Shown: positions 1 to 64,000 of the stretch, piece by piece
How the letters are laid out: each line of letters begins with the position of its first letter
How positions within the stretch are numbered: position 1 is the stretch's first letter
Assembly: GCF_052425735.1 (NCBI RefSeq)
Contig: NC_135764.1
Span: 31,744,001-31,808,000 of the forward strand
Reading direction: 5' to 3'
Origin: Oculina patagonica
Lineage: Eukaryota
DNA length: 64,000 nucleotides
Translations under genes and position numbers: made by a program
Notes under the pieces: generated by a model
The model's database searches: none
Seen by the model: only the letters and a program-made list of their open reading frames with translations
Told to the model about the DNA's origin: nothing

Positions 1-1090
1 TGGTGGTATCATCATCCCCAGTTTTGTCGTCGTCAGTTCTTATATCAAGCAGGGAGAAAAGCAGTGCACCATTCTTTGTAATGAGCACCAGTCTAACGAT
101 GAATCAGAGTACACTTGTATTGTCCTCAGCGAGTTCTGCGATGTTATCATCATCCCCGCTGATGTCGACGTCCGTTGTTATATCAAGCAAAGAGATTACC
201 AGTTCACGATCCATTGTAATGAGCTCCAGCTTGACAATAGATCAAAGTACACCTGTATTGTCTTCAATGAGATCTGTGGTTTCGTCATCTGTGGTCATGT
301 CGTCATCAGTTGCTTTATCAAGCATAGAGATTAGCAGTTCACTATCTATTGTTTCTAGCTCCAGTCTTGCGGTTAATCAAAGTACACCTGTATTGTTTTC
401 AGTGAAATCTCAGGTTCAGTCATCCGCTGTGATGTTGTCGTCAGTTCGTACATCAAGCAGAGGGATTAACAATTCACCATCCAATGTAATGAGCTCCAGT
501 CTAGCAGTAAATCAAAGTACACCTGCATTGTCCTCAGGGAGATCTTTGGTTATATCTTCAGCGGCATTGATGTCATCGTCAGGTGTTATATCAAGCAGTG
601 ATATTAGCAGTTCACCATCCATGGTGATGACGTCACAGTCTGACAACATATAAAAGTACACCTGCGTTGACTTTAGTGACATCTTCGTTTTCATCATCCG
701 CAGTTCGTATATCAAAGACGGAAAGTAGCACTTCACCATCTATTGCAATAAGTTCCAGTGTAGCTGTAGTTGAAAGTACAACTTTAGCGAGGTCTCAAGT
801 GGTTTCATCAATTTTATTGATTTCGTCGTCAGTTGCTGTATCCAGTAGTGAGATACGAAGTTTGCCTTCTATGAGAATGAGCTCTAGTTTGACAGTAGAT
901 CAAAGTACGACTACAATTTCTTCGTCGTCTTCAGTCGTGGTTTCATCAGTGGGAGTGATTTCGTCTTTATCTGGTGTTTCCATTAGCGAGATAAGTAGTT
1001 CGCCATCTTTGGGGAGGAGCAGCAGTGTGAATTCTTTGGCGATTAGTCCGTCAAGTACGGTCAGCTTATCAGTCGTTTCGTCCTCTGTTG
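1..1090 (+). repeat. Ser-rich coding tandem repeat exon, module 1 (partial), unit 135 nt
   Basis: CAAAGTACACCTG recurs at 243, 378 and 513; exon ends at donor G|GTAAGT 1090/1091; one frameshift near 630-665. Confidence 0.85.
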
Positions 1091-3009
1091 GTAAGTTTGC
1101 TGTCGTTGTGTTGTTCCTATAATTTAAAAAAAAGATATTTTCTTGCACTAGTATAATTTTAAAGGGACCATGTCACGGATTTTAGCCAAACTTAGGCTTA
1201 GGAAATAACCATCAAATTCGCTTAAATATATAAAATAACCTTTTAAAACAGCGAAGGAATATTTAAATGACACACCAAATTCAAAAGAAGGCAAGGATGG
1301 CCAAAAATGTCGAATTTGATAAATTTAATTATTAGTTTTTCATCAAAGCCGATAAAAATTTTACTACTAGTGTGCCTTTTCAAAGGAAATACTAAAAAAG
1401 GAACATTGAATTTGATTGTTATGATTGAAACTTATTACAAATGACAAACTAAATTTTTCAAGATGCGCTTTCCGTTCAGGTTGATCAGTTAATAATAAAC
1501 AGTAGAATCCTTTTTAATTAAGTTTTTGCCGTCAGTGGTAATTTGTTTTGTTTCCGTCGTAGAACATAACCAGCTACTTACAAAAAGTTTTTGTTTCAGT
1601 CATCAACGAGTGTGGCTCCTCACCATGCCGACCTGATCAAGTTTGTGAAGACTTCGTGTGTCGATGTCCTCCAGGAAAGTTTGAAAAAGAAAATGGCAAC
1701 GCCTGTGAAGGTAATCTTTCAAAGCGATTATTGGAATGGGTCTTCTCTAATTTAGTACTCTGCTAAGAATGTTTAAATATTTCCTAATTGCTTTGTTAGA
1801 GGCATTTATGTTACTAGTGCTAGGGCAACAGCGCAAATTCCAACTTGTAACGCGGTAGGAGGATCCCAGGGGGGGGGGGTACTCCGGCTTGTAAATGACG
1901 GGGATGATCGAATGGAGGCAAAACTCAGGACCCAAAAAAATCCCTAAGTCTTCCGACATTACCCAAAAAAATCCCTGGACCAAAAATAACCCCCAAAAAA
2001 TCCCTTGTCAAATTACCCCTAAATTGCCAGCAGGGGCAATAATATAACACAAAGAAAATCATAAAAAAATTGAACACTCGTGTTTGTTTTATTCATCATA
2101 CTATAAATACGCCAAGACCGCGCCAAGGCACTTTAGTTCGTTTTTAATACCCAAAAAAATCCCCTATTTATATCAAGTCACCCAAAAAAATACTTGCCAG
2201 ATTTTCCAACCCAAAAAAATCCCAGAATCGAAAATTTCAAACCCCAAAAAATCCTTCGATCATCCCCGTCATTTACAAGCCGGAGTACCCCCCTGGGAGG
2301 AGGATCCTCTCTTGCTATAGGGCAATAACGATGAGAGATAACTCCTGTGACATACGTTTCACCTGTGTTGTAATATAAGTTCAGACTATTTTGGTGTGAA
2401 TAGATGTCATGCGAGAGAGGCTATGTTAACAATCAATTAATAATAATAAAAATAATTAATAACAATAATAATAATTTAATGCTTATTCGGCGCAAAATAA
2501 CATGTGGATATGATCAAATGCGCCTTACAACAAATTAATTAAAAACCTAAACCATTAATATTTGACATGTTGCTAATAACTGCAAGATATTTCGTATTTT
2601 TAATTTGTAATCTTGGGAAAATGAATTGCTGGCATGAGGTATTCGTGTGAATGGTAACCTCTAAGTGTTGCTTATTAAACATGTTTAGTTAGTGACCGGT
2701 CTGTTGCTATAACATTTAAAGTTATTTTACTCTTATATTTGCGCAGCCGTCGAAGCTTATCAAGGATCGTTCAAAATAACTGGTGGGAACTTCTCGACAT
2801 ACACTCCAAAACTGGCGGACGAGAAATCTCCTGAATATAAAGAGTTGGCTAACAAAGTCATTACAGCGGTAAGAAACTTGAGTGTGTGAAATGTTTCTTT
2901 AACAGATGAGTGACCCTACGTCTTGTTGAGAGATGATCATTATAACATTAAGTGGTAGTAATCGTCTTCACCTATTACATTAATGACAACAACAACAAAA
3001 GTAATGATT

Positions 3010-3040
<31 letters not shown>

Positions 3041-6000
3041 CAATAATAATAATTATAACAGCAGGGACAACAATAACAAGTTTTCACCATATCTTTTAAT
3101 GTAGAAACTACAAAATAAGCGAAAAGATGATAGCCTTCCAGAATATAATTTAATGCTGTAAAGAAGCAAGTAAACAAGATATGCCGCATCGAAAATAGTT
3201 AACTTCGGATAAGATGTTAATCATCTATGTCACGAGCTAGCGTGGGACAATTTGAAATAAAAGGGTTCCAACCTAGACCTATGAACTCACGCACACTGGT
3301 AGAAGGCGCTATCGCTGAGGTACAGAGAACTGGCGAACTAGGTCGTTTTTTTTAAAATTATTCATTAAGTAGCTTTCATATAAATTTTTCTTAATCTACA
3401 GGTTGACCAGGTGTACAACAAGTCAAAGCTGGCTTCAATTTACCAAGGATGCGAGATTCTGGGATTTAGGTACTGAGAAGCACACTGGAAATATTAACGA
3501 AGAAAAGCTTCACTTTCTACATGTTTTATGACAAAAGAAAATAGTGATTTAAACAAACCGTAGCGATGTCAGGTTGTGTTATTTTAGTATATTCTCCGTG
3601 TTGCACAATTTTGCGTTTCTTGTTGCACAATACATGTAATAAATACTTAGAATATGACATTTCTATCTTATGTTATTATTTTCATTTTACAAGTCCAGCC
3701 CATCAATTTATGTACACGCTTGGTATTTTTACAGACAAGGCAGTGTAGTCGCTGATTTTGTGATCAATTTTCAACCAACTGGCAATGCAACCGTATTGCC
3801 AACCGCACAGAAGGTTCTTAACGAAAGCGTGACTCAGCCCCAGAATACATCCAGCTTTGGGGATTTGCAAATTGATCCAGCATCGGTTATACTAGAAGGT
3901 GAGAAACCACTTACGTTTTTACAAGAAAAATAGCTTAATTGTTCATCTCATGAAACGTACAGTACATTGTATTGACAAATTTGTTCCGTCTGCTTTACTT
4001 ACTAAAGTATAATATCTCATGTATCCCATACATAGTTTTTCTTTTTAATTTTTCTTTTTTATTGTAGATCGTGACGAATGTCAAAATGCAAGCACCAATG
4101 ACTGTGATAAAAATGCCATCTGTTACAACACTGTTGGATCATTTGAATGCTTTTGTAAGGAAGGGTTCACTGGGAATGGAACAACATGTCAAGGTAACAA
4201 CCAAAACTTAACTTTTGATTTATCGTGGAAGGAATTCAAAACAGGCCTTAATGTGCTTGATAAATCCATTTCTTGTCTTCGTGCAATGCCAGCCACCCTG
4301 GTATAAGGAGAGTTTTCGCATGAGTTGATTTTAACCACACCATCCTTTGACCTGGATGAGATTTGAGACACATTCTTCTGTGCTATACTGTTTGAGTTTC
4401 GATTGCAAAAGAGGTACAAGCATAATAATAGACACAGACATACCAAACGACAGAGAGAGAGACACACACATGCACAGCCGTGCGTTATCACAGACAAAGG
4501 ACTGACCAATTAAGAGACTGACAAACAGAAAGACCGACAGAGATAAACATACAGAATCGAAGGCGGAAAGACTGACGAACAAAGATATGGACAGGCAGAC
4601 ATAAGTGAGGTAGATATAGATTGATATATTATTAACATAATTTAGACAAAGTATTTCCACTCTGGATACAAATATTTTCCATCTATCATCTGCAGTGATT
4701 TTGTCGTCGGTTGCTGCATCAAGTAGGGAGATTATCAGTTCGACAACCATTGTAATGCGCTCCAGTGTGGCGGTAGAACAAAGTATACACAAATTACCTT
4801 CAGTGAGGTCTGTAGTGGTTTCATCATCCGTAGTGCTATTGTCGTCTGTCCCCGTTTCAAGCAGTGAGATTAGCAGATTACCATCCATCGTAGTGAGCTC
4901 CAGTCTGGCAGTAGAGTAAAAGTACACCTGTTTTGCCTTCAGCTAGGTCTGTGGGGATTTCATCATCCGCAATGATTTCTTCATCCGTTGCGAGCAGGGA
5001 TTTTAGCAGTTTCCATTCCATTGTAATAAGTTCACCTGGCTCGTCTTCAGCGACGTCTCCGCTGGTTATATCATCTGCGGTAATTTCGTCGTCAGTCGCT
5101 GTTTCAAGCAGTTTAGAGATAACCAGTTCTCCTTCCATTGCAATGAGCCCCAGTCTAGCAGTAGATGAAAGTACACTTGCATTATCTTCAGTGACGTCTC
5201 TCCTGGTTTCATCGTCAGTCGCTGTTTCAAGCAGAGGGATTAGCAGTTCACCATCCATTGCAGTAAGCACCAGTCTGGTAGTCGATCATGGTACACATAC
5301 ATTATTTTCAGCGAGGTCTGTGACGGTTTCGTCATCCGCAACAACTTTGTCGCAAGTTGCCACATCAAGCAAGAAGATAAGCAGTACTCCCAGATTGTCC
5401 TCCTCAACTACTTTGTTGGTTTCATCATTGTCGGTAATTGCGTCGTCAGTCCCTGTTAAAAGCGGGGAGATTAGCAGTTCACCAACCATTGCAGTGAGCT
5501 CCAGTCTGGCAGTCGATCATAGTACACATACATTGTCTTCAGCGAGTTCTACGGTGGCCATCATCCGTATTGATTTTGTCTCAGTGCTGTTCAAGCAGGA
5601 GGACAGCAGTCACCATCATATATGAGCTCCCTGGCAGTGATCATAGTTCACTAACACGCGCAGCAAGGTCTGTGGTGTTCTCATCCGCAAGATTCGTCGC
5701 TAGTTACCATAGCAAGCAGGAGGATAGCAGTGCACCATCAATTGTAATAAGCTCCAGTCTGGCAATTGTCAAAGTACGCTCCATTGTCTCAACGAGGTCC
5801 ATTGGTTATCATCCTCAGTAGTTTGCCATTGGCTGTTGTATCAAGCAGTTCGATAAGCAGGTGCCCTCCAGTCTGTTGGTAGATAAGTACACCTGTTCTG
5901 TCTTCATCGACTACGACTCTGCTGGTTTCTTCATCTGCGGTTATTTCGTCGTCAGTCTCTGTTGGAAGCAGCGAGATTAGCAGCTCACCATCCATTGCAG

Positions 6001-9000
6001 TAAGCTCCAGTCTGGCAGTTGATCATAGTACAGGAGCATTGTCTTCAGCGAGGTCTGTGGTGGCTTCGTCACCCGTAGTACTGTCGTCGTCAGTTGCTGT
6101 TTCAACATCGATTGTAATGAACTCCAGTCTGGCTGAAGATCAAGGTACACGCACATTACCTTCATCGAGGTCTTTTGTGGTTTCCTCATCCATAATGCTT
6201 TCGTCGCCAGTCTCAAGCAGCGTGTTTAGCAGCTCACCATCCATTGCAAGGAGCTCGAGTGTGGTAATAGATCAAAGCACATCTGCGTTGTCTTCCGTTA
6301 GTTCTTTTGCGGCTTCATCATCAGGAGTGATTTCGTCGTCAGTTGCTGTTTCAAGCAAGCAGATTATCAGTTTACCATCCATTGCAGTGAGCCCCAGTCT
6401 AACAGTCGATAAAAGTACACAAGCATTGTCTTCAGCAACGTCTCTCCTGGTTTTATCATCTGCGGTGGTTTCGTCGTCAGTAGCTGGTTCAAGCAGCGAG
6501 ATAAGCAGTTCGTCATCCATAGGAGTAAGCTCCAGTCTGGTAGTTGAACATAGTACACCAGCATTGTCTTCAGCGAGATCTGTGGTGGCTTCGTCACCCG
6601 TAATGTTGTTGTCGCCAGTTGCTGTTTCAAGTCCGGAGATTAGCAGCTCACCATCTATTGTTATAAACTCCAGTCTGGCGGTAGATCAAAGTACACGTAC
6701 ATTACCTCCATCGAGGTCTGTAGTGGTTATATCATCCATAGTGCTATCGTCGCAAGTCTCAAGCAGCGAGATTAGCAGGTCATCATCCATTGCAAGGAGG
6801 TCGAGTGTGGTAATAGATCAAAGCACACCTGTGTTGTCTTCTTTGAGGTCTTTTGCGGCTTTATCATCAGGAGAGATTTCGTCGTCAGTCGCTGTTTCAA
6901 GCAAGCAGATTATCAGTTCTCCATCCATTGCAATGAGCCCCAGTCTAACAGTAGATCAAAGTACACATGCATTGTCTTCAACAACGTCTCAACTGGTTTC
7001 ATCATTTGCGGTGATTTCGTCTTCGGTAGCTGTTTCAAGCAGCGAGATTAGCAGTTCAACACCCATAGCAGTAAGCTCCAGTCTGGAAGTTGAACATAGT
7101 ACGCAAGCATTGTCCTCAGCGAGGTCTGTGGTGGCTTCATCATTCGCGATGATGTCGTCGTATGTTGCCATATCAAGCAGGAGAAATGAGCAGTTCACCA
7201 TCCATTGTAACGAGCTTTAGTCTGGCAATAGATCAAAGTAGAGCTCCTTTGTCTTCAGCGAGGTCTTTGTTGTTTTTGTCATCCTCAGTAGTTTTGTCAC
7301 CTGTTGATGTATCAAGTACTTCGATAAGCACTTCACCATCGAAGACAATGAGCTCCAGTCTGGAAATAGATCAAAGCACACGTACACTGTATTTGTCGAC
7401 TTCTCTGCTGGTTTTATCATCTGCAGTGATTTCGTCGATCATTCGTTGTTTCAAGAAGCGAGATTAGCAGTTTACCATCCCTTACAAAAAGGTCCAGTCT
7501 GACAGTTGGGCAAAGTACACCAGCATTGCCTTCAGCTAGTTCTGTAGTGGGTTCATCATCCGAAGTGCTGTCGTCGTCAGTTTTTGTTTCAAGTCGGAAG
7601 ATTGGCAGTTCACCAACCATTGCAATGAGCTCCAGTGTGGCGTTAGATCAAAGTATGCCCACGTTATCTTCAGTGAGGACTGTAGTGGTTTCATCATATT
7701 CAAGTGTCTATCGTCGTCGGTTGCTGTTTCAAGCCTGCAGATTAGCGGTACACCCTCCACTGAATTGCGCTCCAGTCTGGCAGTAGATCAAAGTGCTACC
7801 TGTATTGTCGTCAGACAGGACTGTGGTGGTTTCATCATCTGCAATGATTTCTTCGTCAGTTGGTATATCAAGCAGCGGGATTAGCAGTTCACCATCAATA
7901 GTAATTAGCTCGAATCTGGTAGTAAAGGAAAGTACACCTGCATTGTCTTCATCGACGTCTCTACTGTTGTCATCATCGGCGGGGATTTCTTCATCAGTCG
8001 CAGTTCCAAGTAGGGAGATTAGCCGTTTAGCCTCCATTGCAGTGAGCTCCAGTCTGGGAGTTTATAGAACACCTGCATTGTCTTCTGTTAGGTCTATGGT
8101 GCCTTCATCATCTGGAGTGATTTTGTCGTCAGTTGCAGTTTCAAGCAGGGGGATTAGCAGCTCAACCTTTTTAGTGAGCTCCAGTCTTGGAGGTAGATCA
8201 AAGTACGTCTGCATTGTTTTCAACGAGGTCTGTTGTGCTTTCATCATATCGAGTGTTTACATCGTCAATTGCTGTTTTAAGTAGGGAAATACAAAGTGCA
8301 CCGTCCACTGTAGTGACCTCAAGCCTTGCAACAGATGAAAGTACACCTGCCTTGTCCTCAGCGAGATCTCTGGTGGTTTTATCATCTTCAGTGATGTTGT
8401 CGTCAGTTTCTTTTTCAAGCGGGGAGATAAGCAGTTCATCAACTATTGTAATGAGTTCCAGTCTGACGGCAAATCAAAGTATATCTGCGCTGTCCTCATC
8501 GAGGTCTGTGGTGGTTCCATCATCCGTGGTGATTTCGTCGCCAGTTGGTTTATCAAGCTTTAAGATTAGCCATTCACCATCCGTTTTAACGAACTCTAGT
8601 CTAAGCATAGATCAGAGTAGACCATCATCGTTTTCAGCAAGGTCTACTGTGGTTTCATCATCCGCAGTGCCTTCGTTGTCAGTTGGTATATCTAGCAGGG
8701 GGATAAGCAGTTCGCGATCTATCAGAATGAGGTCTAGTCTGGCAGCAATATCCTCAGCGAGTTCTGTACTTGTTTCATCATCTTCAGTGATTTCCTTGTC
8801 AGTCGCCTTATCAAGCAGTGCGATTAGCAGCTCACCATCCATTTTCATCGGTTCTAGCCTCGTGTTAGATCAAAGTACACCTGTATTGTCTTCAGCGAGG
8901 TCTGCGGTGGTTACATCATCCGTAGTAGTTTCGTTGTCAGTTGCTGTTTCAAGTAGAGATATGAGCAGTTCACCATCCATCGTACCGAGCTCCAGTCTAG

Positions 9001-12000
9001 CAGTAGATCAAAGTACACCTAAATCATCTTTAGTCAGGTCTGTGGCGATTTCATCATCCGCAGTGATTTTGTCATCTGTTGGAGTAGCAAGTAGTGGGAT
9101 TAGCAGTTCATCATACGTTGTAATGAGTTCCAGTCCGGCAATAGATCAAAGTACAGCTATATTGTCTTTAGCGAGGTCTGAGTTCGTATCGTCATCCAAG
9201 GTGATCTCGTCGTCAGCTGCTATATCAAACAGGGAGATGAGCAGTTCAGCATTCCATTGCAATAAGCTCCAGTCTGGTAGTTGAACAAAGTACACCTGTA
9301 CTGTCTTTAGCAAGTTCTGTTGTGGTGATTATCGTCCACCGTGATTTCGTCATCCGTTAATGTATCAAGAAGTGAGCTGAGCAGTTCACATTCCATTGTA
9401 ATGAGCTCCAGTCTGGTAGTTGATCAAACTTTACCGTTATTGTCGTCAAAGAAATCTCTGCTTGTTTCATCATCCGCAGTGATTTTGTCGTCAGTTCCTG
9501 ATTCAAGCAGAGACCTTAGCCTGTCACCTTCCACTGTTATCAACTTCTAGTCTAACAGTAGATCAAAGTACACCTGTATTGTATTCAGCGACGTCTGTTG
9601 CAGTTTCATCCTCAGCAGTGATTTCATCATTCTTTGCTGTATCAAGCAGTGGGAAACACAGTTCACCAGTCACCGTAACGAGTTCCAGTCTAGTGGTAGA
9701 TCAAAGTACAGATGTATTGTCTTCAGCGAGATCTGTGCTTGTTCCATCATTCGCTGTGATTTCGTCGCCAGTTGGTGATTCAAGCAGAGAGCTTAGTCTT
9801 TCACCATCCACTGTTATGACTTCTATTCTGGCAGTAGATCAAAGTACCACCTGTATTGTCTTCAGCGAGCTCTGTGGCTGTTTCATCATCCGTTGTGATT
9901 TCGTCATTCGTTGCTGTATCAAGCAGTGGGATACGCAGTTCACCAGTCATTGAAACTAGTTCCAGTCTGGTAGTAGATCAAAGTACCCCTGTATTGTCTT
10001 CAGCGAGCACTTTGGCTGTTTCATCATCCGTAGTGATCTCGTCATCAGTTGCTGTATCAAGCAGCGCGATAAGCAGCTCACCATCTGTTGTAGTTAGTTC
10101 CAGTCTTTCGGCAGATCAAAATAAAACTGCATCTTCTTCAGCGGGATCGGTGCTTGTTTCTTCATCTACAGTGTTTTCATTGTCATGGTGATGTTTCAAA
10201 CACGGAGATAAGCAGTTCATCGTTCACTCTAATAAGGTCTAGTCTGGCAATGAATCAAAGTACACCTGTTTTGTCTTTAGCGAAGTCTGTTCCGGTTCCA
10301 TCGTCCGCAGTGGTTTTGTCGCCAGTTGCTGTTTCAAGCGGTTCAGAAATAACCCGTTCACCGTCTGTTGTAATGAGATCTAGTCTCGCAATAGATCAAA
10401 CTACACTTGTTTTTTCTTCAGAGAGATCTGTGCTTGTTTCATCACCTGCAGTGATTTCGTCGTCAGTTGCTATATCCACCAGTGAGATTAGCAGTTCACC
10501 ATCCATTGTAATGAGCTCCAGTCTGGCAGTAGAAAAGTACTGCTGTATTATCTTCAGCCAAGTCTTCGGTGGTTTCATTATCGTGGCTGTGAAACTATCG
10601 TCAGCTGTTATATCAAGCCGCAAGATAAGTAGTTTGCCATCTATGAGAATGAGTTCCAGTCTGACAATAGTTCGAAGTACACCAGCATTTTCGTCAGTGA
10701 GATCTGTCACAGTTTCTTCATTGGGAGTAATTTCGTCTTCAGTTGCTGTTTCAAGCAGGGAGATAAGTAGTTTGACTTCTATGGGATTGAGCTCCAGTCT
10801 GGATCCTTCGGCGATTAATCCTTCGAGTACGGTCAGCGTATCAGTCATTGAGTCCTCTATCGGTAAGTTCGCTACAGTATTTTCAGGTTTTTTTTTCCAA
10901 TTTATGTTAAGATTTGCTAGGGGAACTATATTTTTGAGGAAGATCTCTACTTTAACAAATTGCATTACCATGTCGTATCCGGATTTTACTGGTTCGGTAA
11001 GGTAATTTTGTGGAACAGTGGGTCCTACTGGCCGAACCTCGGAGAAATGTTTGATAAACTCAAAGAACTGAACTTACATTGGATTACTCCAAATTTGATT
11101 AATTCAAGAAATTAGTGTTTTTATCGAAGCCTTCAAACGTTTTACTGCTAGTGTGCTTTGTCAAAGAATACAAGATGCAGTAAAACATTAAATCCGTTGT
11201 GTTATGAATAAAGCGATTAAAGTAATCTCTTTTTAACGCGGGCATCTAGTGCTGGTACTACAATCGAAGCTCTCGTAAGCGGACACCCTCGGGACGCGAA
11301 AAAAGTGTCCGCAACTGGAGCTGGCCGCTTACGAGAATGGTTCTCGTAAGCGGCCACTAGAGATGTAAGGGATAGATGGCCGCTTACTGGAGCTTGCCCA
11401 GCTAAAAATAACCGGACGGACGTGGATGACGACAAAACAAACACTGAAATATGGTACTGTAATCGGTACTGTAAAATCATTGTGACGATTGGCGATGTGA
11501 AGTTGATTGATAAAAACAAACAGCGCGGTTGTAAAATAGGATTTTCTTTGGAGTGTCCGCTTACGGGAGCTTAAAAACAAAGAAAAAGTCTAAGTCGTAA
11601 TCTCTGAAGGTGTCCGCGGCCGCTTACGGGAATGTCCGCTTACGAGAATGTAAAGATACAGAGTTTGTATGGGAGTTAAAATGGGGTTTCAAACAAGGCG
11701 GCCGTAAGTAGAGCTGTCCGCTTACGAGAGTGTCCGTTAAGAGAGCTTCGACTGTATTTTCTTAACTATTAAAAAAGTTAAACTTCTTTCTCGGACTTTT
11801 GCTTATCAAAAATTAATATACAGTTTTTATTTTCTATTTTTTTTGATCCTTTGAAAGTTAGTTACTGCCATCAGTTGTAATTTGTTTTGCTCCTTCCATT
11901 TGTCAAATTTGTTCTTAGGTCGGTCTCGAGCATAGGTTTCTTTCTGTTTGTGCATTTAAATAAATTCATTTGAAATTCTTGTAACGTGGCATATATTATA

Positions 12001-15000
12001 AGTATTTGTGAAAACGCTTTTATAGCGTAATGAACATCTTTGTCCTTGGAGCGCTTCCGTAACATTTTTTATAGCTCTGTTGATGATGACCTCCAAGAGA
12101 GTCCAAAGGTCTGTATTAATATACACAATCAATTATTAACAATATTTTGTTTCAGTCATCAACGAGTGTGCCTCCTCACCATGCCGACCTGATCATGTTT
12201 GTCAAGATCACGTGTGTCGATGTCCTCCGGGAAAGTTTGAAAATGAAAATAGCAAAACCTGTGAAGGTAAGTGTTCAAATCGATTATTATAATGACTCTT
12301 CGATTATTCACTACTCTGCTTAAATATTTCCTGATTGCTTTCAAAGAGGATTTTGAATAAATGTTGCTAGCGCTATAGCTATAGCGCGTTAACTTCTTAT
12401 CCCGGGGGAGTGAGACTTTCTATATGGCAATGGCGATAAAAATAAGAATTAAAAGGATGCTGTGACGTACATGTTACGTGTGCTGAAATAAACGTTCAGA
12501 CTCTTTTGGCGTGAATAGATGTTCTGTGAGAAGCTATGTTGACGATTATTATTCTGAAGGTTGGCGATAACTGGGAGCTATTTTCTATTTGGGTTTTCTT
12601 GGCAAATGAGTTGCTGAAACGAGTTTTGCGCGTAAATGGTAACGTTTGTCTCAGTATTGCCTGTTGGTTGGTGTACATGCATAGGGAATGACCAGCCTGT
12701 AACTAATAAAGTGTTTTTACCCTTAAATTTTTGCAGCCGTGGAAGCTTATGAAGGATCATTCAAAATAACTGGTGGGAACTTCTCAACATACACTCCAGC
12801 ACTGGCGGACGAGAAATCTCCAGAATATAAAGAATTGGCTTACAAAGTTATTACTACGGTGAGCAACTCGCGTGTGTAATATTCTTCTTACAGAATAAGG
12901 AAGAAGATTAAACTCTTCCAGAATGTACGTCTAATGCTTTAAAGAAATGAATAAACAACACAAAAACAACAGCAACAGCCGCATCTTATAGTAAAGTAAC
13001 AATTAACAAAAAAAGCTATGTGTATGTTTCGAACATAGCCTTGTTGCTAAAACGAAAAGGGTTAAAGGGACTATGTCGCGGATTTTATCAGATTTTTGAA
13101 TAGCTAAAATTTATATTAGTGTCGCAGGAAACCTAAAATTAATGGTCCATTTTTATTGAAAATTGCTATATTGGACCACTGAAACTGTTGACGGGCATCT
13201 TAGCTGTGGATGGATCGGATTAAAACGGATTGCAACTAAGCTAACGTTTTCAAGTTGTTGCTGCGCGTCATCAAAAAATCGATATTTATAGCCGAAGGTT
13301 GATTTCTATCCGCAAATTAAGGTTATAATTATCTTCCTTTAGATGTTCAAAGATAATGTTTTATGGGTTAAGTTGCCCACCACTTATTTCAAAAGAGTTT
13401 AGATCAAAAGTCTATGAAATGCCCGTGACATAGCTCCTTTAAGAGTTAATCCTCTATGACAAAAGCGTGGGATAGTTTGAAAACAAAGGATTTAAATCTA
13501 TCACCTATGGACGCCCACACACCGATCGGACGCGTGAACCTCTGAGCAACGGAGAAACGCTTGGTAAACTCGGTCATTTTCTTAAAATTGCTAATTAAAT
13601 AGCTTTCATGAGTTAATCTTTTTACTCTGTAGATGGACGAGGTTTACAACAAATCAGAACTGGCTTCAATTTACCAAGGATGTGAGATTCGTAGATTCAG
13701 GTACTGAAGAAAGTTAATGTCTTTATTTTATTTGCCTACCACCAATTTTAGAACAGTTTAAAGGAAATCCGCGAAATCCGCGTGACTTAGCTCCTTCAAG
13801 TACTTAGAATCAGTCCAATTTACCCAGCATGTAATTAAAATAAGTAACCAAAAGACGTGAAAGAAAGCTCGTTTGACGAGTCATAATTTCATTGTTTCTT
13901 GTGTCTGTGTGCCTGTCTTCTTTCAAACTCTCGAAGAATTTTACATGAAGTCAGGAAGAAAATTCATTGTATCCATATATCAAGTGGTTGAAACTGTACT
14001 GTTATCCAAGACTTAAAAGATGTGACGTTTCTATCTTATGTAATTATTTTCATTTCACAAAGTCTATCCGTCAATTAATGTACACGTTTTATATCTTTAC
14101 AGACCAGGCAGTGTAGTTGCTGATTTTGTGGTCAATTTTCAACAAACTGGCAATGCAACCGTACTACCAACAGCCCAGAAGGTTCTTACCGAAAGCGTAA
14201 CTCAGTCCAAAAATACGTCGAGCATTGGAGATTTGCAAATTGAATCAGCATCTGTTAAACTAGAAGGTACGAAACTCCCAATTCTCTTTTCATGAAGAAT
14301 AGGTAAATAGTTCATATATAAATGCTTTTCATGCCATTAACTTTTAAAAAGCTTCCTTGTGATACTTTTTTGCTTTGCTGCAGAATACTTTGTCGATAAT
14401 ATTACAAATTTGTGTCATATGTCTTCAATTATGACCTCACTCAAGGTCAATTATATTTACGAAACACACAGCAAGACCGTACATAATCATTGTAGGCTTT
14501 TTAATTTTACCTTTTTTCTTTTGAAGATCGTGACGAATGTCAAAATGCCAGCACCAATGACTGTGATAAAAATGCCATCTGCAACAACACTGTTGGATCA
14601 TTTGAATGCTTTTGTAAGGAAGGGTTCACTGGAAATGGAAAAACATGTCAAGGTAACGATCACAACAAGTTACAACTTTTGATTTACTTTGTGAGCAATT
14701 CCAAACAGTCTTAATGTGCTTGATGAGGTCATTCCTTCTCTTTATGTAACACCAGCCACGCTGGTATAATTGAACATACTGTACATTACACCATACATGT
14801 GCTATACTGTTTGATCTTTGATTCAAAAGGGGTGCAATCATAGTAATAGACACAGACACACTAAACGACAGAAACATATGCACAGACAGACGGAAACACA
14901 GACACATAGACCATTTAAGACACAAACAGCTAGACTGGCAGACATACATACAGAGAGACAGACAGAGGACAGACAGACAGTCAGACAGACAAAGAGATAG

Positions 15001-18000
15001 GCATGCAGAACAGAGGAAGGAAATACGGACGAACAGAGATATTGACAGGCAGATATTACGAACGTTATTTATACATAGTATTTCCACTCTGGATACAAAT
15101 ATTTTCCATTTATCACCTTCAGGGATTTCGTCGCCAAGCAGTTCACCAACCTTTGAAATGAGTTTCAGTATGGCGGTAGATCAAAGTACACCCACACTAC
15201 CTTCAGCGGGGTCTGTGGTGGCTTCATCATCCGTTTTGCTATCGTCGTCAGCTGCAGTTTCAAGCACGAAGATTAGTAGAAAACCTTCCGTTGTTTTGAG
15301 TTCCAGTCCCTCCACTGTAATAAGTTCTAATTTTTCTTCAAAGAGGTCTCTACTGGCTTCATCCTCCGCCATGGCGTCAACTTCAGTCGCTGTTTCAAGA
15401 AGCGCGATAAGGAGTTCGCCATCGGTGAGAATGAGTTCCAGTCTGGCAAAAAATCAAAGTACACTGTCATTGTCAAAAGCGAGGTCTGTGATGGGCTCAT
15501 CATCTGGAGTGCTCCTGTCGTCAGTCGCTGTTTTAAGCAGCGAGATTAGCAGTTCATCCATCGCAATGAGCTCCAGTCTGCCAATAGATCAAAGTACACC
15601 CGTATTGTCTTCAGCTAGGTCTGTCGTGGATTCATCATCCGCAAAGATTTCTTCGTCAATGGCTATATCAAGCAGGGAGATTAGCAGTGTAACATCCATT
15701 GTAATAAGTTCCATTTCGCCAACAGATCAAAGTACACCAACATTGTCTTCATCGAGGTCTCTCCTGTTTTCGTCATTCTCGCTGGTTTACTCGTCCATGG
15801 CTGTATCTGGCAGTGAGACAAGTAGTTTGCCATCGCGGAGAATTAGCTCCAGTCTGGCAATAGATCAAAGTTCAACTGCATTGTCTTCAGCGAGGTCTCC
15901 ATTGGCATCATCATCGGCAGTGGTGTTTTCATCAGTTAATGTATCCAGCAGTGCGATAAGCAGTTCGCCATCGACGAGAATGAGTTCCAGTCTGGTAAAA
16001 GATCAAAGTACACTTGTATTGTCGTCAGCGAGGTCTGTGGTGGTTTCATCATCTGCAGTGATTTCGTCCTCAGTGGCAGTTTCAAGCAGCGAGGTTAAAA
16101 GTTCTCCATCCATCAGAATAAGCTCCAATCTCACAATAGATCAAAGTACACCTTCATTATCATCAGCAAGGTCTTCGGTGGCTTCATTATCGGAAGTGGT
16201 TTCGTCGTCAGTCGCTGTTTCAAGCAGGCGGATTACCAGTTTACTATCCACTGCAATGAGCCCCAGTCTAGCAGTAGATAAAAGTACACTTGTATTGTCC
16301 TCGGCGACGTCTTTGCTGGTTTCATCATCTGCAGTCATCCCGCCGTCATTCGCTGTTTCAAGCAGCGAGATTAGCAGTTCATCATTCATTGCAATAAACT
16401 CCAGCCTGGGCGTAGATCAGAGTACGGCTGAATTGTCTTCACAGAGGTCTTTGATGGCTTCATCCTCCGCCACGGAGTTCACTTCAGTTGCTGTTTCAAG
16501 CAGTGCGATAAGGAGTTCGCTATCAGTGAAAATGAGTTCCAGTCTGGTAGTAGATCAAAGTACACCTGCATTGTCTTCAGTAAAATCTTTATTGGCTTCG
16601 TCATCTGTAGTGGTTCTTTCATCAGTTGCTGTTTCAAGCAGTGCGATAACGAGTTCGAGAATGAGTTCCAGCCTGGCAATAAATCAAAGTAGTCCTGCAT
16701 TGTCCTCAGCGAGGTCTGTGAAGCTCTCATCATCTGGAGTGATTCTGTCTTCAGTTGCTGTTTCAAGTAGGCAGATCAGCATTTCGCCATCCATCGTAAT
16801 GAGCTCAAGTTTGGCAGTAGATGAAAGTTCGCCTGTATTGTCTTCGACAAGTTCTGTGTTTTTGTCATCGTCTGCCGTGATTTCCGCGTCAGTCGCCATG
16901 TCTAGCAGGGAGATTAGCAGCTTAACATCCATTGTAACAAGTTCCATTCCGGCAACAGGTCAAAGTACTCGTCCATTGTCTTCAGGGAGGTCTCTGCTTG
17001 CTTCGTCATCCGCAGTGGTTCTTTCATCAGTAGCTGTATCAAGCAGTGAAATTATCAGTTCTCCTTTGACGAGAATGAGTTCCAGTGTTTCAATAGAACA
17101 AAGCATATCAGTATCGTCTACAGCAAGGTCTCTACTGGTTACATCATCCGAAGTAATTTCTTCGTCTGTCGCTGTTTCAAGCAGTGATATCAGTAGTTCA
17201 CGATCCATTGTAATGAGCGCTAGTCTGGCAAGTACATCGTCTTCATTGACGTCTGCGATTGTTTCATCATCTGCATTAGTTTTGTCATCAATTGCTACTT
17301 TAAGCAGCGAGAGAAGCAGTTTGCCATCGGTGAGAATGAGCTCCAGTCTGGCAACAGATCAAAGTACCGCTGCATTGTTCTCAACGGGTTCTTTGGTGGT
17401 TTCTTCATTTGGAGTTATTTCGTCTCTAACTGCAGTTTCAATCAGAGAGAAAAGTAGTTCGCCATCTTTGGAAGTGAGCTCCAGTGTGGATTCTTTGGCG
17501 ATTCATCCTACAAGTACGATCAGTTTGTCAGTCGTTTCGTCCTCTATTGGTAAGTTACTTCGCTGTTTTTTTTGTGTATTGAATGGAATTAAATATTATT
17601 TAAAAGAACTTATTACCATTTTGCATCCGGATTTCACTGGTTTTGTGTTTGATGAATTTTTTGAAATGTGACCTTGAATGAATCGTTCATCGAATATCTC
17701 TATTGAATATGTATTTGTTTCGTTTTCCTGAAACTTTTTGATGAATTTATTTAAAATGCTTGGGAAGACGACAGCTTTATTGACTATACTCCAAGGTCAT
17801 ATTTCTTTGTGGTTGAAGAGCTTGTGTATCATTGATATCACTGATAGATCTCTGCAGTATAGACTATCAACGACTCACATTAAGTTTTTGTTTCAGTCAT
17901 CAACGAGTGTGCCTCTTCACCATGCCGACCTGATCAAGTTTGTGAAGACTTAGTTGGAGATCACGTGTGTCGATGTCCTCCAGGAAAGTTTGAAAAAGAA

Positions 18001-19756
18001 AATAGCAACGCCTGTAAAGGTAAGAGTCTAAAGTGATTGTTGGAATGAGACTTCTATCTTTTATCATCCTACCGAGGAAAATTAGAATATTGCTTTATTC
18101 TGTCATAGGAGATATTAAATGGACAGTGACCGTAAGTATGCTGATACAGACAACCTGTTATTCGGTTCTTGTCTTGCAAGTTTTGAATAGAACGTAATTT
18201 GTTTTGATGTGACTAGAACTTGTCCACGATTGGTCACTATCGAACTAGTCAGATCGTTAATCTTTTCTGATTGATCCAACCAACCCGCACTTCTAGTTGT
18301 TTTTCAGTTGGTTATTGACCACGCGAGATGTGACGATATTGAATGACAAACTATGCAGCACGAAGATATCTAAAAAATTTCCTTGTACCTTCTGGTAATA
18401 CACGAGGGAAGGTACAAGGGAGTTTCATGTACATTGTGGTATAATACATATGCGAAGGTACATGGTAATTTCTATGTATCTTGTGGCAATAGATAAGACA
18501 AGTTCCTTGAAAATTTCTGTGTATGGTGTGACAATGAACAAGGTATATGTACATGGACTTATATGTACAAGTATCTTGTGGCAATACATAAAACTAGTTA
18601 CACGGAAATTTCCATGTACCTTGTGAAAGTAATTGAACAAGGTACATGGAAATGTCTCTGTATCTTGTGACAATACATACAACAAGGTACATGCAGATTT
18701 TCATGTATCTTTTGACAATACATAAAATAAGGTACATGGAAATATTCATGTAACTTGTGACAATGAATAAGAGGAGGTATAAGAAATTTCCACGCAACTT
18801 GTTGCAATTCTCAAGACAAGAAACGTGGGAAATTCTCTGTGCCTTTAAGCAGCACAGACGTAAAAGTACATGGAAAATGTCCATGCACCTTTTACAACTC
18901 GGGTGTACATAGTAATCTCGACCTGCTTGTATGCAGCACAGACGTCAAAGTACATGGAAAATTTCATTTACTTTTATGCAGCGCATATATAAAAGTACAT
19001 GAAAATTTCCATGTTGCATCACAGATGTGAAAATACCTAGCATTTTCGTGTACTTACTTGCAGTACGAAGGTAGACGAGAACGGAATTTTACTTGTTTCT
19101 TGACATTGTTTGGATTAAAGCCTCCTACCACGGAAAAATAGAATTAAGAATTCTATGTCATTTGCTTTTTGTTTAGGAAACTTTTACAACAAATTATCTT
19201 GTCTGAGAGACACTTTACTACAAAAAAGAGGGAGTGGTTAGTGATTATGGGAATGATTCTTTTATTGTTGATCGTTACATAATTGTCTGCTGTTTTGATA
19301 GGGTTTTGTGTTATGATGGCGCTACTGATAGAGTTTAAGTGCAATTTTCATTCCTAGGAAAAGCTCTTTGTTCCCTTAAGAAGTACAAATCGTGTCATGT
19401 ATTTTTCAAACGATGATAAGTGTACTGAGAAAAGGCCGCGGTAAGCAGATATATCGTAAATCTTTATCTAGTCATGTGAATTGCTAACGGAATCGATTTG
19501 TTCGTGTGAATGGTGAGGTTTATTTATCTTATGCTCATGCCTAGTGAAAGACCAGTCCGTTACTATTAAAGTTGTTTTACCGTTATATTTGTGCAGCCGT
19601 CGAAGTTTATCAAGGATCTTTCAAAATAACTGGTGGGAACTTCTCAACATACACTCCGGCACTGGCGGATGAAAAATCTCCTGAATATAAAGAGTTGGCT
19701 AACAAAGTTATTACAGCGGTAAGGAACTGGCTTTTGTAATAATTTTCTTTAATAAA

Positions 19757-19798
<42 letters not shown>

Positions 19799-21505
19799 TT
19801 TAATATTTATATTGCCTTTTTCTATAAAAATATTCAAAAAAGCATTATAATAATTATTATTAAAATAAAATTAAAAAAATAAAAAAAAAAAAATAAATTT
19901 AAAATAATAATATTTATAATTAAAATTTAAAAAAGAAAGAAAAAAAAAAAAAAAAAAAAAAAATAAAAAAAAAAATATAATAAAAAAATAAAAAAATAAA
20001 AATTTAGGGGGAAAAGGATGTGCCCAGGTACCTACAATAGTAAGCTCTGAAAAAAAGGGTTCGAATCTATGACCTATGAACTTCCACACATCGAACGCGC
20101 TTACCTTCAAAGTACAGAGAAACGCCTGTGTAACTAGGCTATTTTGTAAAAATTACTCTTTAAATAGCCTAAATATGTATCTTTTCACTGTACAGGTTGA
20201 CGAAGTCTACGACAAATCAGAACTGGCTTCAATTTACCAAGGATGTGAGATTCGGGAATTTAGGTACTGAGGAACACACAATCAATGTCTTTGGTTTTCA
20301 TTATATCTTAATTTTCTGTGTATTTTCTGATTAAAGAATATTGTGATTTTAAAAACTTCAGCAACGTCTGGTTGCGTTCTCTATAGTATTTCTTGTATAA
20401 CACAATGTCGCGTTTCTTGTTGAGAAATATTTTTATAAACTTAGAATTAGTCAGTGTAACCCAGCAATTAGTAAAACTGTTAACCGTAAAGCATAAAAAT
20501 ATCTCGTTTAACGACGCGACTCAATCTATTTACAGGCAAGGCAGTGTAGTTGCTGATTTTGTTGTCAATTTTCAACCAACTGGTAATGCAAGTGTGCTAC
20601 CAACAGCAGAGAAGGTTCTTAACGAAAGCGTGACTCAGCCCCAGAACACATCGAGCTTTGGAGATTTGCAAATTGATCCAGCGTCTGTTATACTAGACGG
20701 TAAGAAACTACTAGCTTAGTAGTTCATCTGATGAAACGATGCTGAAGAAATGTACAGTACATTAAATTGAAAATTTTTATCTGCCTACTTTACTGGCAAC
20801 TGTCTGCCTAATACACACATATAATATCTCTTATATCCCATAAATTATTTTGTTAGTCAGCAAAATGGTCCACGATGGAAAGGAGCATCCTGATTGGTTC
20901 CCTGAGCGGTCCAAAGTTTGCGATACGGACCGCGAAGATAAGAAAGAACTCAATGGAAAGAACTTGAACAATATTTTCCCAATATGGACTTCACGCAACT
21001 AATAAAGTCTATATTTATCACACAACAAGATCGTCCATATTCCTTCGAAGACGTTTTAACTTTCCTTTTATTGTAGATCGCGACGAATGTCAAAATGGAA
21101 GCGCCAATGACTGTGATAAAAATGCTATCTGTAACAACACTGTTGGATCATTTGAATGCTTTTGTAAGGAAGGGTTCACTGGGAATGGAAGAACATGTCA
21201 AGGTAACAATCACAACAAATTAAAAGCTAACTTTTGATTTACCTTGCAAGCAATAATTATTCTAAACAGGCATCAATGTGCTTGACTAGGGCTTCGTGTA
21301 ATGCCAGCCACGCTGGTATGCAGAGACTTTTTGCGTGAGTTGATTGGATCAACACCATCCTTTGACCTAGACGAGATTTGAAACCCATCTTCCTGTGCCA
21401 TACTGTTTGATTTTCAATTAAAAAAGGGTACAAATGTAATATATAGTAGACACAGACAGAAACAAGAAAAACGGACTGAGAAACCAAAGGAGACACAGAC
21501 AAACC

Positions 21506-21537
<32 letters not shown>

Positions 21538-24500
21538 CAACGAAGGGCGAAAATAGGAAGAACAAGGGTATGGACAGGCAGATATTTGAAAGACAGATAT
21601 CGATAGAGTAAGTTACTAACATAATTTATACAAAGTATTTCCATTCTGGATACAAATATTTTCCATCTATCCTCTGCAGTGATTTCGTCGTCCGTTGCTA
21701 TATCAAGCAGTTCACCAACCAGTCTGGCGGTAGATCAAAGTACACCCACATTGCCTTCAGCGGGGTCTGTGTTGGTTTCATCAACCGTTATGCTACCGTC
21801 GTCAATTGCTGTCTCAAGCACCAAGATTAGCAGTACACTTTTCACTGTTATGAGCCCCAGTCTGGTAATAGATAAAAGTACACCTGTATTGTCTTCAGCT
21901 AGGTCTGTGGTCGTTTCATCATCCGCAATGATTTCTTCGTCAGTTACCATATCAAGCAGTGAGATTAGCAGTTTAACATCCGTTATAAAAAGTTCCAGTC
22001 TGGCAATAGATCAAAGTACAACTGCATTGTCTTCAGCGAGGTCTCCGATGACATCATTATCGGTAGTGGTTTTGTCATCAGGTACTGTATCAAGCAGTGC
22101 GATAAGCAGTACGCGATCGACGAGAATGAGTTCCAGTTTGGGAATTAATCAGAGTACACCTGTATTGTCTTCAGCGAGGTCTGTGGTGGTTTCATCAACT
22201 GCAGCGATTTTGTCGTCAGCCGCTGTTACAAGCAGCGAGATTAGCAGTTCAGCTTCCATTGCAATGAGCCCCAGTGTAGCAGATGATAAAAGTTCACTTG
22301 CATTGTCTTCAGCGACGTCTTTGCTGATTTCATCATCAGCGGTAATTTCGTCGTCAGTTGCTGTTTCAGGCAGTGAGACTGGCAGTTCACCATCTATTGC
22401 AATGAGCTCCAGCCTAGGAGTAAACCAAAGTACGGCTGTATTGTCTTCAGAGAGGTATCTGCTGGCTTCATCCTCCGCAGTGGTGTCGACTTCAGTTGCT
22501 GTTTCAAGCAGTGCCATAACGAGTTCCGCATCGGTGAAAATAAGTTCCAGTCAGGCAAAAGATCAAAGTACATCTACATTGTCTTCGGCGAGGTCTCCGT
22601 TGGCATCATCATCGTCGGTAGTGGTTGTGTCATCAATTGCTATATCAACCACTGCGATAAGCAGTTCGCCATCGACGAGAATGAGTTCCAGTGTCGCAAA
22701 AGATCAAACTACACTTTTATTGTCTTCAGTGAGGTCTGTGGTGGGTTCGTCGTCTGTAACTGTTTTAAGCAGCAAGATTAGTAGTTCACCATCCATCACA
22801 ATAAGCCCCAGTCTGGCATCTTCATTGTCTTCAGTGAGGTCTTTGCTGGCTTCATCATCTGAAGTCGTTACGTTGTCAATCGCTGTTTCAAGCAAGAAGA
22901 TAACCAGTTTACCATCCATTGCAATGAGCCCCAGTCTAGCAGTAGATAACAGTACACTTGCATTGTCTTCCGCAACGTCTTTGCTGGTTTCATCATCTGC
23001 GGTGATTTCATCATCAGTCGCTGTTTCAAGCAGCGGGATAAGCCGTTCACCATCCATTGCAGTGAGTTCCAGCCTAAGACTAGACCCAAGTACGCCTGCA
23101 CTGTCTTCAGCGAGGTCTCTGTTGCCTTCGTCATCCGTAGTGGTTTTTTCATCAGTTGCTGTATCAAGCAGTAAGATAAGCAGTTCGCCATCAGTGAGAA
23201 TGAGTTCCAGTCAGGCAATAAATCAAAGTACACCTGCATTGTCGTCAGCCAGGTCTGTGATGGGTTCATCATCTGGAGTGATTCTGTCGTCAGTTGCTGT
23301 TTCAAGTAGGCAGATCAGCATTTCACCATCCATCGTGATGAACTCCACTTTGGCAGTAGATGAAAGTACAGCTACATTGTCTTCAGCTAGTTCTATGCTT
23401 TTATCATCATCTGCAGTGATTTCCTCGTCAGTCACCGTTTCTAGCAGGGAGATAAGCAGTTCAACATCCATAGTATTAAGTTCCAGTCTGACAACAGGTC
23501 AAAGTACGCCTCCATTGTCTTTAGCGAGGTCTTCGCTGGCTTCGTCATCCACAGTGTTTTTACCATCCGTAGTTGTATCTAGCAGTGAGATGATCAGTTC
23601 GCCATCGGTGAAAATAAGTTCCAGTGTGGCAATAGATAAAACTTCGTCAGCATTGTCTTCAGAGAGGTCTCTGCTGGTTTCTTCGTCTTCAGTGATTTCG
23701 TCGGCAGTTGCTGTTTCAAGCAGTTCACCATCTATAGTAATTAGCTCCAGTCTTGCAGTAGATGAAAGTACACGTGTATTTTCTTCAGCTACGTCTTCAT
23801 CTGTAGTGATTGCTTCGTCAGTTGCTTTATCAAGCAGGGAGATTACCAGTTCACCATCCATTTCATTAAGTTCTACTCTGGCACAAGAGGAAAGTACATC
23901 TCCGTTGTCGTCGGCGAGATCTTTGCGGACTTTATCATCCTCGGTAATTTTGTCAGCATTTCCTGTTTCAAGCAGTGTGATGAGCAGTTCACCATCGACG
24001 AGAATGAGTTCCAGTGTGCCAATGGATCAAAGTACGCTTGTATTGTCTTCAGTGAGGTCTGTGGTGGTGTTATCATCTGCGGTGATTTCGTCGTCAATCG
24101 CTGTTTCAAGCAGTGCGATTAGCAGTTCACTTCCCGTTGCAAAGAGCTCCAGCCTGGGAGTAGATCAAAGTACAACTGTATTGTCTTTAACGAGGTCTGT
24201 AGTGGTTTCATCATCTGCACTGATTTCGTCGTCAGTCGTTGTTCCCAGCCGTGCGATTAGCAGTTCACTTCCGATTGCGATGAGCTCCAGGCTGGGAGTA
24301 GATCAAAGTACACCTGCATTGTCTTTAACGAGGTCTGTGGTAGTTTCATCCTCCGCCGTGGTTTCGACTTCAACTACTGATTCAAGCAGTGTGATAACCA
24401 GTCCGTCATCATTGAAATCTGGAGTGTTTTTTTCGTCAGCTGGTGTTTCAAGAAGTAGCGAGATTAGCAGTTCACCATCCATTGTAATGAGCTCCAATCT

Positions 24501-27500
24501 GGCAATAGATCAAAGTACGCGTGCCTTGTCTTCAGTTACATCTCCGTTGGCCTCGTCACCCGCAGTGGTTTTCTCATCAGTAGCTGTATCAAGCAGTGAG
24601 ATAATCAGTTCGCCATCGGTGAGAATAGGTTCCAGTCTGGCAACAGATCAAAGTACAGCTGCGTTGCCTTCTGTGAGCTCTGTATCTGCTGTTTCTACCA
24701 GGGAGATAAGTAGTTTGCCATCTTTGGGAAGGAGCTCCAGTGTCGATTCTTTGGCGATTAGTCCTTCAAGTACGATCAGCTTGTCAGTCGTCTCGTCCTC
24801 TGTTGGTAAGTTTGCCATTATTGTTGTTGTTTTCAATGGAAAATAAAATTGTTTAGAGGAACGATATAACCATGTTACAGCCGAATTTTACTGGTTTTGT
24901 AGTTGATGAAATGTTGACCCTGCTGAAGGAATCTGACATTGAATATCTTCATTGAATATACATTTGATTTCGTTTTCTGGAAACATTTTGATGAATTTAT
25001 TTTAAATGCTTGGGACGATGACAGTATTATTATCTAAGGTCATATTTCTCTGTGTTGTGTGTCATTGATAGCTTTGATCAAAGATCTGTTCGGTATAGCC
25101 CGTCAACGTCTCACAATAAGTGTTTGTTTCAGTCGTTAACGAGTGTGCCTCCTCACCATGCCGTCCTGATCAAGATTGTGAAAACTTGGTTGGAGATCAC
25201 GTGTGTCGATGTCCTCCGGGGAAGTTTGAAAAAGAAAATAGCAACGTCTGTGAAGGTAAGTATAAAAAGGATTCTTCTATCGTCCACCGTCCTATTTAAG
25301 GAGGCTCGATGTAGTTTTTTTAGCCGAAGGGTGGTTGTTTTGAAAATTAAAATTACCTAGGAAGCCAATGTTCGATTTTTGCCAAAATACACCATAATGA
25401 TCAAATGTGACCAAATTTTAATTTTTTACCCGTCACTTAGTCACAACGGTTACCATAGCAACGATTGACGTTTTCTTTTGTTCTCAAACAAGCTTGATTT
25501 TCTCGAAATCTAGACTGACACTTGGTGTTTATTTTTTGATATGTTAAAGTTTAGTAGATTGACTACCTGTTGAAGAAATTTTAGAAAAATCTGTAAGAGC
25601 GTTTTCAAGTAAATCAAGAATGAAATTTTCAGAAAAACACCGTTTTAATATAAAATAGGCGCCTTAAAATTGTTTCGTATTATTTGAGCACAGTTTCTCT
25701 CACTGAAATATACATACTTACACCATCAAAGACCATTAACTAAAAGAGAAAGACTTTTTGCTTTAATTTGTTAAAATATATCGACTGCCGATTGTAAGAA
25801 ATTATAAGAAAATACCAAAAACTTCATTCTTGATTTACTCTAAAACGCTCTTACAGATTTTCCTAAAATTTTGAGCACAGGTAGTAAATCTACTGTACTT
25901 GAACATATCAAAAAATGAATACCAAGTGTCAGTCTGGATTTCGAGAAAATCAAGCTTGTTTGAGAACAAAAGAAAACGTCAATGGTTGCTATGGTAACCT
26001 TTGTGACAAAGTGACGTGTAAAAAATTAAAATTTGGTCATATTTGATCATTATGGTGTATTTTGGAAAAAATCGAACATTGGCTTCCTAGATAATTTTAA
26101 TTTTCAAAACAACCACCCTTCGGCTAAAAAAACTACATCGAGCCTCCTTAAAGTGTTAAAATAGAAACGGACTCCCTTGAAAGAGGCATTGTGACTACAG
26201 GCTGCTTGTGATCGAGTTATAGCGCAACTTTGCTTCCAGATGAAGCTCTTTGTCCCCTTTAGAGGTGTAAAACATGTGATGCATTTTTCATGTGTCTGAT
26301 AGGTGTATCAAGAAAGGCCATGATATTAAGCAGATATTTCATACATTTTTGGCGATTTTGTAGTTGAGTTAATCTAGCCAAGTGTATTGCTGAATCGATT
26401 TTCGTGTGAACGTGAATGTTCACTTGTTTTACGGGCATGTCCAGGGTGGGACCAAGCTCTTTATATTAAAGATATTTTACTCTTATATTTGTGCAGCCAT
26501 CGACGCGTATCAAGGATCTTTCAAAATAACTGGAGGGAACTTTTCAAAATACACTCCAGAACTGGCGGACGAGAAATCTCCCGAATACAAAGAGTTGGCT
26601 AACAAAGTCATTTCAGCGGTAAGGAAACTGGCTTGTTCAATAATTTTTGTTTTTCCCCTATAGTAGATTGCTGCTTTTCTTGGAGAGAGAGTCACTTCAT
26701 CATCATATGGTTCAGCATAAAAATTATAAAATGAAAACAAAGAAAACGCTCTTCTAGATTGAAGACCCAATGCGGTAAATGAACAGAGGAAGAATAGCAA
26801 GAACAAAAGCAAAAAAAAAATTCCGTAAAGAAAGTAGAGTCGAAAGTACAGATCCAGAGTCCCCGATAATGTTAAAGCCTTTGTTCTTCTGCACATCTAG
26901 CAAATTAGCTGCAGAGTATTCCTGGTGAGCCAATTCAGTTTATAAAATATGTAAAATTCTTCATTAAAAAACCTTTATTTTATCTTTCTCTCTGCAGGTG
27001 GACGAGGTCTACAACAAATCAGAACTGGCTTCAATTTACCAAGGGTGCGAGATTCGGGGATTTAGGTACTGAGGAACACGCTATAGATGTCTTTAGTTAC
27101 CAAAATACCATATCATCTCTGACAAAATGACATTGTGATCACCAACCTAGTATTTAGGCTCCTCTCTTGTTTCGTCAACCACACGAAGTCTGAAACTGGG
27201 GGTCTCGTTATCCGCGCGAAGTCTGCGTTGGGAGTAGGCGAGAGAACTCACTGTGAGTCCTATCCCGTGACGTCTCCGATTCGAGTAGAGTCTAGGCTTA
27301 AATGAGCCGAGAACGCCAAGGGGCCAGGCTGGTGATTGACCATATTGTACCATGGTCGGGTTGTGTCCCTTATGTTGATTGCATAATTTCGCGTTTCCGT
27401 TTACTATAATATTTTATGCTACTTAGAATAAGTCTTGTTACAGTTTAATGATCAAAGTTATAACCCACCAAGCATTTATGACTGTTTTCTGATGCACGTT

Positions 27501-30500
27501 CAAATTTCTCACTTAGCGACTCGTGATTTCATTGTTCTGTGTATTTGTGTGTCTCTCTGTGTATTTCTTCTAACTTCTCAAAGGATTTAACAGTGCCAAG
27601 AAACAAAATCCAACAAGAACAAACGGAGTAGTTGAAACTGTCCTATTACGCTCGTCATTTAAATGTAACATGACGTCACATTCTTAAATATTGACAGTTA
27701 AGGTGTGGCGTGACTCGCAGGTACTACATCACCAACAACGCATTCATTTGTGGATAATGAATAAACAAGTGCCATGTGGCTAAGTTATCTGATTCGGTTT
27801 TTCAGTGTGTTTCATTTACTAACACATTATGCATTCTTTTGTATCACAGCAATTTTTACATTTATAGACCATCAATTAATGTACGCTTTTTATATCTCTA
27901 CAGAGAAGGCAGCGTAATTGCTGATTTTGTAGTCAATTTTCAACAAACTGGCAATGCAACCGTGCTACCTACAGCGAGGAAGGTTCTTAACGAAAGCGTG
28001 TCTCAGTCCCAGAATGCATCGAGCTTTGGAGATTTGCAAGTTGATCCAGGTTCTGTTGTAATAGAAGGTAAGAGATTTTGTCTGGCGACATTGTTTTTGC
28101 TGTAAAAAGACAAAGTCGATGGTTTGAACCAAGGAGTCATATTAATAAGACTAAAACTGCAAGGGACCGCATACGATAATGCTGCTATTCGTACGGAACT
28201 TGATACAGTGTACGGGTTAATGGGCAATTTATTTGCGTTGGCTCTTTGGGCTGGCGTTATTTAGATTTGCTACACCGCGCTGATGAGTTCCAATAAGAAC
28301 GAAACAGCTGTCCGCGGTTGCAATCCTGCTCTATCGGTTTTAGTCGTGGTGGTGTCTCGCAAAGTCTACTTTTCACGTAGTACGATCAGCCTTGCAGTCT
28401 TGTTAGTCATATCAGTAGTTCGTATAGTGTGATCGTCCTGGTAAGAGTAGTTCTGAAAAGAATTAAGAGAGAGGGGAGGGACGAAAAACGATGGAGAGAC
28501 AGCACGAGCCCAAGCCACAAGAGAGATACGAGGTGGAACAGAGAGGAGGGAGGACAGCGCCCCGACGGAGTGAACAACCTGCGCAACATGGGCGAGCGAT
28601 GACGCCCGAAACGACCAGTCCCCCGCTCGTTTGAACATGGCAATTGTTGTTGGTGACTGACGTTTCAACAACCTGAGCGGAAGTCATCTTCAGGACTGAG
28701 CATGCTTAGATCCTAGCTCTCCACTGGGAGAATAGCGCCATGAAGTCATCTTATTGTTGCCAGTCGATGACGTTATAAAGTCTGGTTCGTTGAAGCTGAT
28801 TGGTCAGTTAAGCCGTGATGTTATTGAGTTCGTTTACGTCGTGAAAAAGTCGTTTGTAAGGTGCCGGTAGTTGTTGACATCTGTTGATAAGCGTCTGTTC
28901 TAAGTTTGTGTACCAGCTTTCTAGAGTCAGTCGTTGAAAATAGTTTGTACTGTAGCTTAAGCATTCAGTAGAGTCCCAGTCGATTTTGTGGTTAGTAAGT
29001 CGATTGTGTTCAGAAATGTGATTGTTGACTTCGCCTTTTCTAATCGCTCGTTTGCTTTCAGTCAGTCTCGTGTCAAGGTGACTTTAATTTATTCGCATCT
29101 TTAATCTTGTTCGCCTTCCTTTGCCACAATTATTATTTAGCAAACAAAAAACGTCAATATATCGTGTGATCAAGGTTCCTTATCTTCCTTTCGTTCTTCT
29201 AGATCGAGACGAATGCCAAGATGCCAGCACCAATGACTGTGATCAAAATGCCATCTGTAACAACACTGTTGGATCATTTGAATGCTTTTGTAAAGACGGG
29301 TTCACTGGGAATGGAAAAACATGTCAAGGTATGCCACATGCTCGGACAAATTCCAAATTGCATGTTAAGGCAAGAGAGGCTCCCGAGTTCTAAAGACAGA
29401 TTCACCAAACAACAAAATTACAGATTTTATAATAAATCTAAATTTTTTTCTTATTATTTCTCCATGTTCAGACATCGACGAATGTAAAAATTCATCACGA
29501 CACAACTGCAGCATGGCTACACCTGGGGTCACGTGTCTCAACACACCTGGAGGATTCCAGTGCACGTGCAAGGCAGGTTATTCTGGAAATGGAATCACGT
29601 GCAACGGTATATATGCTTCTTTATGTGGATGTACACGAAAACAATATATAATTTCCTTTTCAACTACGAGATGTTGACTTAATGTTAAGAAATAAATTAA
29701 CAGAGTGAAGGCCTGAGTAGTAAGAGCTTAAAGATTGTGCCGTGCGGTGACTCTTTGTTACTTCTTGTGTTTGATGAAGTCATGAGCTCTCATAAGCAGT
29801 ATTTGATTTTCTTTTGAAATTCAAATAATTAAATATTAAAAGTTTAAGCTCCAATGCTGTTTTTGTTACGTAATGTTTATCAACCTAGTATTTCCCCTCA
29901 TGCTGAAGTGACTAAAACGAGTAATTAAAATGTTAGAAAGCTTAGTTCGAGTTTTCTAAACAGAAGTTGTTCAGTATTGAAAAGTGGTGCAAGGTAACTG
30001 GGACAACAACTGAGGAATAATTTGTCGCAATATCTTTTCAATGTATTTTTTCAAGATAACGTTCTTAACGAAATTTACAATTTCTTGTTACCATAGTAAT
30101 CGATCACTGTTTGGCGGGAACACATAACTGCCACCCAAACGCCACCTGCACCTCCTTCCCAGGCCCCACGTTCAAGTGCGCGTGCAGAGAAGAAAGGAAT
30201 TACTTTGGAAATGGAACACACTGCTTTGGTAAGGTCGTATTATTTTATCTTGTTGCGCCTTTTGTTAGGAGTTACCATTATCCCTTTGTTAATTTTACTT
30301 GTCGTGCGTTAAATTTAAACAGGTCAATGTTGGGGCTGTGTTAGCTGGTAGGACATGGGGCATGCTTTGCACGTGCTTTAAACACTTTGATACATTGCTT
30401 AGTCGTCCTCTGAAAAAATATGCGAAAGGACCAAACTGTGCTTGGTAACGATAATGGCGGCGGTGAATTTTTCGTGTTTCCCTTCGAGACTGAACGCTTC

Positions 30501-30859
30501 CTTTACATATTCACCTAAAATGCAAAGGCAATTATTACAATGCACAAGATGGGTGTCAAGCATCGTTACACTTTCCCCCGGAGTCAGTGAGAAGTTCTTA
30601 TTTTTTCTTTGCAGTTGGATGTCCTGTTAATCATTGTGAAAATGGAGGAACTTGTATTATTTCCAGAGTTGGAAACATTTGCAAGTAAGACATAGACATC
30701 AATGTGATATCGTAGAATTCCGGTTATAAGCCCTGGGTTATACAACTTGTAAGGGGTTTTTTTGGTTAGGGGGGGGGGTTTCGGGGGGGGGTTATAAGAG
30801 GAATAAAAAAATAAAAAGGGGGGTGAGAAAATTTTTTTAAAAAAAATTTTTTGGGGGGG

Positions 30860-30893
<34 letters not shown>

Positions 30894-33800
30894 GGATATT
30901 GTAAAGAGGGTCCATTTTAATCTGGCGGTTTGGCGGCTTAAGGCAATTTTAAGTGTCGGTTTGCGGGTACATTCCTTTTTATCTGGCGGTTTACAGTCAA
31001 GAAATTATGGCGGTTTCCGCGTATCACAAATGTATCACAAATGTAAAATTACTTGACAGACCTCGCTACATTTTCCCGCCTTTTTTCACATACGTCGTAT
31101 AATATTCTTTTTGGCGCGGTTACCAAGCTGAACATAGAAAAAATCCTTTTTTTTTTAAAAAAAGCCTGAAGAAAATATAAAATGAAAGTGAATTTTAAAT
31201 ATTTTACCGGAGAAGAACCCGGAAAAAAGTAAATATTTTTATTTTTTTAAAATAAAGAAAAATTAAAAAAAGGGTCCGATCTTTAGGAGAAAACGAAAAC
31301 TTTTTGCTGTCTAGGAAGAACAAATTATGGCGGTTTACGGACAGTACGTCCCCCTATAATAGACCCTCTGTAAACGTTGTCAGAACAAAACTCGTACGCA
31401 AACTGCAAGCAAAGTTAAGCAATTACAAGGAATCCTATACCAGAATTACTAGAGATGGGAAGAAGAGAAAGCTGTGATGGTCTTTTACTTTTTAATTCTG
31501 GTATTTTAATGCTCTAACGTCAAACCAATAGTTCAAGATTACATTTTTCAAATTTGAAGTTTTTTTATAACTACTGAAGTATGAAAAACACATTTTATTC
31601 AGTCTCCCAAGTTAAGTAACAAATATGTAATGACGACACTCTTGCATTCGATAGTCAAAATTTAGTTCTAAATGAACGCAGATACATAAGGTTCTTGAAA
31701 TCTTTGCAAACTCATTGAGGAGTAGATTTTAGTTAGATTAATTTCTTGCATGATCACATACTAACATTACTAATTCAACATCCTTGTGTCTGTTTTAATT
31801 CAGATGCCCAAGAGGTTACTATGGTGACAGATGTGAAGTAGGCGCAGAACCAACTGAGGCCCCTCGTGTTGGTTCAGGTAAAGCTGTTTTGTATCATCAA
31901 CATAATGCTCTACTACCGGTTTTGTTTACAAAGTTGCCGCATTACTCGCATAAGCTAAGAATTCCTTATCCAAAGCCGTATTTCTGCACCAGTCCCCACG
32001 CACGCGTGGGCTCGGGCGTTTGCTACAAACATTTTTCATAAGTAAACGTTACATTGGTGCTTTCTGGAATGTCATCTACTAAACCGAGGGAGGCTGTCCC
32101 TTGACTGAATTGCTTCAGTAATGTTCTAAACGACGTTCCGGTTTAGACGTAAAACATGCCATTTTCATTACGACATTATTTGACTGCAAGTATTTCATGT
32201 CGTTCTTCTTTTGGTTTGTTACCTTTCTTTACAGACGACGATATGATGATAATCGTTGTGGTCCTTGCCTCAGTATGTGGGACACTATTACTGGTTCTGT
32301 TGATCATTGCTATTTGCTACTGCAGAAGGAGGTAACAATATGTTATTGTATTTATAAAGTGACTATCGTGTAAACCTAAAACCTAGGTTACATTTCTCAA
32401 TTCCCTAAATTCCGTTTGATAGGAATTTGGAAAGTGGCTTTCAATCTCAATATCGTTCAAGACTCTAGCCTTGCAGTAATCACATGCGCTTTTAAGCACG
32501 ATACTAGTCAGTCCAAAATCCTAACCAACGTAACAACAGTAGACACATATATAGATCGTGTACCTGTTTTTTGGTAATAGGCGACATGAACGTCTAGATT
32601 CAGATGGAAACGCTTCTGTGAGACCTCAAAGGTATCGTCCAGTCAGAAAATCTGGCGTCGTCCATCTTGAAACAATCGACGAAGACTTCACTGTTCCAAA
32701 TAGAAGGATGAGAGCCAGGCCTCCATCTTCCGCATCATTCCGCGAGGTCACCAGGGGACTGGGGGCAGCTAACCGCGCCATGGAGCAGCTATCCCGAGTG
32801 GGTCAACAACAGTCCCAATCCACACAGGCGAGAAGACCCCGCGACAACCTGGAACCTACCTACGATAATTTGGTGTTTGACGACTTACTTGAAAATATCG
32901 TAAGTACAGAAAAAACGCGAACAGAAAAAACGCAAACTTAAAATTAATTTATTATGATAGGGGTTTGGAGCGGTTAATAAAGAGTGCGGTTGCCAAAAAT
33001 TGATTAGAATGATAGAATCAAAACCACTAAATTTTAAACTGTTAAAGTGTCTTATATTAAAGTTTAAAATATCTGTAAACTTTTACTATTTCCTCGACTT
33101 CGGATGAAGATATTCAACCCAAAAGGAGCTCACATATTGAAGAATCCTTAAAAAGGGAGGCAAAGTTATGGAGTAACGTTATCTAAATCTTACTGAATGA
33201 ATCTGTTTGTGAAGAAGATTAAGAATCCTTAACTGTTAGAGCAATTTTCGATTGAGTATCTTAAATCCATAACCGAATTTATCACCCTGGCCAATCATAA
33301 AGGACACACACAATCCAATAGACCAATCAAATCTCGAAGCAAATACATATAGCGGGCGAGAAGCGCGGGAAAACGTGCGTAAGAGTGTCATGATTGGTTT
33401 TGGTTTTACTTCTGATTGGTTGAAAAAGTGGCGCGAGTGTTTTCAACCAATCATTTAGCGTAGTAACGCAAAACCAAAATAAACGCGAATTACTTTCGAC
33501 ACTCAATTGAAAATCGATCTTGAGTGTTCTTACCCTTACCTTTTGCTCTTACTTTACTAATGTAGAAGTCTTGGGAAGACTTGAGATCAACAAGTGATAG
33601 CTAACTGTTACCTCTCAAGTAAGTAATGCTGCTGCTGCTGCTATGCTTTTAACACACCACAAAATCCCTTTAATAATAATTCTGAACTGAAGTCAACATT
33701 GTTTTGCATTCTTGATACTCAAGTCTAATCCTATAAAACGTTGCTTACAGTAATGCAGATATTCACTTTAAAGTAAACTTTTCCTAAAGCTTTAACCCAT

Positions 33801-34628
33801 TCGGCTTAACTCACAATACTAAACTATCTAACGACGATTCTGAGTACACGTGATTGTGAAAGAAAACGGTACTAAAAAGAAAGGTGAAATGATAAAAACA
33901 AGAATCAAATAACATATAATTACAATTATGAGATCAGCTGGTTTAAACCTTTAATCATGGTGTCAAATGAGTTACCTAAATCACGTGTCCTTTGCGGCTT
34001 CAATGAGTGTTAATGAGTAATGTCGAGTTAATGCAGCCTAGTCCCCACGCGTTCACGACTTGGTCAAACCTGGACCCTATTGTGAGCCATGACGAAAACC
34101 ATTCTCGTCCCCAAAGCCCTTTCGTTTCTCTTAGCCCGCTGGGCCTTAGCACGAGAAAACGAAGGGCTCTGGGGACATAGGATTTTTGAATTAATTCGAA
34201 TTTTTTTGATTGGCTGTTTGGAACAAAGAATTCCTAAACGAGAGTCAAAACGTAACGACTCTCTCATACATTCTTTTGAAACATCATGACTGCATACATG
34301 AAGACCGGAAGTCCTAGAATCTAGGACTGGAAATCCTGTGTCTTCAGAGCCCTTCGTTTTCTCGTGCCAAGGCCCAGCCGGCTAAGAGAAACAAAAGGGC
34401 TATGGGGACGTGAATGGACGTCAACAAGACAGACTCGCCCGTCCAAGACTTCGCGCGAACAATAGGACAAGAGAGAACGCCTAGGAACTAAGCTGACGTT
34501 AATATTCTTTCTTGCTTTATCTGTGTGTTTTGGTAACAATAGTTGTCTTTCATTTGCAGGAGTCGCGGACTCAGTTTAGGGCTGGTACCGAATGGTCCGC
34601 GAACAATAACTTGTACGTTGAGCGTTAA
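1..34628 (+). CDS. Giant single-pass transmembrane mucin-like protein (5' end outside the window): four modules of Ser-rich repeat / EGF / SEA / Ca-binding EGF, then 3 further EGFs, TM helix and cytoplasmic tail
   Basis: Exons with GT-AG boundaries and matching phases. Module 1: <1-1090, 1600-1710, 2747-2868, 3402-3469, 3735-3898, 4068-4193. Module 2: 4696-10862, 12156-12266, 12737-12858, 13633-13700, 14103-14266, 14527-14652. Module 3: 15123-17549, 17897-18019, 19597-19718, 20196-20263, 20536-20699, 21077-21202. Module 4: 21680-24805, 25133-25255, 26497-26618, 26998-27065, 27904-28067, 29203-29328. Terminal exons: 29472-29606, 30097-30228, 30615-30684, 31804-31877, 32235-32331 (TM: [25 protein letters not shown]), 32581-32899, 34560-34628 (stop). 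SEA motif FRxGSVV/I; Ca-EGF DRDECQ...[12 protein letters not shown]. Frameshifts occur in the first two Ser-rich exons. Confidence 0.88.
1865..2297. mobile_element. MITE with CCCAGGGG...TACTCC TIRs and 8-bp TSD
   Basis: Left end CCCAGG(G)nTACTCCGGCTTGTAAATGACGGGGATGATCGAA matches right end TTCGATCATCCCCGTCATTTACAAGCCGGAGTACCCCCCTGGG; AGGAGGAT duplicated at 1857-1864 and 2298-2305; internal CCCAAAAAAATCC repeats. Confidence 0.85.
3003..3040. repeat. (TGA)n microsatellite
   Basis: Direct reading; source of the spurious poly-His ORF on the minus strand. Confidence 0.9.
4696..10862 (+). repeat. Ser-rich coding tandem repeat exon, module 2 (~6.2 kb, roughly 45 units of ~132-138 nt)
   Basis: Recurrent GATCAAAGTACAC (DQST). 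Approximate unit [46 protein letters not shown]. Many frameshifts split the ORF track here. Confidence 0.88.
11261..11754. mobile_element. Tc1/mariner-type MITE (TA TSD)
   Basis: TA|CAATCGAAGCTCTCGTAAGCGGACAC ... GTGTCCGTTAAGAGAGCTTCGACTG|TA; internal CCGCTTACG repeats; same family as 61650-62059. Confidence 0.85.
13066..13438. mobile_element. TTAA-flanked MITE (Kolobok/piggyBac-type target site)
   Basis: TTAA|AGGGACTATGTCGCGG ... CCGTGACATAGCTCCT|TTAA; related ends near 1160 and 40897. Confidence 0.7.
15123..17549 (+). repeat. Ser-rich coding tandem repeat exon, module 3 (2427 nt, open frame)
   Basis: Uninterrupted ORF 15158-17671 spans nearly all of it; exon length divisible by 3; acceptor TTCAG|GG, donor TG|GTAAGT. 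Confidence 0.9.
18360..19055. repeat. Degenerate tandem array, ~44-45 bp period, each unit a ~32-bp palindrome
   Basis: Consensus ACAAGGTACATGGAAA-TTTCCATGTACCTTGT (self-complementary) plus ~12-nt linker GACAATACATAA; about 15 units. Confidence 0.8.
19760..19797. repeat. (TAA)n microsatellite followed by A-rich low-complexity tract to ~20005
   Basis: Direct reading. Confidence 0.85.
21680..24805 (+). repeat. Ser-rich coding tandem repeat exon, module 4 (3126 nt, open frame)
   Basis: Uninterrupted ORF 21679-24846; acceptor CTGCAG|TG, donor TG|GTAAGT; exon length divisible by 3. Confidence 0.9.
25300..26147. mobile_element. Fold-back MITE with ~330-bp TIRs and TTAA TSD (Kolobok-like)
   Basis: TTAA|GGAGGCTCGATGTAGTTTTTTTAGCCGAAGGG ... 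CCCTTCGGCTAAAAAAACTACATCGAGCCTCC|TTAA; arms stay complementary for >300 bp. Confidence 0.9.
28274..28318 (+). ncRNA. Type I minimal hammerhead ribozyme (Penelope/retrozyme-associated type)
   Basis: ACCGCG-CTGATGA-GTTC(CAATAA)GAAC-GAAA-CAGCTG-TC^CGCGGT. Complete core; stem I ACCGCG/CGCGGT, stem II GTTC/GAAC, palindromic stem III ACAGCTGT; predicted cleavage after C28312. Confidence 0.88.
28408..29080 (-). mobile_element. 5'-truncated Penelope-like retroelement (C-terminal half of the GIY-YIG endonuclease plus 3' region with a decayed hammerhead)
   Basis: Minus-strand translation of ~29080-28810: [72 protein letters not shown]. Hammerhead-like CTGAAGATGAC...GTTGAAACGTC at 28692-28659; apparent insertion at ~28465-28645. 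Confidence 0.8.
30905..31369. mobile_element. Probable MITE (AGAGGGTC termini, GGCGGTTT internal repeats), partly garbled
   Basis: AGAGGGTCCATT ... AATAGACCCTCT; repeated GGCGGTTT. Confidence 0.5.
33238..33520. mobile_element. CCAAT-rich MITE
   Basis: AGAGCAATTTTCGATTGAGT ... ACTCAATTGAAAATCGATCT; several CCAATCA and GCGCGGGAAAAC motifs; related decayed copy at ~46360-46620. Confidence 0.7.
34035..34493. mobile_element. Nested MITEs (outer AGCCTAGTCCCC...GGAACTAAGCT; inner 34099-34416)
   Basis: Inner TIRs CCATTCTCGTCCCCAAAGCCCTTT / AAAGGGCTATGGGGACGTGAATGG; outer ends are imperfect inverted repeats. Confidence 0.65.
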
Positions 34629-36109
34629 CTGTTTTAAACTGAATATCCAAATATTTATTATTTAACTGTTTTGTACTGTTACAATAAGTGCTGTTGTAAG
34701 TAATCCGGATTATGGATAAATGCAAAGTTATAACCTTATCAAATTTTCACTGAAAATTGACTTCAGCAAGTATTTATTCTAAGATCGCACTATTTCAATT
34801 ATTGCTCCGAAAGAGCAGTGGAAAATTATTGCTAAATTCTCATTTTTATGTACTTATAAAACTATTAATTCTAGTTGAAATTTTACAAAAAGTAGTCCAT
34901 CATACGACGTTGTTTGTGTTTGTACAAAGCTCTAATTCTAATAAATAGAAATAAGAAAAATGTAAGAAAAGCTATTTTTGTAATGCGGTCAAATGAAACT
35001 AGAGAGTTTCAAGTATTTAAATAACTCCAAATAGAGGGTCAATTGCTTCAGTAGTTTTGCTTTTGATAAGAGTTACAAAATTTGCGTTATTTTTTAGATA
35101 AAAAGGGAATGAACGATATAGCAAATTTTGTTGACGTTTAGTGGAAGAATACTTAGCTATGTCAGTGACAGATTTTGGAGTATTGTAGTGGATTATTGTC
35201 AGTGACAAATAGTATTTTTATAACTTTCTTACATTGATTATTCTTTAAGCGGCATTGTAAGCTGAACACAATTCAAATGTAACACATTTTGCGATTAAAA
35301 TCTAGTTTACATTCAGTTTATGAGAGTTTCTCTTCTGATCACTGTTATCAGACCTATAATCTGGCATCGACTGTATTCCGTGTCCAACAATTGTGCGACT
35401 TTTTTAAAACTGTTTGATTTATTAAATTTGGTTTGAACTAGCCCTGGTCCAGAGGTCCCAGCATTTTAAAGCAAGTGGGCAAGTTGAACCGAATCCAGCG
35501 CTGTGATTGGTTACACGAGCGGGCACCACTCTTGAGCTAGCTTGCTCATTCGGGATTGCCCGCTCTGTCCCGCAAGAAAAATGGTGTTTTCTATGACATA
35601 CTATTAAATCCTAGCCTTTATTGACCAAGTTTGTTCAATCAGAATGGCGGGATATCGGCCTGGTTCTCTGTTTTTTTAATTGGCGTTGTTACAGACCTCG
35701 ACTGCGCGTGTTGGTTGATACTGGGTAAAAACGTGTGACCATTTGACAAGGAAAGCGGTCTCCCAAAAATGGCCTTATTCTGTACGGCACCATGTCATTA
35801 TCCAATACTTAAAGATACTCAATTTTCCCATAGGTAAACGTTGGAAAATTAACGTAACGACACACATAGCTAAAATAAATCTTTATTTGCGCAGCCAGTT
35901 CTGGAAAACAAGACGTCATTTACAAAAGCTTTCAACCTGAAATCACCCTCTTGAGCATCGAATTGTCTGCCGTCTGCATCAGTATCATGAAAAAAAAAAC
36001 CAAATCTTTTTCGTGTTATTCTTCATCATTCCGCAGATCAAAGCGTCCTCGTATCGCTCTTTCTCAACCATTGGCCTGACTTGTCAATTTATTACATCGG
36101 TTGTGTAGT

Positions 36110-39075
36110 TTACTTTTTGCCCATGCAACACGTTGGTGCGCATGACGGAGCACAAACTGGCATTGGGGGAGGGGGTGGTGGGGGAGGGAGCATAATTGGT
36201 TGAGGGGGTGCAGTGCAGCACGGCTGAGGACAGATTCTCATACAGTAGTGGATACAAACAGGTGGACATGCTGGCGGGGGTGGTGCTGGGAGACCGGGGC
36301 AACCGGGGGTTCCCATCGGTCCCATTGGTCCCATAGGTCCCATGCATCCTGGCATACCGGGGAGTCCACGACATCCAGGGAGGCCTGGGGGTCCCATGCA
36401 TCCTGGCTGGCCGGGAGGTCCTGGAATAGGGCAGGGGACAGGACAAGGTGGCGGCGGTGGTGGTGGAGGTGGCGGAGGAGGAGGGGCACAGCATGACGGT
36501 ACACAGGCCGGAGCACACGAAGCAGCGCATCCCAAACCACAGGGGTTTGCGTTACGCTTCTCTACAGTTTCTGTGAGTAAATAAAAGGAAGCAGATGAAA
36601 AATAAGGTCAAGACATGCTATTGGTAATGTATGGTCAAATTCAGTATTATTCATTGAACACTTGGCATTTGACACCCCTCGGCATTGGAGTTTGACTGGA
36701 AAAATTCCCCTTACTTTACCGTTGACGATTTAATTTGTATACACATGTAACTGATAGTGACGTTGCTTAGACTACAACGAAGGTATATGTTAAACTAAAC
36801 GTAACTGATTTTTAAGTAATTGTTTTTATATTTGTTAGCAGGTCATTTTACCTGGCTCATCTTCGACTTCTTTCGTTATTTTGACGATCTTTCCATGATG
36901 AAGGTAAGCCTCAGTAACTGTAAAAGTACAGGTTTAAACAATGTTAAAATGTAAAAGGTAAAGGTACACCTGGGTGGCGAGAGGCACTGTGAAAATTAAG
37001 CCGTCCTACTCAAGGACACAACAGACAGTGACTCTGGTCAGGGCGTGAACCCAGACCGTTCGGTCAGGAGTACAGTGGACTAACCATTAGTCAACTACGC
37101 CTCCCAATGTTTAAATACTTACGGCCAATTCTCTTCTTTTGTTTGACAGTTGAAATCTATGTGGAAGAGTTTCGAAATAACACTCAGAACGCGTTGAGAG
37201 AAATATGGGGCGAGTTATTCTGTGACGTCATGTCAACTGAATTTCTGTAGCAAGATATTTTCGATTCTCTGTTAGATTGTGATCGTGATTCCTGTAGCGA
37301 TTCCGGGTTCCTTTTTTTAATATTAGCTGTACCTTATTTCTAACTCATACTCATAATTCCGGCATCATAAACTATGATCTTTATCAGAACAGGTGTGCTT
37401 GAACACCTTTTCAAAAGGTGTTGTGCTGCCACTGTTGCGAACCGTTTAATTTAATCCAGGACGTGTAGAAAAGGCGTTACATCTCACACAAAAGTGTTTA
37501 ACCAGCCACAACTTACACGCCGTTCAGAAGAAACCTTCAAAATAGCTAGGGACAACTTTTAAGTTAGTGCTTAAAAGCACGTATTTGTTTGAGTTATTAC
37601 TGATTTCACAGTTTGTAGACCAAAACCCGGGGCAGAAACTTTTCAGCATGGGGTCTAAGAAGGTTTTACTCACATGGATACTGAAACAATGGTCGTCTCA
37701 GATTAAAGTTCGCTTCGCCAATTGGTGCGCGCTAATTTCACATACCACTGATTACTCTGGTATTGGCGACAGAAGGTATGAGTTCTCAGTGAATCCACTA
37801 CAGCGTATAATCACCGTGTATCCTTACTCATGGTACCCGCTTGTTAAACCAAACTATTTCGAATAACTCAAAGATGTCCTTTAAGTCTGTTTACTGTGAA
37901 CAAGAACCCTGCGAACGTGACCATCGAATCGCTAAACTCTTTTTGTGGGTTGCTTCTCAGATAGGCTTTAAAAAGATCTGCTTCTAGCTATTTTCTACGA
38001 AAGTCCACATAATTTGCAAATTCATGTTTTCTTTTCTTTTGTTTCTATCACCAATTTGGACACTACCGGTAATCCAGACTTGATTTCAACATTAAAGGCT
38101 TGCGTTTTTAAATCGCGTCAAGTTTTCTATTCGTAGTTACCAAATTGAACAAGCCGAATCTGAATCACAAAATCCATTTTTCAACCTAAGCAGTGTAATA
38201 CTAATGAGACGCAATATTTGGATTTCCCGAAGTTTTTCGTTTTGCAAGAAGTAGTACTGTTTAGTTTGTTTCAGTTTCTCGCCATTATAAAGCAACAACC
38301 TGTCCAAAAGTAAACATGATTCACTCACCGCGTATTCCAAAAGTTATTGCAAAGCTCTTAATATATCGGTATGACAACAGATTTTGGGCTCCAGAGAAAA
38401 CAGTAATTTTAACACAAGATTTCAGTCTATGACAAAATGATCTTTTCCCGGCTCTTTGCTAAGTCTTTATTTTTTCGGGTTGGGTACAGGTGTTAAGCGC
38501 ATAAACGCAACACCTGTTTGTTTCGATTTTATTGTTACAAGGAAAGTGTAATTATCTGCAATCACCTTAGATTCTAAACAAGATCAGATTCCAAATTAGA
38601 TTCTACAAAAAAGTCATTTTAATTCACAGAACGGCCTGATAAAATACTAAACAAATACGGCAAAATATATATACCGCCATCTACACTTTTCAGTAAAATA
38701 TCACAAGGCGAAATAATAAAAATGTCAACACTTGTTTTGTGCACAGACAAGAGAAAATGTACGTGGATAGCCGTCTCTTCGTTTTGCTAATCGTTTTCAA
38801 ATTACGTTTCTAAATTAGTTGTTCAATGTTTCTGCCGGCGCCTATCTCGAAAGAAAGTTTGATCTACGAAGAAAACCTAAAATGGATTGCATGTTTATGT
38901 CAATATACCAGTTAAAATCATTATATTGACATTTGATACCGTTTAGCTTTTCCAGCTGAAATCACAGAGATAAAAGGGATACATTTACTGGCCAGGATAA
39001 ATAAACAAACTAACCTTTCCGTGCTTCCAGCGAAGCAATAAAGAGGAATAAACAAGCAAGCGTTACTCGAAACAT
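36110..39075 (-). CDS. Ncol: Minicollagen (nematocyst wall protein), ~195 aa
   Basis: Exons 39075-39015 (signal MFRVTLACLFLFIASLEARK), 36917-36852 (propeptide, phase 1-1) and 36570-36110. Mature part: EKR^NANP, CRD CGLGCAASCAPACVPSCC, polyPro, 15 Gly-X-Y, CRD CPPVCIHYCMRICPQPCC, polyPro, short CRD CAPSCAPTCC. The upstream exons are less certain than the main exon. Confidence 0.9.
36955..37105 (-). mobile_element. tRNA-derived SINE fragment
   Basis: CCTGGGTGGCGAGAGGCACTGTG...CAAGGACACAAC...GGGCGTGAACCCAGACCG; B-box-like GGTTCACGCCC on the minus strand; similar to 44165-44415 and 57590-57810. Confidence 0.7.
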
Positions 39076-39664
39076 GACCCACGTCGCTCTGTGGAGGAAA
39101 ATAATAAAAAAGTTCTTGTTAATCGATCCGTGAAAAGCTTGCCACAATTCTGTTACACTTGGCTAACCATTGAAATAGATATTGCTTAAATTTTAAGGGT
39201 TATGTTTGTGAGTTGTAGTTTTCGTTCTCTCCTTAATTTTTGTCTAAAATTAAAACATATAACCATAAGAAATACTTATAGCTATCAAGAATAATCAATG
39301 CTTAAATCCGGTGCTCTTTTCCCGTCCTTATTTATGATTGATTTTTGTTTATTTTTCCTCCCCAAATTGTTCCAAAATGGAATCAACTTGACATTGTTTC
39401 AAGTTCATTCCATCGAACGCTTCTATAAAGTAAAAGGTTCAAAGAATTTCTTCCATCCAAAGTGACACTCTCTTATTGTTAAGGGAAGTTCGCTTCCAAA
39501 GAAGATGAAAGAGGTCACCTGCCAAACTCAACCGTCCGAAAAACCGTCTCTTTATTCAAGTAAACGAGTTGAAACAGCGTTAGACGCACCCGAAAAGCTT
39601 GGGTAAGAAATCTCTAAAGCACCCCCTTCAAAACAACAAGCAAAAACAGTGTCTATAATTTTAC

Positions 39665-40384
39665 CTTATTTTTTGGTGATTCCTTCGGTTGACAAAGTGC
39701 TGTCGAAAGGTCAAGTCGTTAAGCAATCCCTACTGGCAGGCGGTGCTCCTAGTGTCATCATATATTCATCGGAGGCGGACAGTTTACCAACGCAACCTGC
39801 CCCGGGGCGAGTTTCTGTCAACAGCATTACGTCATGTAACTCAACCCGCCGTCCCTCACCTCGGATGTCCTCTGATTGGCTCGTTTAAGAAACGCAACGC
39901 AAGGAAAATCAGGTTGAAGCTAAAGAAACTATGTTTCGGGTTTTATTTATCTTAAGCGAGCGCTTTGTAAGATTTTTGGCCTCTGTGAAACGCTCAAATG
40001 AAGCGCGAATGGCTGAGGTCTCGGGGGATCAATTATTAAAACCCGTAGCTACCAAGCAAACGATAAAACCACACATTTTTTCAACCAATGCTCTTTCGTA
40101 TTTTGTCGACAGTCAGAGCAAATATTTTGTCTCACAGTGACAAGCAAAGCAAATTATTTATCGAACTCCACATGAAGGAAATCTTTGTTCTTTGTTAGGT
40201 AATAACTGTCAAAGACTGGCCATTCATGCGTTAAATTCCCCGAGCAGCGGCTATTATGTAATTCTTGGCTCAACATCATGAATCATTCACGAGTCGACAA
40301 AAATGGGAACAAAAGCAGACACTAAAAGTCCCAAATCCTAAAACCCTTACCCTTGAGTTGAAACAGGACAAATCAAGCAAACAG
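39665..40384. promoter_or_regulatory. Putative shared bidirectional promoter and 5' UTR exons of the two minicollagens
   Basis: Both ATG-bearing exons begin with splice acceptors, so 5' UTR exons must lie upstream. Candidate donors AG|GTAAAA (minus, 39665) and CAG|GTAAGA (plus, 40384); TATA-like 40252 with Inr TCATTC 40283; CCAAT box near 39875; TTACGTCA near 39827. Motif inference only. Confidence 0.35.
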
Positions 40385-42044
40385 GTAAGAAAGTTAGCAA
40401 AACTTAGTTCTCGATTTTGCTTCGCACTGCTTCGATATCGTGCGATGAACACTTTGACCAAAAACAACCTGTTATTTAGCTTTCTAATCGTGTTGTGTTT
40501 TTCTCTCAAGTATAAACAAAAGCCAGATACAAAATTTCTTGTTTTGGGCTCGGCGATAATACTGATACTTATTTGTTTTAGTTACAGCAATCATGATATA
40601 ATTGTTTCATGTTAAAAAGTGTCGAAGCTAAATGTAAATCTTAGCAGAAGATTGTTTTACTAACAATCTGCTAGCTCCAGTGGCGTTGTATCTAGTCTTC
40701 TAGTCTTCTGACCTTTGAAGTAAATTTTTTTTAATATATGCTTCGAAGATTAAACTGACTCCCTCAGAGTGAATAAAAAGGTCGTATATTTTAACAACTA
40801 GAAACTTGGAACTCACGCTGTTAAGTATAATACAATTGAAACCTTCTCTTAGACGCTCAATTCAAAGGAAAGCCTCACTATTTGTGCTATTGATTTTAAG
40901 GGAGCTATGTTACAAAATTCTGCCTACAAATAAAAGGAAACCTCAAAATAATAGTTAATTAAGGTAGAAATACACCAAAGGGATAATAATTAACCAAAAG
41001 GTACAAGGATGATCAAGACTGACGTAGGTTGAGAAGGGTCTCAAACCACGACGGGCTTGAAAATTTTGGCTAACTTTTTTGAAGAAGCGACATTCGAGAC
41101 GTGGCTTCCTAAACACTACACATGCAGTATATATTACGAAGCATTTTGTTAAAAATGACTATAAAATCAAGATCAACAAACAATTTAACTCTACAATCCC
41201 AAAGCTTAAATTTGAATCCTCCTTACTGAACTCGATACATTTGTTTTGTTGTAAGTTCAGAGAGTTTCGTAGTACATCAAGAATTTGATTTTCTTTGCTT
41301 TCGTTTGATTGTTGTGTACGAACCAATGCATTATTGTCATCGAAGGAGGAAAGGAGGAAATCAGGAAGAAGGGGGAAATCAGATCGTACTTAAAAAATTG
41401 TGGCGTAAAAACACTATTGAAAACGGAAATTTCTGGGGATTTTTAGGACAAAGGAAGAATTTGTGATTTTTTAAAGGAGAATTTCTAATTATTTAGCCTT
41501 ACTGAGTTGGCAGTTAACTGGTATTTGTATTATTCAACTGACATGAGTTGAACAGAAACCTGTTGCTAAACAAAAGCGAACCACTGGATACCAACAATAG
41601 ACAATATTAGATTTTGAAACTGAGTCACATTGAACTTTGCTATGTATGCGACCATTGTAGTATCTAGGCGTACTCTCCCTCCCCGCGGTCGAGCGCGACG
41701 ACCACGTTAGGGTCTGGGAACGGTTTGCGTGTCGTTAGTTTCGTATCGGTTGCATACTACATTCTGTCACCGCGTCGTGAGATTTCGCGCCAAATCGAGT
41801 TAGTGAGATGGCACGCCTGGGTACTTGTTTGGCATAACGGAAAATAACGCATTGTTGGTTTTCCCACTGCTCAGCCAATGGGAAACTGAGTTAGTCTACG
41901 AGGCGGAATAGTACCTCGGTCAGTAACATGCACGTGCGGATTGACTGAGAATTCTGGAAATCCGACAAAGTGCTGGCGTATTCAGCACGGCTGACGCATT
42001 TGATGACAGTCCTATAATAAGTTGTCCTTATTTTCTTTTCAGAT

Positions 42045-42849
42045 ATGGACTTAAGAATTCTTCTTGTATCTTGCCTTGTGGCAGTAGTATGCGGAAAATC
42101 AATTGGTAAGGAATCACTATATTGTTTTTAATTACTACTTCTTCTTGAGGATGTGGAGATTCGTAGGACGTTCAGGAGAAAAATGCAACACTACGATAAG
42201 TTAAACTAGCACAGTCAAACATCGCTTTACGGACACCCAATTGATGCAGTGGTTTTGGTTCCTTCCTCATACATTCTCTTACTTTAACTCTTTTTAAGCG
42301 CACGGCTCGCTAAAATGGACATTTCTGTGGTACCTACGGTGCTCGTTAAACGAGATCTTGCAAAATGTGTAACTTCACTTTGCTGTTTACCTTGCAGATG
42401 AAAAAGAAAAGCGAGAAGCTAACCCTTGTGGTTATGGATGCCCATCAATGTGTGCTCCAACCTGCGAACCAACATGCTGTGCACCACCACCGCCACCACC
42501 TCCACCACCATGCCCCGTCCCCGTGCCTATGCCAATCCCCTGCCCACAGCCAGGACCCCCCGGACAGCCAGGATGCATGGGACCACCCGGACTTCCCGGA
42601 TGCCGTGGATTCCCCGGCATGCCCGGATGTATGGGACCAATGGGACCGATGGGACCACCAGGAGCACCCGGATGCCCCGGTCTCCCAGCTCCACCCCCAC
42701 CACCGTGTCCCCCAATCTGTATTCACCACTGTATGAAGATTTGTCCTCAGCCATGCTGCTCTCCTCCACCCCCTGTGTATATCCCTCCTCCTCCTCCCCC
42801 TCCAATGCCAGTTTGTGCCCCATCCTGTGCTCCCGCCTGTTGTAAATAA
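42045..42849 (+). CDS. Ncol: Minicollagen (nematocyst wall protein), 170 aa
   Basis: Exon 42045-42105 (signal [20 protein letters not shown], donor G|GTAAGG) and exon 42398-42849: DEKEKR^[25 protein letters not shown], polyPro, 15 Gly-[23 protein letters not shown], polyPro, [11 protein letters not shown]. Confidence 0.95.
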
Positions 42850-43284
42850 GAAGTGAAAGATTCAGAAGAAACGTTGACTTTTGAACTTGTCCTGTAGATA
42901 GAATAACAACATTACTTTAGATTCAATTGTTATGAATCAAGAGACTGCTTATTTTCGTATTCAGTTCTTTTATTGACTTCGAATGGGAGTAAGACTGTTT
43001 CTTGTATGAAAACGCCATTAAATGTTAGTTTCCAATAACTTGTTATGTAATTCTTGTGGTTACTCGTCTTTGAAATCATGATGCTTGTATAAGTCACATG
43101 GATTTTACGACCTGTCGCTTAATCCTCGTGCTTTTAAACAGTGAACATAAACTCGAGAGCACTCGGAGTCTAGACATTGAACATTCATTTTTCATAATAA
43201 GCAAAATTTGTTTAAGTTAATCTTCAGTTCTTTTTTTTTATTGATTGCTCACACATTTACAATCATTACCTTAACAGCGTTATT

Positions 43285-43402
43285 ACAAGTAGTAGATAAA
43301 ATATGAGCGGAAGATCTGTATGGGCAGTTACAATGGCGAGCCGATAGGCGAGCCATTGTAAACGCCCATTCAGATCGGACGCGAATATTTTATCCTACTT
43401 GT
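43285..43402. repeat. ~118-bp imperfect fold-back (hairpin) element
   Basis: ACAAGTAGTAGATAAAATAT...GATCTGTATGGGC..TTACAATGGC[GAGCCGATAGGCGA]GCCATTGTAA..GCCCATTCAGATC...ATATTTTATCCTACTTGT. Confidence 0.75.
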
Positions 43403-44164
43403 GAAATGAAAACAATGAATTGAATGCAAAGTATTGTTATGCGAATCAGTAGAGATCTGTATCAAAAGTTAATGAATACTAATTAGCTGAGCAGGAGTTT
43501 GTATCTAAAGTTAAATAATCCTTTTGTTTGATTTGTATTGGGGTTTACAGTTGTGAACATGTGATCTGAATACTGTGCTGGGATTGGTTTGCACCCTCAT
43601 GAATAATTAATGAATTTTACAACACTACTTACAGTTCCAGTTCTTGCATGTCTAGAATCTTCCTTCCGCGCTACAGAGTTTAGGGGCTGGACTATCCCTT
43701 GCCAGATTAGATCATGTACGATTCAATTTCTTCCAGCATTGGGAATAAATCTGGCCTAAGGAGCTGGCAAGCATTCAACAATTTATGATAATACGACAAA
43801 GTAACGGGGCAAGTCAATTTTATTCACAGTTGAATTTATACATCTTAGAACTGTTGCGTTCCTGTACAAACCCATATGAGTCGAGACTTAAATAGCAGCA
43901 CAATACCAGACGATAGAGTCACATGTTGTTAGCTTCTGCCGCCTGCCGCCTGTTATTAAACCGTTTGGTGGGAGAAAATACTGTGTATAACAGCAATATA
44001 ATGAATCAAACACGTTGCCTAAACAATCCAACGTCAAGTTTACTTGTTGTCATGTTGTTCAGCATGTACTTCTTACACTGGAGTCGCTTTCACAAACCTA
44101 AAAAGGAAACTAGAAATCCTAACTTTAATGAACTTCAACGACCTCGAACGAATTTCGACATGGT

Positions 44165-44415
44165 AAGGTCTGCGTCGAGCCTACTGGCCCATACAGGACG
44201 GAGCTTATCCCGGTTTCATTCTGCAGCATGAAGCGATTAGGAGTGTTCTACTCCCCATGAATGGGATGCTAGTCCGTGGCGCGATAAACCCCCGGCATTA
44301 AGCATACCTGGGTGGAAAGGGGCACTATGAGAGTAAAGCGTCTTGCCCAAGGACACAAACCAATGACTTCGGCTAGGGCTCGAACCCGGACTGCTCGATC
44401 CGGAGTCCAGCGCGC
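44165..44415 (-). mobile_element. tRNA-derived SINE
   Basis: Minus-strand GGGTTCGAGCCC B-box; central AGCATGAAGCGATTAGGAGT block shared with 57590-57810. Confidence 0.75.
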
Positions 44416-44599
44416 ATGCATAGACATGAATAGAGCTTTATTTCCATAATAGGAAACCGAAAATACGCCGGCCCCGAGCGCACCCCCGCGGGGGGAGGGG
44501 GGGGGGGGGCCGGACACGCCCGGGGGGGGGGGCAGCGGGGGGGGAGGGGAGGGGAGGGCGGCGGGGCGGAGGCGCCCGGAGAGGGGGAGGGGAGGGAGA

Positions 44600-45010
44600 G
44601 AGAACACGAAAAGATATATTTCATATCTCCAAGCAGCCATGTATTATTTTGTTTATTATATAAACCTACTAATTACGACGTTTTTGACGATTTTCGGAAG
44701 ATTTTCCGAAGATTTTCGAAGATTTTCAAAATGTTGTCCGAAGGTCGTTCTAATGTTGCCGAACATTTTCCGAAAATTTCCAGACTCCGAAGATTGCCGA
44801 AGATTGCCGAGAGAGAACCGAAGATGTTTCGACTTAATATCGATAAACTTTGGCTTATTGAACATTCAAACATGGTAAACTCTGCGAGCTGATTGGTCAA
44901 AGATGATATCACACATGTGTGTGGATATCATTTTTATCCACACATGTGTGATACCATTTTTATCGATTTGCTACCACTCACTATACCACTGCAGTTTATA
45001 TAATAAAAAC
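44600..45010. repeat. Interspersed repeat with CCGAAGATT subrepeats
   Basis: Tandem (T)CCGAAGATT(TT/G) units at 44690-44825; garbled G-rich tract immediately upstream. Confidence 0.55.
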
Positions 45011-45559
45011 TGTTTATTGACTTTATTAGCTTTCATCACTGTCACTGATAATATAATTCGCCGTTTTGAAATCTGTTTCTGCTCAAACTCACCGCTTTTT
45101 TGATTTCTGATCGCGAAGTCTTGCAGTTCGGCAGCTGCAATTTCTTGATTTTCCCTCTCTTCGTCTCCACAAGCTAGAAGCTCTTATAATTTATAATTTT
45201 CTTCTTCGTGTTAGCATATTTTCCTGCTCCTCAGTAAAACATTTTATTTTGGCTTCAGTGAACTTCATGAATCGATAGCTCGCCATTTCCAACCGGCGTT
45301 TGGCAGCCTTGCACAAACAACCGTGCAAAGGCGGGAAATGACGTCATCGATTTCGTCACTAGTGAGGATATGGGAAATAGGCCACTACAGTCCCGGATGC
45401 AGTTTCGTATGAATTTTACGAGTGGTCTATTTTCCAGTAAAACACTCGCGGCTATATAATAATAAACGATAAACAACTCAGCCTTCTTTTCAAACTATTT
45501 TATTTAGGAACAAAAACCTAACATGTTTAGGATAACTGTCAAAAACAGCGAAGGTTTAC

Positions 45560-46864
45560 TCAGTGAGTAATTTTGCTCTTTTTGTCTTGTTCTTTATCGT
45601 TGTCCTCATGGTGGTCTTCTTCTTTAGCTTTCTGTTCTTTCGTCTCTGTTGGGACGTGTGTCTCGCACCCTGGATACCCGCAGTTATTGTACCAGTAGTT
45701 GTATCCGTAGGGGTAGTGATACGGGTACGGGTAGTTGTAAGGGTAGTGGTGTGTGTCGGGGTGCTGTACAGTCACAGCTGGGTGTACAGTTACTGAAGCT
45801 GGGTGTACTACTGTTGTTGCGGGGTGCTGGACTGCTGGATGGACTGCAGGGTGGACTGCTGGGTGCTGGTATGGGTAAGGGTAATGATACGGGTAGCCGG
45901 GGTGTTGATACGGATATTGTCCGTAATGCCACGGGTATCCGGGATGTCCATATCCAGGGTAATAGACATCGTTGGATTGTCCTAAAAAATGAAAGAAACG
46001 GTTGTCATTTCACCTTTAGTTTACTTTACAGGGCTGCAAAAACCAGTATTCAACAAACGTTAGATAGAATATAATTGTTAAAATGGTGTGTGGTGGTTTT
46101 TTTTTTAATGCTTTCGTCATCTGACAGAAGTTGCGATGAATAAGAGAGTCTCGAACACAAGCAAGGGACCTGGGGAGAAGAACAGGTACCCGCCCATCGT
46201 ATTATTTCTCACTTCGCAGTTTTATAGGATTTTAGCTGCTTTGAAGGATAAAATAAGGATTTTTTTGTAATAAAGTATTCCTTTGGGCTTTTTTTTTGCA
46301 AAGATAAAATCAAGCACGCTTCTTTTTTTGACAAATTCTGTCGACTGACTTAAGGCCAAAACCAATCGGCCAGTGGCCAATCAGAACAAACGAAAATAAC
46401 ACAATTAACCAATTAAGTAACAGGGTACGTAGCGCGGGAAAACTGACAACCGGTGTCAGGCGTGCGAAAACATGTAACCAGTTTTAAGCGCGGGAAAACA
46501 CAGTTGGTTCTCGTTTGTATCTAATCGGATGAACAATTGTTTGGTTGCAGGGACTTTGAACGAGTTTTCTGACAAATTTAACAACTCAGCAATGACAAAC
46601 TCAAATAAAACATACGCTTATGCGTAGGTTTAACAATTATTCAATTCCTCTACAGTTGCAGCTTTTGCACTATCTTCTTGATATACCTTTCTTGTCTTGG
46701 TCCTGTTTCACTTCATCTGATTGGCTCTGAAAACTGACTTGCTGCGCAGACTCGGCGGGGTTAACTTGATTAGCATTAACCTCCAAAGAACTGAGAGCCC
46801 TGGACTCAACTGCAACGAAACACACCACTGCCAACAGGCAACCAATCACAACTGAAGTCCTCAT
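45560..46864 (-). CDS. Uncharacterised secreted Tyr/His/Pro-rich protein, 199 aa
   Basis: Exon 46864-46687 (signal MRTSVVIGCLLAVVCFVAVES, polar propeptide ending QDQDKK, donor G|GTATAT) joins exon 45981-45560 in phase 1 (600 nt total). Sequence: GQSNDVYYPGYGHPGYPWHYGQYPYQHPGYPYHYPYPYQHPAVHPAVHPAVQHPATTVVHPASVTVHPAVTVQHPDTHHYPYNYPYPYHYPYGYNYWYNNCGYPGCETHVPTETKEQKAKEEDHHEDNDKEQDKKSKITH*. AATAAA at 45504-45499; candidate UTR donor at 47778. Confidence 0.85.
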
Positions 46865-49706
46865 GTCTAAAACAAAACAAAAAAAACACAACCATCGATA
46901 TTAGCATTAGGTATAGATATAACGTAATTTATTAAACATGTTTTTAAGGGACAGCAGTGTCCCGGCTGATATATCTTATTTTAAAAGTATGACCGTTGGC
47001 TTGCTATAAACTTGCTTTATTATCTTGCAATAGAAAGAAAGAAAAACACCCTGAATGTGGTGAAAGCAAAGAAATCTCAACTTAAAAGAAAAATGGATAC
47101 GTAATGATTAAAATATTCAGAATTTCCTGAGAATGAAAGTTTTGATTTTTTCTCATCCTGACACAAGATCAAATTTTATGAACTGTAATCCACTTCCATC
47201 CTTGCAATCCTATACTTCTTCCCCAAAATATTTGTTCTATTTTAAGCATTCAATATTTTCTTGTTTAAAATCTATTGCAGCGCAGCCGAGATGGAAGTTT
47301 TTGCTTACAGTTCTATACATCCACCAATATCGACATTTAAAATAACTACATTACTAACTAAAATATTAATTTTACTGGTAGTGACAGGGATCAGACTATA
47401 ATTGAAGATATTTTGGAAAAAACTGCTACGAAATAGGAAATTAAATAGATTATAAATATAATTAGTACTCGCGGACAACTTGATTCGCTTTTTAAAAATT
47501 ATTTAGACAAGATTTTTTAAAGGCTATGAACACGTATGCTATTCGAAAAGAGGTAGTGAAACGGCGGCTCATAGAAATATATTTACCTTCCCTTGTTAAG
47601 CATTTTAAAAAAAAGCTAGTTTGAAAAGCCTACAAAAACTGCTTGATTCAAACTTTGGACATCAGCTGAAAAATAGGCACTCGCTACGATACACTTATGG
47701 TTTCTTACTGAAAAATTACACGACTCTATTTTTATTATCCGAACGTAGAATGATTTAAAACAAGAAGCTGAACTTACCAATTCCTTTCTACCTCCGATAC
47801 GCTTCTACTGCGAATTCCAACAAACTCTGATGAATGTCTTTGATTGATAGGAATTTAAGAAATAATCACACACCCCTACTGAAAAATAAAGCCCTTTGAT
47901 TGGCTTATTACTAAGTATTATGTCAACTGAAAATTGTGAACGCGTGAAAAGACAAGCGATCACTGACGCCTGCTGTCGATGAGGACACAATTTGTTTGGT
48001 GTCTAACACTTGAAACGATAAACAAAATATTTGTTAACGAACACACCCAAACATCAAAAAAGTGTTGAATAACTCACGGATTTTGTTTTAATTTATCAAC
48101 TGTATTAATAAAATGTTTGTTTTGAGTAGAACAATAAAGATTAGGCATATCACGTTCGAAATGAAAATTCGATTTATAAATACACGTATTTTAAAGGTAT
48201 ATTTTAATTTGACATACTTGTAAAGCAGGAACTAAGAGGTCATTTGATTAAGTGACCTCTCTAAAATGCCTGGGCCTTTGAAAATTAAATTTAACTCAGA
48301 ACTGACAAAAACATAAACAATTAGAACAGAAAAAAAAGCTGTTCTGCAATGCTTGTAATTTCGGGTTGAAAAAGCTAGAGATAAGAGTATGAAGTTATAA
48401 CACCATTGAGGAGATTCGTAATTTTAGTGACAAAACAGGTTTTTCGCATTCCTTACGTCGATGTGAAGGAAAAGGTTGTTGCTTGTATTAAAATTTCCAA
48501 ATGTGCTTCTTTCTAATTTTAGGAAAATTTATAGTGAACACAATCAATCAAATGTTGTGGCTCGCATTTTAAAAACGAAAAAACCAATTTACTGCTTCAA
48601 ACCAGAAAACTCCCAACAGAAAAAAGAACATGAACAAAGAACAGTGATTATTACAAACATAAATAAGAGATTTTTATTTCTGTTTTGTGTTTGGATTTTG
48701 AATATTTTGCTATAAAGTTATTGCCCTTTTATGCGTTTAATTAAATCTTACTAACTATGGTCCGACGAAAGGCTAACGTTCTAAATATCCGCCACGCTTG
48801 TTAATTTACGTTTAGAATTTATTTCCCTGCCAGTGAGATAAAACAATTCAGTTTTTTCTAAATTTTATAATATTTCTCAATTAATGACTGAGTTGTTTGT
48901 ACGGCCAATGGAGAAACCACAACTTAGAGAGAGCCTATGTGAAAGATAGTCTTCCATATTTAGATTGAACAGTGAACAGCTTATGGTCGGAAACGGCCGT
49001 GTATTTGAAAGGCCCCATGCACTTGTCACCCGCGGGGTTTGTCCCGTTCAAGATCACGACCACAAGCGGGACATCCCTAAATTACGGGTTTGACATACTT
49101 TGTGTGAAATCTCCAAACGTTCGTACACAATGAAATGAACTGTACCTTGACAAACAATTTTTATTACGCACAATTTACTCCAAGTAGATAGCAAAACAAA
49201 AAACATTAGTAATCAACACAATAAATTCTTAAATAACAAAATGCAAGCAACATGGCACGTTTGTGACAACCAAAGTAGCATAAGAGGGCTATCAGATTCA
49301 CAAAATTTATTGAACATAACGCCCTTGCCTGGATTTTTAACGTTTTACTAAGCAGTTATTTACAAGTCGTTAACCACTAAAATAAAATCAAATTTTTGCA
49401 CATTAAGTACAATGTTACGTTAATGAATATTTTAAAATTTATTCACATAGTGCTCGACAAAAAGAGCAAAGGACTTTACAGGGGTAAAAAATAACTTGAG
49501 CGACGCCCTTTCAGGGGTTGGATTTAAATTTGCCAACGAGCACGCACCTCCTTTTCATAAAAGAGTCCACCCCCTCTCCCCAAACTCGGAATTAAAAAAA
49601 ACCATTTTGTGAGGCAAGTTATTGATACCCAACCGTCATAAAACTGTTTTCGACAAATAAACAGCAATTCCTTAAATATCACTGATATGCAGTGACATAT
49701 TTCTTA

Positions 49707-50196
49707 TTCTTACTAATTTTCGCGAGTACTAATTTTAGCGATATTCGCGATTTCAAAATAATCGCGAATTTAATACGCGCGAATATAATATTGCGCGAAA
49801 TTTAAACACGCGAAATTACTTTATATCAAAACAAAAATTTTAAATGTTTGGAAATTAAACTATCTATCCTTGAAAATATCTTTCCGTCTTGTTTTAGACT
49901 AGCACCCTTTCTCTGATTACTGTTTTCTTTAGCTTGTAAATCGGCCAAGACTTCTTTAGTACAGTCACCGAAGTTTCCAATTGTAGGCTTCGTGTACAGT
50001 ACTTACATTGAACCCGGCCTTTGTATATTTCCAGTAGTTCCTTAGTCTTTGACGACTGATCCAGAATACACTGGAAAAATCGCGAAATTTAATACCCTCT
50101 TGCTTTAATTTTTCTTGCCATCGCGAAAATTAATACTCGCGAAATTCGGCTCCCAAATTTTCGCGAAATTAAGTACGCGCGAAAATAAGTAAGAAC
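49707..50196. mobile_element. MITE with CGCGAAATT subterminal repeats
   Basis: TTCTTACTAATTTTCGCG ... CGCGAAAATAAGTAAGAA; many TCGCGAAA repeats at both ends. Confidence 0.7.
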
Positions 50197-50230
50197 ATAT
50201 TTACATTAGTAAGTAGAAATATCAAGGGAA

Positions 50231-52517
50231 TTAATAACTGTTTGTAGTAGGGGGAGACCAGTATTCCATTTCCTGCTCTTGGCCCTGTGAGGTATTGAAG
50301 CACTGCAGGAGCCCATTATGTGCTCCTGAGCACTGGCGATAGAAGTAGCTATTAGGAACTTCCATGTAAGCACTCTGTGGTGCTGTATTTTCGATGTAGT
50401 GCGGCATAGAGACTGGCATCATACAGGTCGTTTTATTCACTGTGGATTCCATCTTAAGCCTCAATCGGTACCGTTTATTCTTGAACCAGTTCTATAAGAT
50501 AAAAACACAGCTACATTCAGAATAAACGTTGTAGGATGCTCGACTCTGCAACATGCTGCAAGAATACACGTTTGCATTTTGCGCCCGAGGTGTGAAATGT
50601 ATCAGGTATCATCCCTTTTTCATGTAATAAAGAACTTTACCTTACTGCATAGCAGGAAATTACAAACCTGTAGCACTTGCTTTGTTATTCCCAGTGCAAC
50701 AGCCACCTCCGTCTGCTGGATGGGGGTCAAGTAAGGTGACGACTCAAACGCTCGCTTCAACACTTGTTTCTGATATTCACTCAATCTTGTGCGTGTTTGT
50801 CTCTTTGAGGAACAAACAGTGACCTGATCTGCGGCCTCACCTTTAAGGAAATTCATTTCAAAGCATAAATTATTTTGTGTAGCTTGCGACATAATCATCT
50901 CCTAATCTCTTATTAGGGAAGAACCATTAGAAATAACCGGAGGGGGGGGGGGGGGGTAAAAAATTTTCCGTGCAGGAATTTTTTTTGAAGGCCTACTTGT
51001 CTGCAGGAATTTTTTTTCTGAGGCACAAGCTTTGCACGAATTTTTTTTTCACCCAAAAATAAAGGTCTTGTTTTGTAACGCATCTATGATTTGCGCAACA
51101 ATTATCATTATTAAATAGCATTATTGTTTCATTTTTTCAGATTCGTTCTATGAATTAAGCGACATTTAGGGACCGTTCATTTTTTATGCCATAGGTAGGG
51201 GAGCTGAAGGGATTTGATAGATAGTGCCTGTTAAATATAATCCCCCCTCCTTATTAGAAATTTTTACCCTAGTCCCTCAACAAAAAAGATGACAGCTAAA
51301 ACCTATCAAGCTAAACTTTAGAATATCAGACAAAATTGCAGTTTAAAGTGATAATAATAATACTGTTTGTGCTTTTGGTTAACTGTTTACTGATGGGACG
51401 CGATTGTTAGGGTGGGTCATATGTGTTTGCAACCAAATTAGTTGATAGGATTCAGCTGATGCTGTTCTCTCGGTACATGACAAATTAGAGGGGTCCGGGG
51501 GCATGCTCCCCCGGGAAAATTTTAATTTTCAGAACCTCAGAAACGCTATTTTAGCCATTCTGATGGACGTTTATAGATGCCAACATACAACACTTACAGG
51601 TTATTCCGTTGCACGAATTTTTTTTCAGGCACAACCGCTTGCAGGAATTTTTTTTCGACAAGTTTTCCTTGCAGGAATTTTTTTTTGGTAAAAGTCACCC
51701 CCCCCCCCCCCTCCGGTTATTTCTAATGGTCCGTCCCTTAGAATATTAGATGTGTTCTTGGGTTAGGCGAGTGTGAGTTTAAATCAAATCAAATCACATT
51801 TTATTTTAAACACATAACACCAAGGAGTACGTAGATTTCTCGTTTGAATGTGTACAAGTGTCTAAAAGTAAAAATCAATTTTTATTTCAAAATTTAAAAC
51901 GATGAAAATTATTATCGATATTTATAATTAATATTTACAAGTAAATATTTAAAATATATAATAATATAAAAGTCGCAAATTACAGGTACTAAGCTTTAAG
52001 CCATGTAGGCTTTAAGAGATATTATTTGATACTTTTGCACTGACGTCTCATCAAACGAAGACAATTTTTAATTATTTTTACATTGTATAAGTATACTTTT
52101 TTTTACATTACTGATTTAAAAAAAGCATATGTTAAGGTCAATCGCACGAGGACGCAACTTCATCTGAAATTGGTTTAGTCAAATCTGCTTAAAAGAATTC
52201 ACGCCGCTCACTAAAATATTATGTAATGCTATAGAAGACAGAGAGAAATTCTCCAACACGTGTCAGTGAATTAAGTAAATTGGGATAACGCTTGCGTATT
52301 TTAAAGTACCATCGAAATGGGTGACAGAAAAACAAAGGTTGTTTTATCGTGAAAAATATTTGTTTTTCTATGCTGATTTCCTAAAATAAATCAAAATTCT
52401 TTGCTAGTTTGGATGACATAACTAACCTGACGATGCGTTCTGGTCGAATAGTTGAGCATCATCTGAACTGGAAGCACCTACATTTACAGATAGTGGCCGT
52501 TTGGAACATTCTGCCAT
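50231..52517 (-). CDS. Divergent K50 homeodomain transcription factor (PRD-class-like), 174 aa
   Basis: Exons 52517-52427 (MAECSKR..., donor G|GTTAGT), 50840-50668 and 50491-50231 join in frame. Homeodomain KRQTRTRLSEYQKQVLKRAFESSPYLTPIQQTEVAVALGITKQVLQ|NWFKNKRYRLRLKM with R5, L16, F20, W48, F49, K50, N51, R53; phase-0 intron between residues 46 and 47. Confidence 0.88.
50916..51737. mobile_element. PIF/Harbinger-type MITE (TTA TSD) in homeobox intron 1
   Basis: TTA|GGGAAGAACCATTAGAAATAACCGGAGGGGG ... CCCCCTCCGGTTATTTCTAATGGTCCGTCCC|TTA; subterminal TGCAGGAATTTTTTTT repeats. Confidence 0.88.
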
Positions 52518-53258
52518 TTTCGAAAAAACGCTGCGTTGGAAGTGACTACACGCTACACAGTGGCCGCTTTTAGCCAAATGTGGAACATTGCAATGATAAC
52601 TGCATTTAGTACTAATCGCCAAGTTTCACATGCTGTCACATGATTGGCTATTTGTCGTATTACGATAATACGGGATATTTTTTGTGTGTAGTGACGTATT
52701 CTTTGCTTTGTTTAAGGGTTTCCTCCACGTAATTACCAACCGAAACAAACAATGATCACATCAGTGATCTGTTTGTACTGTACCAGGGAATTGCGTATAG
52801 CGTCAAAGTAGCCATACGGGTATTCGCTATGTTTGTACCATGACATCATTGAATAACACTATTAATATTCATTACGAAAAACGTATCCAGAATTACGTGG
52901 ATAATTAATTACACTGTGGACTGTAAATTGGACAAGGCCAAAAGCTGAGAGTCCATTATGGAAGTCAGAATTGTTCAAATCCATTCATTTCCTAAATTGC
53001 CTATAACATACTATGAATCAAACTGTGTGCTTTTCGACTTAGGAAATACTTTGATAGTTGGCTAAATTTGATTTTAAGCTTAAATTCAACTACGGCAGTT
53101 TATCTAACATTTGAAAAACAAGGACAAACCGAAAAGAATTATTGCATGTTTAAAGACAACTGACGTTATAATGCCAATCAACAGGTACGTTGCTAAGTAG
53201 GCCTAATTAGTTTTCCCGAAGTGGAGCAAAATGATAAGTAAATAACTCAGTTATGTTT

Positions 53259-53791
53259 TGCCCAATATTACGTCACAGCTTAATTATCCAATGATTGTTT
53301 GCCTGTTTGTAAAAACACTGCACCAGGAAATTTCGTTAATCGAACTCTAAAAAACAAGAATTGCCTTTTGGAAAGGAGAAATTTAGGAACTGAGATGACT
53401 GGCTCAATAAAATGAGATGATATGAGATGATAATGAGAAGACTGCTTCAATCAAATTAACAGAAGAACTGACCAAATTAATTCCTTTCAACAACAAGACC
53501 ACATTGTAGCAGATAATTAATTAGCCTAACTAGCGATCCGTAATGCCCAATATTACGTCACAGCTTAATTATCCAATGAGTGTTTGCCTGTTTGTAAATA
53601 ACAGTGCAACAGGAAATTTCGTTAAACGAACTCTAACAAAAAAGAATGGCCTTTTGGAAAGGAGAAATTTAGGTATGGAACTCAGATAACTGGGTCAATC
53701 AAATTAACAGAAGAACTGACCAAATTAATTCCTTTCAACAACAAGACCACAGTGCAGTAGATAATTAATTAGGCCTAATTAGCGATCCGTA
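53259..53791. repeat. Tandem duplication (~285 bp + ~248 bp) upstream of the homeobox gene
   Basis: TGCCCAATATTACGTCACAGCTTAATTATCCAATGA starts at 53259 and 53544; both copies end near ...AGCGATCCGTA. Confidence 0.9.
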
Positions 53792-55149
53792 TTATGTCTT
53801 CTGTTTGCAATGTGACGTCACAGCAAAATCAATTCAATCCCTATTTTCGGATTGAAACTGAAATTTTGGAAAATACTCACCCCTTGAGTGATTATTCAAG
53901 ACGTATTAAGAAATATTAATTGTACCGGTCAACTTTAGTGACCAGGCATAAAACAGTGGACGGTCATTTTGGTTCAAAATATCTCGCTGTGGAAAGTTCG
54001 CCGAAGCTAAGCCGACGAGTTAGAAATCATCGGGGACTAATTGTCATCGGCATGACAGATCAGCCATATTAGGGGAGTGGGGAAAGTGAATTTGATCCGC
54101 GCAAGTATTTCCACCGGGGTGTACCCATAGGTAGAAATTCTCCTTTGACGTCATGGTGTGAAACCGGCCTCCCGCAGTGGGGGTGGTGGTGGGGGGACTT
54201 GGGTTCGCTCCGGTAAGTTGTGTACTTGTTCATATTACTGGGGGGAAACAAACATCAAACGGTGTTAATATCATGAACATGTATCTTTAATAGATCTACT
54301 GTATTTTTATACAAAAGTTCTTGTTTATCAAAGCACTTGCATGTATGCTTTAAATATATATACAGACCTAACAGTTCTGCTTATAGAAACTTTTGATGGT
54401 CAACATATTGGAATTCATAATCGATTCCAGAAGCTATTTGCAGACGTACATTTATACCTTTTCCATCAAGCTAGCCCATTTATGATTCTTACAAGTGATA
54501 TTTAACGTGCTGTGTGTTTCATGACAAAGAGATATTTACATATATTTATTATTTATACATATTTATTTTTTACATATATTTAGTATTTATATTTCGGACA
54601 AAGTGTCTTTTTGAGACAAGAAATTAACGAAACTGGACGAAATTTAACATTTATCAGGGCCCACATTGATAAAAGTTGAATGTATAACTGAAGTGTCCGG
54701 TCCTGTATAAATATTTCTTTTTATTATTATTGTTTACCTGGATTATTCTGCTCACTAAAGGAAACGTTTTTCAACTCATAGAGGTAAATTAAAAAAAAAT
54801 CTATGTTTACGCATGACTGTTTGAATATGATTGAGTTTCGACAATAAACTGTCACAAGAGAGGAAACATTGTCTATTTGTTGTAAAATCTAACAAAGTTG
54901 CTCTTGCCCTCGGATCCGCAGATACTCTTGGGTAGTTTCGGTGGCAAAAAGTGCTATTTTAGACCTGTTGTTTAGAACTTGATGTACGCTATTTTGTTAA
55001 CTAAATCGCAATTTACTTAATCTTGCGATATCTGTTATTTTATTTTCTTGGCCTCTTCTACATTTGAATTTTAATGTCCTTTCGGACTAAACGGCTCAAA
55101 AGCCACGCGCTTTTGGAAGGCAAATAACTACGTAACTTACATACGCGAC

Positions 55150-55770
55150 CACCCAGCGAGCAGAGCCCTTTCTTTTCCACTGAGAAGAAAGGGCTCTGCA
55201 AGAATCGCGTCAAATCTTTGTTGAGCATGCGCGAGGTTTACGCGATGCTTGCGCATTTAGCTTGCGCGAGGAACACTTAATCTTAGCATGCGCGCGAGAA
55301 ATGGCGTGATGGATCGTACACGACAGTGTGAAAAAGTGTTTGTTTTACAAGTTCTTTTCTTCGGAGAGCATCTGAATTCCTTTAGTAATAACACGTCAAG
55401 CAGCGCTTGAAGTCGTATTAGTGACTTTATGGTAGAGATGTGCGATTTTAACCGTGAAATTTCTTCTTGCCTTGCGAAAAAACGAGAACTTAAATGATCC
55501 ACAACCTGCACGCGCGCACAAACGTTAGCAGATGGCGAGAGCAATCGTCAGCTCTAGTGCTTTCGAGAGCGTACTGTGGGCTCCGCCTTGAACATCAGTT
55601 TTTCCAAAAAATTAATGCCCGCGCAGCAAAAACCGGTTTAATCCGGGCTGACCAGCCCAAACTTTGGGGCTGCGGCGACTTCAAAGAAATGACACGATTC
55701 ATGCAGAGCCTCTTTCTTCTTCCTAAATCTCAACCGCAGGGAAGTTAAAAGAGGCTCTGCTCGCAGGGTG
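55150..55770. mobile_element. MITE with 9-bp TSD
   Basis: ATACGCGAC|CACCCAGCGAGCAGAGCC ... GGCTCTGCTCGCAGGGTG|ATACGCGAC. Confidence 0.85.
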
Positions 55771-55822
55771 ATACGCGACTAGCCCCAGACCTCTTATGCT
55801 CACGGTCATAACAGTCACCAAG

Positions 55823-58800
55823 TCAATTTAATTCATATTTCTTTGTCTTGGAAGTGTGTTCCCGCAACAGCCAGTAGGTTTGCATTGTACCCTTTCCCTG
55901 GAAAGAGAAATAAAAAGGATATAAGAGACTTTTGCAACCACAAGGGTTTTGTGGAAAGAAGTAATTGTACGAGTTAAGCTTTTTGATGAAATGGGACGAG
56001 ACACCTGGGATCATCAGGTTAATACGTACGAGGAGGAATATTAGCGTATTATTCATACGTGTTTCAAAAGACTTCGTAAAGAGACGGTTGCGGCACATTT
56101 TTCGAGGGAGGGGTACCTTAAAACGTGAGTGGGAAAAAATGTGTTTTTATAAAAATAATTTCAGTATTCACGGTGTCCCGTCGAGCTTCATTATTTAAAG
56201 TCACTTACGTTTGGCCGAGTCATGGCTTGTATTGCTCACTATCTGGATTGCTTATTGCTTTTATGGTCCTGTAGTGAATTTGTCTTAAAGACTGTGAAGT
56301 TTTATCCCCTTTTAAGTTGTTTATAAAGGGCAATTCAGTTTGTTGAGACAACCTCGAATACGACACGTAACATATAATGTTGAGGATAAAGAAGACCAGG
56401 AATATATTAACACCACCCCTCCCCCCTATACAAATGGTAAAAGTCGCTAAGTATCTTGGGTGGGTAAAATAAAAAGTACGAGGTTCGGTTTCGTCCGCCA
56501 TATTGGATATGTAGTTTTCTCTCTTTATACGAGCGTGCAAATTGCGTTCTTCCTTCCCTCCGGCCGGCAACAATAACACGCGTGGTGCTGCAGCCGTGGT
56601 TTCGGTGCGAAAATTGCTTACTTTTTCTTCGTGAGTGTCATAAAAATTACCTTATCCATTTTGACGATTTTCCTATTTTACATTACAGTTGTAGTTTTGA
56701 ATATTTTGGTTGGGAAAACAAAGCTGGAGCTGGCATTTTTCTTAAACTGTCCAAGCTGATATGGTAGGATACTAGTTAGCAGGTTAGGGACTTGATATCG
56801 TCGATATCGACCAGCTGGTCAGCAGATAGAGCTTCTGATTGGTTGATTCTGAATTTGGGCACGGTGAACTGGTTAAGCTAACACATACCTTGACTTCGAC
56901 AAGTCCTCTAAACTCTAGAGCGTAATCACCCAGAAATGTCAGCATATCCTTTGAATCTTTGCTAACATGGATTCTCTGAGCTAAACAAAATGCAAAATTA
57001 CACAAATTTAAAATTTGGTCAATTTAAGAAAAGATTATAATGGAATACGGCAATTTTGACTGATGCCATTGTTGACATATCAAATTTAAAACAAAATAGA
57101 AATTCATCTGATTTAAAAACTGTTTTAACTGGAAAGAACATGCAAAAGTATTATGATCTATGTTTAAAGGAACAAGTTCAAAATCTACTTTATGATCAAA
57201 CAAAAAATGCTTATGAAATCAAACAACACCACTTTAAACAAAAGTCACCAAATATGACACAAGACCATACGGTACTAATACTTACGCATGCCCGTTGTTT
57301 GCATTCTCGAGGCGGTATTCACAGTGTCACCAAACAAACAGTAGCGAGGCATTTTGTTTCCCACAACTCCCGCCGCGCAGGGGCCTGGAACGAAAAAAAA
57401 AACACAATTAATGCGATTACCTCGTAATCACGCGCGATCTCGCATACTAACGACTGATAGTAAACAAGTAGCTTAACCAGTCAGATTGTCGGTTTGCATA
57501 AGTATACTAAAAGAATTCTACTCACTAAGTTAAGTTTAGTTTCAATCCTCTTCTAGTCTAACGAATTGGAAGGGTCACGTGACTGTGTAGCATGAATCGA
57601 CTAGGAGTATTACTACTCCTCCCTGGAAGGGATGGGCTGTCAGGCTTCCCTTACAGTTCACTGGTATCCATTTATATACCTGGGTGGAAAGAGGCACTGT
57701 GAGAGTTAAGTGTCTTGCCCAAGAACATGACACAAGCACCCTGACTAGGGCTCAAATCCAGACCGCTCGATCCAGAGTCCAGCAGGCTAATCAGAAGTCT
57801 ACCATGCTTTCTTCAAGGGGAAGTTCATTCCAGAATGGCACTTTTGTTATTCGCGCCAACTGAACGAATAGGTAATACCAGAAACCCATAAGGGTTGAAA
57901 CGTGTAACTCCATATGATTCGCATTGTACAAAGCGTTTGCACATTCGTTTCCATTAAGTACCATTTTTGGAAAATCAGAAGAAAAAATTAACCAATCAAA
58001 ATTGCATCATTTGAATTAAATTCACAGCGCGCGCTAGCTCGCGCTCAATGGCGTAATCTTGTTTTTGAACAAGCTTGGTTGAATAAAGTTAAATTTGGTT
58101 AAATTCTTCTGTTTCATCTTCTTGAAGTAGTCTGGAGAACTTCGCTTCGATACACTTAATGTATTTCTTTAGTTTCTGTAAGAAATTTACGGTGTTTAGG
58201 TCGAAATTCAAGCAACTTACCGTAAAACCAAAAATTATGTTGCGTGTGTCATTACGTGTATGAAGCATTCGCGTACAAATTCTTCGTGTTTCCAAATATG
58301 GTACTTAGCAAAATGAATATTCAAACGCTGTGCGCGCGCGTTACACGTTTCCACCCTTATGGGTTTCTGGTACAGTCAACTCTCTCTAAGACGGACACCT
58401 TTGGGACCGGCCGCAGCTGTCCGTCTTAGAGAGGTGTCCGCTCTGTAGAGAGTCGAGGTATCATGACACCAGTAATTCTGAGATAATAAAGCTAAACCTT
58501 TGCACAATACAACAAACCTTTGCTAACTGCAACAAGACTAAAATAATAAAAGGAGCGTATTTGCTTGTTAAAGCAAAAATTGAGAGCTGTAATACAAACT
58601 GTAATACTGTAAGTAGAAAACGACCTCTTTAGTGTCCATACACGTAAGCAGAGAAGAAATCCGTTAAAGCGTCATCAATTATGGTTAGTAAGCTTGGTAT
58701 ACACGTATCCTCTGGGCGCCGACTAACTTTACTTTAGGTCGATACGATGTTTGGAAGTATTTTCACTGGTAAAACATACATACATACATACATACATACA

Positions 58801-58940
58801 TACTTTATTTAACGTGGAAAAAAGTACACACTTAGCTGTTAGCTAGTTTACAGGTGCTCCACGATTAAAAGTTTAGTATTTACAAAAGTATTTACATCAA
58901 AACAAAGGGTATAAAAGTATTACATCAGACTATTTTAAAA

Positions 58941-58976
<36 letters not shown>

Positions 58977-61533
58977 AACAAACAAACAAACAAACAACAA
59001 CACCATCTAGCTAAATTAAGATTCCTAAAAAATATATATATATAAATATAAAAATCCTATCTAAAAGCGATAAAATATAATTATTAAACATTGAAATCAG
59101 TTTGTCTAATCTTTTTCAAAAAGTCCTTTGAGCCTGCCATGGAACGAATATCACGAGGTAGCATGTTCCAGTGCTTTGCTGCAGCATAACGCCACGACTT
59201 AAGACCATATCTGGTAGTGTTCACTTTAGGTATGGAAAGATTAAAATTACCGCGAAGATTGTACGCTGTTCTCTTTTCAGTTATAAGATTTTTGAAGCTG
59301 GATGATAAAAAACACTTCTTAAGTGTCCGTTTATGATTTCAAAGTGTCCGTTGTCCGTCTTAGAGAGGTGTCCGTCTTATAGGGAGTTTGGTTACAGTAA
59401 AATGACTGAAAAACGGCAGGGACCATCACCAGGTGTCCGTCTTATGGAGGTGTCCGTCTTATAGAGGTGTCCGTTAAGAGAGAGTTGACTGTAATACAAA
59501 GATACATTACTCACCAAAATTTCAGCTTCCAAAGAGTATGAAAACCCTATGAAATCCTTGCCTGAAGTAGTCGAAAAGTCGAGAACCAGCCGCCGCCATC
59601 TTGGAGTAACTTAGCAGCCTGGCGATGTATGTGTGACGTCAAAGATCTCAATTTTTGCTATCAGTCTTGGAGTTCAGTTTGTGCAAAATGATGCTGCACA
59701 GAACAGGCATTTCGAAAAACAAGCCAATACAAAATTAACAAGGAATGTCAAGTATTTAAACAACTTCCTGCCAAACGTCAGATTGAACTCTTTGACATCG
59801 CACGTACATCGCCAGGCTGCTTAGTTACTCCAAGATGGCGGCGGCCAGATCTCGATTTTCGGATTACTTCAGACAAGGATTTCATAAGGTTTGAATACTA
59901 TTTGGAAGCTGAAATTTTGGCGACAAACATATCTTGGAATTACCTTTTCGTTGGCGTGAAGAAAAGAAGTGCCATTTCGGAATGAACTTCCTCTTTAACT
60001 GTCAAATCAATTTGACTTACCGGTGTGAATCCCGATTCGTACACAAAGATCCCGATCACCGTCGGCGCCAAAACGAAAGCTCTCCATGAGCTCAACTAAA
60101 TGTAGCGCCATCAGTGCTATCTCGGTGACGTGACGGTGCTCATTTTTCTCTGGAAGACCTGATACCACCATGTAAGCGTCACCAATCGTCTCTACCTTAT
60201 AGACGTCATATTTGTCTATGTGGTTGTCAAAGATTCCATACAGTCGATTTAACATTTGTGTGACCTCCATGGGAGAAATGTTGGCGCATATTTGTGTGAA
60301 GTCTACAATATCGCTGAAGAAGACTGTCACGCTTTCAAACTGCTCTGCTGTCACGCTATGGCCGCCCTTCAACTGTTCTGCTACCGGGTAAGGCAGCATT
60401 TGATAGAGAAGAGAGTCCGCTCTTTGCTTTTCTTCCTTCAGCTCTTTCGTGGTTTGATGAAGTTTGGCCGCAAAGCGTTGAATCGTGTATATAACATAAA
60501 CAAAAAATGGCATTAGTAATACAATGAAACCAAAAATGCTGAGCTTAAGAATCCAGTCATTTTCGGTGGTGGTGACGTCATTCTCTAGTCTTTCAAGGAT
60601 CACATTTCCGGCTTCACGTTGTACGTCAAGTAATGCGTCTATGTAAGTAGTCATGAAGTGAAACCACTGTCTACCAGATTCCGCCGAGGCATTTTGTTTT
60701 TTGTTACTCAAAATGATGTTCCTTCTTTGTTCCACTTCAATTAATACCGACATATTGTGGGATTCCACAGCTTTTTTGTAAATTTCTTTAATTTCGGGCA
60801 TTAACTGCATGCTAGAGTTTAATTTCTCCCTTCCCAGCAAATTGTTCTCCGTGAACCAAAGTAGCTCTTTTAATTCACCGAATTGTCCTCGAATGAAAAA
60901 CGCACCACCAAGAGCGCGTTCAATCCCTGTCTTCTCTTTTCCAATAAGAAGCATTTGGTAACCAATAAATTCTGACAAAACGTCATGGTCGATCTGTTGA
61001 ACGTTGCGGAATAACCAGTCAAACAGGTTTGAAATAATCTCTGAGTAAAATATGATCTCGTCTCGGACTGTACTGTTGTCGACGCTATGTGAGATACGAT
61101 GACTATTGACAAGCGCCATAAAAGTTTCCAGGCTGTTAAAGTTATATCGATCCAATTCGGCCTCAGGCCACTTTTCGAGACTTCTGGCGTGCTTGTCCGT
61201 GTTATTTCCCGCTTCTAACACCTTTTGCCGTACATTGTGATCTCTGCCAGAACTCGCAAGCAAGACTCTTGTTCCGCGCTCAATTTGTAGCGTATGAATA
61301 AGACCAGCAACCTCGATGCTTAGTTTAACACTGTTTTGCAGTGTTTTCGATTTTAAGGCGCTTGCGCTCGCTTTTAGTGTGTCTAATATTGTAAGAACTG
61401 TTAAACCAGTCATGGCAATCAAACACAGGCCGGTCACCACAACCAATCGGAGCCGTCTGTGTCTTCGAGTGATCCTTGTAGGCACCGGTGTCAGTTGAGG
61501 GCTTGCATCAATTGGCTGTATTTTGCTCTTCAT
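55823..61533 (-). CDS. NIT-GC: NIT-domain (nitrate/nitrite-sensing family) membrane guanylyl cyclase, ~592 aa
   Basis: Exons 61533-60021, 57384-57286, 56980-56889 and 55897-55823 (1779 nt, in frame). TM1 [21 protein letters not shown]; NIT motifs [10 protein letters not shown] and [11 protein letters not shown]; TM2 [23 protein letters not shown]; helix [14 protein letters not shown]; cyclase [56 protein letters not shown] with the GTP-selective E and C. An acceptor 18 nt above the ATG means the N-terminus could extend upstream. Confidence 0.92.
57590..57810 (-). mobile_element. tRNA-derived SINE fragment
   Basis: AGCATGAATCGACTAGGAGT...CCTGGGTGGAAAGAGGCACTGTGAGAG...TCTTGCCCAAGAACA...GCTCGATCCAGAGTCCAGC; same family as 44165-44415. 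Confidence 0.7.
57878..58370. mobile_element. TA-flanked MITE (nested)
   Basis: TA|CCAGAAACCCATAAGGGTTGAAACGTGTAAC ... GTTACACGTTTCCACCCTTATGGGTTTCTGG|TA. Confidence 0.85.
58373..59491. mobile_element. Tc1/mariner-type MITE (nested; itself interrupted by a LINE fragment)
   Basis: TA|CAGTCAACTCTCTCTAAGACGGACACC ... GGTGTCCGTTAAGAGAGAGTTGACTG|TA. Confidence 0.85.
58775..59305 (-). mobile_element. 5'-truncated CR1-group LINE 3' end with (TATG)n tail
   Basis: Minus-strand translation [71 protein letters not shown], a typical ORF2 C-terminus; AATAAA followed by a (TATG)n tail. Confidence 0.8.
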
Positions 61534-61649
61534 CCTAGCAGCATTTATGACCTATGGGAGTAAAAAAATAGACTGTGTATTAAATAATCGAATAATTTCC
61601 TTAAAAATCGTATTTAAAATGCATTTATGACTTAGCGAAACTTGAGATT

Positions 61650-62059
61650 CAGTCGAAGCTCTCTTAACGGACACTCTCGTAAGCGGACAGCTCTACTTAC
61701 GGCCGTCTTGTTTGAAACCCCGTTTTAACTCCCATACAAACTCTGTATTTTTACATTCTCATAAGCGGACATTCTTGTTAGCGGCCGCGGACACTTTCAG
61801 AGATTACGACTTAGACTTTTTCTTTGTTTTAAGCTCCCGTAAGCGGACACCCCAAAGAAAATCCTATTAACAACCTCTGAATCTTGTGTTCATTAATCAA
61901 CTTCACATCGCCGATGATTTTAAAGTAATTACAGTGCCATATTTCAGTGCTTGTTTTGGCGTCATCCACGTCCGTCCGGTTATTGTTAGCATGGCAAGCT
62001 CCCTTAAGCGGCCATTTATCCCCTACAACTCTAGTGGCCGCTTACGAGAGCTTCGACTG
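61650..62059. mobile_element. Tc1/mariner-type MITE, inverted and shortened relative of 11261-11754
   Basis: CAGTCGAAGCTCTCTTAACGGACAC ... CTTACGAGAGCTTCGACTG|TA; body is the reverse complement of 11261-11754. Confidence 0.85.
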
Positions 62060-64000
62060 TATTGGGCAAAAAATTTAAATGACCATATTAGAGAGTGGTG
62101 TCTTTGCTAGGAAGGAATTACATTTTCCCGCAGATTTAGAAAGGGATGACTTTCTGGGCAAAATTACAGACAATTGTTTGAAAAATAAAAACACGTTTGC
62201 TCACCTTCTAACGATATTTTCTTCTCTCAGACTGAAAATCATGCATTAACATTTTTCATATAATTTTTTTTTTAAAATTAAAGTTTTACGGTAATAATTT
62301 GACATCGGTCGTGTTCGCGTCCTTTCTTCCCCCAAAATAGCGGCATCTGATGTCTGGCGATGATGTAGTGAGTATGTGTGATTGCTTGCGGAACGAACCG
62401 TATAAAATGACCAAAGTGTTTAAAATAGTCGGCTAAAAAACTAAACCACTCTTTACCTAAGCCGATAAGGAGCGTGCCGACTGCTTTGTTAATACCAGGA
62501 GCATTTTTGTCTCTCTGGCATAGAAAAGTTCGTCCTTAATTCTGATTGGTCAAGACTTGAATAAGAAAATATTGGCTCGATTTTGAGATTAATTTGGTAA
62601 TATATATCAATGCATATAAAACAAAGAAAAATACCAGATTGTACCAAAGGTAAATGAAACCACAACTGTACCATTTTCACATGCATTATCATTACTAATG
62701 GACTTGAAACTGACGTATTTTGAATGGTTAATTCCTGAAACCAAATTTCAGTGTTTTAGTCGACGTTGCAAAGAGTTGTTCTTGTTAATTGTGTCGATAA
62801 CGGCTTAAAAGCTTTACACTCATCGAAGAAATTCATGTCGGCCACATTAAAAAGGCACGATTTCACGAAAAATTTTCCATGGAGTTACGAGATAAACAAG
62901 TAATCGCAATACAGTCCTTGTACAATGCAGGATTAATTTCACCAGCGTAATTTTTTAAGTTACGGAAATTACGGTAATTTTATAGATGCAGTTTTCAAAG
63001 TTTTTACATTAGGTTCCGGTCGGACAATTTCATATAAGAAATCTAGTTGTGCAACTCATTTACGCGCGATTTTTTTTTAGTGAAAGTGCTCAAAGTTTGT
63101 GTTTTACCTGCAAATAATCAACAGTCATGGCGACCTTTATTTCACTGAACGAAATTCAAAGTAAGGAGCAACCATTATCCAAGAAGAAATGTTCAGTTTT
63201 TTTTTTTATAGTTAATTTGCATATTGATTTACACCTGTTCAATTATGAGACTGATACAGCAAAAATGAAAAGCTCAAGGATGAAATAAAGCGCTGCTCAC
63301 ATCTTAAGGATCGATACATCTTTTACGTAACTCTTTATTCTTCACTAGCCAAGTGAATTGAAAATTCACACTATTATTTGCCAGAAGTCGGCCAAAGCTT
63401 TTAGCTGATGAACCGATAAGCATTCATGCTCATCGACATACGAAAGCTTAATACGCTATACGCGATAAAGCTATACGTTGCAATTAAAAAAAAAGAAGAA
63501 ATAAATATGCGTCATAGAAACATTTTACAATGTAAATATGCAAATCCATCAATTCTACCGTCCTGTACCTTCAAGAATAATAATAAGAGGCGAGAAATGC
63601 ACACGTTTGAATAAGACAAAACCACAGATTTTGATATTTTTTCCCCGGCGTGTCAACTGTGTGGCCTTGCGGAAAAAAAGAGCGTTGGGTTTCAAAGAAA
63701 TCACGAAAATAATGTACCAGTTCAAATTAAAAGAAAAAATTTACACGCACGTCAAATATATTGGATTTCTTTTTAGCTGAACATAATGGAAAAACGACAC
63801 ATTATGTCAAAGTGTAACGAAGTTGCTATTTTGCTTGTTTTGACACACACAAAAAAAAAATTGTGCATGTGCACCTCTCTTTCTAGTTACTTTATGTCAA
63901 CAGTAGTATGAGGGACTCACCAACTTCAAGATACAGTCTCTTAGCCAGGAGTCGACACCCAAATTTCTGCTCGGTTTTCGATCGGATGGTAAGGGTTCAA

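Follow-up and report, generated by a model that had tools for sequence, protein, structure and literature searches.

An intronic hammerhead ribozyme in a coral mucin-like gene: most probably the passenger of a truncated, non-autonomous retroelement

An intact hammerhead ribozyme in the sense strand of an intron resembles a regulatory device. Such a motif occurs within a mucin-like gene of the coral Oculina patagonica, in a 64,000-nt stretch of contig NC_135764.1 that was analyzed as a whole and is referred to here as the window (positions are those of the window unless a family unit is named). A preliminary description of this DNA proposed that co-transcriptional cleavage between the SEA and EGF exons could truncate or down-regulate the membrane-anchored mRNA. 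The same description linked the motif to Penelope-like elements (PLEs) and retrozymes. The question raised by this locus is whether the ribozyme is a switch of the host gene or a passenger of a mobile element.

The hammerhead motif and its predicted fold

Scanning the whole window against Rfam with cmscan returned one match above cut-off, Hammerhead_1 (RF00163), which scored 37.7 bits (gathering cut-off of 34 bits; E = 6.6e-6) and spanned the full model (1-45 of 45). The following features were assigned to the motif.

28274-28318, plus strand: type I hammerhead core, the RF00163 match
28264-28327, plus strand: full hammerhead, in which stem I is extended distally beyond the UAC/U internal loop
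28312/28313, plus strand: self-cleavage site predicted from the Rfam alignment, directly 3′ of GUC

The catalytic core is complete, with CUGAUGA, GAA, the A-U pair (A15.1-U16.1) and the GUC triplet, and helix I forms the open end. As the triplet occupies positions 28310-28312, cleavage is predicted between 28312 and 28313. Stem I contains 6 bp (ACCGCG/CGCGGU), stem II contains 4 bp (GUUC/GAAC) closed by the loop CAAUAA, and stem III contains 2 bp (A-U and C-G) capped by the palindromic tetraloop AGCU. Beyond the UAC/U internal loop, stem I continues as the distal helix GAUU(U)GC/GCAAUC. The HH9 model (RF02275) aligned end to end over positions 28260-28335, including this distal helix, with a score of 40.2 bits that falls below its cut-off of 52. 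Thus, the RF00163 match over the full model bore out the earlier report of an intact type I hammerhead with stems I-III and a cut at 28312/28313, and the stem I extension past an internal loop was recovered as well. The motif had also been called minimal; this term does not apply, because the extended stem I with its internal loop and loop II are those of a canonical type I hammerhead. As judged from its sequence, the motif is a canonical, extended type I hammerhead that lies outside HH9. No second hammerhead was found either in the gathering-level scan of the whole window or in a permissive scan of positions 18000-40000.

We also compared the predicted energies of the catalytic and alternative folds, all of which are secondary-structure values that leave out loop-loop and other tertiary contacts. 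On this scale, the lone 64-mer has a minimum free energy (MFE) fold at -18.7 kcal/mol, in which GCUG of the core is paired to the CAGC that belongs to stem III. The catalytic fold of the monomer lies at -12.5 kcal/mol (6.2 above the MFE) with a stem III pairing probability of ~3e-5, and the double-hammerhead dimer is at -40.9 kcal/mol, about level with the dimer MFE of -41.4 kcal/mol. These values favor an inactive monomer together with an accessible double hammerhead, which would suggest that only the dimer cleaves. However, we did not rely on this reading because invertebrate hammerheads of the same helix III type, including those of corals, cleave efficiently as monomers when a 2-bp helix III is capped by a tetraloop, and the requirement for a dimer is limited to the amphibian type with a 1-bp helix III (PMC7229834). 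For the same reason, the earlier statement that motifs of this kind typically cleave as dimers is not simply transferable to the window motif.

The host gene and its intron in related corals

The exons of the host gene were searched one by one rather than as a joined protein. The SEA match scored 27.1 bits against a Pfam cut-off of 26.4, and matches to EGF_3 and EGF_CA were also above their cut-offs. The predicted layout is as follows; the three contigs named in the fifth line are described below.

19.5-21.3 kb, plus strand: SEA module and EGF exon
21679-24846, plus strand: open exon of 1055 aa with ~20 repeats of 138 nt, 37.6% Ser and 6.8% Thr
~25120-25299, plus strand: EGF exon
~26464-26631, plus strand: SEA half-exon
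27899-28067, plus strand: SEA C-terminal-half exon (start approximate) with the donor AAG/GTAAGAG at 28067/28068, based on the ORF, the Pfam SEA match and conservation at 84-90% in L090, L091 and L092
28068-29202, plus strand: intron of 1,135 nt, GT...AG, phase 1
29203-29331, plus strand: calcium-binding EGF exon (end approximate) with the acceptor TTCTAG/AT
29203-30232, plus strand: three EGF exons
32156-32335, plus strand: transmembrane (TM)-like segment, then tail

A Ser/Thr-rich tandem-repeat exon, SEA, EGF and a TM anchor, the components expected of a transmembrane mucin-like gene, are found on one strand, and by this predicted architecture the host is a Ser-rich, tandem-repeat, transmembrane mucin-like gene. 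The hammerhead is in the sense strand of the intron between the SEA exon and the calcium-binding EGF exon. The gene layout and the in-phase GT...AG boundaries agree with its earlier placement between the last SEA exon and the EGF/TM exons. Both flanking exons are phase 1, and the intron boundaries are conserved in other coral assemblies. The donor leaves one nucleotide of a codon and the acceptor supplies two, so the reading frames agree. Two nested repeats account for ~85% of this intron. An extra exon at 28340-28440, suggested by a 21-nt resemblance to the end of a mucin exon, was rejected; the segment lies inside the repeat family and the resemblance was taken as chance.

Conservation at the orthologous intron had been proposed as a check on the regulatory role, and absence of the motif from relatives was named beforehand as the mark of a neutral transposable element (TE) relic. 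A word search with the SEA exon identified five short proteins, and the contigs of three of these were compared with the window. Starting at the mucin repeats, collinearity with the window extends as far as the cytoplasmic tail in L090 (ENA ERZ25067872) and as far as the EGF exon in L092 (a TARA metagenome scaffold), whereas L091 (GCA_044670265.1) is closer to the upstream paralogous module of the window. The SEA-to-EGF intron is only ~230-370 nt in L090, L091, L092 and the paralogous intron of the window (20703-21070), with the orthologous introns at ~230-330 nt compared to 1,135 nt in the window. No match to positions 28075-29130 was found in the SEA-to-EGF intron of any of these contigs or in the paralogous intron, and none of the contigs, nor the paralogous module, contains a hammerhead at E <= 0.01. 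Thus, the outcome in L090 and L092 is the one that had been named as the mark of a TE relic. The relatives without the insert that this comparison covers are fairly distant (exons 84-90% and introns ~70-77% identical). On these alignments the insertion appears to be secondary and lineage-specific.

The dispersed family and the copy in the window

When positions 27900-28900 were searched against the genome of origin, a segment of ~205 nt (28191-28395) matched 40+ loci at 91-96% identity. Positions 28146-28193 gave separate genome matches, often in the opposite orientation. A 33-nt core of the hammerhead occurs 63 times in the genome within 2 mismatches (44 exact) across all large contigs; a reversed-pattern control gave 0. 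Family coordinates refer to one natural copy, L045:1807-2326, and not to a consensus. The family unit is 520 nt and contains one hammerhead with a strong hairpin upstream of it. Neither a tRNA-like module nor a second hammerhead was found within the 520-nt unit. Similarly, the inserts and 1.5-kb flanks of 60 loci contained no family-wide ORF of >=200 aa, only scattered unrelated reverse transcriptase (RT) fragments in the flanks.

Mapping of ~60 loci on the L045 copy revealed scattered 5′ starts, common partial tandems and frequent head-to-head arms. The L045 locus is itself a tandem, in which positions 79-520 are followed by 1-520 (1.85 units). The ends of the arms cluster at unit positions ~429-437 and ~516-520, each just past CCTTGCAG and a T-rich motif. 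Where two arms lie head to head, the inverted one terminates at ~520 and the direct one at ~433; thus, positions 434-520 behave as a one-sided 'tail'. Two alternative ends with one common motif, together with this tail, may help in the study of how such elements are copied. Starts of arms at the cleavage site (unit position 336), which could be a trace of cleavage in vivo left in the genome, were not significantly enriched, as three independent cases (L039, L050 and L040/L041) fell within 5 nt of it among ~70 arm starts, with ~1.5 expected.

Variation among the copies was used to assess the predicted structure. In 31 distinct copies the named structure was 95.3% paired, compared to 18-45% when the partners were slid. 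Compensatory changes in stems I and II affected 5 pairs, with 14 cells altered on both sides, a level reached by 0-1 of 500 shuffles; for instance, stem II shows U-A to C-G, and stem I shows C-G to U-A as well as G-C to A-U. The exact core is also present in six metagenome contigs, and several of these align over most of the unit at only 72-77% identity. In two of the six, both parts of stem I contain additional compensatory changes. As read from these sequence comparisons, selection acts on the element and not on the locus. The same data bear on the trivial explanation that the motif is a chance hammerhead-like sequence without a ribozyme origin. Although the motif is short and scores just 3.7 bits over the Rfam cut-off, its E value for the window is 6.6e-6, the motif and its flanks are repeated at least 63 times against none in the reversed control, two stems carry compensatory changes, and the core is conserved in relatives at 72-77% identity. 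The family data thus refute the chance explanation, which we regard as scarcely conceivable. In addition, the core of the window copy is identical to that of the family majority, and its ribozyme may well be catalytically competent for that reason.

The copy in the window is an insert of 262 nt (28143-28404) within an 8-bp target-site duplication, and it lies in an older repeat that we call TE2.

28115-29079: older host repeat TE2, split between 28142 and 28405, where the hammerhead insert lies
28135-28142: target-site duplication, left copy AGTCATAT
28143-28193, minus strand: inverted 'tail' arm of 51 nt, the reverse complement of unit 471-520, 95.8% to the reference L045:1807-2326
28191-28404, plus strand: direct 5′-truncated body, unit 215 to ~428, which carries the hammerhead, 93-96% to the nearest copies (L032-L034)
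28405-28412: target-site duplication, right copy AGTCATAT

The inverted tail and the body are joined via a 3-nt microhomology (GTA), and the end of the body coincides with the internal end hot spot of the family. TE2 is present in many copies genome-wide that are ~93% identical. In two uninterrupted TE2 copies (L096 and L097), the sequence left of 28138 joins directly to that from 28410, and these copies thus represent the empty insertion site. Accordingly, a short ancestral intron first received TE2 and only later the hammerhead element. The window copy shows several signs of PLE-type insertion: the inverted 51-nt tail, the truncation at unit 215, the 8-bp target-site duplication and the empty site.

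We considered the possibility that the window copy is an active retrozyme source, in which transcription of the host gene would supply a template for hammerhead-processed linear or circular element RNA. If the gene is expressed, the copy would be transcribed along with it in the sense direction; in addition, its core is intact, and coral retrozymes yield abundant circular RNAs (PMC7229834). However, excision of a unit takes two cleavage sites, and the window offers one hammerhead with 214 of 520 nt plus the 51-nt inverted tail. Moreover, the copy is ~4-7% divergent from its nearest relatives (L032-L034), whereas many other copies are 98-100% alike, which places it outside the youngest or recently active members. 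We therefore consider a role as source locus to be very improbable.

Host-gene effects and relation to known elements

Absence from the orthologous introns and nesting within TE2 point to a passenger, or TE relic. We consider it highly probable that the hammerhead resides in a truncated single-copy insertion of a protein-free, non-autonomous retroelement of the non-LTR retrozyme/PLE kind, and that it is a passenger rather than a switch of the host gene. Thousands of hammerhead-bearing retroelement copies are present in coral genomes, so placements like this one are expected by chance. The locus is thus best used as a calibration case, in which a motif with the appearance of a regulatory device is a probable passenger.

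The competing view is that cleavage 890 nt before the 3′ splice site competes with splicing, lowers the level of the membrane-anchored mucin-like mRNA and has been kept by selection. The core is indeed intact, intronic and in the sense orientation that such a role requires. However, neither the orthologous introns of L090 and L092 nor L091 nor the paralogous module contains the motif, which in the window is nested within a second lineage-specific repeat and is one among at least 63 near-identical copies with nothing that is specific to this locus. A regulatory role for the mucin mRNA, as put forward in the preliminary description, does not hold up against these findings. Moreover, the secondary-structure energies favor the inactive monomer fold by 6.2 kcal/mol, and the window contains no partner hammerhead for a dimer. 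A ribozyme-cut 3′ end carries no poly(A) tail, and a stable truncated isoform is unlikely for this reason. Published rates are relevant to both sides of the question. A related coral retrozyme hammerhead cleaves co-transcriptionally at ~0.8 per min (PMC7229834). Fast intronic ribozymes reduce the level of spliced mRNA, whereas splicing is unaffected by slow ribozymes, according to the account of Fong et al. 2009 given in PMC10919898, and the Cpeb3 intronic ribozyme tunes its host mRNA (PMC10919898). Taken together, we consider the regulatory explanation unlikely.

Selection for a host function is distinct from a physical effect on the transcript. Self-cleavage of the pre-mRNA is physically possible, and with the predicted cut 890 nt ahead of the 3′ splice site, a fast copy could cause some loss of transcripts. 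Monomeric cleavage so rapid that a substantial fraction of the nascent introns would be cut before the 3′ splice site is used seems to us distinctly improbable. If this were nevertheless true, a recent TE insertion would measurably lower expression of a membrane-anchored mucin-like gene, and the insert would amount to a naturally occurring, ribozyme-based knock-down allele that might be polymorphic. Coral surface mucus is relevant to infection and bleaching, and a copy that is both polymorphic and active would provide a natural test of the cost of an intronic ribozyme to its host gene.

Two groups of intronic ribozymes offer a comparison for the regulatory view. HH9 and HH10 are intronic hammerheads of amniotes (de la Pena and Garcia-Robles 2010, as cited in PMC10919898). 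The window motif resembles HH9 (RF02275) as an intronic, sense-strand type I hammerhead, shares its UAC bulge of stem I and has a nearly identical loop II (CCAAUAAG versus CCAAAAAG). Unlike HH9, which is single-copy and conserved at orthologous introns, the window motif is part of a multi-copy TE insert that is absent from such introns, and its score of 40.2 bits falls short of the HH9 cut-off of 52. The HDV-like ribozyme of Cpeb3 is likewise intronic, its self-cleavage can compete with splicing, and it provides the precedent for the mechanism put forward in the preliminary description; in contrast to the window motif, it belongs to a different ribozyme class with mammal-wide conservation and demonstrated effects (PMC10919898).

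The closer parallels are with mobile elements, as the protein-free dispersed family and its PLE-type insertion shapes uphold the tie to PLEs and retrozymes that had been suggested. Metazoan non-LTR retrozymes have been described from species that include the stony coral Acropora millepora (Cervera and de la Pena 2020, PMC7229834). The family resembles them in being a protein-free, low-GC repeat with one canonical type I hammerhead per unit, in its monomers and short head-to-tail tandems, in target-site duplications of >4 bp, and in a helix III of 2 bp plus tetraloop, which is the invertebrate type. It differs in the length of its unit, which is 520 nt compared to a reported 170-400 nt (220-245 nt in A. 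millepora; PMC7229834), and in lacking the long multimers of retrozymes, with ~60-100 copies and arrays that do not exceed ~2 units in the loci examined. A further difference is that the copy in the window is a single fragment instead of a tandem.

Hallmarks of PLE insertions are 5′ truncation, partial tandems known as pseudo-LTRs, an adjacent inverted 5′-truncated copy and a short tail at one end (PMC8557442), and hammerheads occur in the pseudo-LTRs (Cervera and de la Pena 2014, as cited in PMC8557442). Truncation, partial tandems, an inverted copy on the 5′ side, a one-sided tail and a hammerhead within the repeated part are likewise seen in the family. In contrast to PLEs, the family has no RT/GIY-YIG ORF, and thus would be non-autonomous, and its hammerhead is canonical with an extended stem I rather than of the minimal PLE type. 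Animal retrozymes have been argued to be non-autonomous derivatives of PLEs (bioRxiv 10.64898/2026.07.22.740005). With its 520-nt unit and low copy number, the family appears to be a well-defined example, from a coral, of Penelope-type non-autonomous elements that carry a hammerhead.

From the observed insertion shapes we infer that a PLE-type reverse transcriptase/endonuclease, supplied in trans, most likely copied the family. Copying of this type would explain the 5′ truncation, the partial tandems, the inverted arm or short tail on the 5′ side and the short target duplications. In the window, one event would have placed the 51-nt inverted tail and unit 215-428 into the older repeat that already resided within the mucin-like intron. 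The ribozyme would be maintained for processing of the element's own RNA and not that of the host gene, and the window ribozyme would be a passenger that is transcribed within the intron. Cleavage, if any, would hit intron RNA, and its cost to mRNA yield would be at most modest and unselected. We likewise infer a specific autonomous PLE partner for the family. The genome contains at least 150 GIY-YIG matches, many of them in long open frames and in head-to-head pairs.

Distribution and ends of the hammerhead family

At least 71 further type I hammerheads scored above the Rfam cut-off in the genome that contains the window, even though only 74 of approximately 69,000 first-look candidates were scored. 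Thus, hammerhead-bearing elements are very abundant in this genome. Among them was a different hammerhead family, which reached 50.8 bits and often occurred as head-to-head pairs spaced 140-900 nt apart. Beyond this genome, we found that the 33-nt hammerhead core was identical in metagenome contigs of other samples (L099-L104). Most of the 520-nt unit could be aligned in several of these contigs, yet with only 72-77% identity, and we therefore conclude that the element lineage is older and wider than this genome.

Both alternative arm ends of the hammerhead family come after a CCTTGCAG + T-rich motif (unit positions ~425-437 and ~505-520 of the natural copy L045:1807-2326). This repeated arrangement suggests a duplicated 3′-end recognition or priming site, which would account for many copies of the family appearing ‘3′-truncated’ at one spot.

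A second repeat in the hammerhead-bearing intron

Most of the intron is occupied by a second repeat family, whose window copy was compared with five other loci (L094-L098).

28115-29079 minus 28143-28412, window copy of the second repeat family
28438-28446, sense strand, donor-like CTG|GTAAGAG inside the second repeat

Canonical copies are approximately 1.1-1.3 kb long and carry the same terminal segments, inverted, at both ends (L094-L098), an architecture like that of a MITE or foldback element. Many copies, approximately 93% identical, are present across the genome. The window copy contains additional internal segments (~28463-28641 and ~28694-28753) that are absent from sister copies. The strong donor-like sequence lies 126 nt 3′ of the predicted hammerhead cleavage site and may represent a cryptic 5′ splice site.

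Host gene modules and other inverted repeats

Two paralogous SEA + EGF modules flank the 3.2-kb mucin-repeat exon (19536-21458 vs 25110-29331), and could belong either to one gene or to a gene pair. A locus from another coral assembly (L091) was more similar to the upstream module than to the downstream module.

The window also contains two other inverted repeats.

25295-25629 / 25818-26152, 335-nt inverted repeat, 93% complementary, 188-nt spacer
34099-34185 / 34331-34417, 87-nt inverted repeat, 91% complementary

The 335-nt repeat sits in the intron separating EGF and SEA exons and probably reflects the insertion of a foldback or MITE element. The 87-nt repeat is located 3′ of the tail exon of the mucin-like gene.

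Follow-up and report, generated by a model that had tools for sequence, protein, structure and literature searches.

Minicollagens are capsule-wall proteins of cnidocysts, which are pan-cnidarian. The minicollagen genes that are closest to those considered here are the Ncol genes of Hydra and Nematostella, including clustered loci, whose products carry a signal peptide and a propeptide that terminates in KR, and in which polyproline and a short Gly-X-Y helix are combined with canonical six-Cys domains at either end. Next to these, low-complexity matrix proteins contribute to the cnidocyst, among them spinalin of the Hydra nematocyst spines, which was cited as Gly- and His-rich (PMC10014300). 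For guanylyl cyclases with a NIT domain (NIT-GCs), an animal family including placozoan members was described, and NO was reported to take part in the feeding and chemosensory behaviour of cnidarians (PMC7400543). Functional tests exist for a single member, NIT-GC1 of Platynereis, for which cGMP synthesis depending on NO or nitrite and an NO-dependent function in ciliary photoreceptor cells were documented (bioRxiv 10.1101/2023.08.02.551600). Finally, homeobox genes with Lys at homeodomain position 50 (K50) are known from the PRD-class families Otx, Gsc, Pitx and Dmbx, with PRD-like orphans such as Obox and Dprx as further points of comparison.

Minicollagen, NIT-GC and K50 homeobox genes are neighbours in the coral Oculina patagonica. 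Within the window, i.e., the whole stretch of 64,000 nucleotides analysed here from a chromosome-scale contig (C7), the interval from 36.1 to 61.5 kb is occupied by five genes in succession, all of which have clean GT-AG models (Table 1), their order being minicollagen A (-), minicollagen B (+), a gene for a Tyr/Pro/His-rich secreted protein (Y/H, -), a K50 homeobox gene (-) and a NIT-GC gene (-). The original prediction had proposed that these genes may form a co-regulated stinging-cell module; among the five, only the minicollagens were already known as stinging-cell genes. All five gene identifications were correct as judged by gene models, Pfam domains and Cys-rich patterns, and the term "consecutive" holds for the interval between minicollagen B and the homeobox gene, since no further block conserved with Orbicella or Desmophyllum resides within it. 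An Rfam search returned no RNA genes for the block, and no paper was found which names the Stylophora, Nematostella or UniProt accessions of these genes. The neighbourhood probably extends past the NIT-GC gene to a second Tyr/Pro-rich gene, termed YPQ. With modest confidence, we favour the view that the locus represents a real collinear block of stony-coral genes, moderate in age, whose core consists of the minicollagen pair, with Y/H next to it, and which carries the homeobox and cyclase genes as probable bystanders.

Table 1. Features of the Oculina patagonica block, in window coordinates.
Feature	Position	Strand	Product or extent	Basis
Minicollagen A	39075-39015, 36917-36852, 36570-36110	-	195 aa	In-frame GT-AG model; Pfam Collagen 33.1 bits
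Conserved non-coding blocks between minicollagen start codons	39755-39844, 40090-40342		Start codons 3 kb apart	blastn
Minicollagen B	42045-42105, 42398-42849	+	170 aa	Gene model; Pfam Collagen 33.2 bits
Y/H coding exons	46866-46687 (ATG 46864), 45981-45560	-	199 aa	Spliced transcript contig
Y/H promoter (probable) and non-coding first exon	47747-48082	-		Cross-species conservation
K50 homeobox	50898-50668, 50491-50231	-	163 aa if the start is at 50898	Pfam Homeodomain 32.9 bits
NIT-GC (LOC144660849)	61533-60021, 57384-57286, 56980-56889, 55897-55823	-	592 aa	Exon set reproduces XP_078377703.1 exactly

Both minicollagens exceed the Pfam Collagen cut-off of 27.2 bits, and a pattern search identified in each of them two full C-x3-C-x3-C-x3-C-x3-CC domains, one half domain and a central helix of 15 Gly-X-Y triplets with polyproline on both sides. 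The spliced models, read by eye, start with a hydrophobic N-terminus that is followed by ...EKR before the first Cys-rich domain. Thus the elements of the Ncol proteins are all present, and the Oculina pair differs from these by an additional C-terminal polyproline stretch with a half Cys-rich domain and by Cys residues located inside the collagen triplets. The presence of minicollagen A had been recognised by the original prediction, but its extent had to be revised to three exons reaching 39075: the first encodes the signal peptide, the second is a propeptide micro-exon (83-86% conserved in Stylophora and Porites) and the third comprises, in this order, the KR site, the N-terminal Cys-rich domain, polyproline, the 15 triplets, again polyproline, a Cys-rich domain, polyproline and the half Cys-rich domain. 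Identity to the orthologues amounts to 82-85% for minicollagen A (tblastn), and minicollagen B shares 92-94% with Stylophora, Porites and Orbicella and 72% with Desmophyllum, its dN/dS of 0.03 documenting purifying selection and a conserved TATA-like box being found at 42014-42022. As a consequence of low complexity, the homologue search returned just two proteins for the minicollagens. The pair is present in robust and complex corals. In Oculina, Stylophora and Porites, the two genes are oriented head-to-head and the DNA between them contains conserved blocks, a divergent arrangement which is here described for stony corals only. By blastn these blocks match Stylophora at 72-79%, Porites at 68% and Desmophyllum at 71% over 880 bases, making them candidates for shared regulatory DNA; the approximately 3 kb of partly conserved non-coding DNA between the two genes probably acts for both promoters.

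The Y/H gene is built like the gene of a cnidocyst protein, in that one exon covers the signal peptide together with a conserved propeptide, the last residues of which are KK, and a single further exon covers the Tyr/Pro/His-rich mature part. The 139 residues of this part include 23 Tyr, 21 Pro and 18 His, and the same exon encodes a CGYPGC motif as well as a charged tail. The intron was confirmed by a spliced contig linking 45980/1 to 46686/7 (GT..AG, minus strand), and the transcript is very abundant, with word depths in the thousands for the exon 2 contigs (run X1). Here the original prediction had found the gene and missed a further non-coding 5' exon with the promoter at about 47747-48082. 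This segment is conserved in Orbicella (80% identity over 339 bases) and in Stylophora (73%), contains a CCAAT box and terminates in a GT splice donor that is aligned in three species; moreover, a splice acceptor is located immediately 5' of the Y/H ATG and the spliced contig possesses 29 unplaced 5' letters, and the segment is hence regarded as the probable promoter and non-coding first exon. The gene exists as one copy in the Oculina genome and is under purifying selection (dN/dS = 0.11-0.13). Only four homologues were found among 5.8 billion proteins, all of them from stony corals, and the Tara scaffold that encodes a Y/H homologue is too short to show linkage. The product of the Y/H gene is a secreted, probably disordered protein, and the gene is preceded, at a distance of about 1 kb, by a conserved probable promoter of its own. 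Being small, secreted and of low complexity, with His and aromatic or small residues, it resembles spinalin and other low-complexity cnidocyst matrix proteins, and cross-linking or hardening of the protein itself is plausible. The likeness is one of composition; Y/H differs from spinalin in being Tyr/Pro/His-rich instead of Gly/His-rich and in having homologues in stony corals only.

YPQ, a secreted Tyr/Pro/Gln-rich gene located 33 kb beyond the NIT-GC gene in Oculina, agrees with Y/H in its layout, in possessing a CG-x-PGC motif and in having a Lys-rich tail whose last residue is His. The two were considered as paralogues, as tblastn without composition correction yielded E ~1e-9, but this was rejected, and because composition-corrected BLASTP gave no alignment, their kinship comes down to layout, motif and tail. 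YPQ is the most constant neighbour of NIT-GC, adjoining it in Stylophora, Desmophyllum and one complex-type coral contig.

Gene order among corals was found to be conserved to different extents. In Orbicella, the homeobox, Y/H and minicollagen B genes are collinear with Oculina, and no NIT-GC is located within 10 kb upstream of the homeobox. Stylophora holds the homeobox gene, Y/H, minicollagen B, minicollagen A and then an unrelated next gene, all collinear, and tblastn matches to the homeobox gene were obtained at the syntenic places of both these species. The gene is unannotated in Stylophora, where the Y/H orthologue is AWC38_SpisGene1856 / PFX33202, the NIT-GC is XP_022808402 and YPQ is located upstream of the latter. 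Desmophyllum possesses the order YPQ, NIT-GC, Y/H and minicollagen B, with 11 kb enclosing NIT-GC to minicollagen B, its minicollagen B and intergenic DNA being conserved up to the end of the sequence before minicollagen A; this species retains Y/H and minicollagen B but lacks the homeobox interval, and its NIT-GC frame is broken by three 1-base insertions, which may be assembly errors. In Porites, neither Y/H nor the homeobox gene lies within 10 kb of the minicollagen pair. The linkage that the original prediction had proposed to trace across anthozoans is thus partly kept in Orbicella, Stylophora and Desmophyllum, and in Porites, within 10 kb, for the minicollagen pair only. In Nematostella, no homeobox, minicollagen or Y/H gene was found within 10 kb of the NIT-GC locus; according to the tree, the orthologues of this NIT-GC are probably those of the other scleractinian clade, and as anemone NIT-GCs belong to a paralogue clade, Nematostella provides no test of deep linkage. 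Judged by gene order, the linkage of the block is more than an accident of one species. As the Stylophora collinearity extends to an unrelated neighbour, however, shared order need not mean shared function.

This last point is the starting point of an alternative, according to which only the minicollagens are related to cnidocytes, whereas Y/H and YPQ are matrix, mucus, adhesive or cuticle-like proteins acting elsewhere, their order being simply inherited. The collinearity of unrelated flanking genes is in line with it, as is the finding that Y/H homologues occur in stony corals only whereas cnidocysts are pan-cnidarian, and the protein-language-model neighbours of Y/H were only disordered secreted proteins (caseins, scores <=0.84). 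A casein-like identity of Y/H was itself rejected, these neighbours being compositional look-alikes. Against this alternative stand the exon and propeptide layout of Y/H, which is that of cnidocyst proteins, and its location, which in four robust corals is at most 3 kb away from minicollagen B. Further, the Stylophora Y/H orthologue is missing from the published skeletal-proteome table of that species, and a skeletal-matrix role was consequently set aside; this absence carries little weight, since the Tyr/Pro/His core is devoid of tryptic sites. Finally, two exact motifs of 11-12 bases, found post hoc, are common to the conserved Y/H promoter and the minicollagen non-coding DNA, one of them recurring at orthologous places in Stylophora, which hints at common regulation; when one mismatch was allowed, their counts in the window were not above chance. 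In view of both sides, an inherited order of functionally unconnected genes is considered unlikely as the whole account. For the preferred collinear block with its minicollagen core, we infer that the structural genes, i.e., the minicollagens and perhaps Y/H, may have cnidocyte expression in common, the production of Y/H in cnidocytes along with the minicollagens being a serious possibility that falls just short of probable.

Apart from the homeodomain, the short product of the homeobox gene contains no domain, and the gene is present as a single copy in the Oculina genome; an additional upstream exon may be spliced in at about 50840. Its motif WFKNKR places Lys at position 50 and Asn at position 47, and its intron separates homeodomain codons 46 and 47, the identical splice being annotated for Orbicella (XP_020625099.1). 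Lys50 and this intron are shared with the PRD-class K50 genes and the PRD-like orphans, but orthology to a named family (Otx, Gsc, Pitx or Dmbx) was not recognisable by phmmer with a query covering 46 of the 60 homeodomain residues, and Asn at position 47 sets the protein apart from these families. The exhaustive phmmer search of 1.8 billion proteins returned merely 13 matches at E<=1e-3, of which the four best share 62-86% identity (the Orbicella protein being the only named one) and the remainder are weak matches to multi-homeodomain proteins; a PDB sequence search gave a weak engrailed match only. With a dN/dS of about 0.3, the gene is under purifying selection and has the highest value in the block, and its transcript signal in the runs analysed is barely detectable, consisting of one low-depth contig that covers 50738-50842 and then diverges from the DNA.

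These properties, i.e., the scarcity of matches with orthologues at 62-86% identity, the dN/dS value, the barely detectable transcript and the loss of the gene from the Desmophyllum block, would fit a PRD-like gene that evolves fast, is restricted to its lineage, serves early development or the germ line and simply became lodged in the block, in analogy to mammalian Obox- or Dprx-type genes. The nearest language-model clusters, 'oocyte-specific homeobox 6' (0.88) and 'divergent paired-related homeobox' (0.86), point in the same direction, but these scores are under the level counted as evidence and are leads only. Such an origin is rated as rather improbable, a little more so than the alternative treated before. 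In the preferred account of a collinear block, the homeobox gene would be a fast-evolving lineage-specific regulator, and both it and NIT-GC, which are functional genes, are by default most likely bystanders, retained because coral genomes are collinear in general. They are read as bystanders because Desmophyllum is devoid of the homeobox interval and carries a frame-disrupted NIT-GC, because the Stylophora collinearity reaches an unrelated gene, and because two of the three Oculina NIT-GC genes are located away from minicollagens.

The NIT-GC protein matches the Pfam models NIT (76.8 bits, residues 78-310; PF08376 cut-off 24.9 bits), HNOBA (34.2 bits) and Guanylate_cyc (122.5 bits) and is organised as transmembrane segment, NIT, transmembrane segment, coiled-coil linker and cyclase, hydrophobic stretches at ~29-51 and ~325-348 being read from the sequence on either side of NIT. 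Guanine specificity of such cyclases is set by a Glu and a Cys residue, and the full protein holds both at the respective positions of its C-terminal class III cyclase domain. This architecture and the Glu and Cys positions are shared with the placozoan NIT-GCs and with Platynereis NIT-GC1 and NIT-GC2, and by analogy with NIT-GC1 the coral protein would sense NO or nitrite at the membrane and produce cGMP. Among metazoan NIT-GCs, it differs in belonging to a clade that comprised scleractinian sequences only in the tree, distinct from the one that includes the sea-anemone genes, and it is under purifying selection (dN/dS = 0.11). It is also the sole Oculina copy near minicollagens, the other two occupying a different chromosome, where no minicollagen was detected near them. 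Three NIT-GC loci and at least five minicollagen loci in 529 Mb lead, under a uniform model and with the families chosen post hoc, to an expectation of ~0.001 for a NIT-GC and a minicollagen less than 20 kb apart. On one further contig (L010), a retroelement follows within 8 kb after NIT-GC, which makes it uninformative for linkage.

It is this improbable adjacency, together with the linkage kept in several robust corals, the short conserved motifs of the Y/H promoter and minicollagen non-coding DNA and the reported action of NO in feeding and chemosensory behaviour of cnidarians (PMC7400543), that is consistent with the full module, in which all five genes and YPQ would be co-regulated in stinging cells and supply the capsule wall, a hardening protein, a local transcription factor and an NO/nitrite cyclase tuning discharge. 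However, Desmophyllum dispenses with the homeobox interval while keeping Y/H and minicollagen B and has three frame-breaking insertions in its NIT-GC, and the Orbicella homeobox and the Porites pair each miss partners within 10 kb (NIT-GC upstream of the former, Y/H and homeobox around the latter). Moreover, the cnidocyte regulators of Stylophora are Pax4/6, Six1/2, Pou4 and Fos, with no orphan homeobox among them (PMC8162421), and the one function-tested NIT-GC acts in ciliary photoreceptor cells (bioRxiv 10.1101/2023.08.02.551600). The full module is therefore judged very improbable. Just as poor are the prospects of a narrower proposal, in which Y/H and YPQ are unrecognised stony-coral-specific structural proteins of the cnidocyst or spirocyst within the minicollagen regulatory landscape and NIT-GC is a cnidocyte NO/nitrite sensor setting discharge readiness via cGMP.

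Were this narrower reading true, a cnidarian NIT-GC would for the first time be assigned to a cell type and a function. Were the block a true cnidocyte regulatory unit, it would be a compact, testable case of a novel cell type assembling lineage-specific effector genes, and a candidate hardening protein would be gained. At present, its more modest value lies in the correction of gene models, in a conserved pair of divergent minicollagen genes with candidates for enhancers used by both, in a hitherto uncharacterised secreted protein that is coral-only and very highly expressed, and in an orphan K50 homeobox, and all these points are directly checkable in existing coral cell atlases.

The CRE palindrome TGACGTCA was considered as a promoter-specific element and rejected, as it is scattered throughout the window. 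As a separate observation, the low chance expectation, the shared motifs and the linkage of NIT-GC, Y/H and minicollagen, which is even tighter in Desmophyllum than in Oculina, pull against the reading of NIT-GC and homeobox as bystanders.

All five genes named by the original prediction, namely two minicollagens (A and B), a secreted Tyr/Pro/His-rich gene (Y/H), a K50 homeobox gene and a NIT-domain guanylyl cyclase (NIT-GC), were found to be present in the window (G000:C7:31744001-31808000 of the 529 Mb Oculina genome, GC 33-46%, eukaryotic composition), a GT-AG model was built for each of them and the gene identifications proved correct. The interpretation is partly supported, namely in the gene identities and in a linkage that is partly kept: that all five form one co-regulated stinging-cell (cnidocyte) module is very improbable; co-expression of Y/H with the minicollagens is regarded as quite possible, slightly short of probable.

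Coordinates of the genes, conserved blocks and related loci (window positions unless stated otherwise)
Feature	Position	Strand	Remarks
Minicollagen A	39075-39015, 36917-36852, 36570-36110	-	195 aa, three coding exons, GT-AG model
Conserved intergenic blocks, minicollagens A/B	39755-39844 and 40090-40342		blastn; second block detectable even in Porites
Minicollagen B	42045-42105, 42398-42849	+	170 aa, two exons, GT-AG model
Y/H coding exons	46864-46687 and 45981-45560	-	first exon: signal peptide and propeptide ending in KK
Y/H upstream block	47747-48082		336 bases; 80% identity to Orbicella, 73% to Stylophora
Homeobox exon 1	50898-50668		homeodomain positions 1-46
Homeobox exon 2	50491-50231		continues NWFKNKRYRL; Lys at position 50; intron at 46/47
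NIT-GC exons	61533-60021, 57384-57286, 56980-56889, 55897-55823		exact match to 592-aa RefSeq product
YPQ (secreted, low complexity)	G000:C7:31838386-31838697 (window-equivalent 94380-94697)	-	outside the window
Minicollagen-like matches	C7 at 0.48, 23.96, 24.14-24.15, 31.78 Mb

Minicollagens A and B both score over the Pfam Collagen cut-off. In each, a signal peptide and a propeptide ending in KR are followed by a canonical six-Cys domain, 15 Gly-X-Y triplets with polyproline on either side, and then a second canonical Cys domain, which a further polyproline stretch separates from a terminal half domain. The middle micro-exon of minicollagen A was detected because of its 83-86% conservation in Stylophora and Porites. 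The start codons of both genes are divergent with a spacing of 3 kb, and the pair with its conserved intergenic blocks is an old unit. At least seven minicollagen-like matches were identified in the Oculina genome (150 of 1346 candidates scored), all of which locate to C7.

Transcript evidence for Y/H comes from contigs of public runs that were placed on 45350-51349, whereby a single contig connects 45980/1 with 46686/7 across a GT..AG intron on the minus strand and exon 2 contigs reach a word depth of up to thousands in one run. The 29 letters without placement at the 5' end of the spliced contig, the splice acceptor immediately 5' of the ATG and the conserved upstream block, ending in a GT donor that is aligned in Oculina, Orbicella and Stylophora, together indicate that Y/H probably starts with a non-coding exon and has a conserved promoter roughly 1 kb upstream. 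Contigs of all four runs also accumulate at 45350-45460 and 49550-50350 and then continue into unrelated sequence; these stretches are multi-copy repeat sequence, and the pile-ups should not be taken for expression of adjacent genes.

The mature part of Y/H comprises 139 residues (23 Tyr, 21 Pro, 18 His), has a charged tail and contains a single CGYPGC motif. Y/H is single-copy in the Oculina genome, its dN/dS amounts to 0.11-0.13, and only four homologues were found among 5.8 billion clustered proteins, one being Stylophora AWC38_SpisGene1856 and the rest unnamed proteins from coral-type samples; its protein-language-model neighbours are disordered secreted proteins only, with sub-threshold scores. 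A skeletal-matrix role is weakly disfavoured, as the Stylophora orthologue is missing from the skeletal proteome table of that species. The spacing from Y/H to minicollagen B is about 3 kb or less in four families of robust corals.

For cnidocytes, the Stylophora cell atlas gives Pax4/6, Six1/2, Pou4 and Fos as regulators and uses minicollagens as marker genes (PMC8162421). A search for shared words returned the 12-mer CAAATATTTTGT, which occurs in two exact copies in the 64 kb, at 48022 where the Y/H promoter is invariant and at 40119 in the minicollagen intergenic block, and TCAGTTGACAT, which the Y/H promoter has in common with intron 1 of minicollagen A. The 11-base core of CAAATATTTTGT has three copies in the 21.6 kb Stylophora locus: one belongs to the Y/H promoter, one to the orthologous intergenic block, and one precedes minicollagen B by 470 bases. 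Counts of both words at one mismatch gave no excess over shuffles, and as candidate regulatory signals they are leads only.

Comparison of loci from other corals with the window by tblastn and blastn revealed that the linkage is partly kept: several stony-coral loci are collinear, but Porites evermanni retains only the divergent minicollagen pair, with neither Y/H nor homeobox in the 10 kb past minicollagen B, and Desmophyllum lacks the homeobox interval, as its collinear alignment jumps from window position 55865 to 49195 across just 485 bases. Stylophora scaffold 14 is fully collinear (homeobox, Y/H, minicollagen B, minicollagen A), and since this collinearity also takes in the unrelated gene that comes next in the window, conserved order by itself is no evidence of joint function. 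NIT-GC of Stylophora is found on another scaffold, where 1.1 kb separates its 3' end from the edge, too little to judge linkage; Orbicella carries homeobox, Y/H and minicollagen B, and the 10 kb upstream contain no NIT-GC. Within 20 kb, Desmophyllum carries YPQ (a Tyr/Pro/Gln-rich gene), NIT-GC, Y/H and minicollagen B. At least in Oculina and Desmophyllum, NIT-GC and with it YPQ are part of this larger block. The chance of a NIT-GC lying within 20 kb of a minicollagen was put at about 0.001, a crude estimate with families chosen post hoc.

Exon 1 of the Desmophyllum pertusum NIT-GC (MU825404.1; positions 9697-11183 of the compared stretch) bears three net +1 insertions as against the Oculina exon, close to codons 109, 295 and 357, and the annotated product is truncated (408 aa); the gene is either a pseudogene or misassembled. 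As regards homeobox and cyclase, the Desmophyllum locus weakens the proposed co-regulated module, and the homeobox gene is dispensable at this location.

The homeobox gene is single-copy in the Oculina genome and was classed as an orphan PRD-like K50 gene; an Otx, Gsc or Pitx identity was not adopted. Splicing is identical in Orbicella XP_020625099.1 ('vent1-like', 153 aa), and when 1.8 billion representatives were searched exhaustively without a profile, just 13 matches were obtained at E<=1e-3, the best four of which show 62-86% identity, with only the Orbicella protein being named. With about 0.3, the window gene has the highest dN/dS of the block, a value that still indicates constraint. 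The transcript signal consists of a single low-depth contig (50738-50842), whose match to the DNA breaks off close to a potential acceptor, making an additional upstream exon possible. In Stylophora, a second homeobox-like exon (LSMT01000014.1; positions 3783-3935 of the compared stretch, minus strand, 45% identity to the window gene) lies 3 kb upstream of the orthologue.

The NIT-GC product matches XP_078377703.1 (Oculina patagonica LOC144660849) at 100% identity and contains the Pfam domains NIT, HNOBA linker and cyclase; as read from the protein, the NIT domain lies between two hydrophobic spans and both guanine-specifying residues, Glu and Cys, are in place. The family is already known, having been reported from placozoans and many further animal phyla (PMC7400543). 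Platynereis NIT-GC1 produces cGMP upon exposure to an NO donor, for which its NIT domain is required; its site of action is the ciliary photoreceptor cells (bioRxiv 10.1101/2023.08.02.551600). Nematostella was said to have no NIT domain (PMC7400543); in the current assembly, LOC5517355 (OW051985.1) codes for a protein of 651 aa that has NIT, HNOBA and cyclase domains. Among the papers searched, none mentioned the gene accessions of the block or the expression pattern of a cnidarian NIT-GC. The Oculina genome holds three NIT domains, the window gene and two on contig C14, and in a maximum-likelihood tree the window gene falls into a clade of scleractinian sequences only, including Acropora and Montipora, sea-anemone NIT-GCs being placed with the other scleractinian clade (support 93/92). 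Immediately upstream of the start codon of the window gene lies a repeat of about 400 bases that is dispersed over many chromosomes (61650-62050; at least 40 copies, 89-94% identity), and the Desmophyllum gene is likewise preceded by three overlapping matches to this repeat (positions 9229-9531 of the compared MU825404.1 stretch).

YPQ adjoins NIT-GC in Stylophora, in Desmophyllum and, in convergent orientation, on a complex-type coral contig; in Oculina it is found 33 kb past NIT-GC on the same strand, and the roughly 30 kb between them look gene-poor. It combines QQPYP-type repeats with the motifs CYG-x-GC and CG-x-PGC, and its Lys-rich tail has HH as the last residues. Its layout is similar to that of Y/H, but paralogy of the two is only a suggestion, because composition-corrected BLASTP yields no alignment.

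In the rest of the window, positions 1-25000 (plus strand) are occupied by very long repetitive Ser-rich, mucin-like ORFs of up to 1055 aa. Within the Ser-rich mucin-like gene region, 28274-28318 (plus strand) matches the type I hammerhead ribozyme family of Rfam (RF00163) with 37.7 bits, the gathering score being 34.

Follow-up and report, generated by a model that had tools for sequence, protein, structure and literature searches.

The 64,000-nucleotide stretch of Oculina patagonica DNA analyzed here, referred to as the window, contains a spliced and transcribed gene for a 199-amino-acid protein of about 19 kDa with a tyrosine-, proline-, and histidine-rich core. This gene, called the Tyr/Pro/His gene in the following, represents an uncharacterized and poorly annotated sequence family. 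Our tentative reading, held with somewhat less than even confidence, is that its product is a secreted, disordered, pH-switchable, and self-assembling matrix protein that is restricted to stony corals and deployed in a program separate from that of the adjacent minicollagen A.

RESULTS

Gene structure and transcript

The gene is located on the minus strand and consists of two exons (Table 1). Its intron starts with a GTATAT donor at 46686 and closes with a polypyrimidine-TAG acceptor ending at 45982, and the codon formed at the junction is GGA. Transcript evidence was obtained by comparing four public runs of related corals with the locus. These data revealed that (i) a 585-nt contig of public RNA run X4 carries the 46687-45981 junction, with a skip of precisely 705 bases that is bounded by GT..AG on the minus strand and with 180 letters on the shorter side; (ii) the word depth in run X1 amounts to 2,600 to 16,000 in the exons versus about 26 in the intron; and (iii) the 3' end of the X1 contig is situated 12 nt past the AATAAA signal. 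An earlier interpretation made from the letters alone (the sequence-only reading) had chosen the 46687-45981 junction beforehand as the test of its gene model and had pointed out that the gene is visible only in pieces in the list of open reading frames (ORFs). Both points were borne out: the junction is present, and the ORF list, which is based on bacterial-style ORF calling, shows nothing but fragments of the gene.

TABLE 1 Positions of the Tyr/Pro/His gene, the parts of its product, and the neighboring minicollagen genes in the window
Feature	Position	Strand	Remarks
Exon 1	46864-46687	-	178 nt from the ATG at 46864; last base 46687
Intron	45982..46686	-	Phase 1; 705 nt; GTATAT...TTTTTTAG; skipped exactly in the X4 contig
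Exon 2	45981-45560	-	
3' UTR	45487..45559	-	AATAAA at 45499-45504; X1 RNA contig ends at 45487
Signal peptide, 21 aa	46802..46864	-	Hydrophobic core; ends in VES, followed by R; kept in 5 of 5 spliced gene models
Polar N-region, 38 aa	46688..46801	-	Gln/Ser/Asn/Ala-rich; ends in DKK; possible propeptide; from translation
Tyr/Pro/His/Gly block 1	45866..45964	-	YYPGY...YPW...YPYPYQ; many invariant columns (Y15, W17, Y19, G20, YPY, YPYQ)
Central His-Pro-Ala-Val (H-P-A-V) block, 40 residues	45746..45865	-	Length varies between species; indel-rich alignments
Tyr/Pro block 2	45683..45745	-	YPYNYPYPYHYPYGYNY...; from translation
CGYPGC	45665..45682	-	Sole two cysteines of the mature protein; from translation
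Charged tail, 34 aa	45563-45664	-	Lys/Glu/Asp/His; contains QDKK; ends in DKKSKITH; stop codon 45560-45562
Minicollagen A	42045..42849 (exons 42045-42105 and 42398-42849)	+	Pfam Collagen, E 4e-8; convergent, 2.7 kb from the Tyr/Pro/His gene
Minicollagen B	36110..39075 (exons 39075-39015 and 36570-36110)	-	Beyond minicollagen A, 6.5 kb from the Tyr/Pro/His gene

Upstream of the coding sequence (window region 46865-47071), an AG acceptor precedes the start codon by 2 nt and is kept in all five orthologues described below, the upstream regions of which can be aligned only over the last 30 nt or so. The Stylophora gene model joins a 13-nt coding mini-exon to this AG (L001 10001-10013 and 10957-10964); unlike this model, the abundant X1 contig continues colinearly with the genome over at least 180 nt ahead of the ATG. 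Two further segments, 45300-45482 just 3' of the gene and 46459-46519 within the intron, have a word depth of 10,000 to 160,000 in runs X8 and X9, with many loose ends, and are probably copies of a high-copy interspersed repeat.

Protein architecture and composition

The architecture proposed by the sequence-only reading, namely, a signal peptide, a polar region, a core of three blocks, CGYPGC, and a tail containing QDKK, was found in full at the positions given in Table 1. For comparison, we used five spliced models, corresponding to the window and the four orthologues with both exons, to which the orthologue L005 adds exon 2 (the main exon) as a sixth sequence. Signal-peptide cleavage is predicted after V-E-S according to the -3/-1 rule. 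In the N-region, the motifs SRAL, QQ(V/L)xFQ, and (S/A)DExK recur across orthologues, and its dN/dS values are 0.12 to 0.21. The region ends in KK in the window, L008, and L004 and in ASK in the pocilloporids but never in KR, and the N-terminal basic pair, which is not a conserved feature, is at best a putative cleavage site. Of the release by cleavage at flanking dibasic sites that had been suggested earlier, only the putative C-terminal site, DKK, is invariant, whereas the N-terminal one does not extend to the pocilloporids.

The 100-amino-acid core in the window contains 23% Tyr, 20% Pro, 14% His, and 8% Gly, a composition that is far from chance. The Gly content is 6 to 8% when the orthologues are included, and the cores of the five spliced models comprise approximately 77 to 104 residues with 19 to 26 Tyr, 16 to 23 Pro, and 8 to 14 His. 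They contain no Lys, at most one Arg, and either no or one Asp/Glu, resulting in a calculated charge of around 0 at pH 7 and of +7 to +12 at pH 5. An AlphaFold2 model based on the six-sequence family alignment had a mean pLDDT of 46 and contained neither secondary structure nor a fold. The earlier suggestion that the protein might coacervate is in agreement with our data, in that the composition suits a self-associating material and no fold is predicted. At the DNA level, the H-P-A-V block is made up of tandem repeats with periods of 12 (3.2 copies) and 21 (2.3 copies).

The remaining parts differ in their conservation. The motif of block 2 is common to the window, L008, and Stylophora (L001), while L006 has a six-residue deletion and L004 and L005 have substitutions. 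CGYPGC, previously listed among the characteristic features, is likewise present in the window, L008, and Stylophora; its first Cys is replaced by Arg in L006, L004 has an altered motif, and L005 lacks it. Neither of the two most divergent orthologues has kept the cysteine pair unchanged. In contrast, YPW, YPYQ, YNY, GYP-G, and the terminal D-K-K-x-x-I are invariant, the D-K-K and the following Ile of the tail being found in six of six sequences. Retrieval to the endoplasmic reticulum by a KKXX-type C terminus was considered and ruled out, since a membrane span is lacking and the C-terminal lysines occupy positions -4, -6, and -7.

A sequence family found in stony corals

We recovered five orthologues, all of them in stony-coral data: Stylophora pistillata PFX33202.1, pocilloporid-like Logan contigs, a TARA Pacific coral metagenome scaffold, another coral metagenome scaffold (L008), and the Logan contig L005. 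Their proteins share 61 to 73% pairwise identity with that of the window, and the four orthologues with both exons have the phase-1 intron at the same position, with intron lengths of 82 to 1228 nt. The dN/dS values of 0.08 to 0.19, obtained at dS values from 0.9 to above 2 (saturated), indicate that this low-complexity sequence is under clear purifying selection. The gene is single copy in its own 529-Mb genome, a search of which revealed no paralogue.

The closest named relative, and the only one, is a Stylophora "hypothetical protein" (AWC38_SpisGene1856; PFX33202.1; UniProt A0A2B4SX76; LSMT01000014.1:43803-44415), which is a true orthologue with 70% identity over the aligned full length. 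It shares with the window the signal peptide, the polar N-region, the three-block core, CGYPGC, a DKKS tail, and the phase-1 intron; it differs in having a shorter central block, an intron of 82 nt, and an N-region that ends in ASK instead of DKK. No mention of the Stylophora gene names and accessions was found in the literature searched. The introns of pocilloporids measure only 82 nt (L001 11143-11224; L006 781-862), as opposed to 705 to 1228 nt in the window, L008, and L004. Prokaryote-style gene callers consequently read through these short introns, which accounts for the 55 near-identical frame-shifted "proteins" of Logan cluster P0011.

Several searches were conducted to place the family. 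(i) A Pfam scan of both exons returned subthreshold noise only and no family. (ii) An exhaustive profile search of 1.84 billion representative proteins retrieved the family itself and a single spurious match to a 2,147-aa low-complexity protein; no relatives were detected in sea anemones, octocorals, or medusozoans. As the proteomes of sea anemones, octocorals, and hydrozoans are among the proteins searched, either the family is confined to stony corals or its members elsewhere have diverged beyond recognition. (iii) Word-indexed protein searches with single sequences and profiles returned the coral orthologues and two unrelated Tyr/Pro/Gly low-complexity proteins only. (iv) A search with the propeptide alone identified no paralogues; besides the query, it matched three orthologue-derived sequences, two of which are read-through ORFs from pocilloporids, the third being the exon-1 ORF through which L008 was found. 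(v) The best score in an ESM Atlas feature search was 0.79, which is uninformative. The view that the protein is unrecognized, expressed in the sequence-only reading, is therefore in agreement with the Pfam and profile searches.

Linkage to two minicollagen genes

Minicollagens are characterized by a central stretch of about 12 to 16 Gly-X-Y triplets and by N- and C-terminal (CX3)4CC domains that are flanked by polyproline. The two genes next to the Tyr/Pro/His gene both encode an EKR propeptide end, (CX3)4CC domains, poly-Pro, and 15 Gly-X-Y triplets, which confirms the minicollagen neighborhood noted previously. Linkage is kept in Stylophora, where the trio has the same order and relative orientation as in the window; the minicollagen pair is found there at L001 12346-13330 and 16111-18688. 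Each minicollagen also has a third, truncated Cys motif of 12 protein letters after the second poly-Pro tract.

All three genes follow one exon plan, in which a phase-1 intron separates the exon for the signal peptide from a single main exon. The Tyr/Pro/His protein resembles the minicollagens in being proline rich and in sharing their locus and two-exon plan, but it lacks the Gly-X-Y run, the (CX3)4CC cysteine-rich domain, and the poly-Pro tract; in a six-frame scan, Gly-X-Y runs were found in the two neighboring genes only and not in the 199-aa product. The cores of the signal peptides are alike (GCLLAVVCF at 46822-46848 and SCLVAVVCG of minicollagen A at 42069-42095, with the common pattern CL[LV]AVVC), and both exons end in phase 1. 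This likeness could reflect a shared ancestry of the signal exon or merely the composition of signal peptides, and a claim of homology to the minicollagen A signal peptide was dropped because the stretch is too short. On the other side of the locus, the ORF 50623-50898 on the minus strand matches a homeodomain (Pfam PF00046; E 5.9e-8; profile positions 1 to 46 of 57), the domain being truncated at the exon end; it probably represents one exon of a homeobox gene located some 4 kb upstream of the Tyr/Pro/His gene.

Expression in comparison to minicollagen A

To assess coexpression, we compared in public coded runs the share of words of the Tyr/Pro/His locus with the share of words of the minicollagen A main exon (Table 2).

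TABLE 2 Shares of locus words in public runs
Run(s)	Tyr/Pro/His gene	Minicollagen A
X8-X12 (DNA-like)	0.26-0.28	0.28
X25 (DNA-like)	Matched in minicollagen search only	0.28
X13 (closest run to window)	0.01	0.70
X14-X17 (study P2)	Not among listed matches (under 0.05)	0.58-0.66
X4 (study P2, spliced contig)	0.28	Not among listed matches
X1-X3, X5 (study P1)	0.24-0.33	<=0.11
X22, X23 (study P1)	Not among listed matches	0.09

The DNA-like runs carry both loci equally, which calibrates the method. The RNA-like runs dissociate, indicating that the Tyr/Pro/His gene is switched on and off between samples independently of minicollagen A; these shares are based on sampled 31-mers in assembled contigs, and the RNA status of the coded runs is a guess. 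Since any DNA run from the same species would have to contain both loci, the dissociating runs are unlikely to be DNA. In X1 of study P1, the depth of the Tyr/Pro/His gene is in the thousands. The gene thus does not seem to be switched together with the nearer minicollagen, and these whole-run data argue against the cnidocyst role that the sequence-only reading had proposed. Minicollagen A could nevertheless be specific to one cnidocyte subtype, and the minicollagens of Nematostella have been reported to differ by cnidocyte and capsule type (bioRxiv 10.64898/2026.06.23.733813). An assignment of cell type from run depth was ruled out, since the runs compared were all contigs.

DISCUSSION

Proposed mode of action

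The mechanism that we infer, from the secretory route and the pH switch to cross-linking and the site of deployment, would be the following. In an acidic secretory compartment, the 8 to 14 histidines of the core would be protonated and would keep the protein soluble. Upon release to a pH of at least 8, as in sea water or at a calcifying or adhesive interface, the core would become uncharged, and its Tyr and Pro residues could act as "stickers" that drive self-association or coacervation. The charged ends would serve as handles for solubilization or surface binding, and a later cross-linking of Tyr or His, either oxidative or via metals, could harden the material. With its predicted disorder, its abundance of aromatic residues and His, and a core without fixed charges, the protein has the compositional traits of pH-responsive, His/Tyr-rich coacervating structural proteins, which are a functional class and not a homology family. 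Expression that is strong but on/off and uncoupled from minicollagen A makes an extracellular material specific to a stage, tissue, or condition more likely than a capsule component that is made constitutively. Candidate sites would include a layer at settlement or at the skeleton interface, a cuticle-like coat, an adhesive, and a wound seal.

Alternative roles

The conserved minicollagen linkage and the shared exon plan count against this matrix reading, as they point toward a role in the cnidocyst. According to this alternative, a serious rival that we nevertheless regard as less likely than the matrix reading, the protein would be a structural component made in one class of developing cnidocytes, such as spirocytes or stage-specific nematocytes; the N-terminal pro-region would sort it into the capsule vesicle, and it would be built into the tubule, the spines, or the wall, where its His/Tyr/Cys chemistry would harden part of the capsule as a functional stand-in for Hydra spinalin. 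The evidence for a capsule role comes from the conserved minicollagen linkage only, that is, from two genes at a few kilobases' distance whose order and orientation relative to the Tyr/Pro/His gene are kept in Stylophora, and even this adjacency carries little weight, since coral genomes preserve local gene order well. Other properties are compatible with it. Like many capsule proteins, the Tyr/Pro/His protein has a polar region after the signal peptide; capsule structural proteins are typically taxon restricted (PMC2687796); and no direct orthologues of spinalin have been found in Nematostella, the barb proteins of which are unresolved (PMC9205923). In proproteins targeted to the cnidocyst, an acidic propeptide ending in Lys-Arg follows the signal peptide; here, the signal peptide is followed by a conserved polar region that ends in KK or ASK, in contrast to the EKR of both minicollagens, and neither the basic pair nor the cysteine pair is conserved. 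Furthermore, relatives are missing from sea anemones, octocorals, and medusozoans, although all of these animals have cnidocysts, and RNA-like runs rich in minicollagen A lack the Tyr/Pro/His transcript and vice versa. The latter observation is not fatal, since cnidocyte types differ in their minicollagens and robust spirocytes come first in a coral embryo (bioRxiv 10.64898/2026.06.16.732747). A narrower version, which we consider more doubtful still, takes the gene and the two minicollagens as a conserved cnidocyst cluster specific to stony corals, with the protein as a hardening component of one capsule type, either the spirocyst tubule or the nematocyst spines. Expression would then be confined to the time at which that type is made, which would also explain the uncoupling from minicollagen A in bulk RNA.

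Two further proposals concern the site at which the protein acts. As a special case of the matrix reading, calcifying cells may deploy it as an organic matrix protein that is associated with the skeleton or with the settlement stage. At the high pH of the calcifying space, the Tyr/Pro core would give rise to an insoluble framework, with the acidic, Lys-containing tail in contact with the mineral; the Gly/Tyr-rich framework proteins of mollusc shells are an analogue. The occurrence of the family in stony corals only, the strong on/off differences between samples, a core that is neutral at pH 8 and above, the charge of the tail, and an S-x-E site that four of the five spliced models (window, L001, L004, and L006) have in their N-region are in line with this proposal. 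It is nevertheless improbable in our view: none of the coral skeletal matrix proteins in Swiss-Prot proved similar in a profile search, the acidity of the tail is mild and is nearly lost in the TARA orthologue, and the Stylophora orthologue (PFX33202/SpisGene1856) does not occur in the text and the supplementary tables that were consulted of a paper on the Stylophora skeletal proteome (PMC7115838). This absence is weak evidence, since the core contains no tryptic sites. Very improbable, finally, is a precursor of a His-rich host-defense or metal-binding peptide that would be processed and act in mucus or wounds or, in a variant, a tyrosine-rich substrate for sealing of the phenoloxidase type. 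The prepro-like layout, the His-rich core that is cationic below pH 6, and expression that is on or off among samples from a single study, which would be typical of an induced gene, would fit such a precursor; however, the core, with no Lys and at most one Arg, carries no charge at the pH of sea water, its roughly 100 residues of Tyr/Pro are unlike known antimicrobial peptides, and the processing sites are not conserved. Weighing these data, we retain the extracellular matrix protein as the tentative reading.

The gene is short, easily missed by annotation, and strongly constrained, and it is among the most deeply covered transcripts in some samples. To our knowledge, few lineage-specific structural proteins have been described for stony corals beyond the skeletal acid-rich and galaxin groups, nor has an anthozoan counterpart of the Hydra spine protein been described. 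If the protein is part of the capsule, it would fill a gap in cnidocyst biology; if it makes up an extracellular layer, whether during settlement, at the interface with the skeleton, or in wounds, it would be a biomaterial protein new for corals and would also serve as a convenient stage marker.

Comparison with spinalin and hardening proteins

The sequence-only reading had drawn a parallel to Hydra spinalin, which is cited as a spine protein (PMC9205923, PMC2687796). Both proteins are of low complexity, His rich, and taxon restricted, and the Tyr/Pro/His protein, like spinalin, is predicted to be secreted. Spinalin is Gly rich, whereas the core described here is rich in Tyr and Pro and has a Gly content that is too low for a Gly/His-rich protein, and the profile search of 1.84 billion representative proteins detected no sequence relationship between the two, so that the parallel is reduced to one of composition. 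Localization to the capsule has been shown for spinalin, whereas for the Tyr/Pro/His protein it is a proposal. A further likeness lies in the charged terminal regions that spinalin reportedly has.

Hardening or adhesive proteins of other animals include the His-rich proteins of squid beak, mussel foot proteins, the proteins of the Nereis jaw, and the Gly/Tyr framework proteins of molluscs. The squid-beak proteins and other marine glues are soluble when protonated, condense at sea-water pH, and can be cross-linked. By analogy, and not by homology, the Tyr/Pro/His protein may operate according to the principle common to the squid-beak, mussel, Nereis, and mollusc proteins. The chemistry of the repeats differs, with YP/YH dipeptides and H-P-A-V in the coral protein as opposed to GHGxY or Lys/DOPA decapeptides elsewhere. 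The sequence family is uncharacterized, whereas the kind of protein, a Tyr/His-rich secreted material of low complexity, is already known from other phyla.

Follow-up and report, generated by a model that had tools for sequence, protein, structure and literature searches.

The window analysed here is a stretch of 64,000 nucleotides from the coral Oculina patagonica, and all coordinates refer to it. A gene model built from the sequence places a gene of four exons on the minus strand, from an ATG at 61533 to a TGA stop that ends at 55823, with introns that are all of the GT-AG type. The spliced product of 592 amino acids (P0001) is identical to the NCBI entry "uncharacterized protein LOC144660849 [Oculina patagonica]". 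The coding sequence is laid out as follows:

55823 to 61533, minus strand: whole coding span of the NIT guanylyl cyclase (NIT-GC) gene, four exons, 1779-nt CDS, 592 amino acids; exon structure the same in L004, from another coral
60021 to 61533, minus strand: exon 1, 1513 nt, with the N-terminus, first transmembrane helix (TM1), NIT domain, second transmembrane helix (TM2), signalling helix and first 110 amino acids of the cyclase; 508-amino acid open reading frame, GT donor at 60020
57286 to 57384, minus strand: exon 2, 99 nt, cyclase core with R518, C520, N527 and R531; AG/GT borders, in-frame join
56889 to 56980, minus strand: exon 3, 92 nt, cyclase domain, from the gene model
55823 to 55897, minus strand: exon 4, 75 nt with the TGA stop counted in, coding for the last part of the cyclase domain (K570) and a short tail, from the gene model
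61552 to 61575, minus strand: polypyrimidine tract and AG acceptor in the sequence, 19 nt upstream of the ATG; possible border of a 5' UTR exon

The last assignment is suggestive only; one contig (X2 record 16) fits up to 61552 and then diverges, with 21 further letters.

Pfam profiles recover a NIT domain (PF08376) at residues 78–310 (E 6.1e-21; score 76.3 bits, cut-off 24.9) and a Guanylate_cyc domain (PF00211) at residues 395–579 (E 8e-67). HNOBA is matched by its coiled-coil piece only (residues 352–388, profile positions 180–216), and Pfam finds no kinase-homology, ANF-receptor or H-NOX (PF07700) domain in the 592-residue protein. The parts follow one another as a basic N-terminus, TM1, NIT, TM2, signalling helix and class III cyclase:

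61447 to 61533, minus strand: N-terminus, residues 1–29, probably cytosolic by the positive-inside rule (of the first 30 residues, 8 are Lys/Arg and 1 is Asp/Glu)
61384 to 61446, minus strand: TM1, residues 30–50, Kyte-Doolittle mean above 2, within a continuous helix (23–94) of the AlphaFold2 model
60553 to 61383, minus strand: predicted extracytoplasmic segment, residues 51–327, the NIT domain (Pfam 78–310), with five N-X-S/T sequons
60484 to 60552, minus strand: TM2, residues 328–350, from hydropathy, inside a continuous 96-residue helix (284–379) of the model
60370 to 60480, minus strand: signalling helix or dimerisation coiled coil, residues 352–388 (the HNOBA match), aligned with the pre-cyclase helix of GC-A
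55865 to 60351, minus strand: class III cyclase catalytic domain, residues 395–579 (the PF00211 match), with three introns inside

Hydropathy and the AlphaFold2 model of the whole protein (pLDDT 86.7) predict that the two membrane helices flanking NIT are helical and continuous with its terminal helices, and the cyclase domain follows TM2 after only 44 residues. Since the NIT domain lies between two membrane helices, with the basic N-terminus and the cyclase both predicted to be cytosolic, it would face the outside or the lumen. A sequence-only reading of this DNA had proposed the same order, with a coiled coil before the cyclase, NIT on the non-cytosolic side and neither a kinase-homology nor an H-NOX domain, and had named the Pfam NIT profile as a check. 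That order is upheld by the HMM, fold, hydropathy and residue comparisons, the NIT profile matches at the E value given above, Pfam returns neither of the two domains, and the orientation stands as a prediction from the basic N-terminus, hydropathy and the model. The domain and residue evidence for a TM-NIT-TM-cyclase gene is far beyond what chance would produce.

How closely does the sensor domain resemble NIT domains of known structure? Modelled with AlphaFold2 (pLDDT 93), it matches the structure of NasR in Foldseek (4akk_A, E 3e-6, probability 1.00, TMq 0.74), which is its only real fold match in the PDB; the next has a TM of 0.14, and no match other than 4akk has a TM above 0.3. A phmmer comparison with NasR (4akk, E 3.8e-7) aligns both Glu-Arg motifs, which are listed here with a third nearby site:

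61273 to 61287, minus strand: NIT motif 1, QIERG, residues 83–87; Q83, E85 and R86 invariant in 87/87 relatives
60913 to 60927, minus strand: NIT motif 2, GIERA, residues 203–207; R206 in 86/87, aligned with NasR E175/R176
61267 to 61269, minus strand: codon of R89, a position that is Arg in this clade and Thr/Ser in other NIT domains

Both Arg-containing motifs had been called intact from the sequence, and they are. E175/R176 have a role in the pocket of NasR (PMC7496416), and by alignment R86 and R206 would be the conserved Arg pair of the NIT bundle interface in the NIT-GC family. The conserved NIT positions R146, Y163, R271 and W290 are unchanged as well.

In class III cyclases, two Asp residues bind metal, a Glu and a Cys select guanine, and an Arg, an Asn, a second Arg and a Lys act on the transition state. 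D408, D452, E448, C520, R518, N527, R531 and K570 are all present in the one chain, and by residue identity the domain appears to have everything required for catalysis and GTP specificity. Its best PDB match is GC-A/NPR1 (E 1.4e-78), which aligns through the signalling helix and cyclase (residues 359–587) and agrees in the catalytic and GTP-specifying residues, as do other receptor GCs. Unlike GC-A, however, the Oculina protein has two membrane helices rather than one, TM2 joins the signalling helix directly, and the ANF-receptor ectodomain and kinase-homology domain are absent in Pfam, which rules out a canonical receptor GC of the GC-A type. The soluble GCs, heme NO receptors with an H-NOX domain, have a related cyclase domain and pre-cyclase coiled coil, but the Oculina protein lacks H-NOX and the PAS-like part of HNOBA, is membrane-bound and carries all catalytic residues in one chain. 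A soluble GC is therefore ruled out by the lack of an N-terminal H-NOX match; H-NOX genes lie elsewhere in the genome.

A tree built from NIT-GCs alone, those of placozoans and bilaterians included, places the gene in an anthozoan NIT-GC clade (support 100/99). The ortholog in the other coral (L004) has identical intron positions, and dN/dS between the two is 0.18 overall, 0.21 for NIT and 0.03 for the cyclase. A clade ortholog is borne by a spliced, intron-free contig of 2.2 kb with UTRs, from two runs of another organism. In Oculina itself, exon 1 is covered by low-depth contigs of uncertain kind only, none of the contig matches listed spans an intron of the gene (there are 51 further matches beyond these), and a polyA run yields almost nothing. 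That the locus is a pseudogene, an annotation artefact or a silent copy is nevertheless very improbable: the unclear RNA support in Oculina speaks for it, but the frame is open through four exons with canonical splice sites, the catalytic and sensor residues are all intact, the dN/dS relative to an ortholog with the same introns is low, a spliced transcript of a clade ortholog is found in two runs, and orthologs are known from Stylophora, Acropora and Montipora.

From the architecture, residues, fold and purifying selection computed here, the locus is probably a functional gene whose product is a receptor guanylyl cyclase that crosses the membrane twice and belongs to the animal NIT-GC family. 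How might such a receptor work? TM1 is predicted to continue as the first NIT helix, and the last NIT helix, TM2 and the signalling helix would run on as one helix, with the cyclase starting about 15 residues past its end. By analogy with the family, two chains would pair through their signalling helices and cyclase domains, and two complete active sites, both GTP-specific, would form. Nitrite or nitrate, as a small nitrogen oxyanion that is either environmental or formed from NO, would presumably bind between the NIT four-helix bundles at the Glu-Arg pairs, and binding may shift the terminal helices and alter cGMP synthesis in either direction.

Earlier papers already cover the family, its topology and its occurrence in corals; the gene adds one more ordinary member, with a single unusual residue in the pocket. 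TM-NIT-TM-cyclase proteins with conserved arginines, corals included, were described by Moroz et al. 2020 (PMC7400543). Platynereis NIT-GC1 yields cGMP upon addition of the NO donor SNAP and requires its NIT domain to do so (Jokura et al., 10.1101/2023.08.02.551600), in an assay in which NO was not separable from nitrite or nitrate. The sequence-only reading had placed NIT-GCs in marine invertebrates and tied those of Platynereis to NO signalling. The placozoan NIT-GCs and Platynereis NIT-GC1/2 have, like the Oculina protein, a NIT domain flanked by membrane helices, the Arg pair and a C-terminal cyclase with a GC-A-type catalytic domain, and both sequence searches and the tree group the Oculina gene with them. 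However, it is only 33–37% identical to bilaterian and placozoan members, and belongs to a stony-coral paralog clade with R89 in place of Thr/Ser. Among bacterial proteins, NasR (PDB 4AKK) and the NIT chemoreceptors share the fold of the domain and both of its Glu-Arg motifs. The chemoreceptors resemble the Oculina protein in their TM-NIT-TM topology as well, and outside the animals it is multi-NIT chemoreceptors that match the animal NIT profile best (E about 1e-80). The bacterial sensors differ in their output, which is an ANTAR RNA-binding domain or HAMP and MCP signalling rather than a cyclase, in their identity (20–29%), in the Thr/Ser at the site of R89 and, for NasR, in being cytosolic. 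The NIT domains of bacterial chemoreceptors have Kd values of 2–47 uM for nitrate and nitrite (PMC12358799), and NasR answers nitrate and nitrite, not sulfate, sulfite or carbonate (PMC7496416).

What, then, does the receptor sense? It is possible, if doubtful, that it serves paracrine or autocrine signalling by NO within the coral, being activated by NO from NOS-expressing cells, or by the nitrite into which NO soon turns, and raising cGMP as has been proposed for Platynereis NIT-GC1. The sole functional data on an animal NIT-GC, the SNAP- and NIT-dependent cGMP of Platynereis with an in vivo role downstream of NOS, point this way, and the Oculina genome has NOS gene copies clustered on contig C3. 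The bacterial affinities would also suit nitrite that is made locally, and would be a poorer fit to nitrate in oligotrophic sea water, which is sub-micromolar. On the other hand, besides its three NIT-GC genes the genome has at least nine H-NOX loci, which are conventional heme NO sensors, so that NO sensing does not require NIT-GCs, and the coral clade, with its R89, shares only about 35% identity with the NIT-GCs of bilaterians. If NO from the coral itself is the signal, the gene is uninformative about nutrients in sea water.

A role as an environmental sensor, in which NIT is exposed to sea water or the gastric cavity and couples nitrate or nitrite, and with them nitrogen enrichment, to cGMP-dependent physiology (symbiosis, cnidocyte discharge), is what the sequence-only reading had suggested, with nutrient stress as a further context. 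It draws on homology and on neighbouring genes, and seems unlikely. It is consistent with the predicted extracytoplasmic topology and the five N-glycosylation sequons, with the service of bacterial TM-NIT-TM proteins in nitrate/nitrite chemotaxis, and with bacterial chemoreceptors being the closest non-animal matches. Known NIT affinities are micromolar, however, and nitrate in the open sea is usually below them; the nearby minicollagen genes are no evidence of co-regulation, and no literature linking NIT-GCs to coral nutrient responses was found.

At position 89, Arg occurs only in the 32 closest relatives (P0001–P0031 and P0033), a stony-coral-only clade in which it is always present. Among 183 other motif instances, which range from bacterial chemoreceptors to bilaterian NIT-GCs, 172 carry Thr/Ser there and none carries Arg. 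R89 lies one turn after the invariant R86 and, by helical periodicity, should sit on the same helix face (i+3/i+4 from R86/E85). With R89 in place of Thr/Ser, the pocket may therefore not behave like the studied NIT domains. The clade could have changed its ligand, R89 being a third Arg beside the pocket that admits another anion or gives a very different affinity for nitrite or nitrate. The consistency of the substitution, its likely position on the R86/E85 face and the purifying selection on NIT favour such a change, but the remaining conserved NIT positions, from R86 to W290, are unaltered and a single substitution may merely tune affinity; on balance the change is improbable. Quite unlikely, too, is the more specific idea that the clade has re-tuned the pocket to a different anion selectivity or to a much higher affinity, for example for sub-micromolar nitrate or nitrite. 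If it were true, the re-tuned pocket could let corals read nitrate or nitrite in sea water or close around their symbionts. The R89 change lends itself to a simple mutational test.

What is new here is that the genome has three NIT-GC genes and that this one belongs to the stony-coral-only R89 clade. Dissolved nitrogen has strong effects on corals, and NO takes part in their stress and bleaching responses. To our knowledge, no animal receptors other than NIT-GCs are based on a bacterial domain that senses nitrate/nitrite, and functional tests have reached just one NIT-GC, that of an annelid. For these reasons, the three-gene set, together with a chromosome-scale coral genome, is a reasonable entry point to the question of whether cnidarians sense nitrogen oxides through cGMP.

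The protein of 592 amino acids encoded by LOC144660849 was proposed in the sequence-only reading to be a nitrate, nitrite or NO sensor built as TM-NIT-TM-coiled coil-cyclase, with the Pfam NIT profile named as a check. That profile gives a clear match at aa 78-310 (E 6.1e-21; score 76.3 bits, cut-off 24.9). Pfam finds two further matches and no others: the last 37 profile positions of HNOBA at aa 352-388, corresponding to the coiled-coil signalling helix and excluding the PAS-like part, and Guanylate_cyc at aa 395-579 (E 8e-67). ANF-receptor, kinase-homology and H-NOX domains are not among the Pfam matches of the protein. The absence of the first two rules out membership of the canonical receptor guanylyl cyclases, and that of H-NOX rules out the soluble guanylyl cyclases.

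Hydropathy predicts membrane segments at aa 30-50 and aa 328-350, with a spacing of only 44 residues from the second segment to the cyclase. Lys/Arg outnumber Asp/Glu by 8 to 1 in the first 30 residues, and five N-X-S/T sequons fall between the two membrane segments. Since the cyclase must work in the cytosol, the predicted orientation of the NIT domain is towards the cell exterior or a lumen. In the AlphaFold2 model of the full chain (pLDDT 86.7), residues 23-94 form an unbroken helix spanning the first membrane segment and the first NIT helix, and residues 284-379 form a single helix of 96 residues that includes the last NIT helix, the second membrane segment and the signalling helix. The continuous helices of the model would provide the same helical coupling as in bacterial chemoreceptors and sensor kinases. 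The proposed domain order, lacking kinase-homology and H-NOX domains, is thus borne out by Pfam, hydropathy and the model together.

At the output end, aa 359-587 align with human GC-A (E 1.4e-78). The metal-binding D408 and D452 and the guanine-selecting E448 and C520 are all found in one Oculina chain, as are R518, N527, R531 and K570, which completes the class III requirements. Following established class III cyclase biochemistry, a homodimer would hold two complete GTP-specific sites, since every needed residue is present in the single chain.

What could the NIT domain sense? The Oculina segment matches the sequence of the NasR structure 4AKK (E 3.8e-7), with QIERG (motif 1, aa 83-87) aligned to NasR QCERG and GIERALG, which contains motif 2 (GIERA, aa 203-207), to NasR GQERALG; both arginine-containing motifs are intact, as first read. 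A model of aa 52-327 is all-helical (pLDDT 93), and its sole real match in the PDB is again 4AKK (E 3e-6, TM 0.74; the runner-up has TM 0.14). All 87 full-length relatives compared have Q83, E85 and R86, and 86 of them also have R206. The second motif of NasR carries E175/R176, proposed to line the nitrate pocket, and NasR responds to nitrate and nitrite and gives no response to sulfate, sulfite or carbonate (PMC7496416). For NIT domains of bacterial chemoreceptors, a table in PMC12358799 gives Kd values of 2-47 uM for nitrate and nitrite.

One residue sets the stony-coral proteins apart. Of 183 motif instances outside the stony-coral clade, those of bacterial chemoreceptors included, 172 have Thr or Ser at position +3 from the invariant arginine of motif 1, and none has Arg or Lys. 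All 32 members of the stony-coral clade have Arg here (R89, in QIERGxR). By helical periodicity, R89 would lie on the same face of the helix as E85/R86. The substitution is not described in the literature consulted here.

The coding sequence comprises 1779 nt in four exons, and its limits are exactly the span 55823-61533 given by the sequence-only reading:

61533-60021, minus strand: exon 1, a 508-codon open frame that begins with the ATG at 61533 and is followed by a GT donor at 60020
57384-57286, minus strand: exon 2, with AG/GT borders and an in-frame join
56980-56889, minus strand: exon 3, with AG/GT borders and an in-frame join
55897-55823, minus strand: exon 4, with an AG acceptor and an in-frame join; the TGA stop ends at 55823

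The translation is identical to the database entry "uncharacterized protein LOC144660849 [Oculina patagonica]", and the 64-kb window, which is C7:31744001-31808000 of the coral genome, contains no second copy of the gene. A polypyrimidine-AG acceptor is found at 61552-61575, 19 nt 5' of the ATG, and the match of one contig breaks at 61552, precisely at this acceptor; this hints at an unannotated 5'UTR exon further upstream. The downstream neighbor is a homeobox gene, since a minus-strand ORF at 50620-50898 codes for the beginning of a homeodomain.

A contig of another coral, L004, is 75% identical and has four exons and intron positions matching those of the Oculina gene. The exon 1 comparison with L004 gives a dN/dS of 0.18 for the whole, 0.21 for the NIT domain and 0.03 for the cyclase. 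A contig of 2170 nt from two sequencing runs of another organism has an uninterrupted ortholog of 591 codons and both UTRs and is a spliced transcript. A pseudogene or artefact is rejected in view of the open four-exon frame, the dN/dS values and this spliced ortholog transcript. For Oculina itself, RNA support is weak: four runs were checked over 55700-61650, and the RNA nature of those that yielded contigs was guessed. In these runs of uncertain kind, exon 1 is covered by short contigs of low depth only, and among the joints listed none crosses any of the three introns. A polyA run of raw reads had almost no reads over the exons.

The high depths seen in intron 1 and at 55700-55898 are attributable to repeats. 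Intron 1 contains two hairpin-type inverted repeats, at 59491-59943 and 57876-58372. One has arms of 162 nt, 85% complementary and 129 nt apart, and the other has arms of 33 nt, 97% complementary and 431 nt apart. Contig depths run into the thousands over 57491-59679, which places both among high-copy repeat families; they are probably MITE-like elements. A short unit around GTGTCCGTCTTA(G/T) is found in intron 1 at 58403-58450, 59337-59384 and 59419-59466 and recurs 5' of the gene at 61650-61674; it is probably part of a dispersed short element. Over the last exon and 3' flank (55700-55898), contig depth is 76-492 in three runs and the adjoining bins have none, so that a repeat probably lies just 3' of the stop codon.

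A search with exon 1 matched 2455 proteins, and among the matches listed, NIT and cyclase domains occur together in corals, sea anemones, placozoans, echinoderms, hemichordates, molluscs, annelids, nemerteans, brachiopods and a mosquito. Oculina carries three NIT loci in its genome: the present gene on C7 and two further NIT-GC genes on C14 in opposite orientations:

C14:16198094-16198801: L002
C14:16309985-16310692: L001

These two are about 110 kb apart; they share 80% identity, and each shares about 41% with LOC144660849. In L001 and L002, exon 1 stops at an earlier point of the cyclase domain than in LOC144660849, so that the two coral clades have different intron positions. Maximum-likelihood analysis places the anthozoan NIT-GCs in one clade (support 100/99). 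LOC144660849 groups with sequences from Stylophora, Acropora and Montipora in a subclade that lacks sea anemones (100/100) and whose sister comprises the sea-anemone NIT-GCs and a second stony-coral subclade.

Searching with a profile made from animal NIT domains alone gave 6469 representatives at E <=0.001, 324 of them at E <=1e-30. Tandem NIT domains, two or three per protein, occur in the bacterial methyl-accepting chemotaxis proteins P0125, P0128, P0186 and P0225; P0125 and P0128 are among the best matches to the profile (E about 1e-80). The "bacterial chemoreceptor topology" of the sequence-only reading is apt, since the four non-animal matches checked among those near E 1e-80 were such proteins. 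The donor of the animal NIT domain may have been related to these tandem-NIT chemoreceptors.

Guanylyl cyclases with NIT between two membrane helices were described in placozoans by Moroz et al. 2020 (PMC7400543), who noted the conserved arginines and the presence of NIT-GCs in many invertebrates, corals included, and proposed that they sense nitrite/nitrate. Their statement that Nematostella has no NIT domain is outdated, since P0034 (Nematostella vectensis LOC5517355) in the current annotation has NIT (E 1.5e-26) and cyclase. In Platynereis, the NO donor SNAP raised cGMP through NIT-GC1 only when the NIT domain was present, and NIT-GC1 mediates NO feedback in photoreceptor cells; NO, nitrite and nitrate were indistinguishable in that work (Jokura et al., 10.1101/2023.08.02.551600). 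A literature search found nothing on the expression or function of coral NIT-GCs, and the roles in nutrient stress, symbiosis or cnidocyte control that were first suggested have no support yet.

Three groups of NOS exon matches within 100 kb (C3:24.00-24.10 Mb) suggest about three NOS copies in Oculina. At least nine H-NOX loci are found in the genome, including tandem clusters of three and four (C4:62.30-62.42 Mb and C5:27.07-27.10 Mb). The clusters indicate local expansions of NO-signalling genes. With these NOS copies and H-NOX loci, Oculina can make NO and already owns conventional NO sensors. In the NIT-GC, by homology, an oxyanion would bind the Glu-Arg pocket of the NIT domain on the outer face, and the signal would be relayed through the continuous helix to the homodimeric, GTP-specific cyclase. 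The LOC144660849 gene is a sound addition to the NIT-GCs, a published family whose topology and occurrence in corals were already known; only the fixed R89 and the three-gene set of Oculina are added here.
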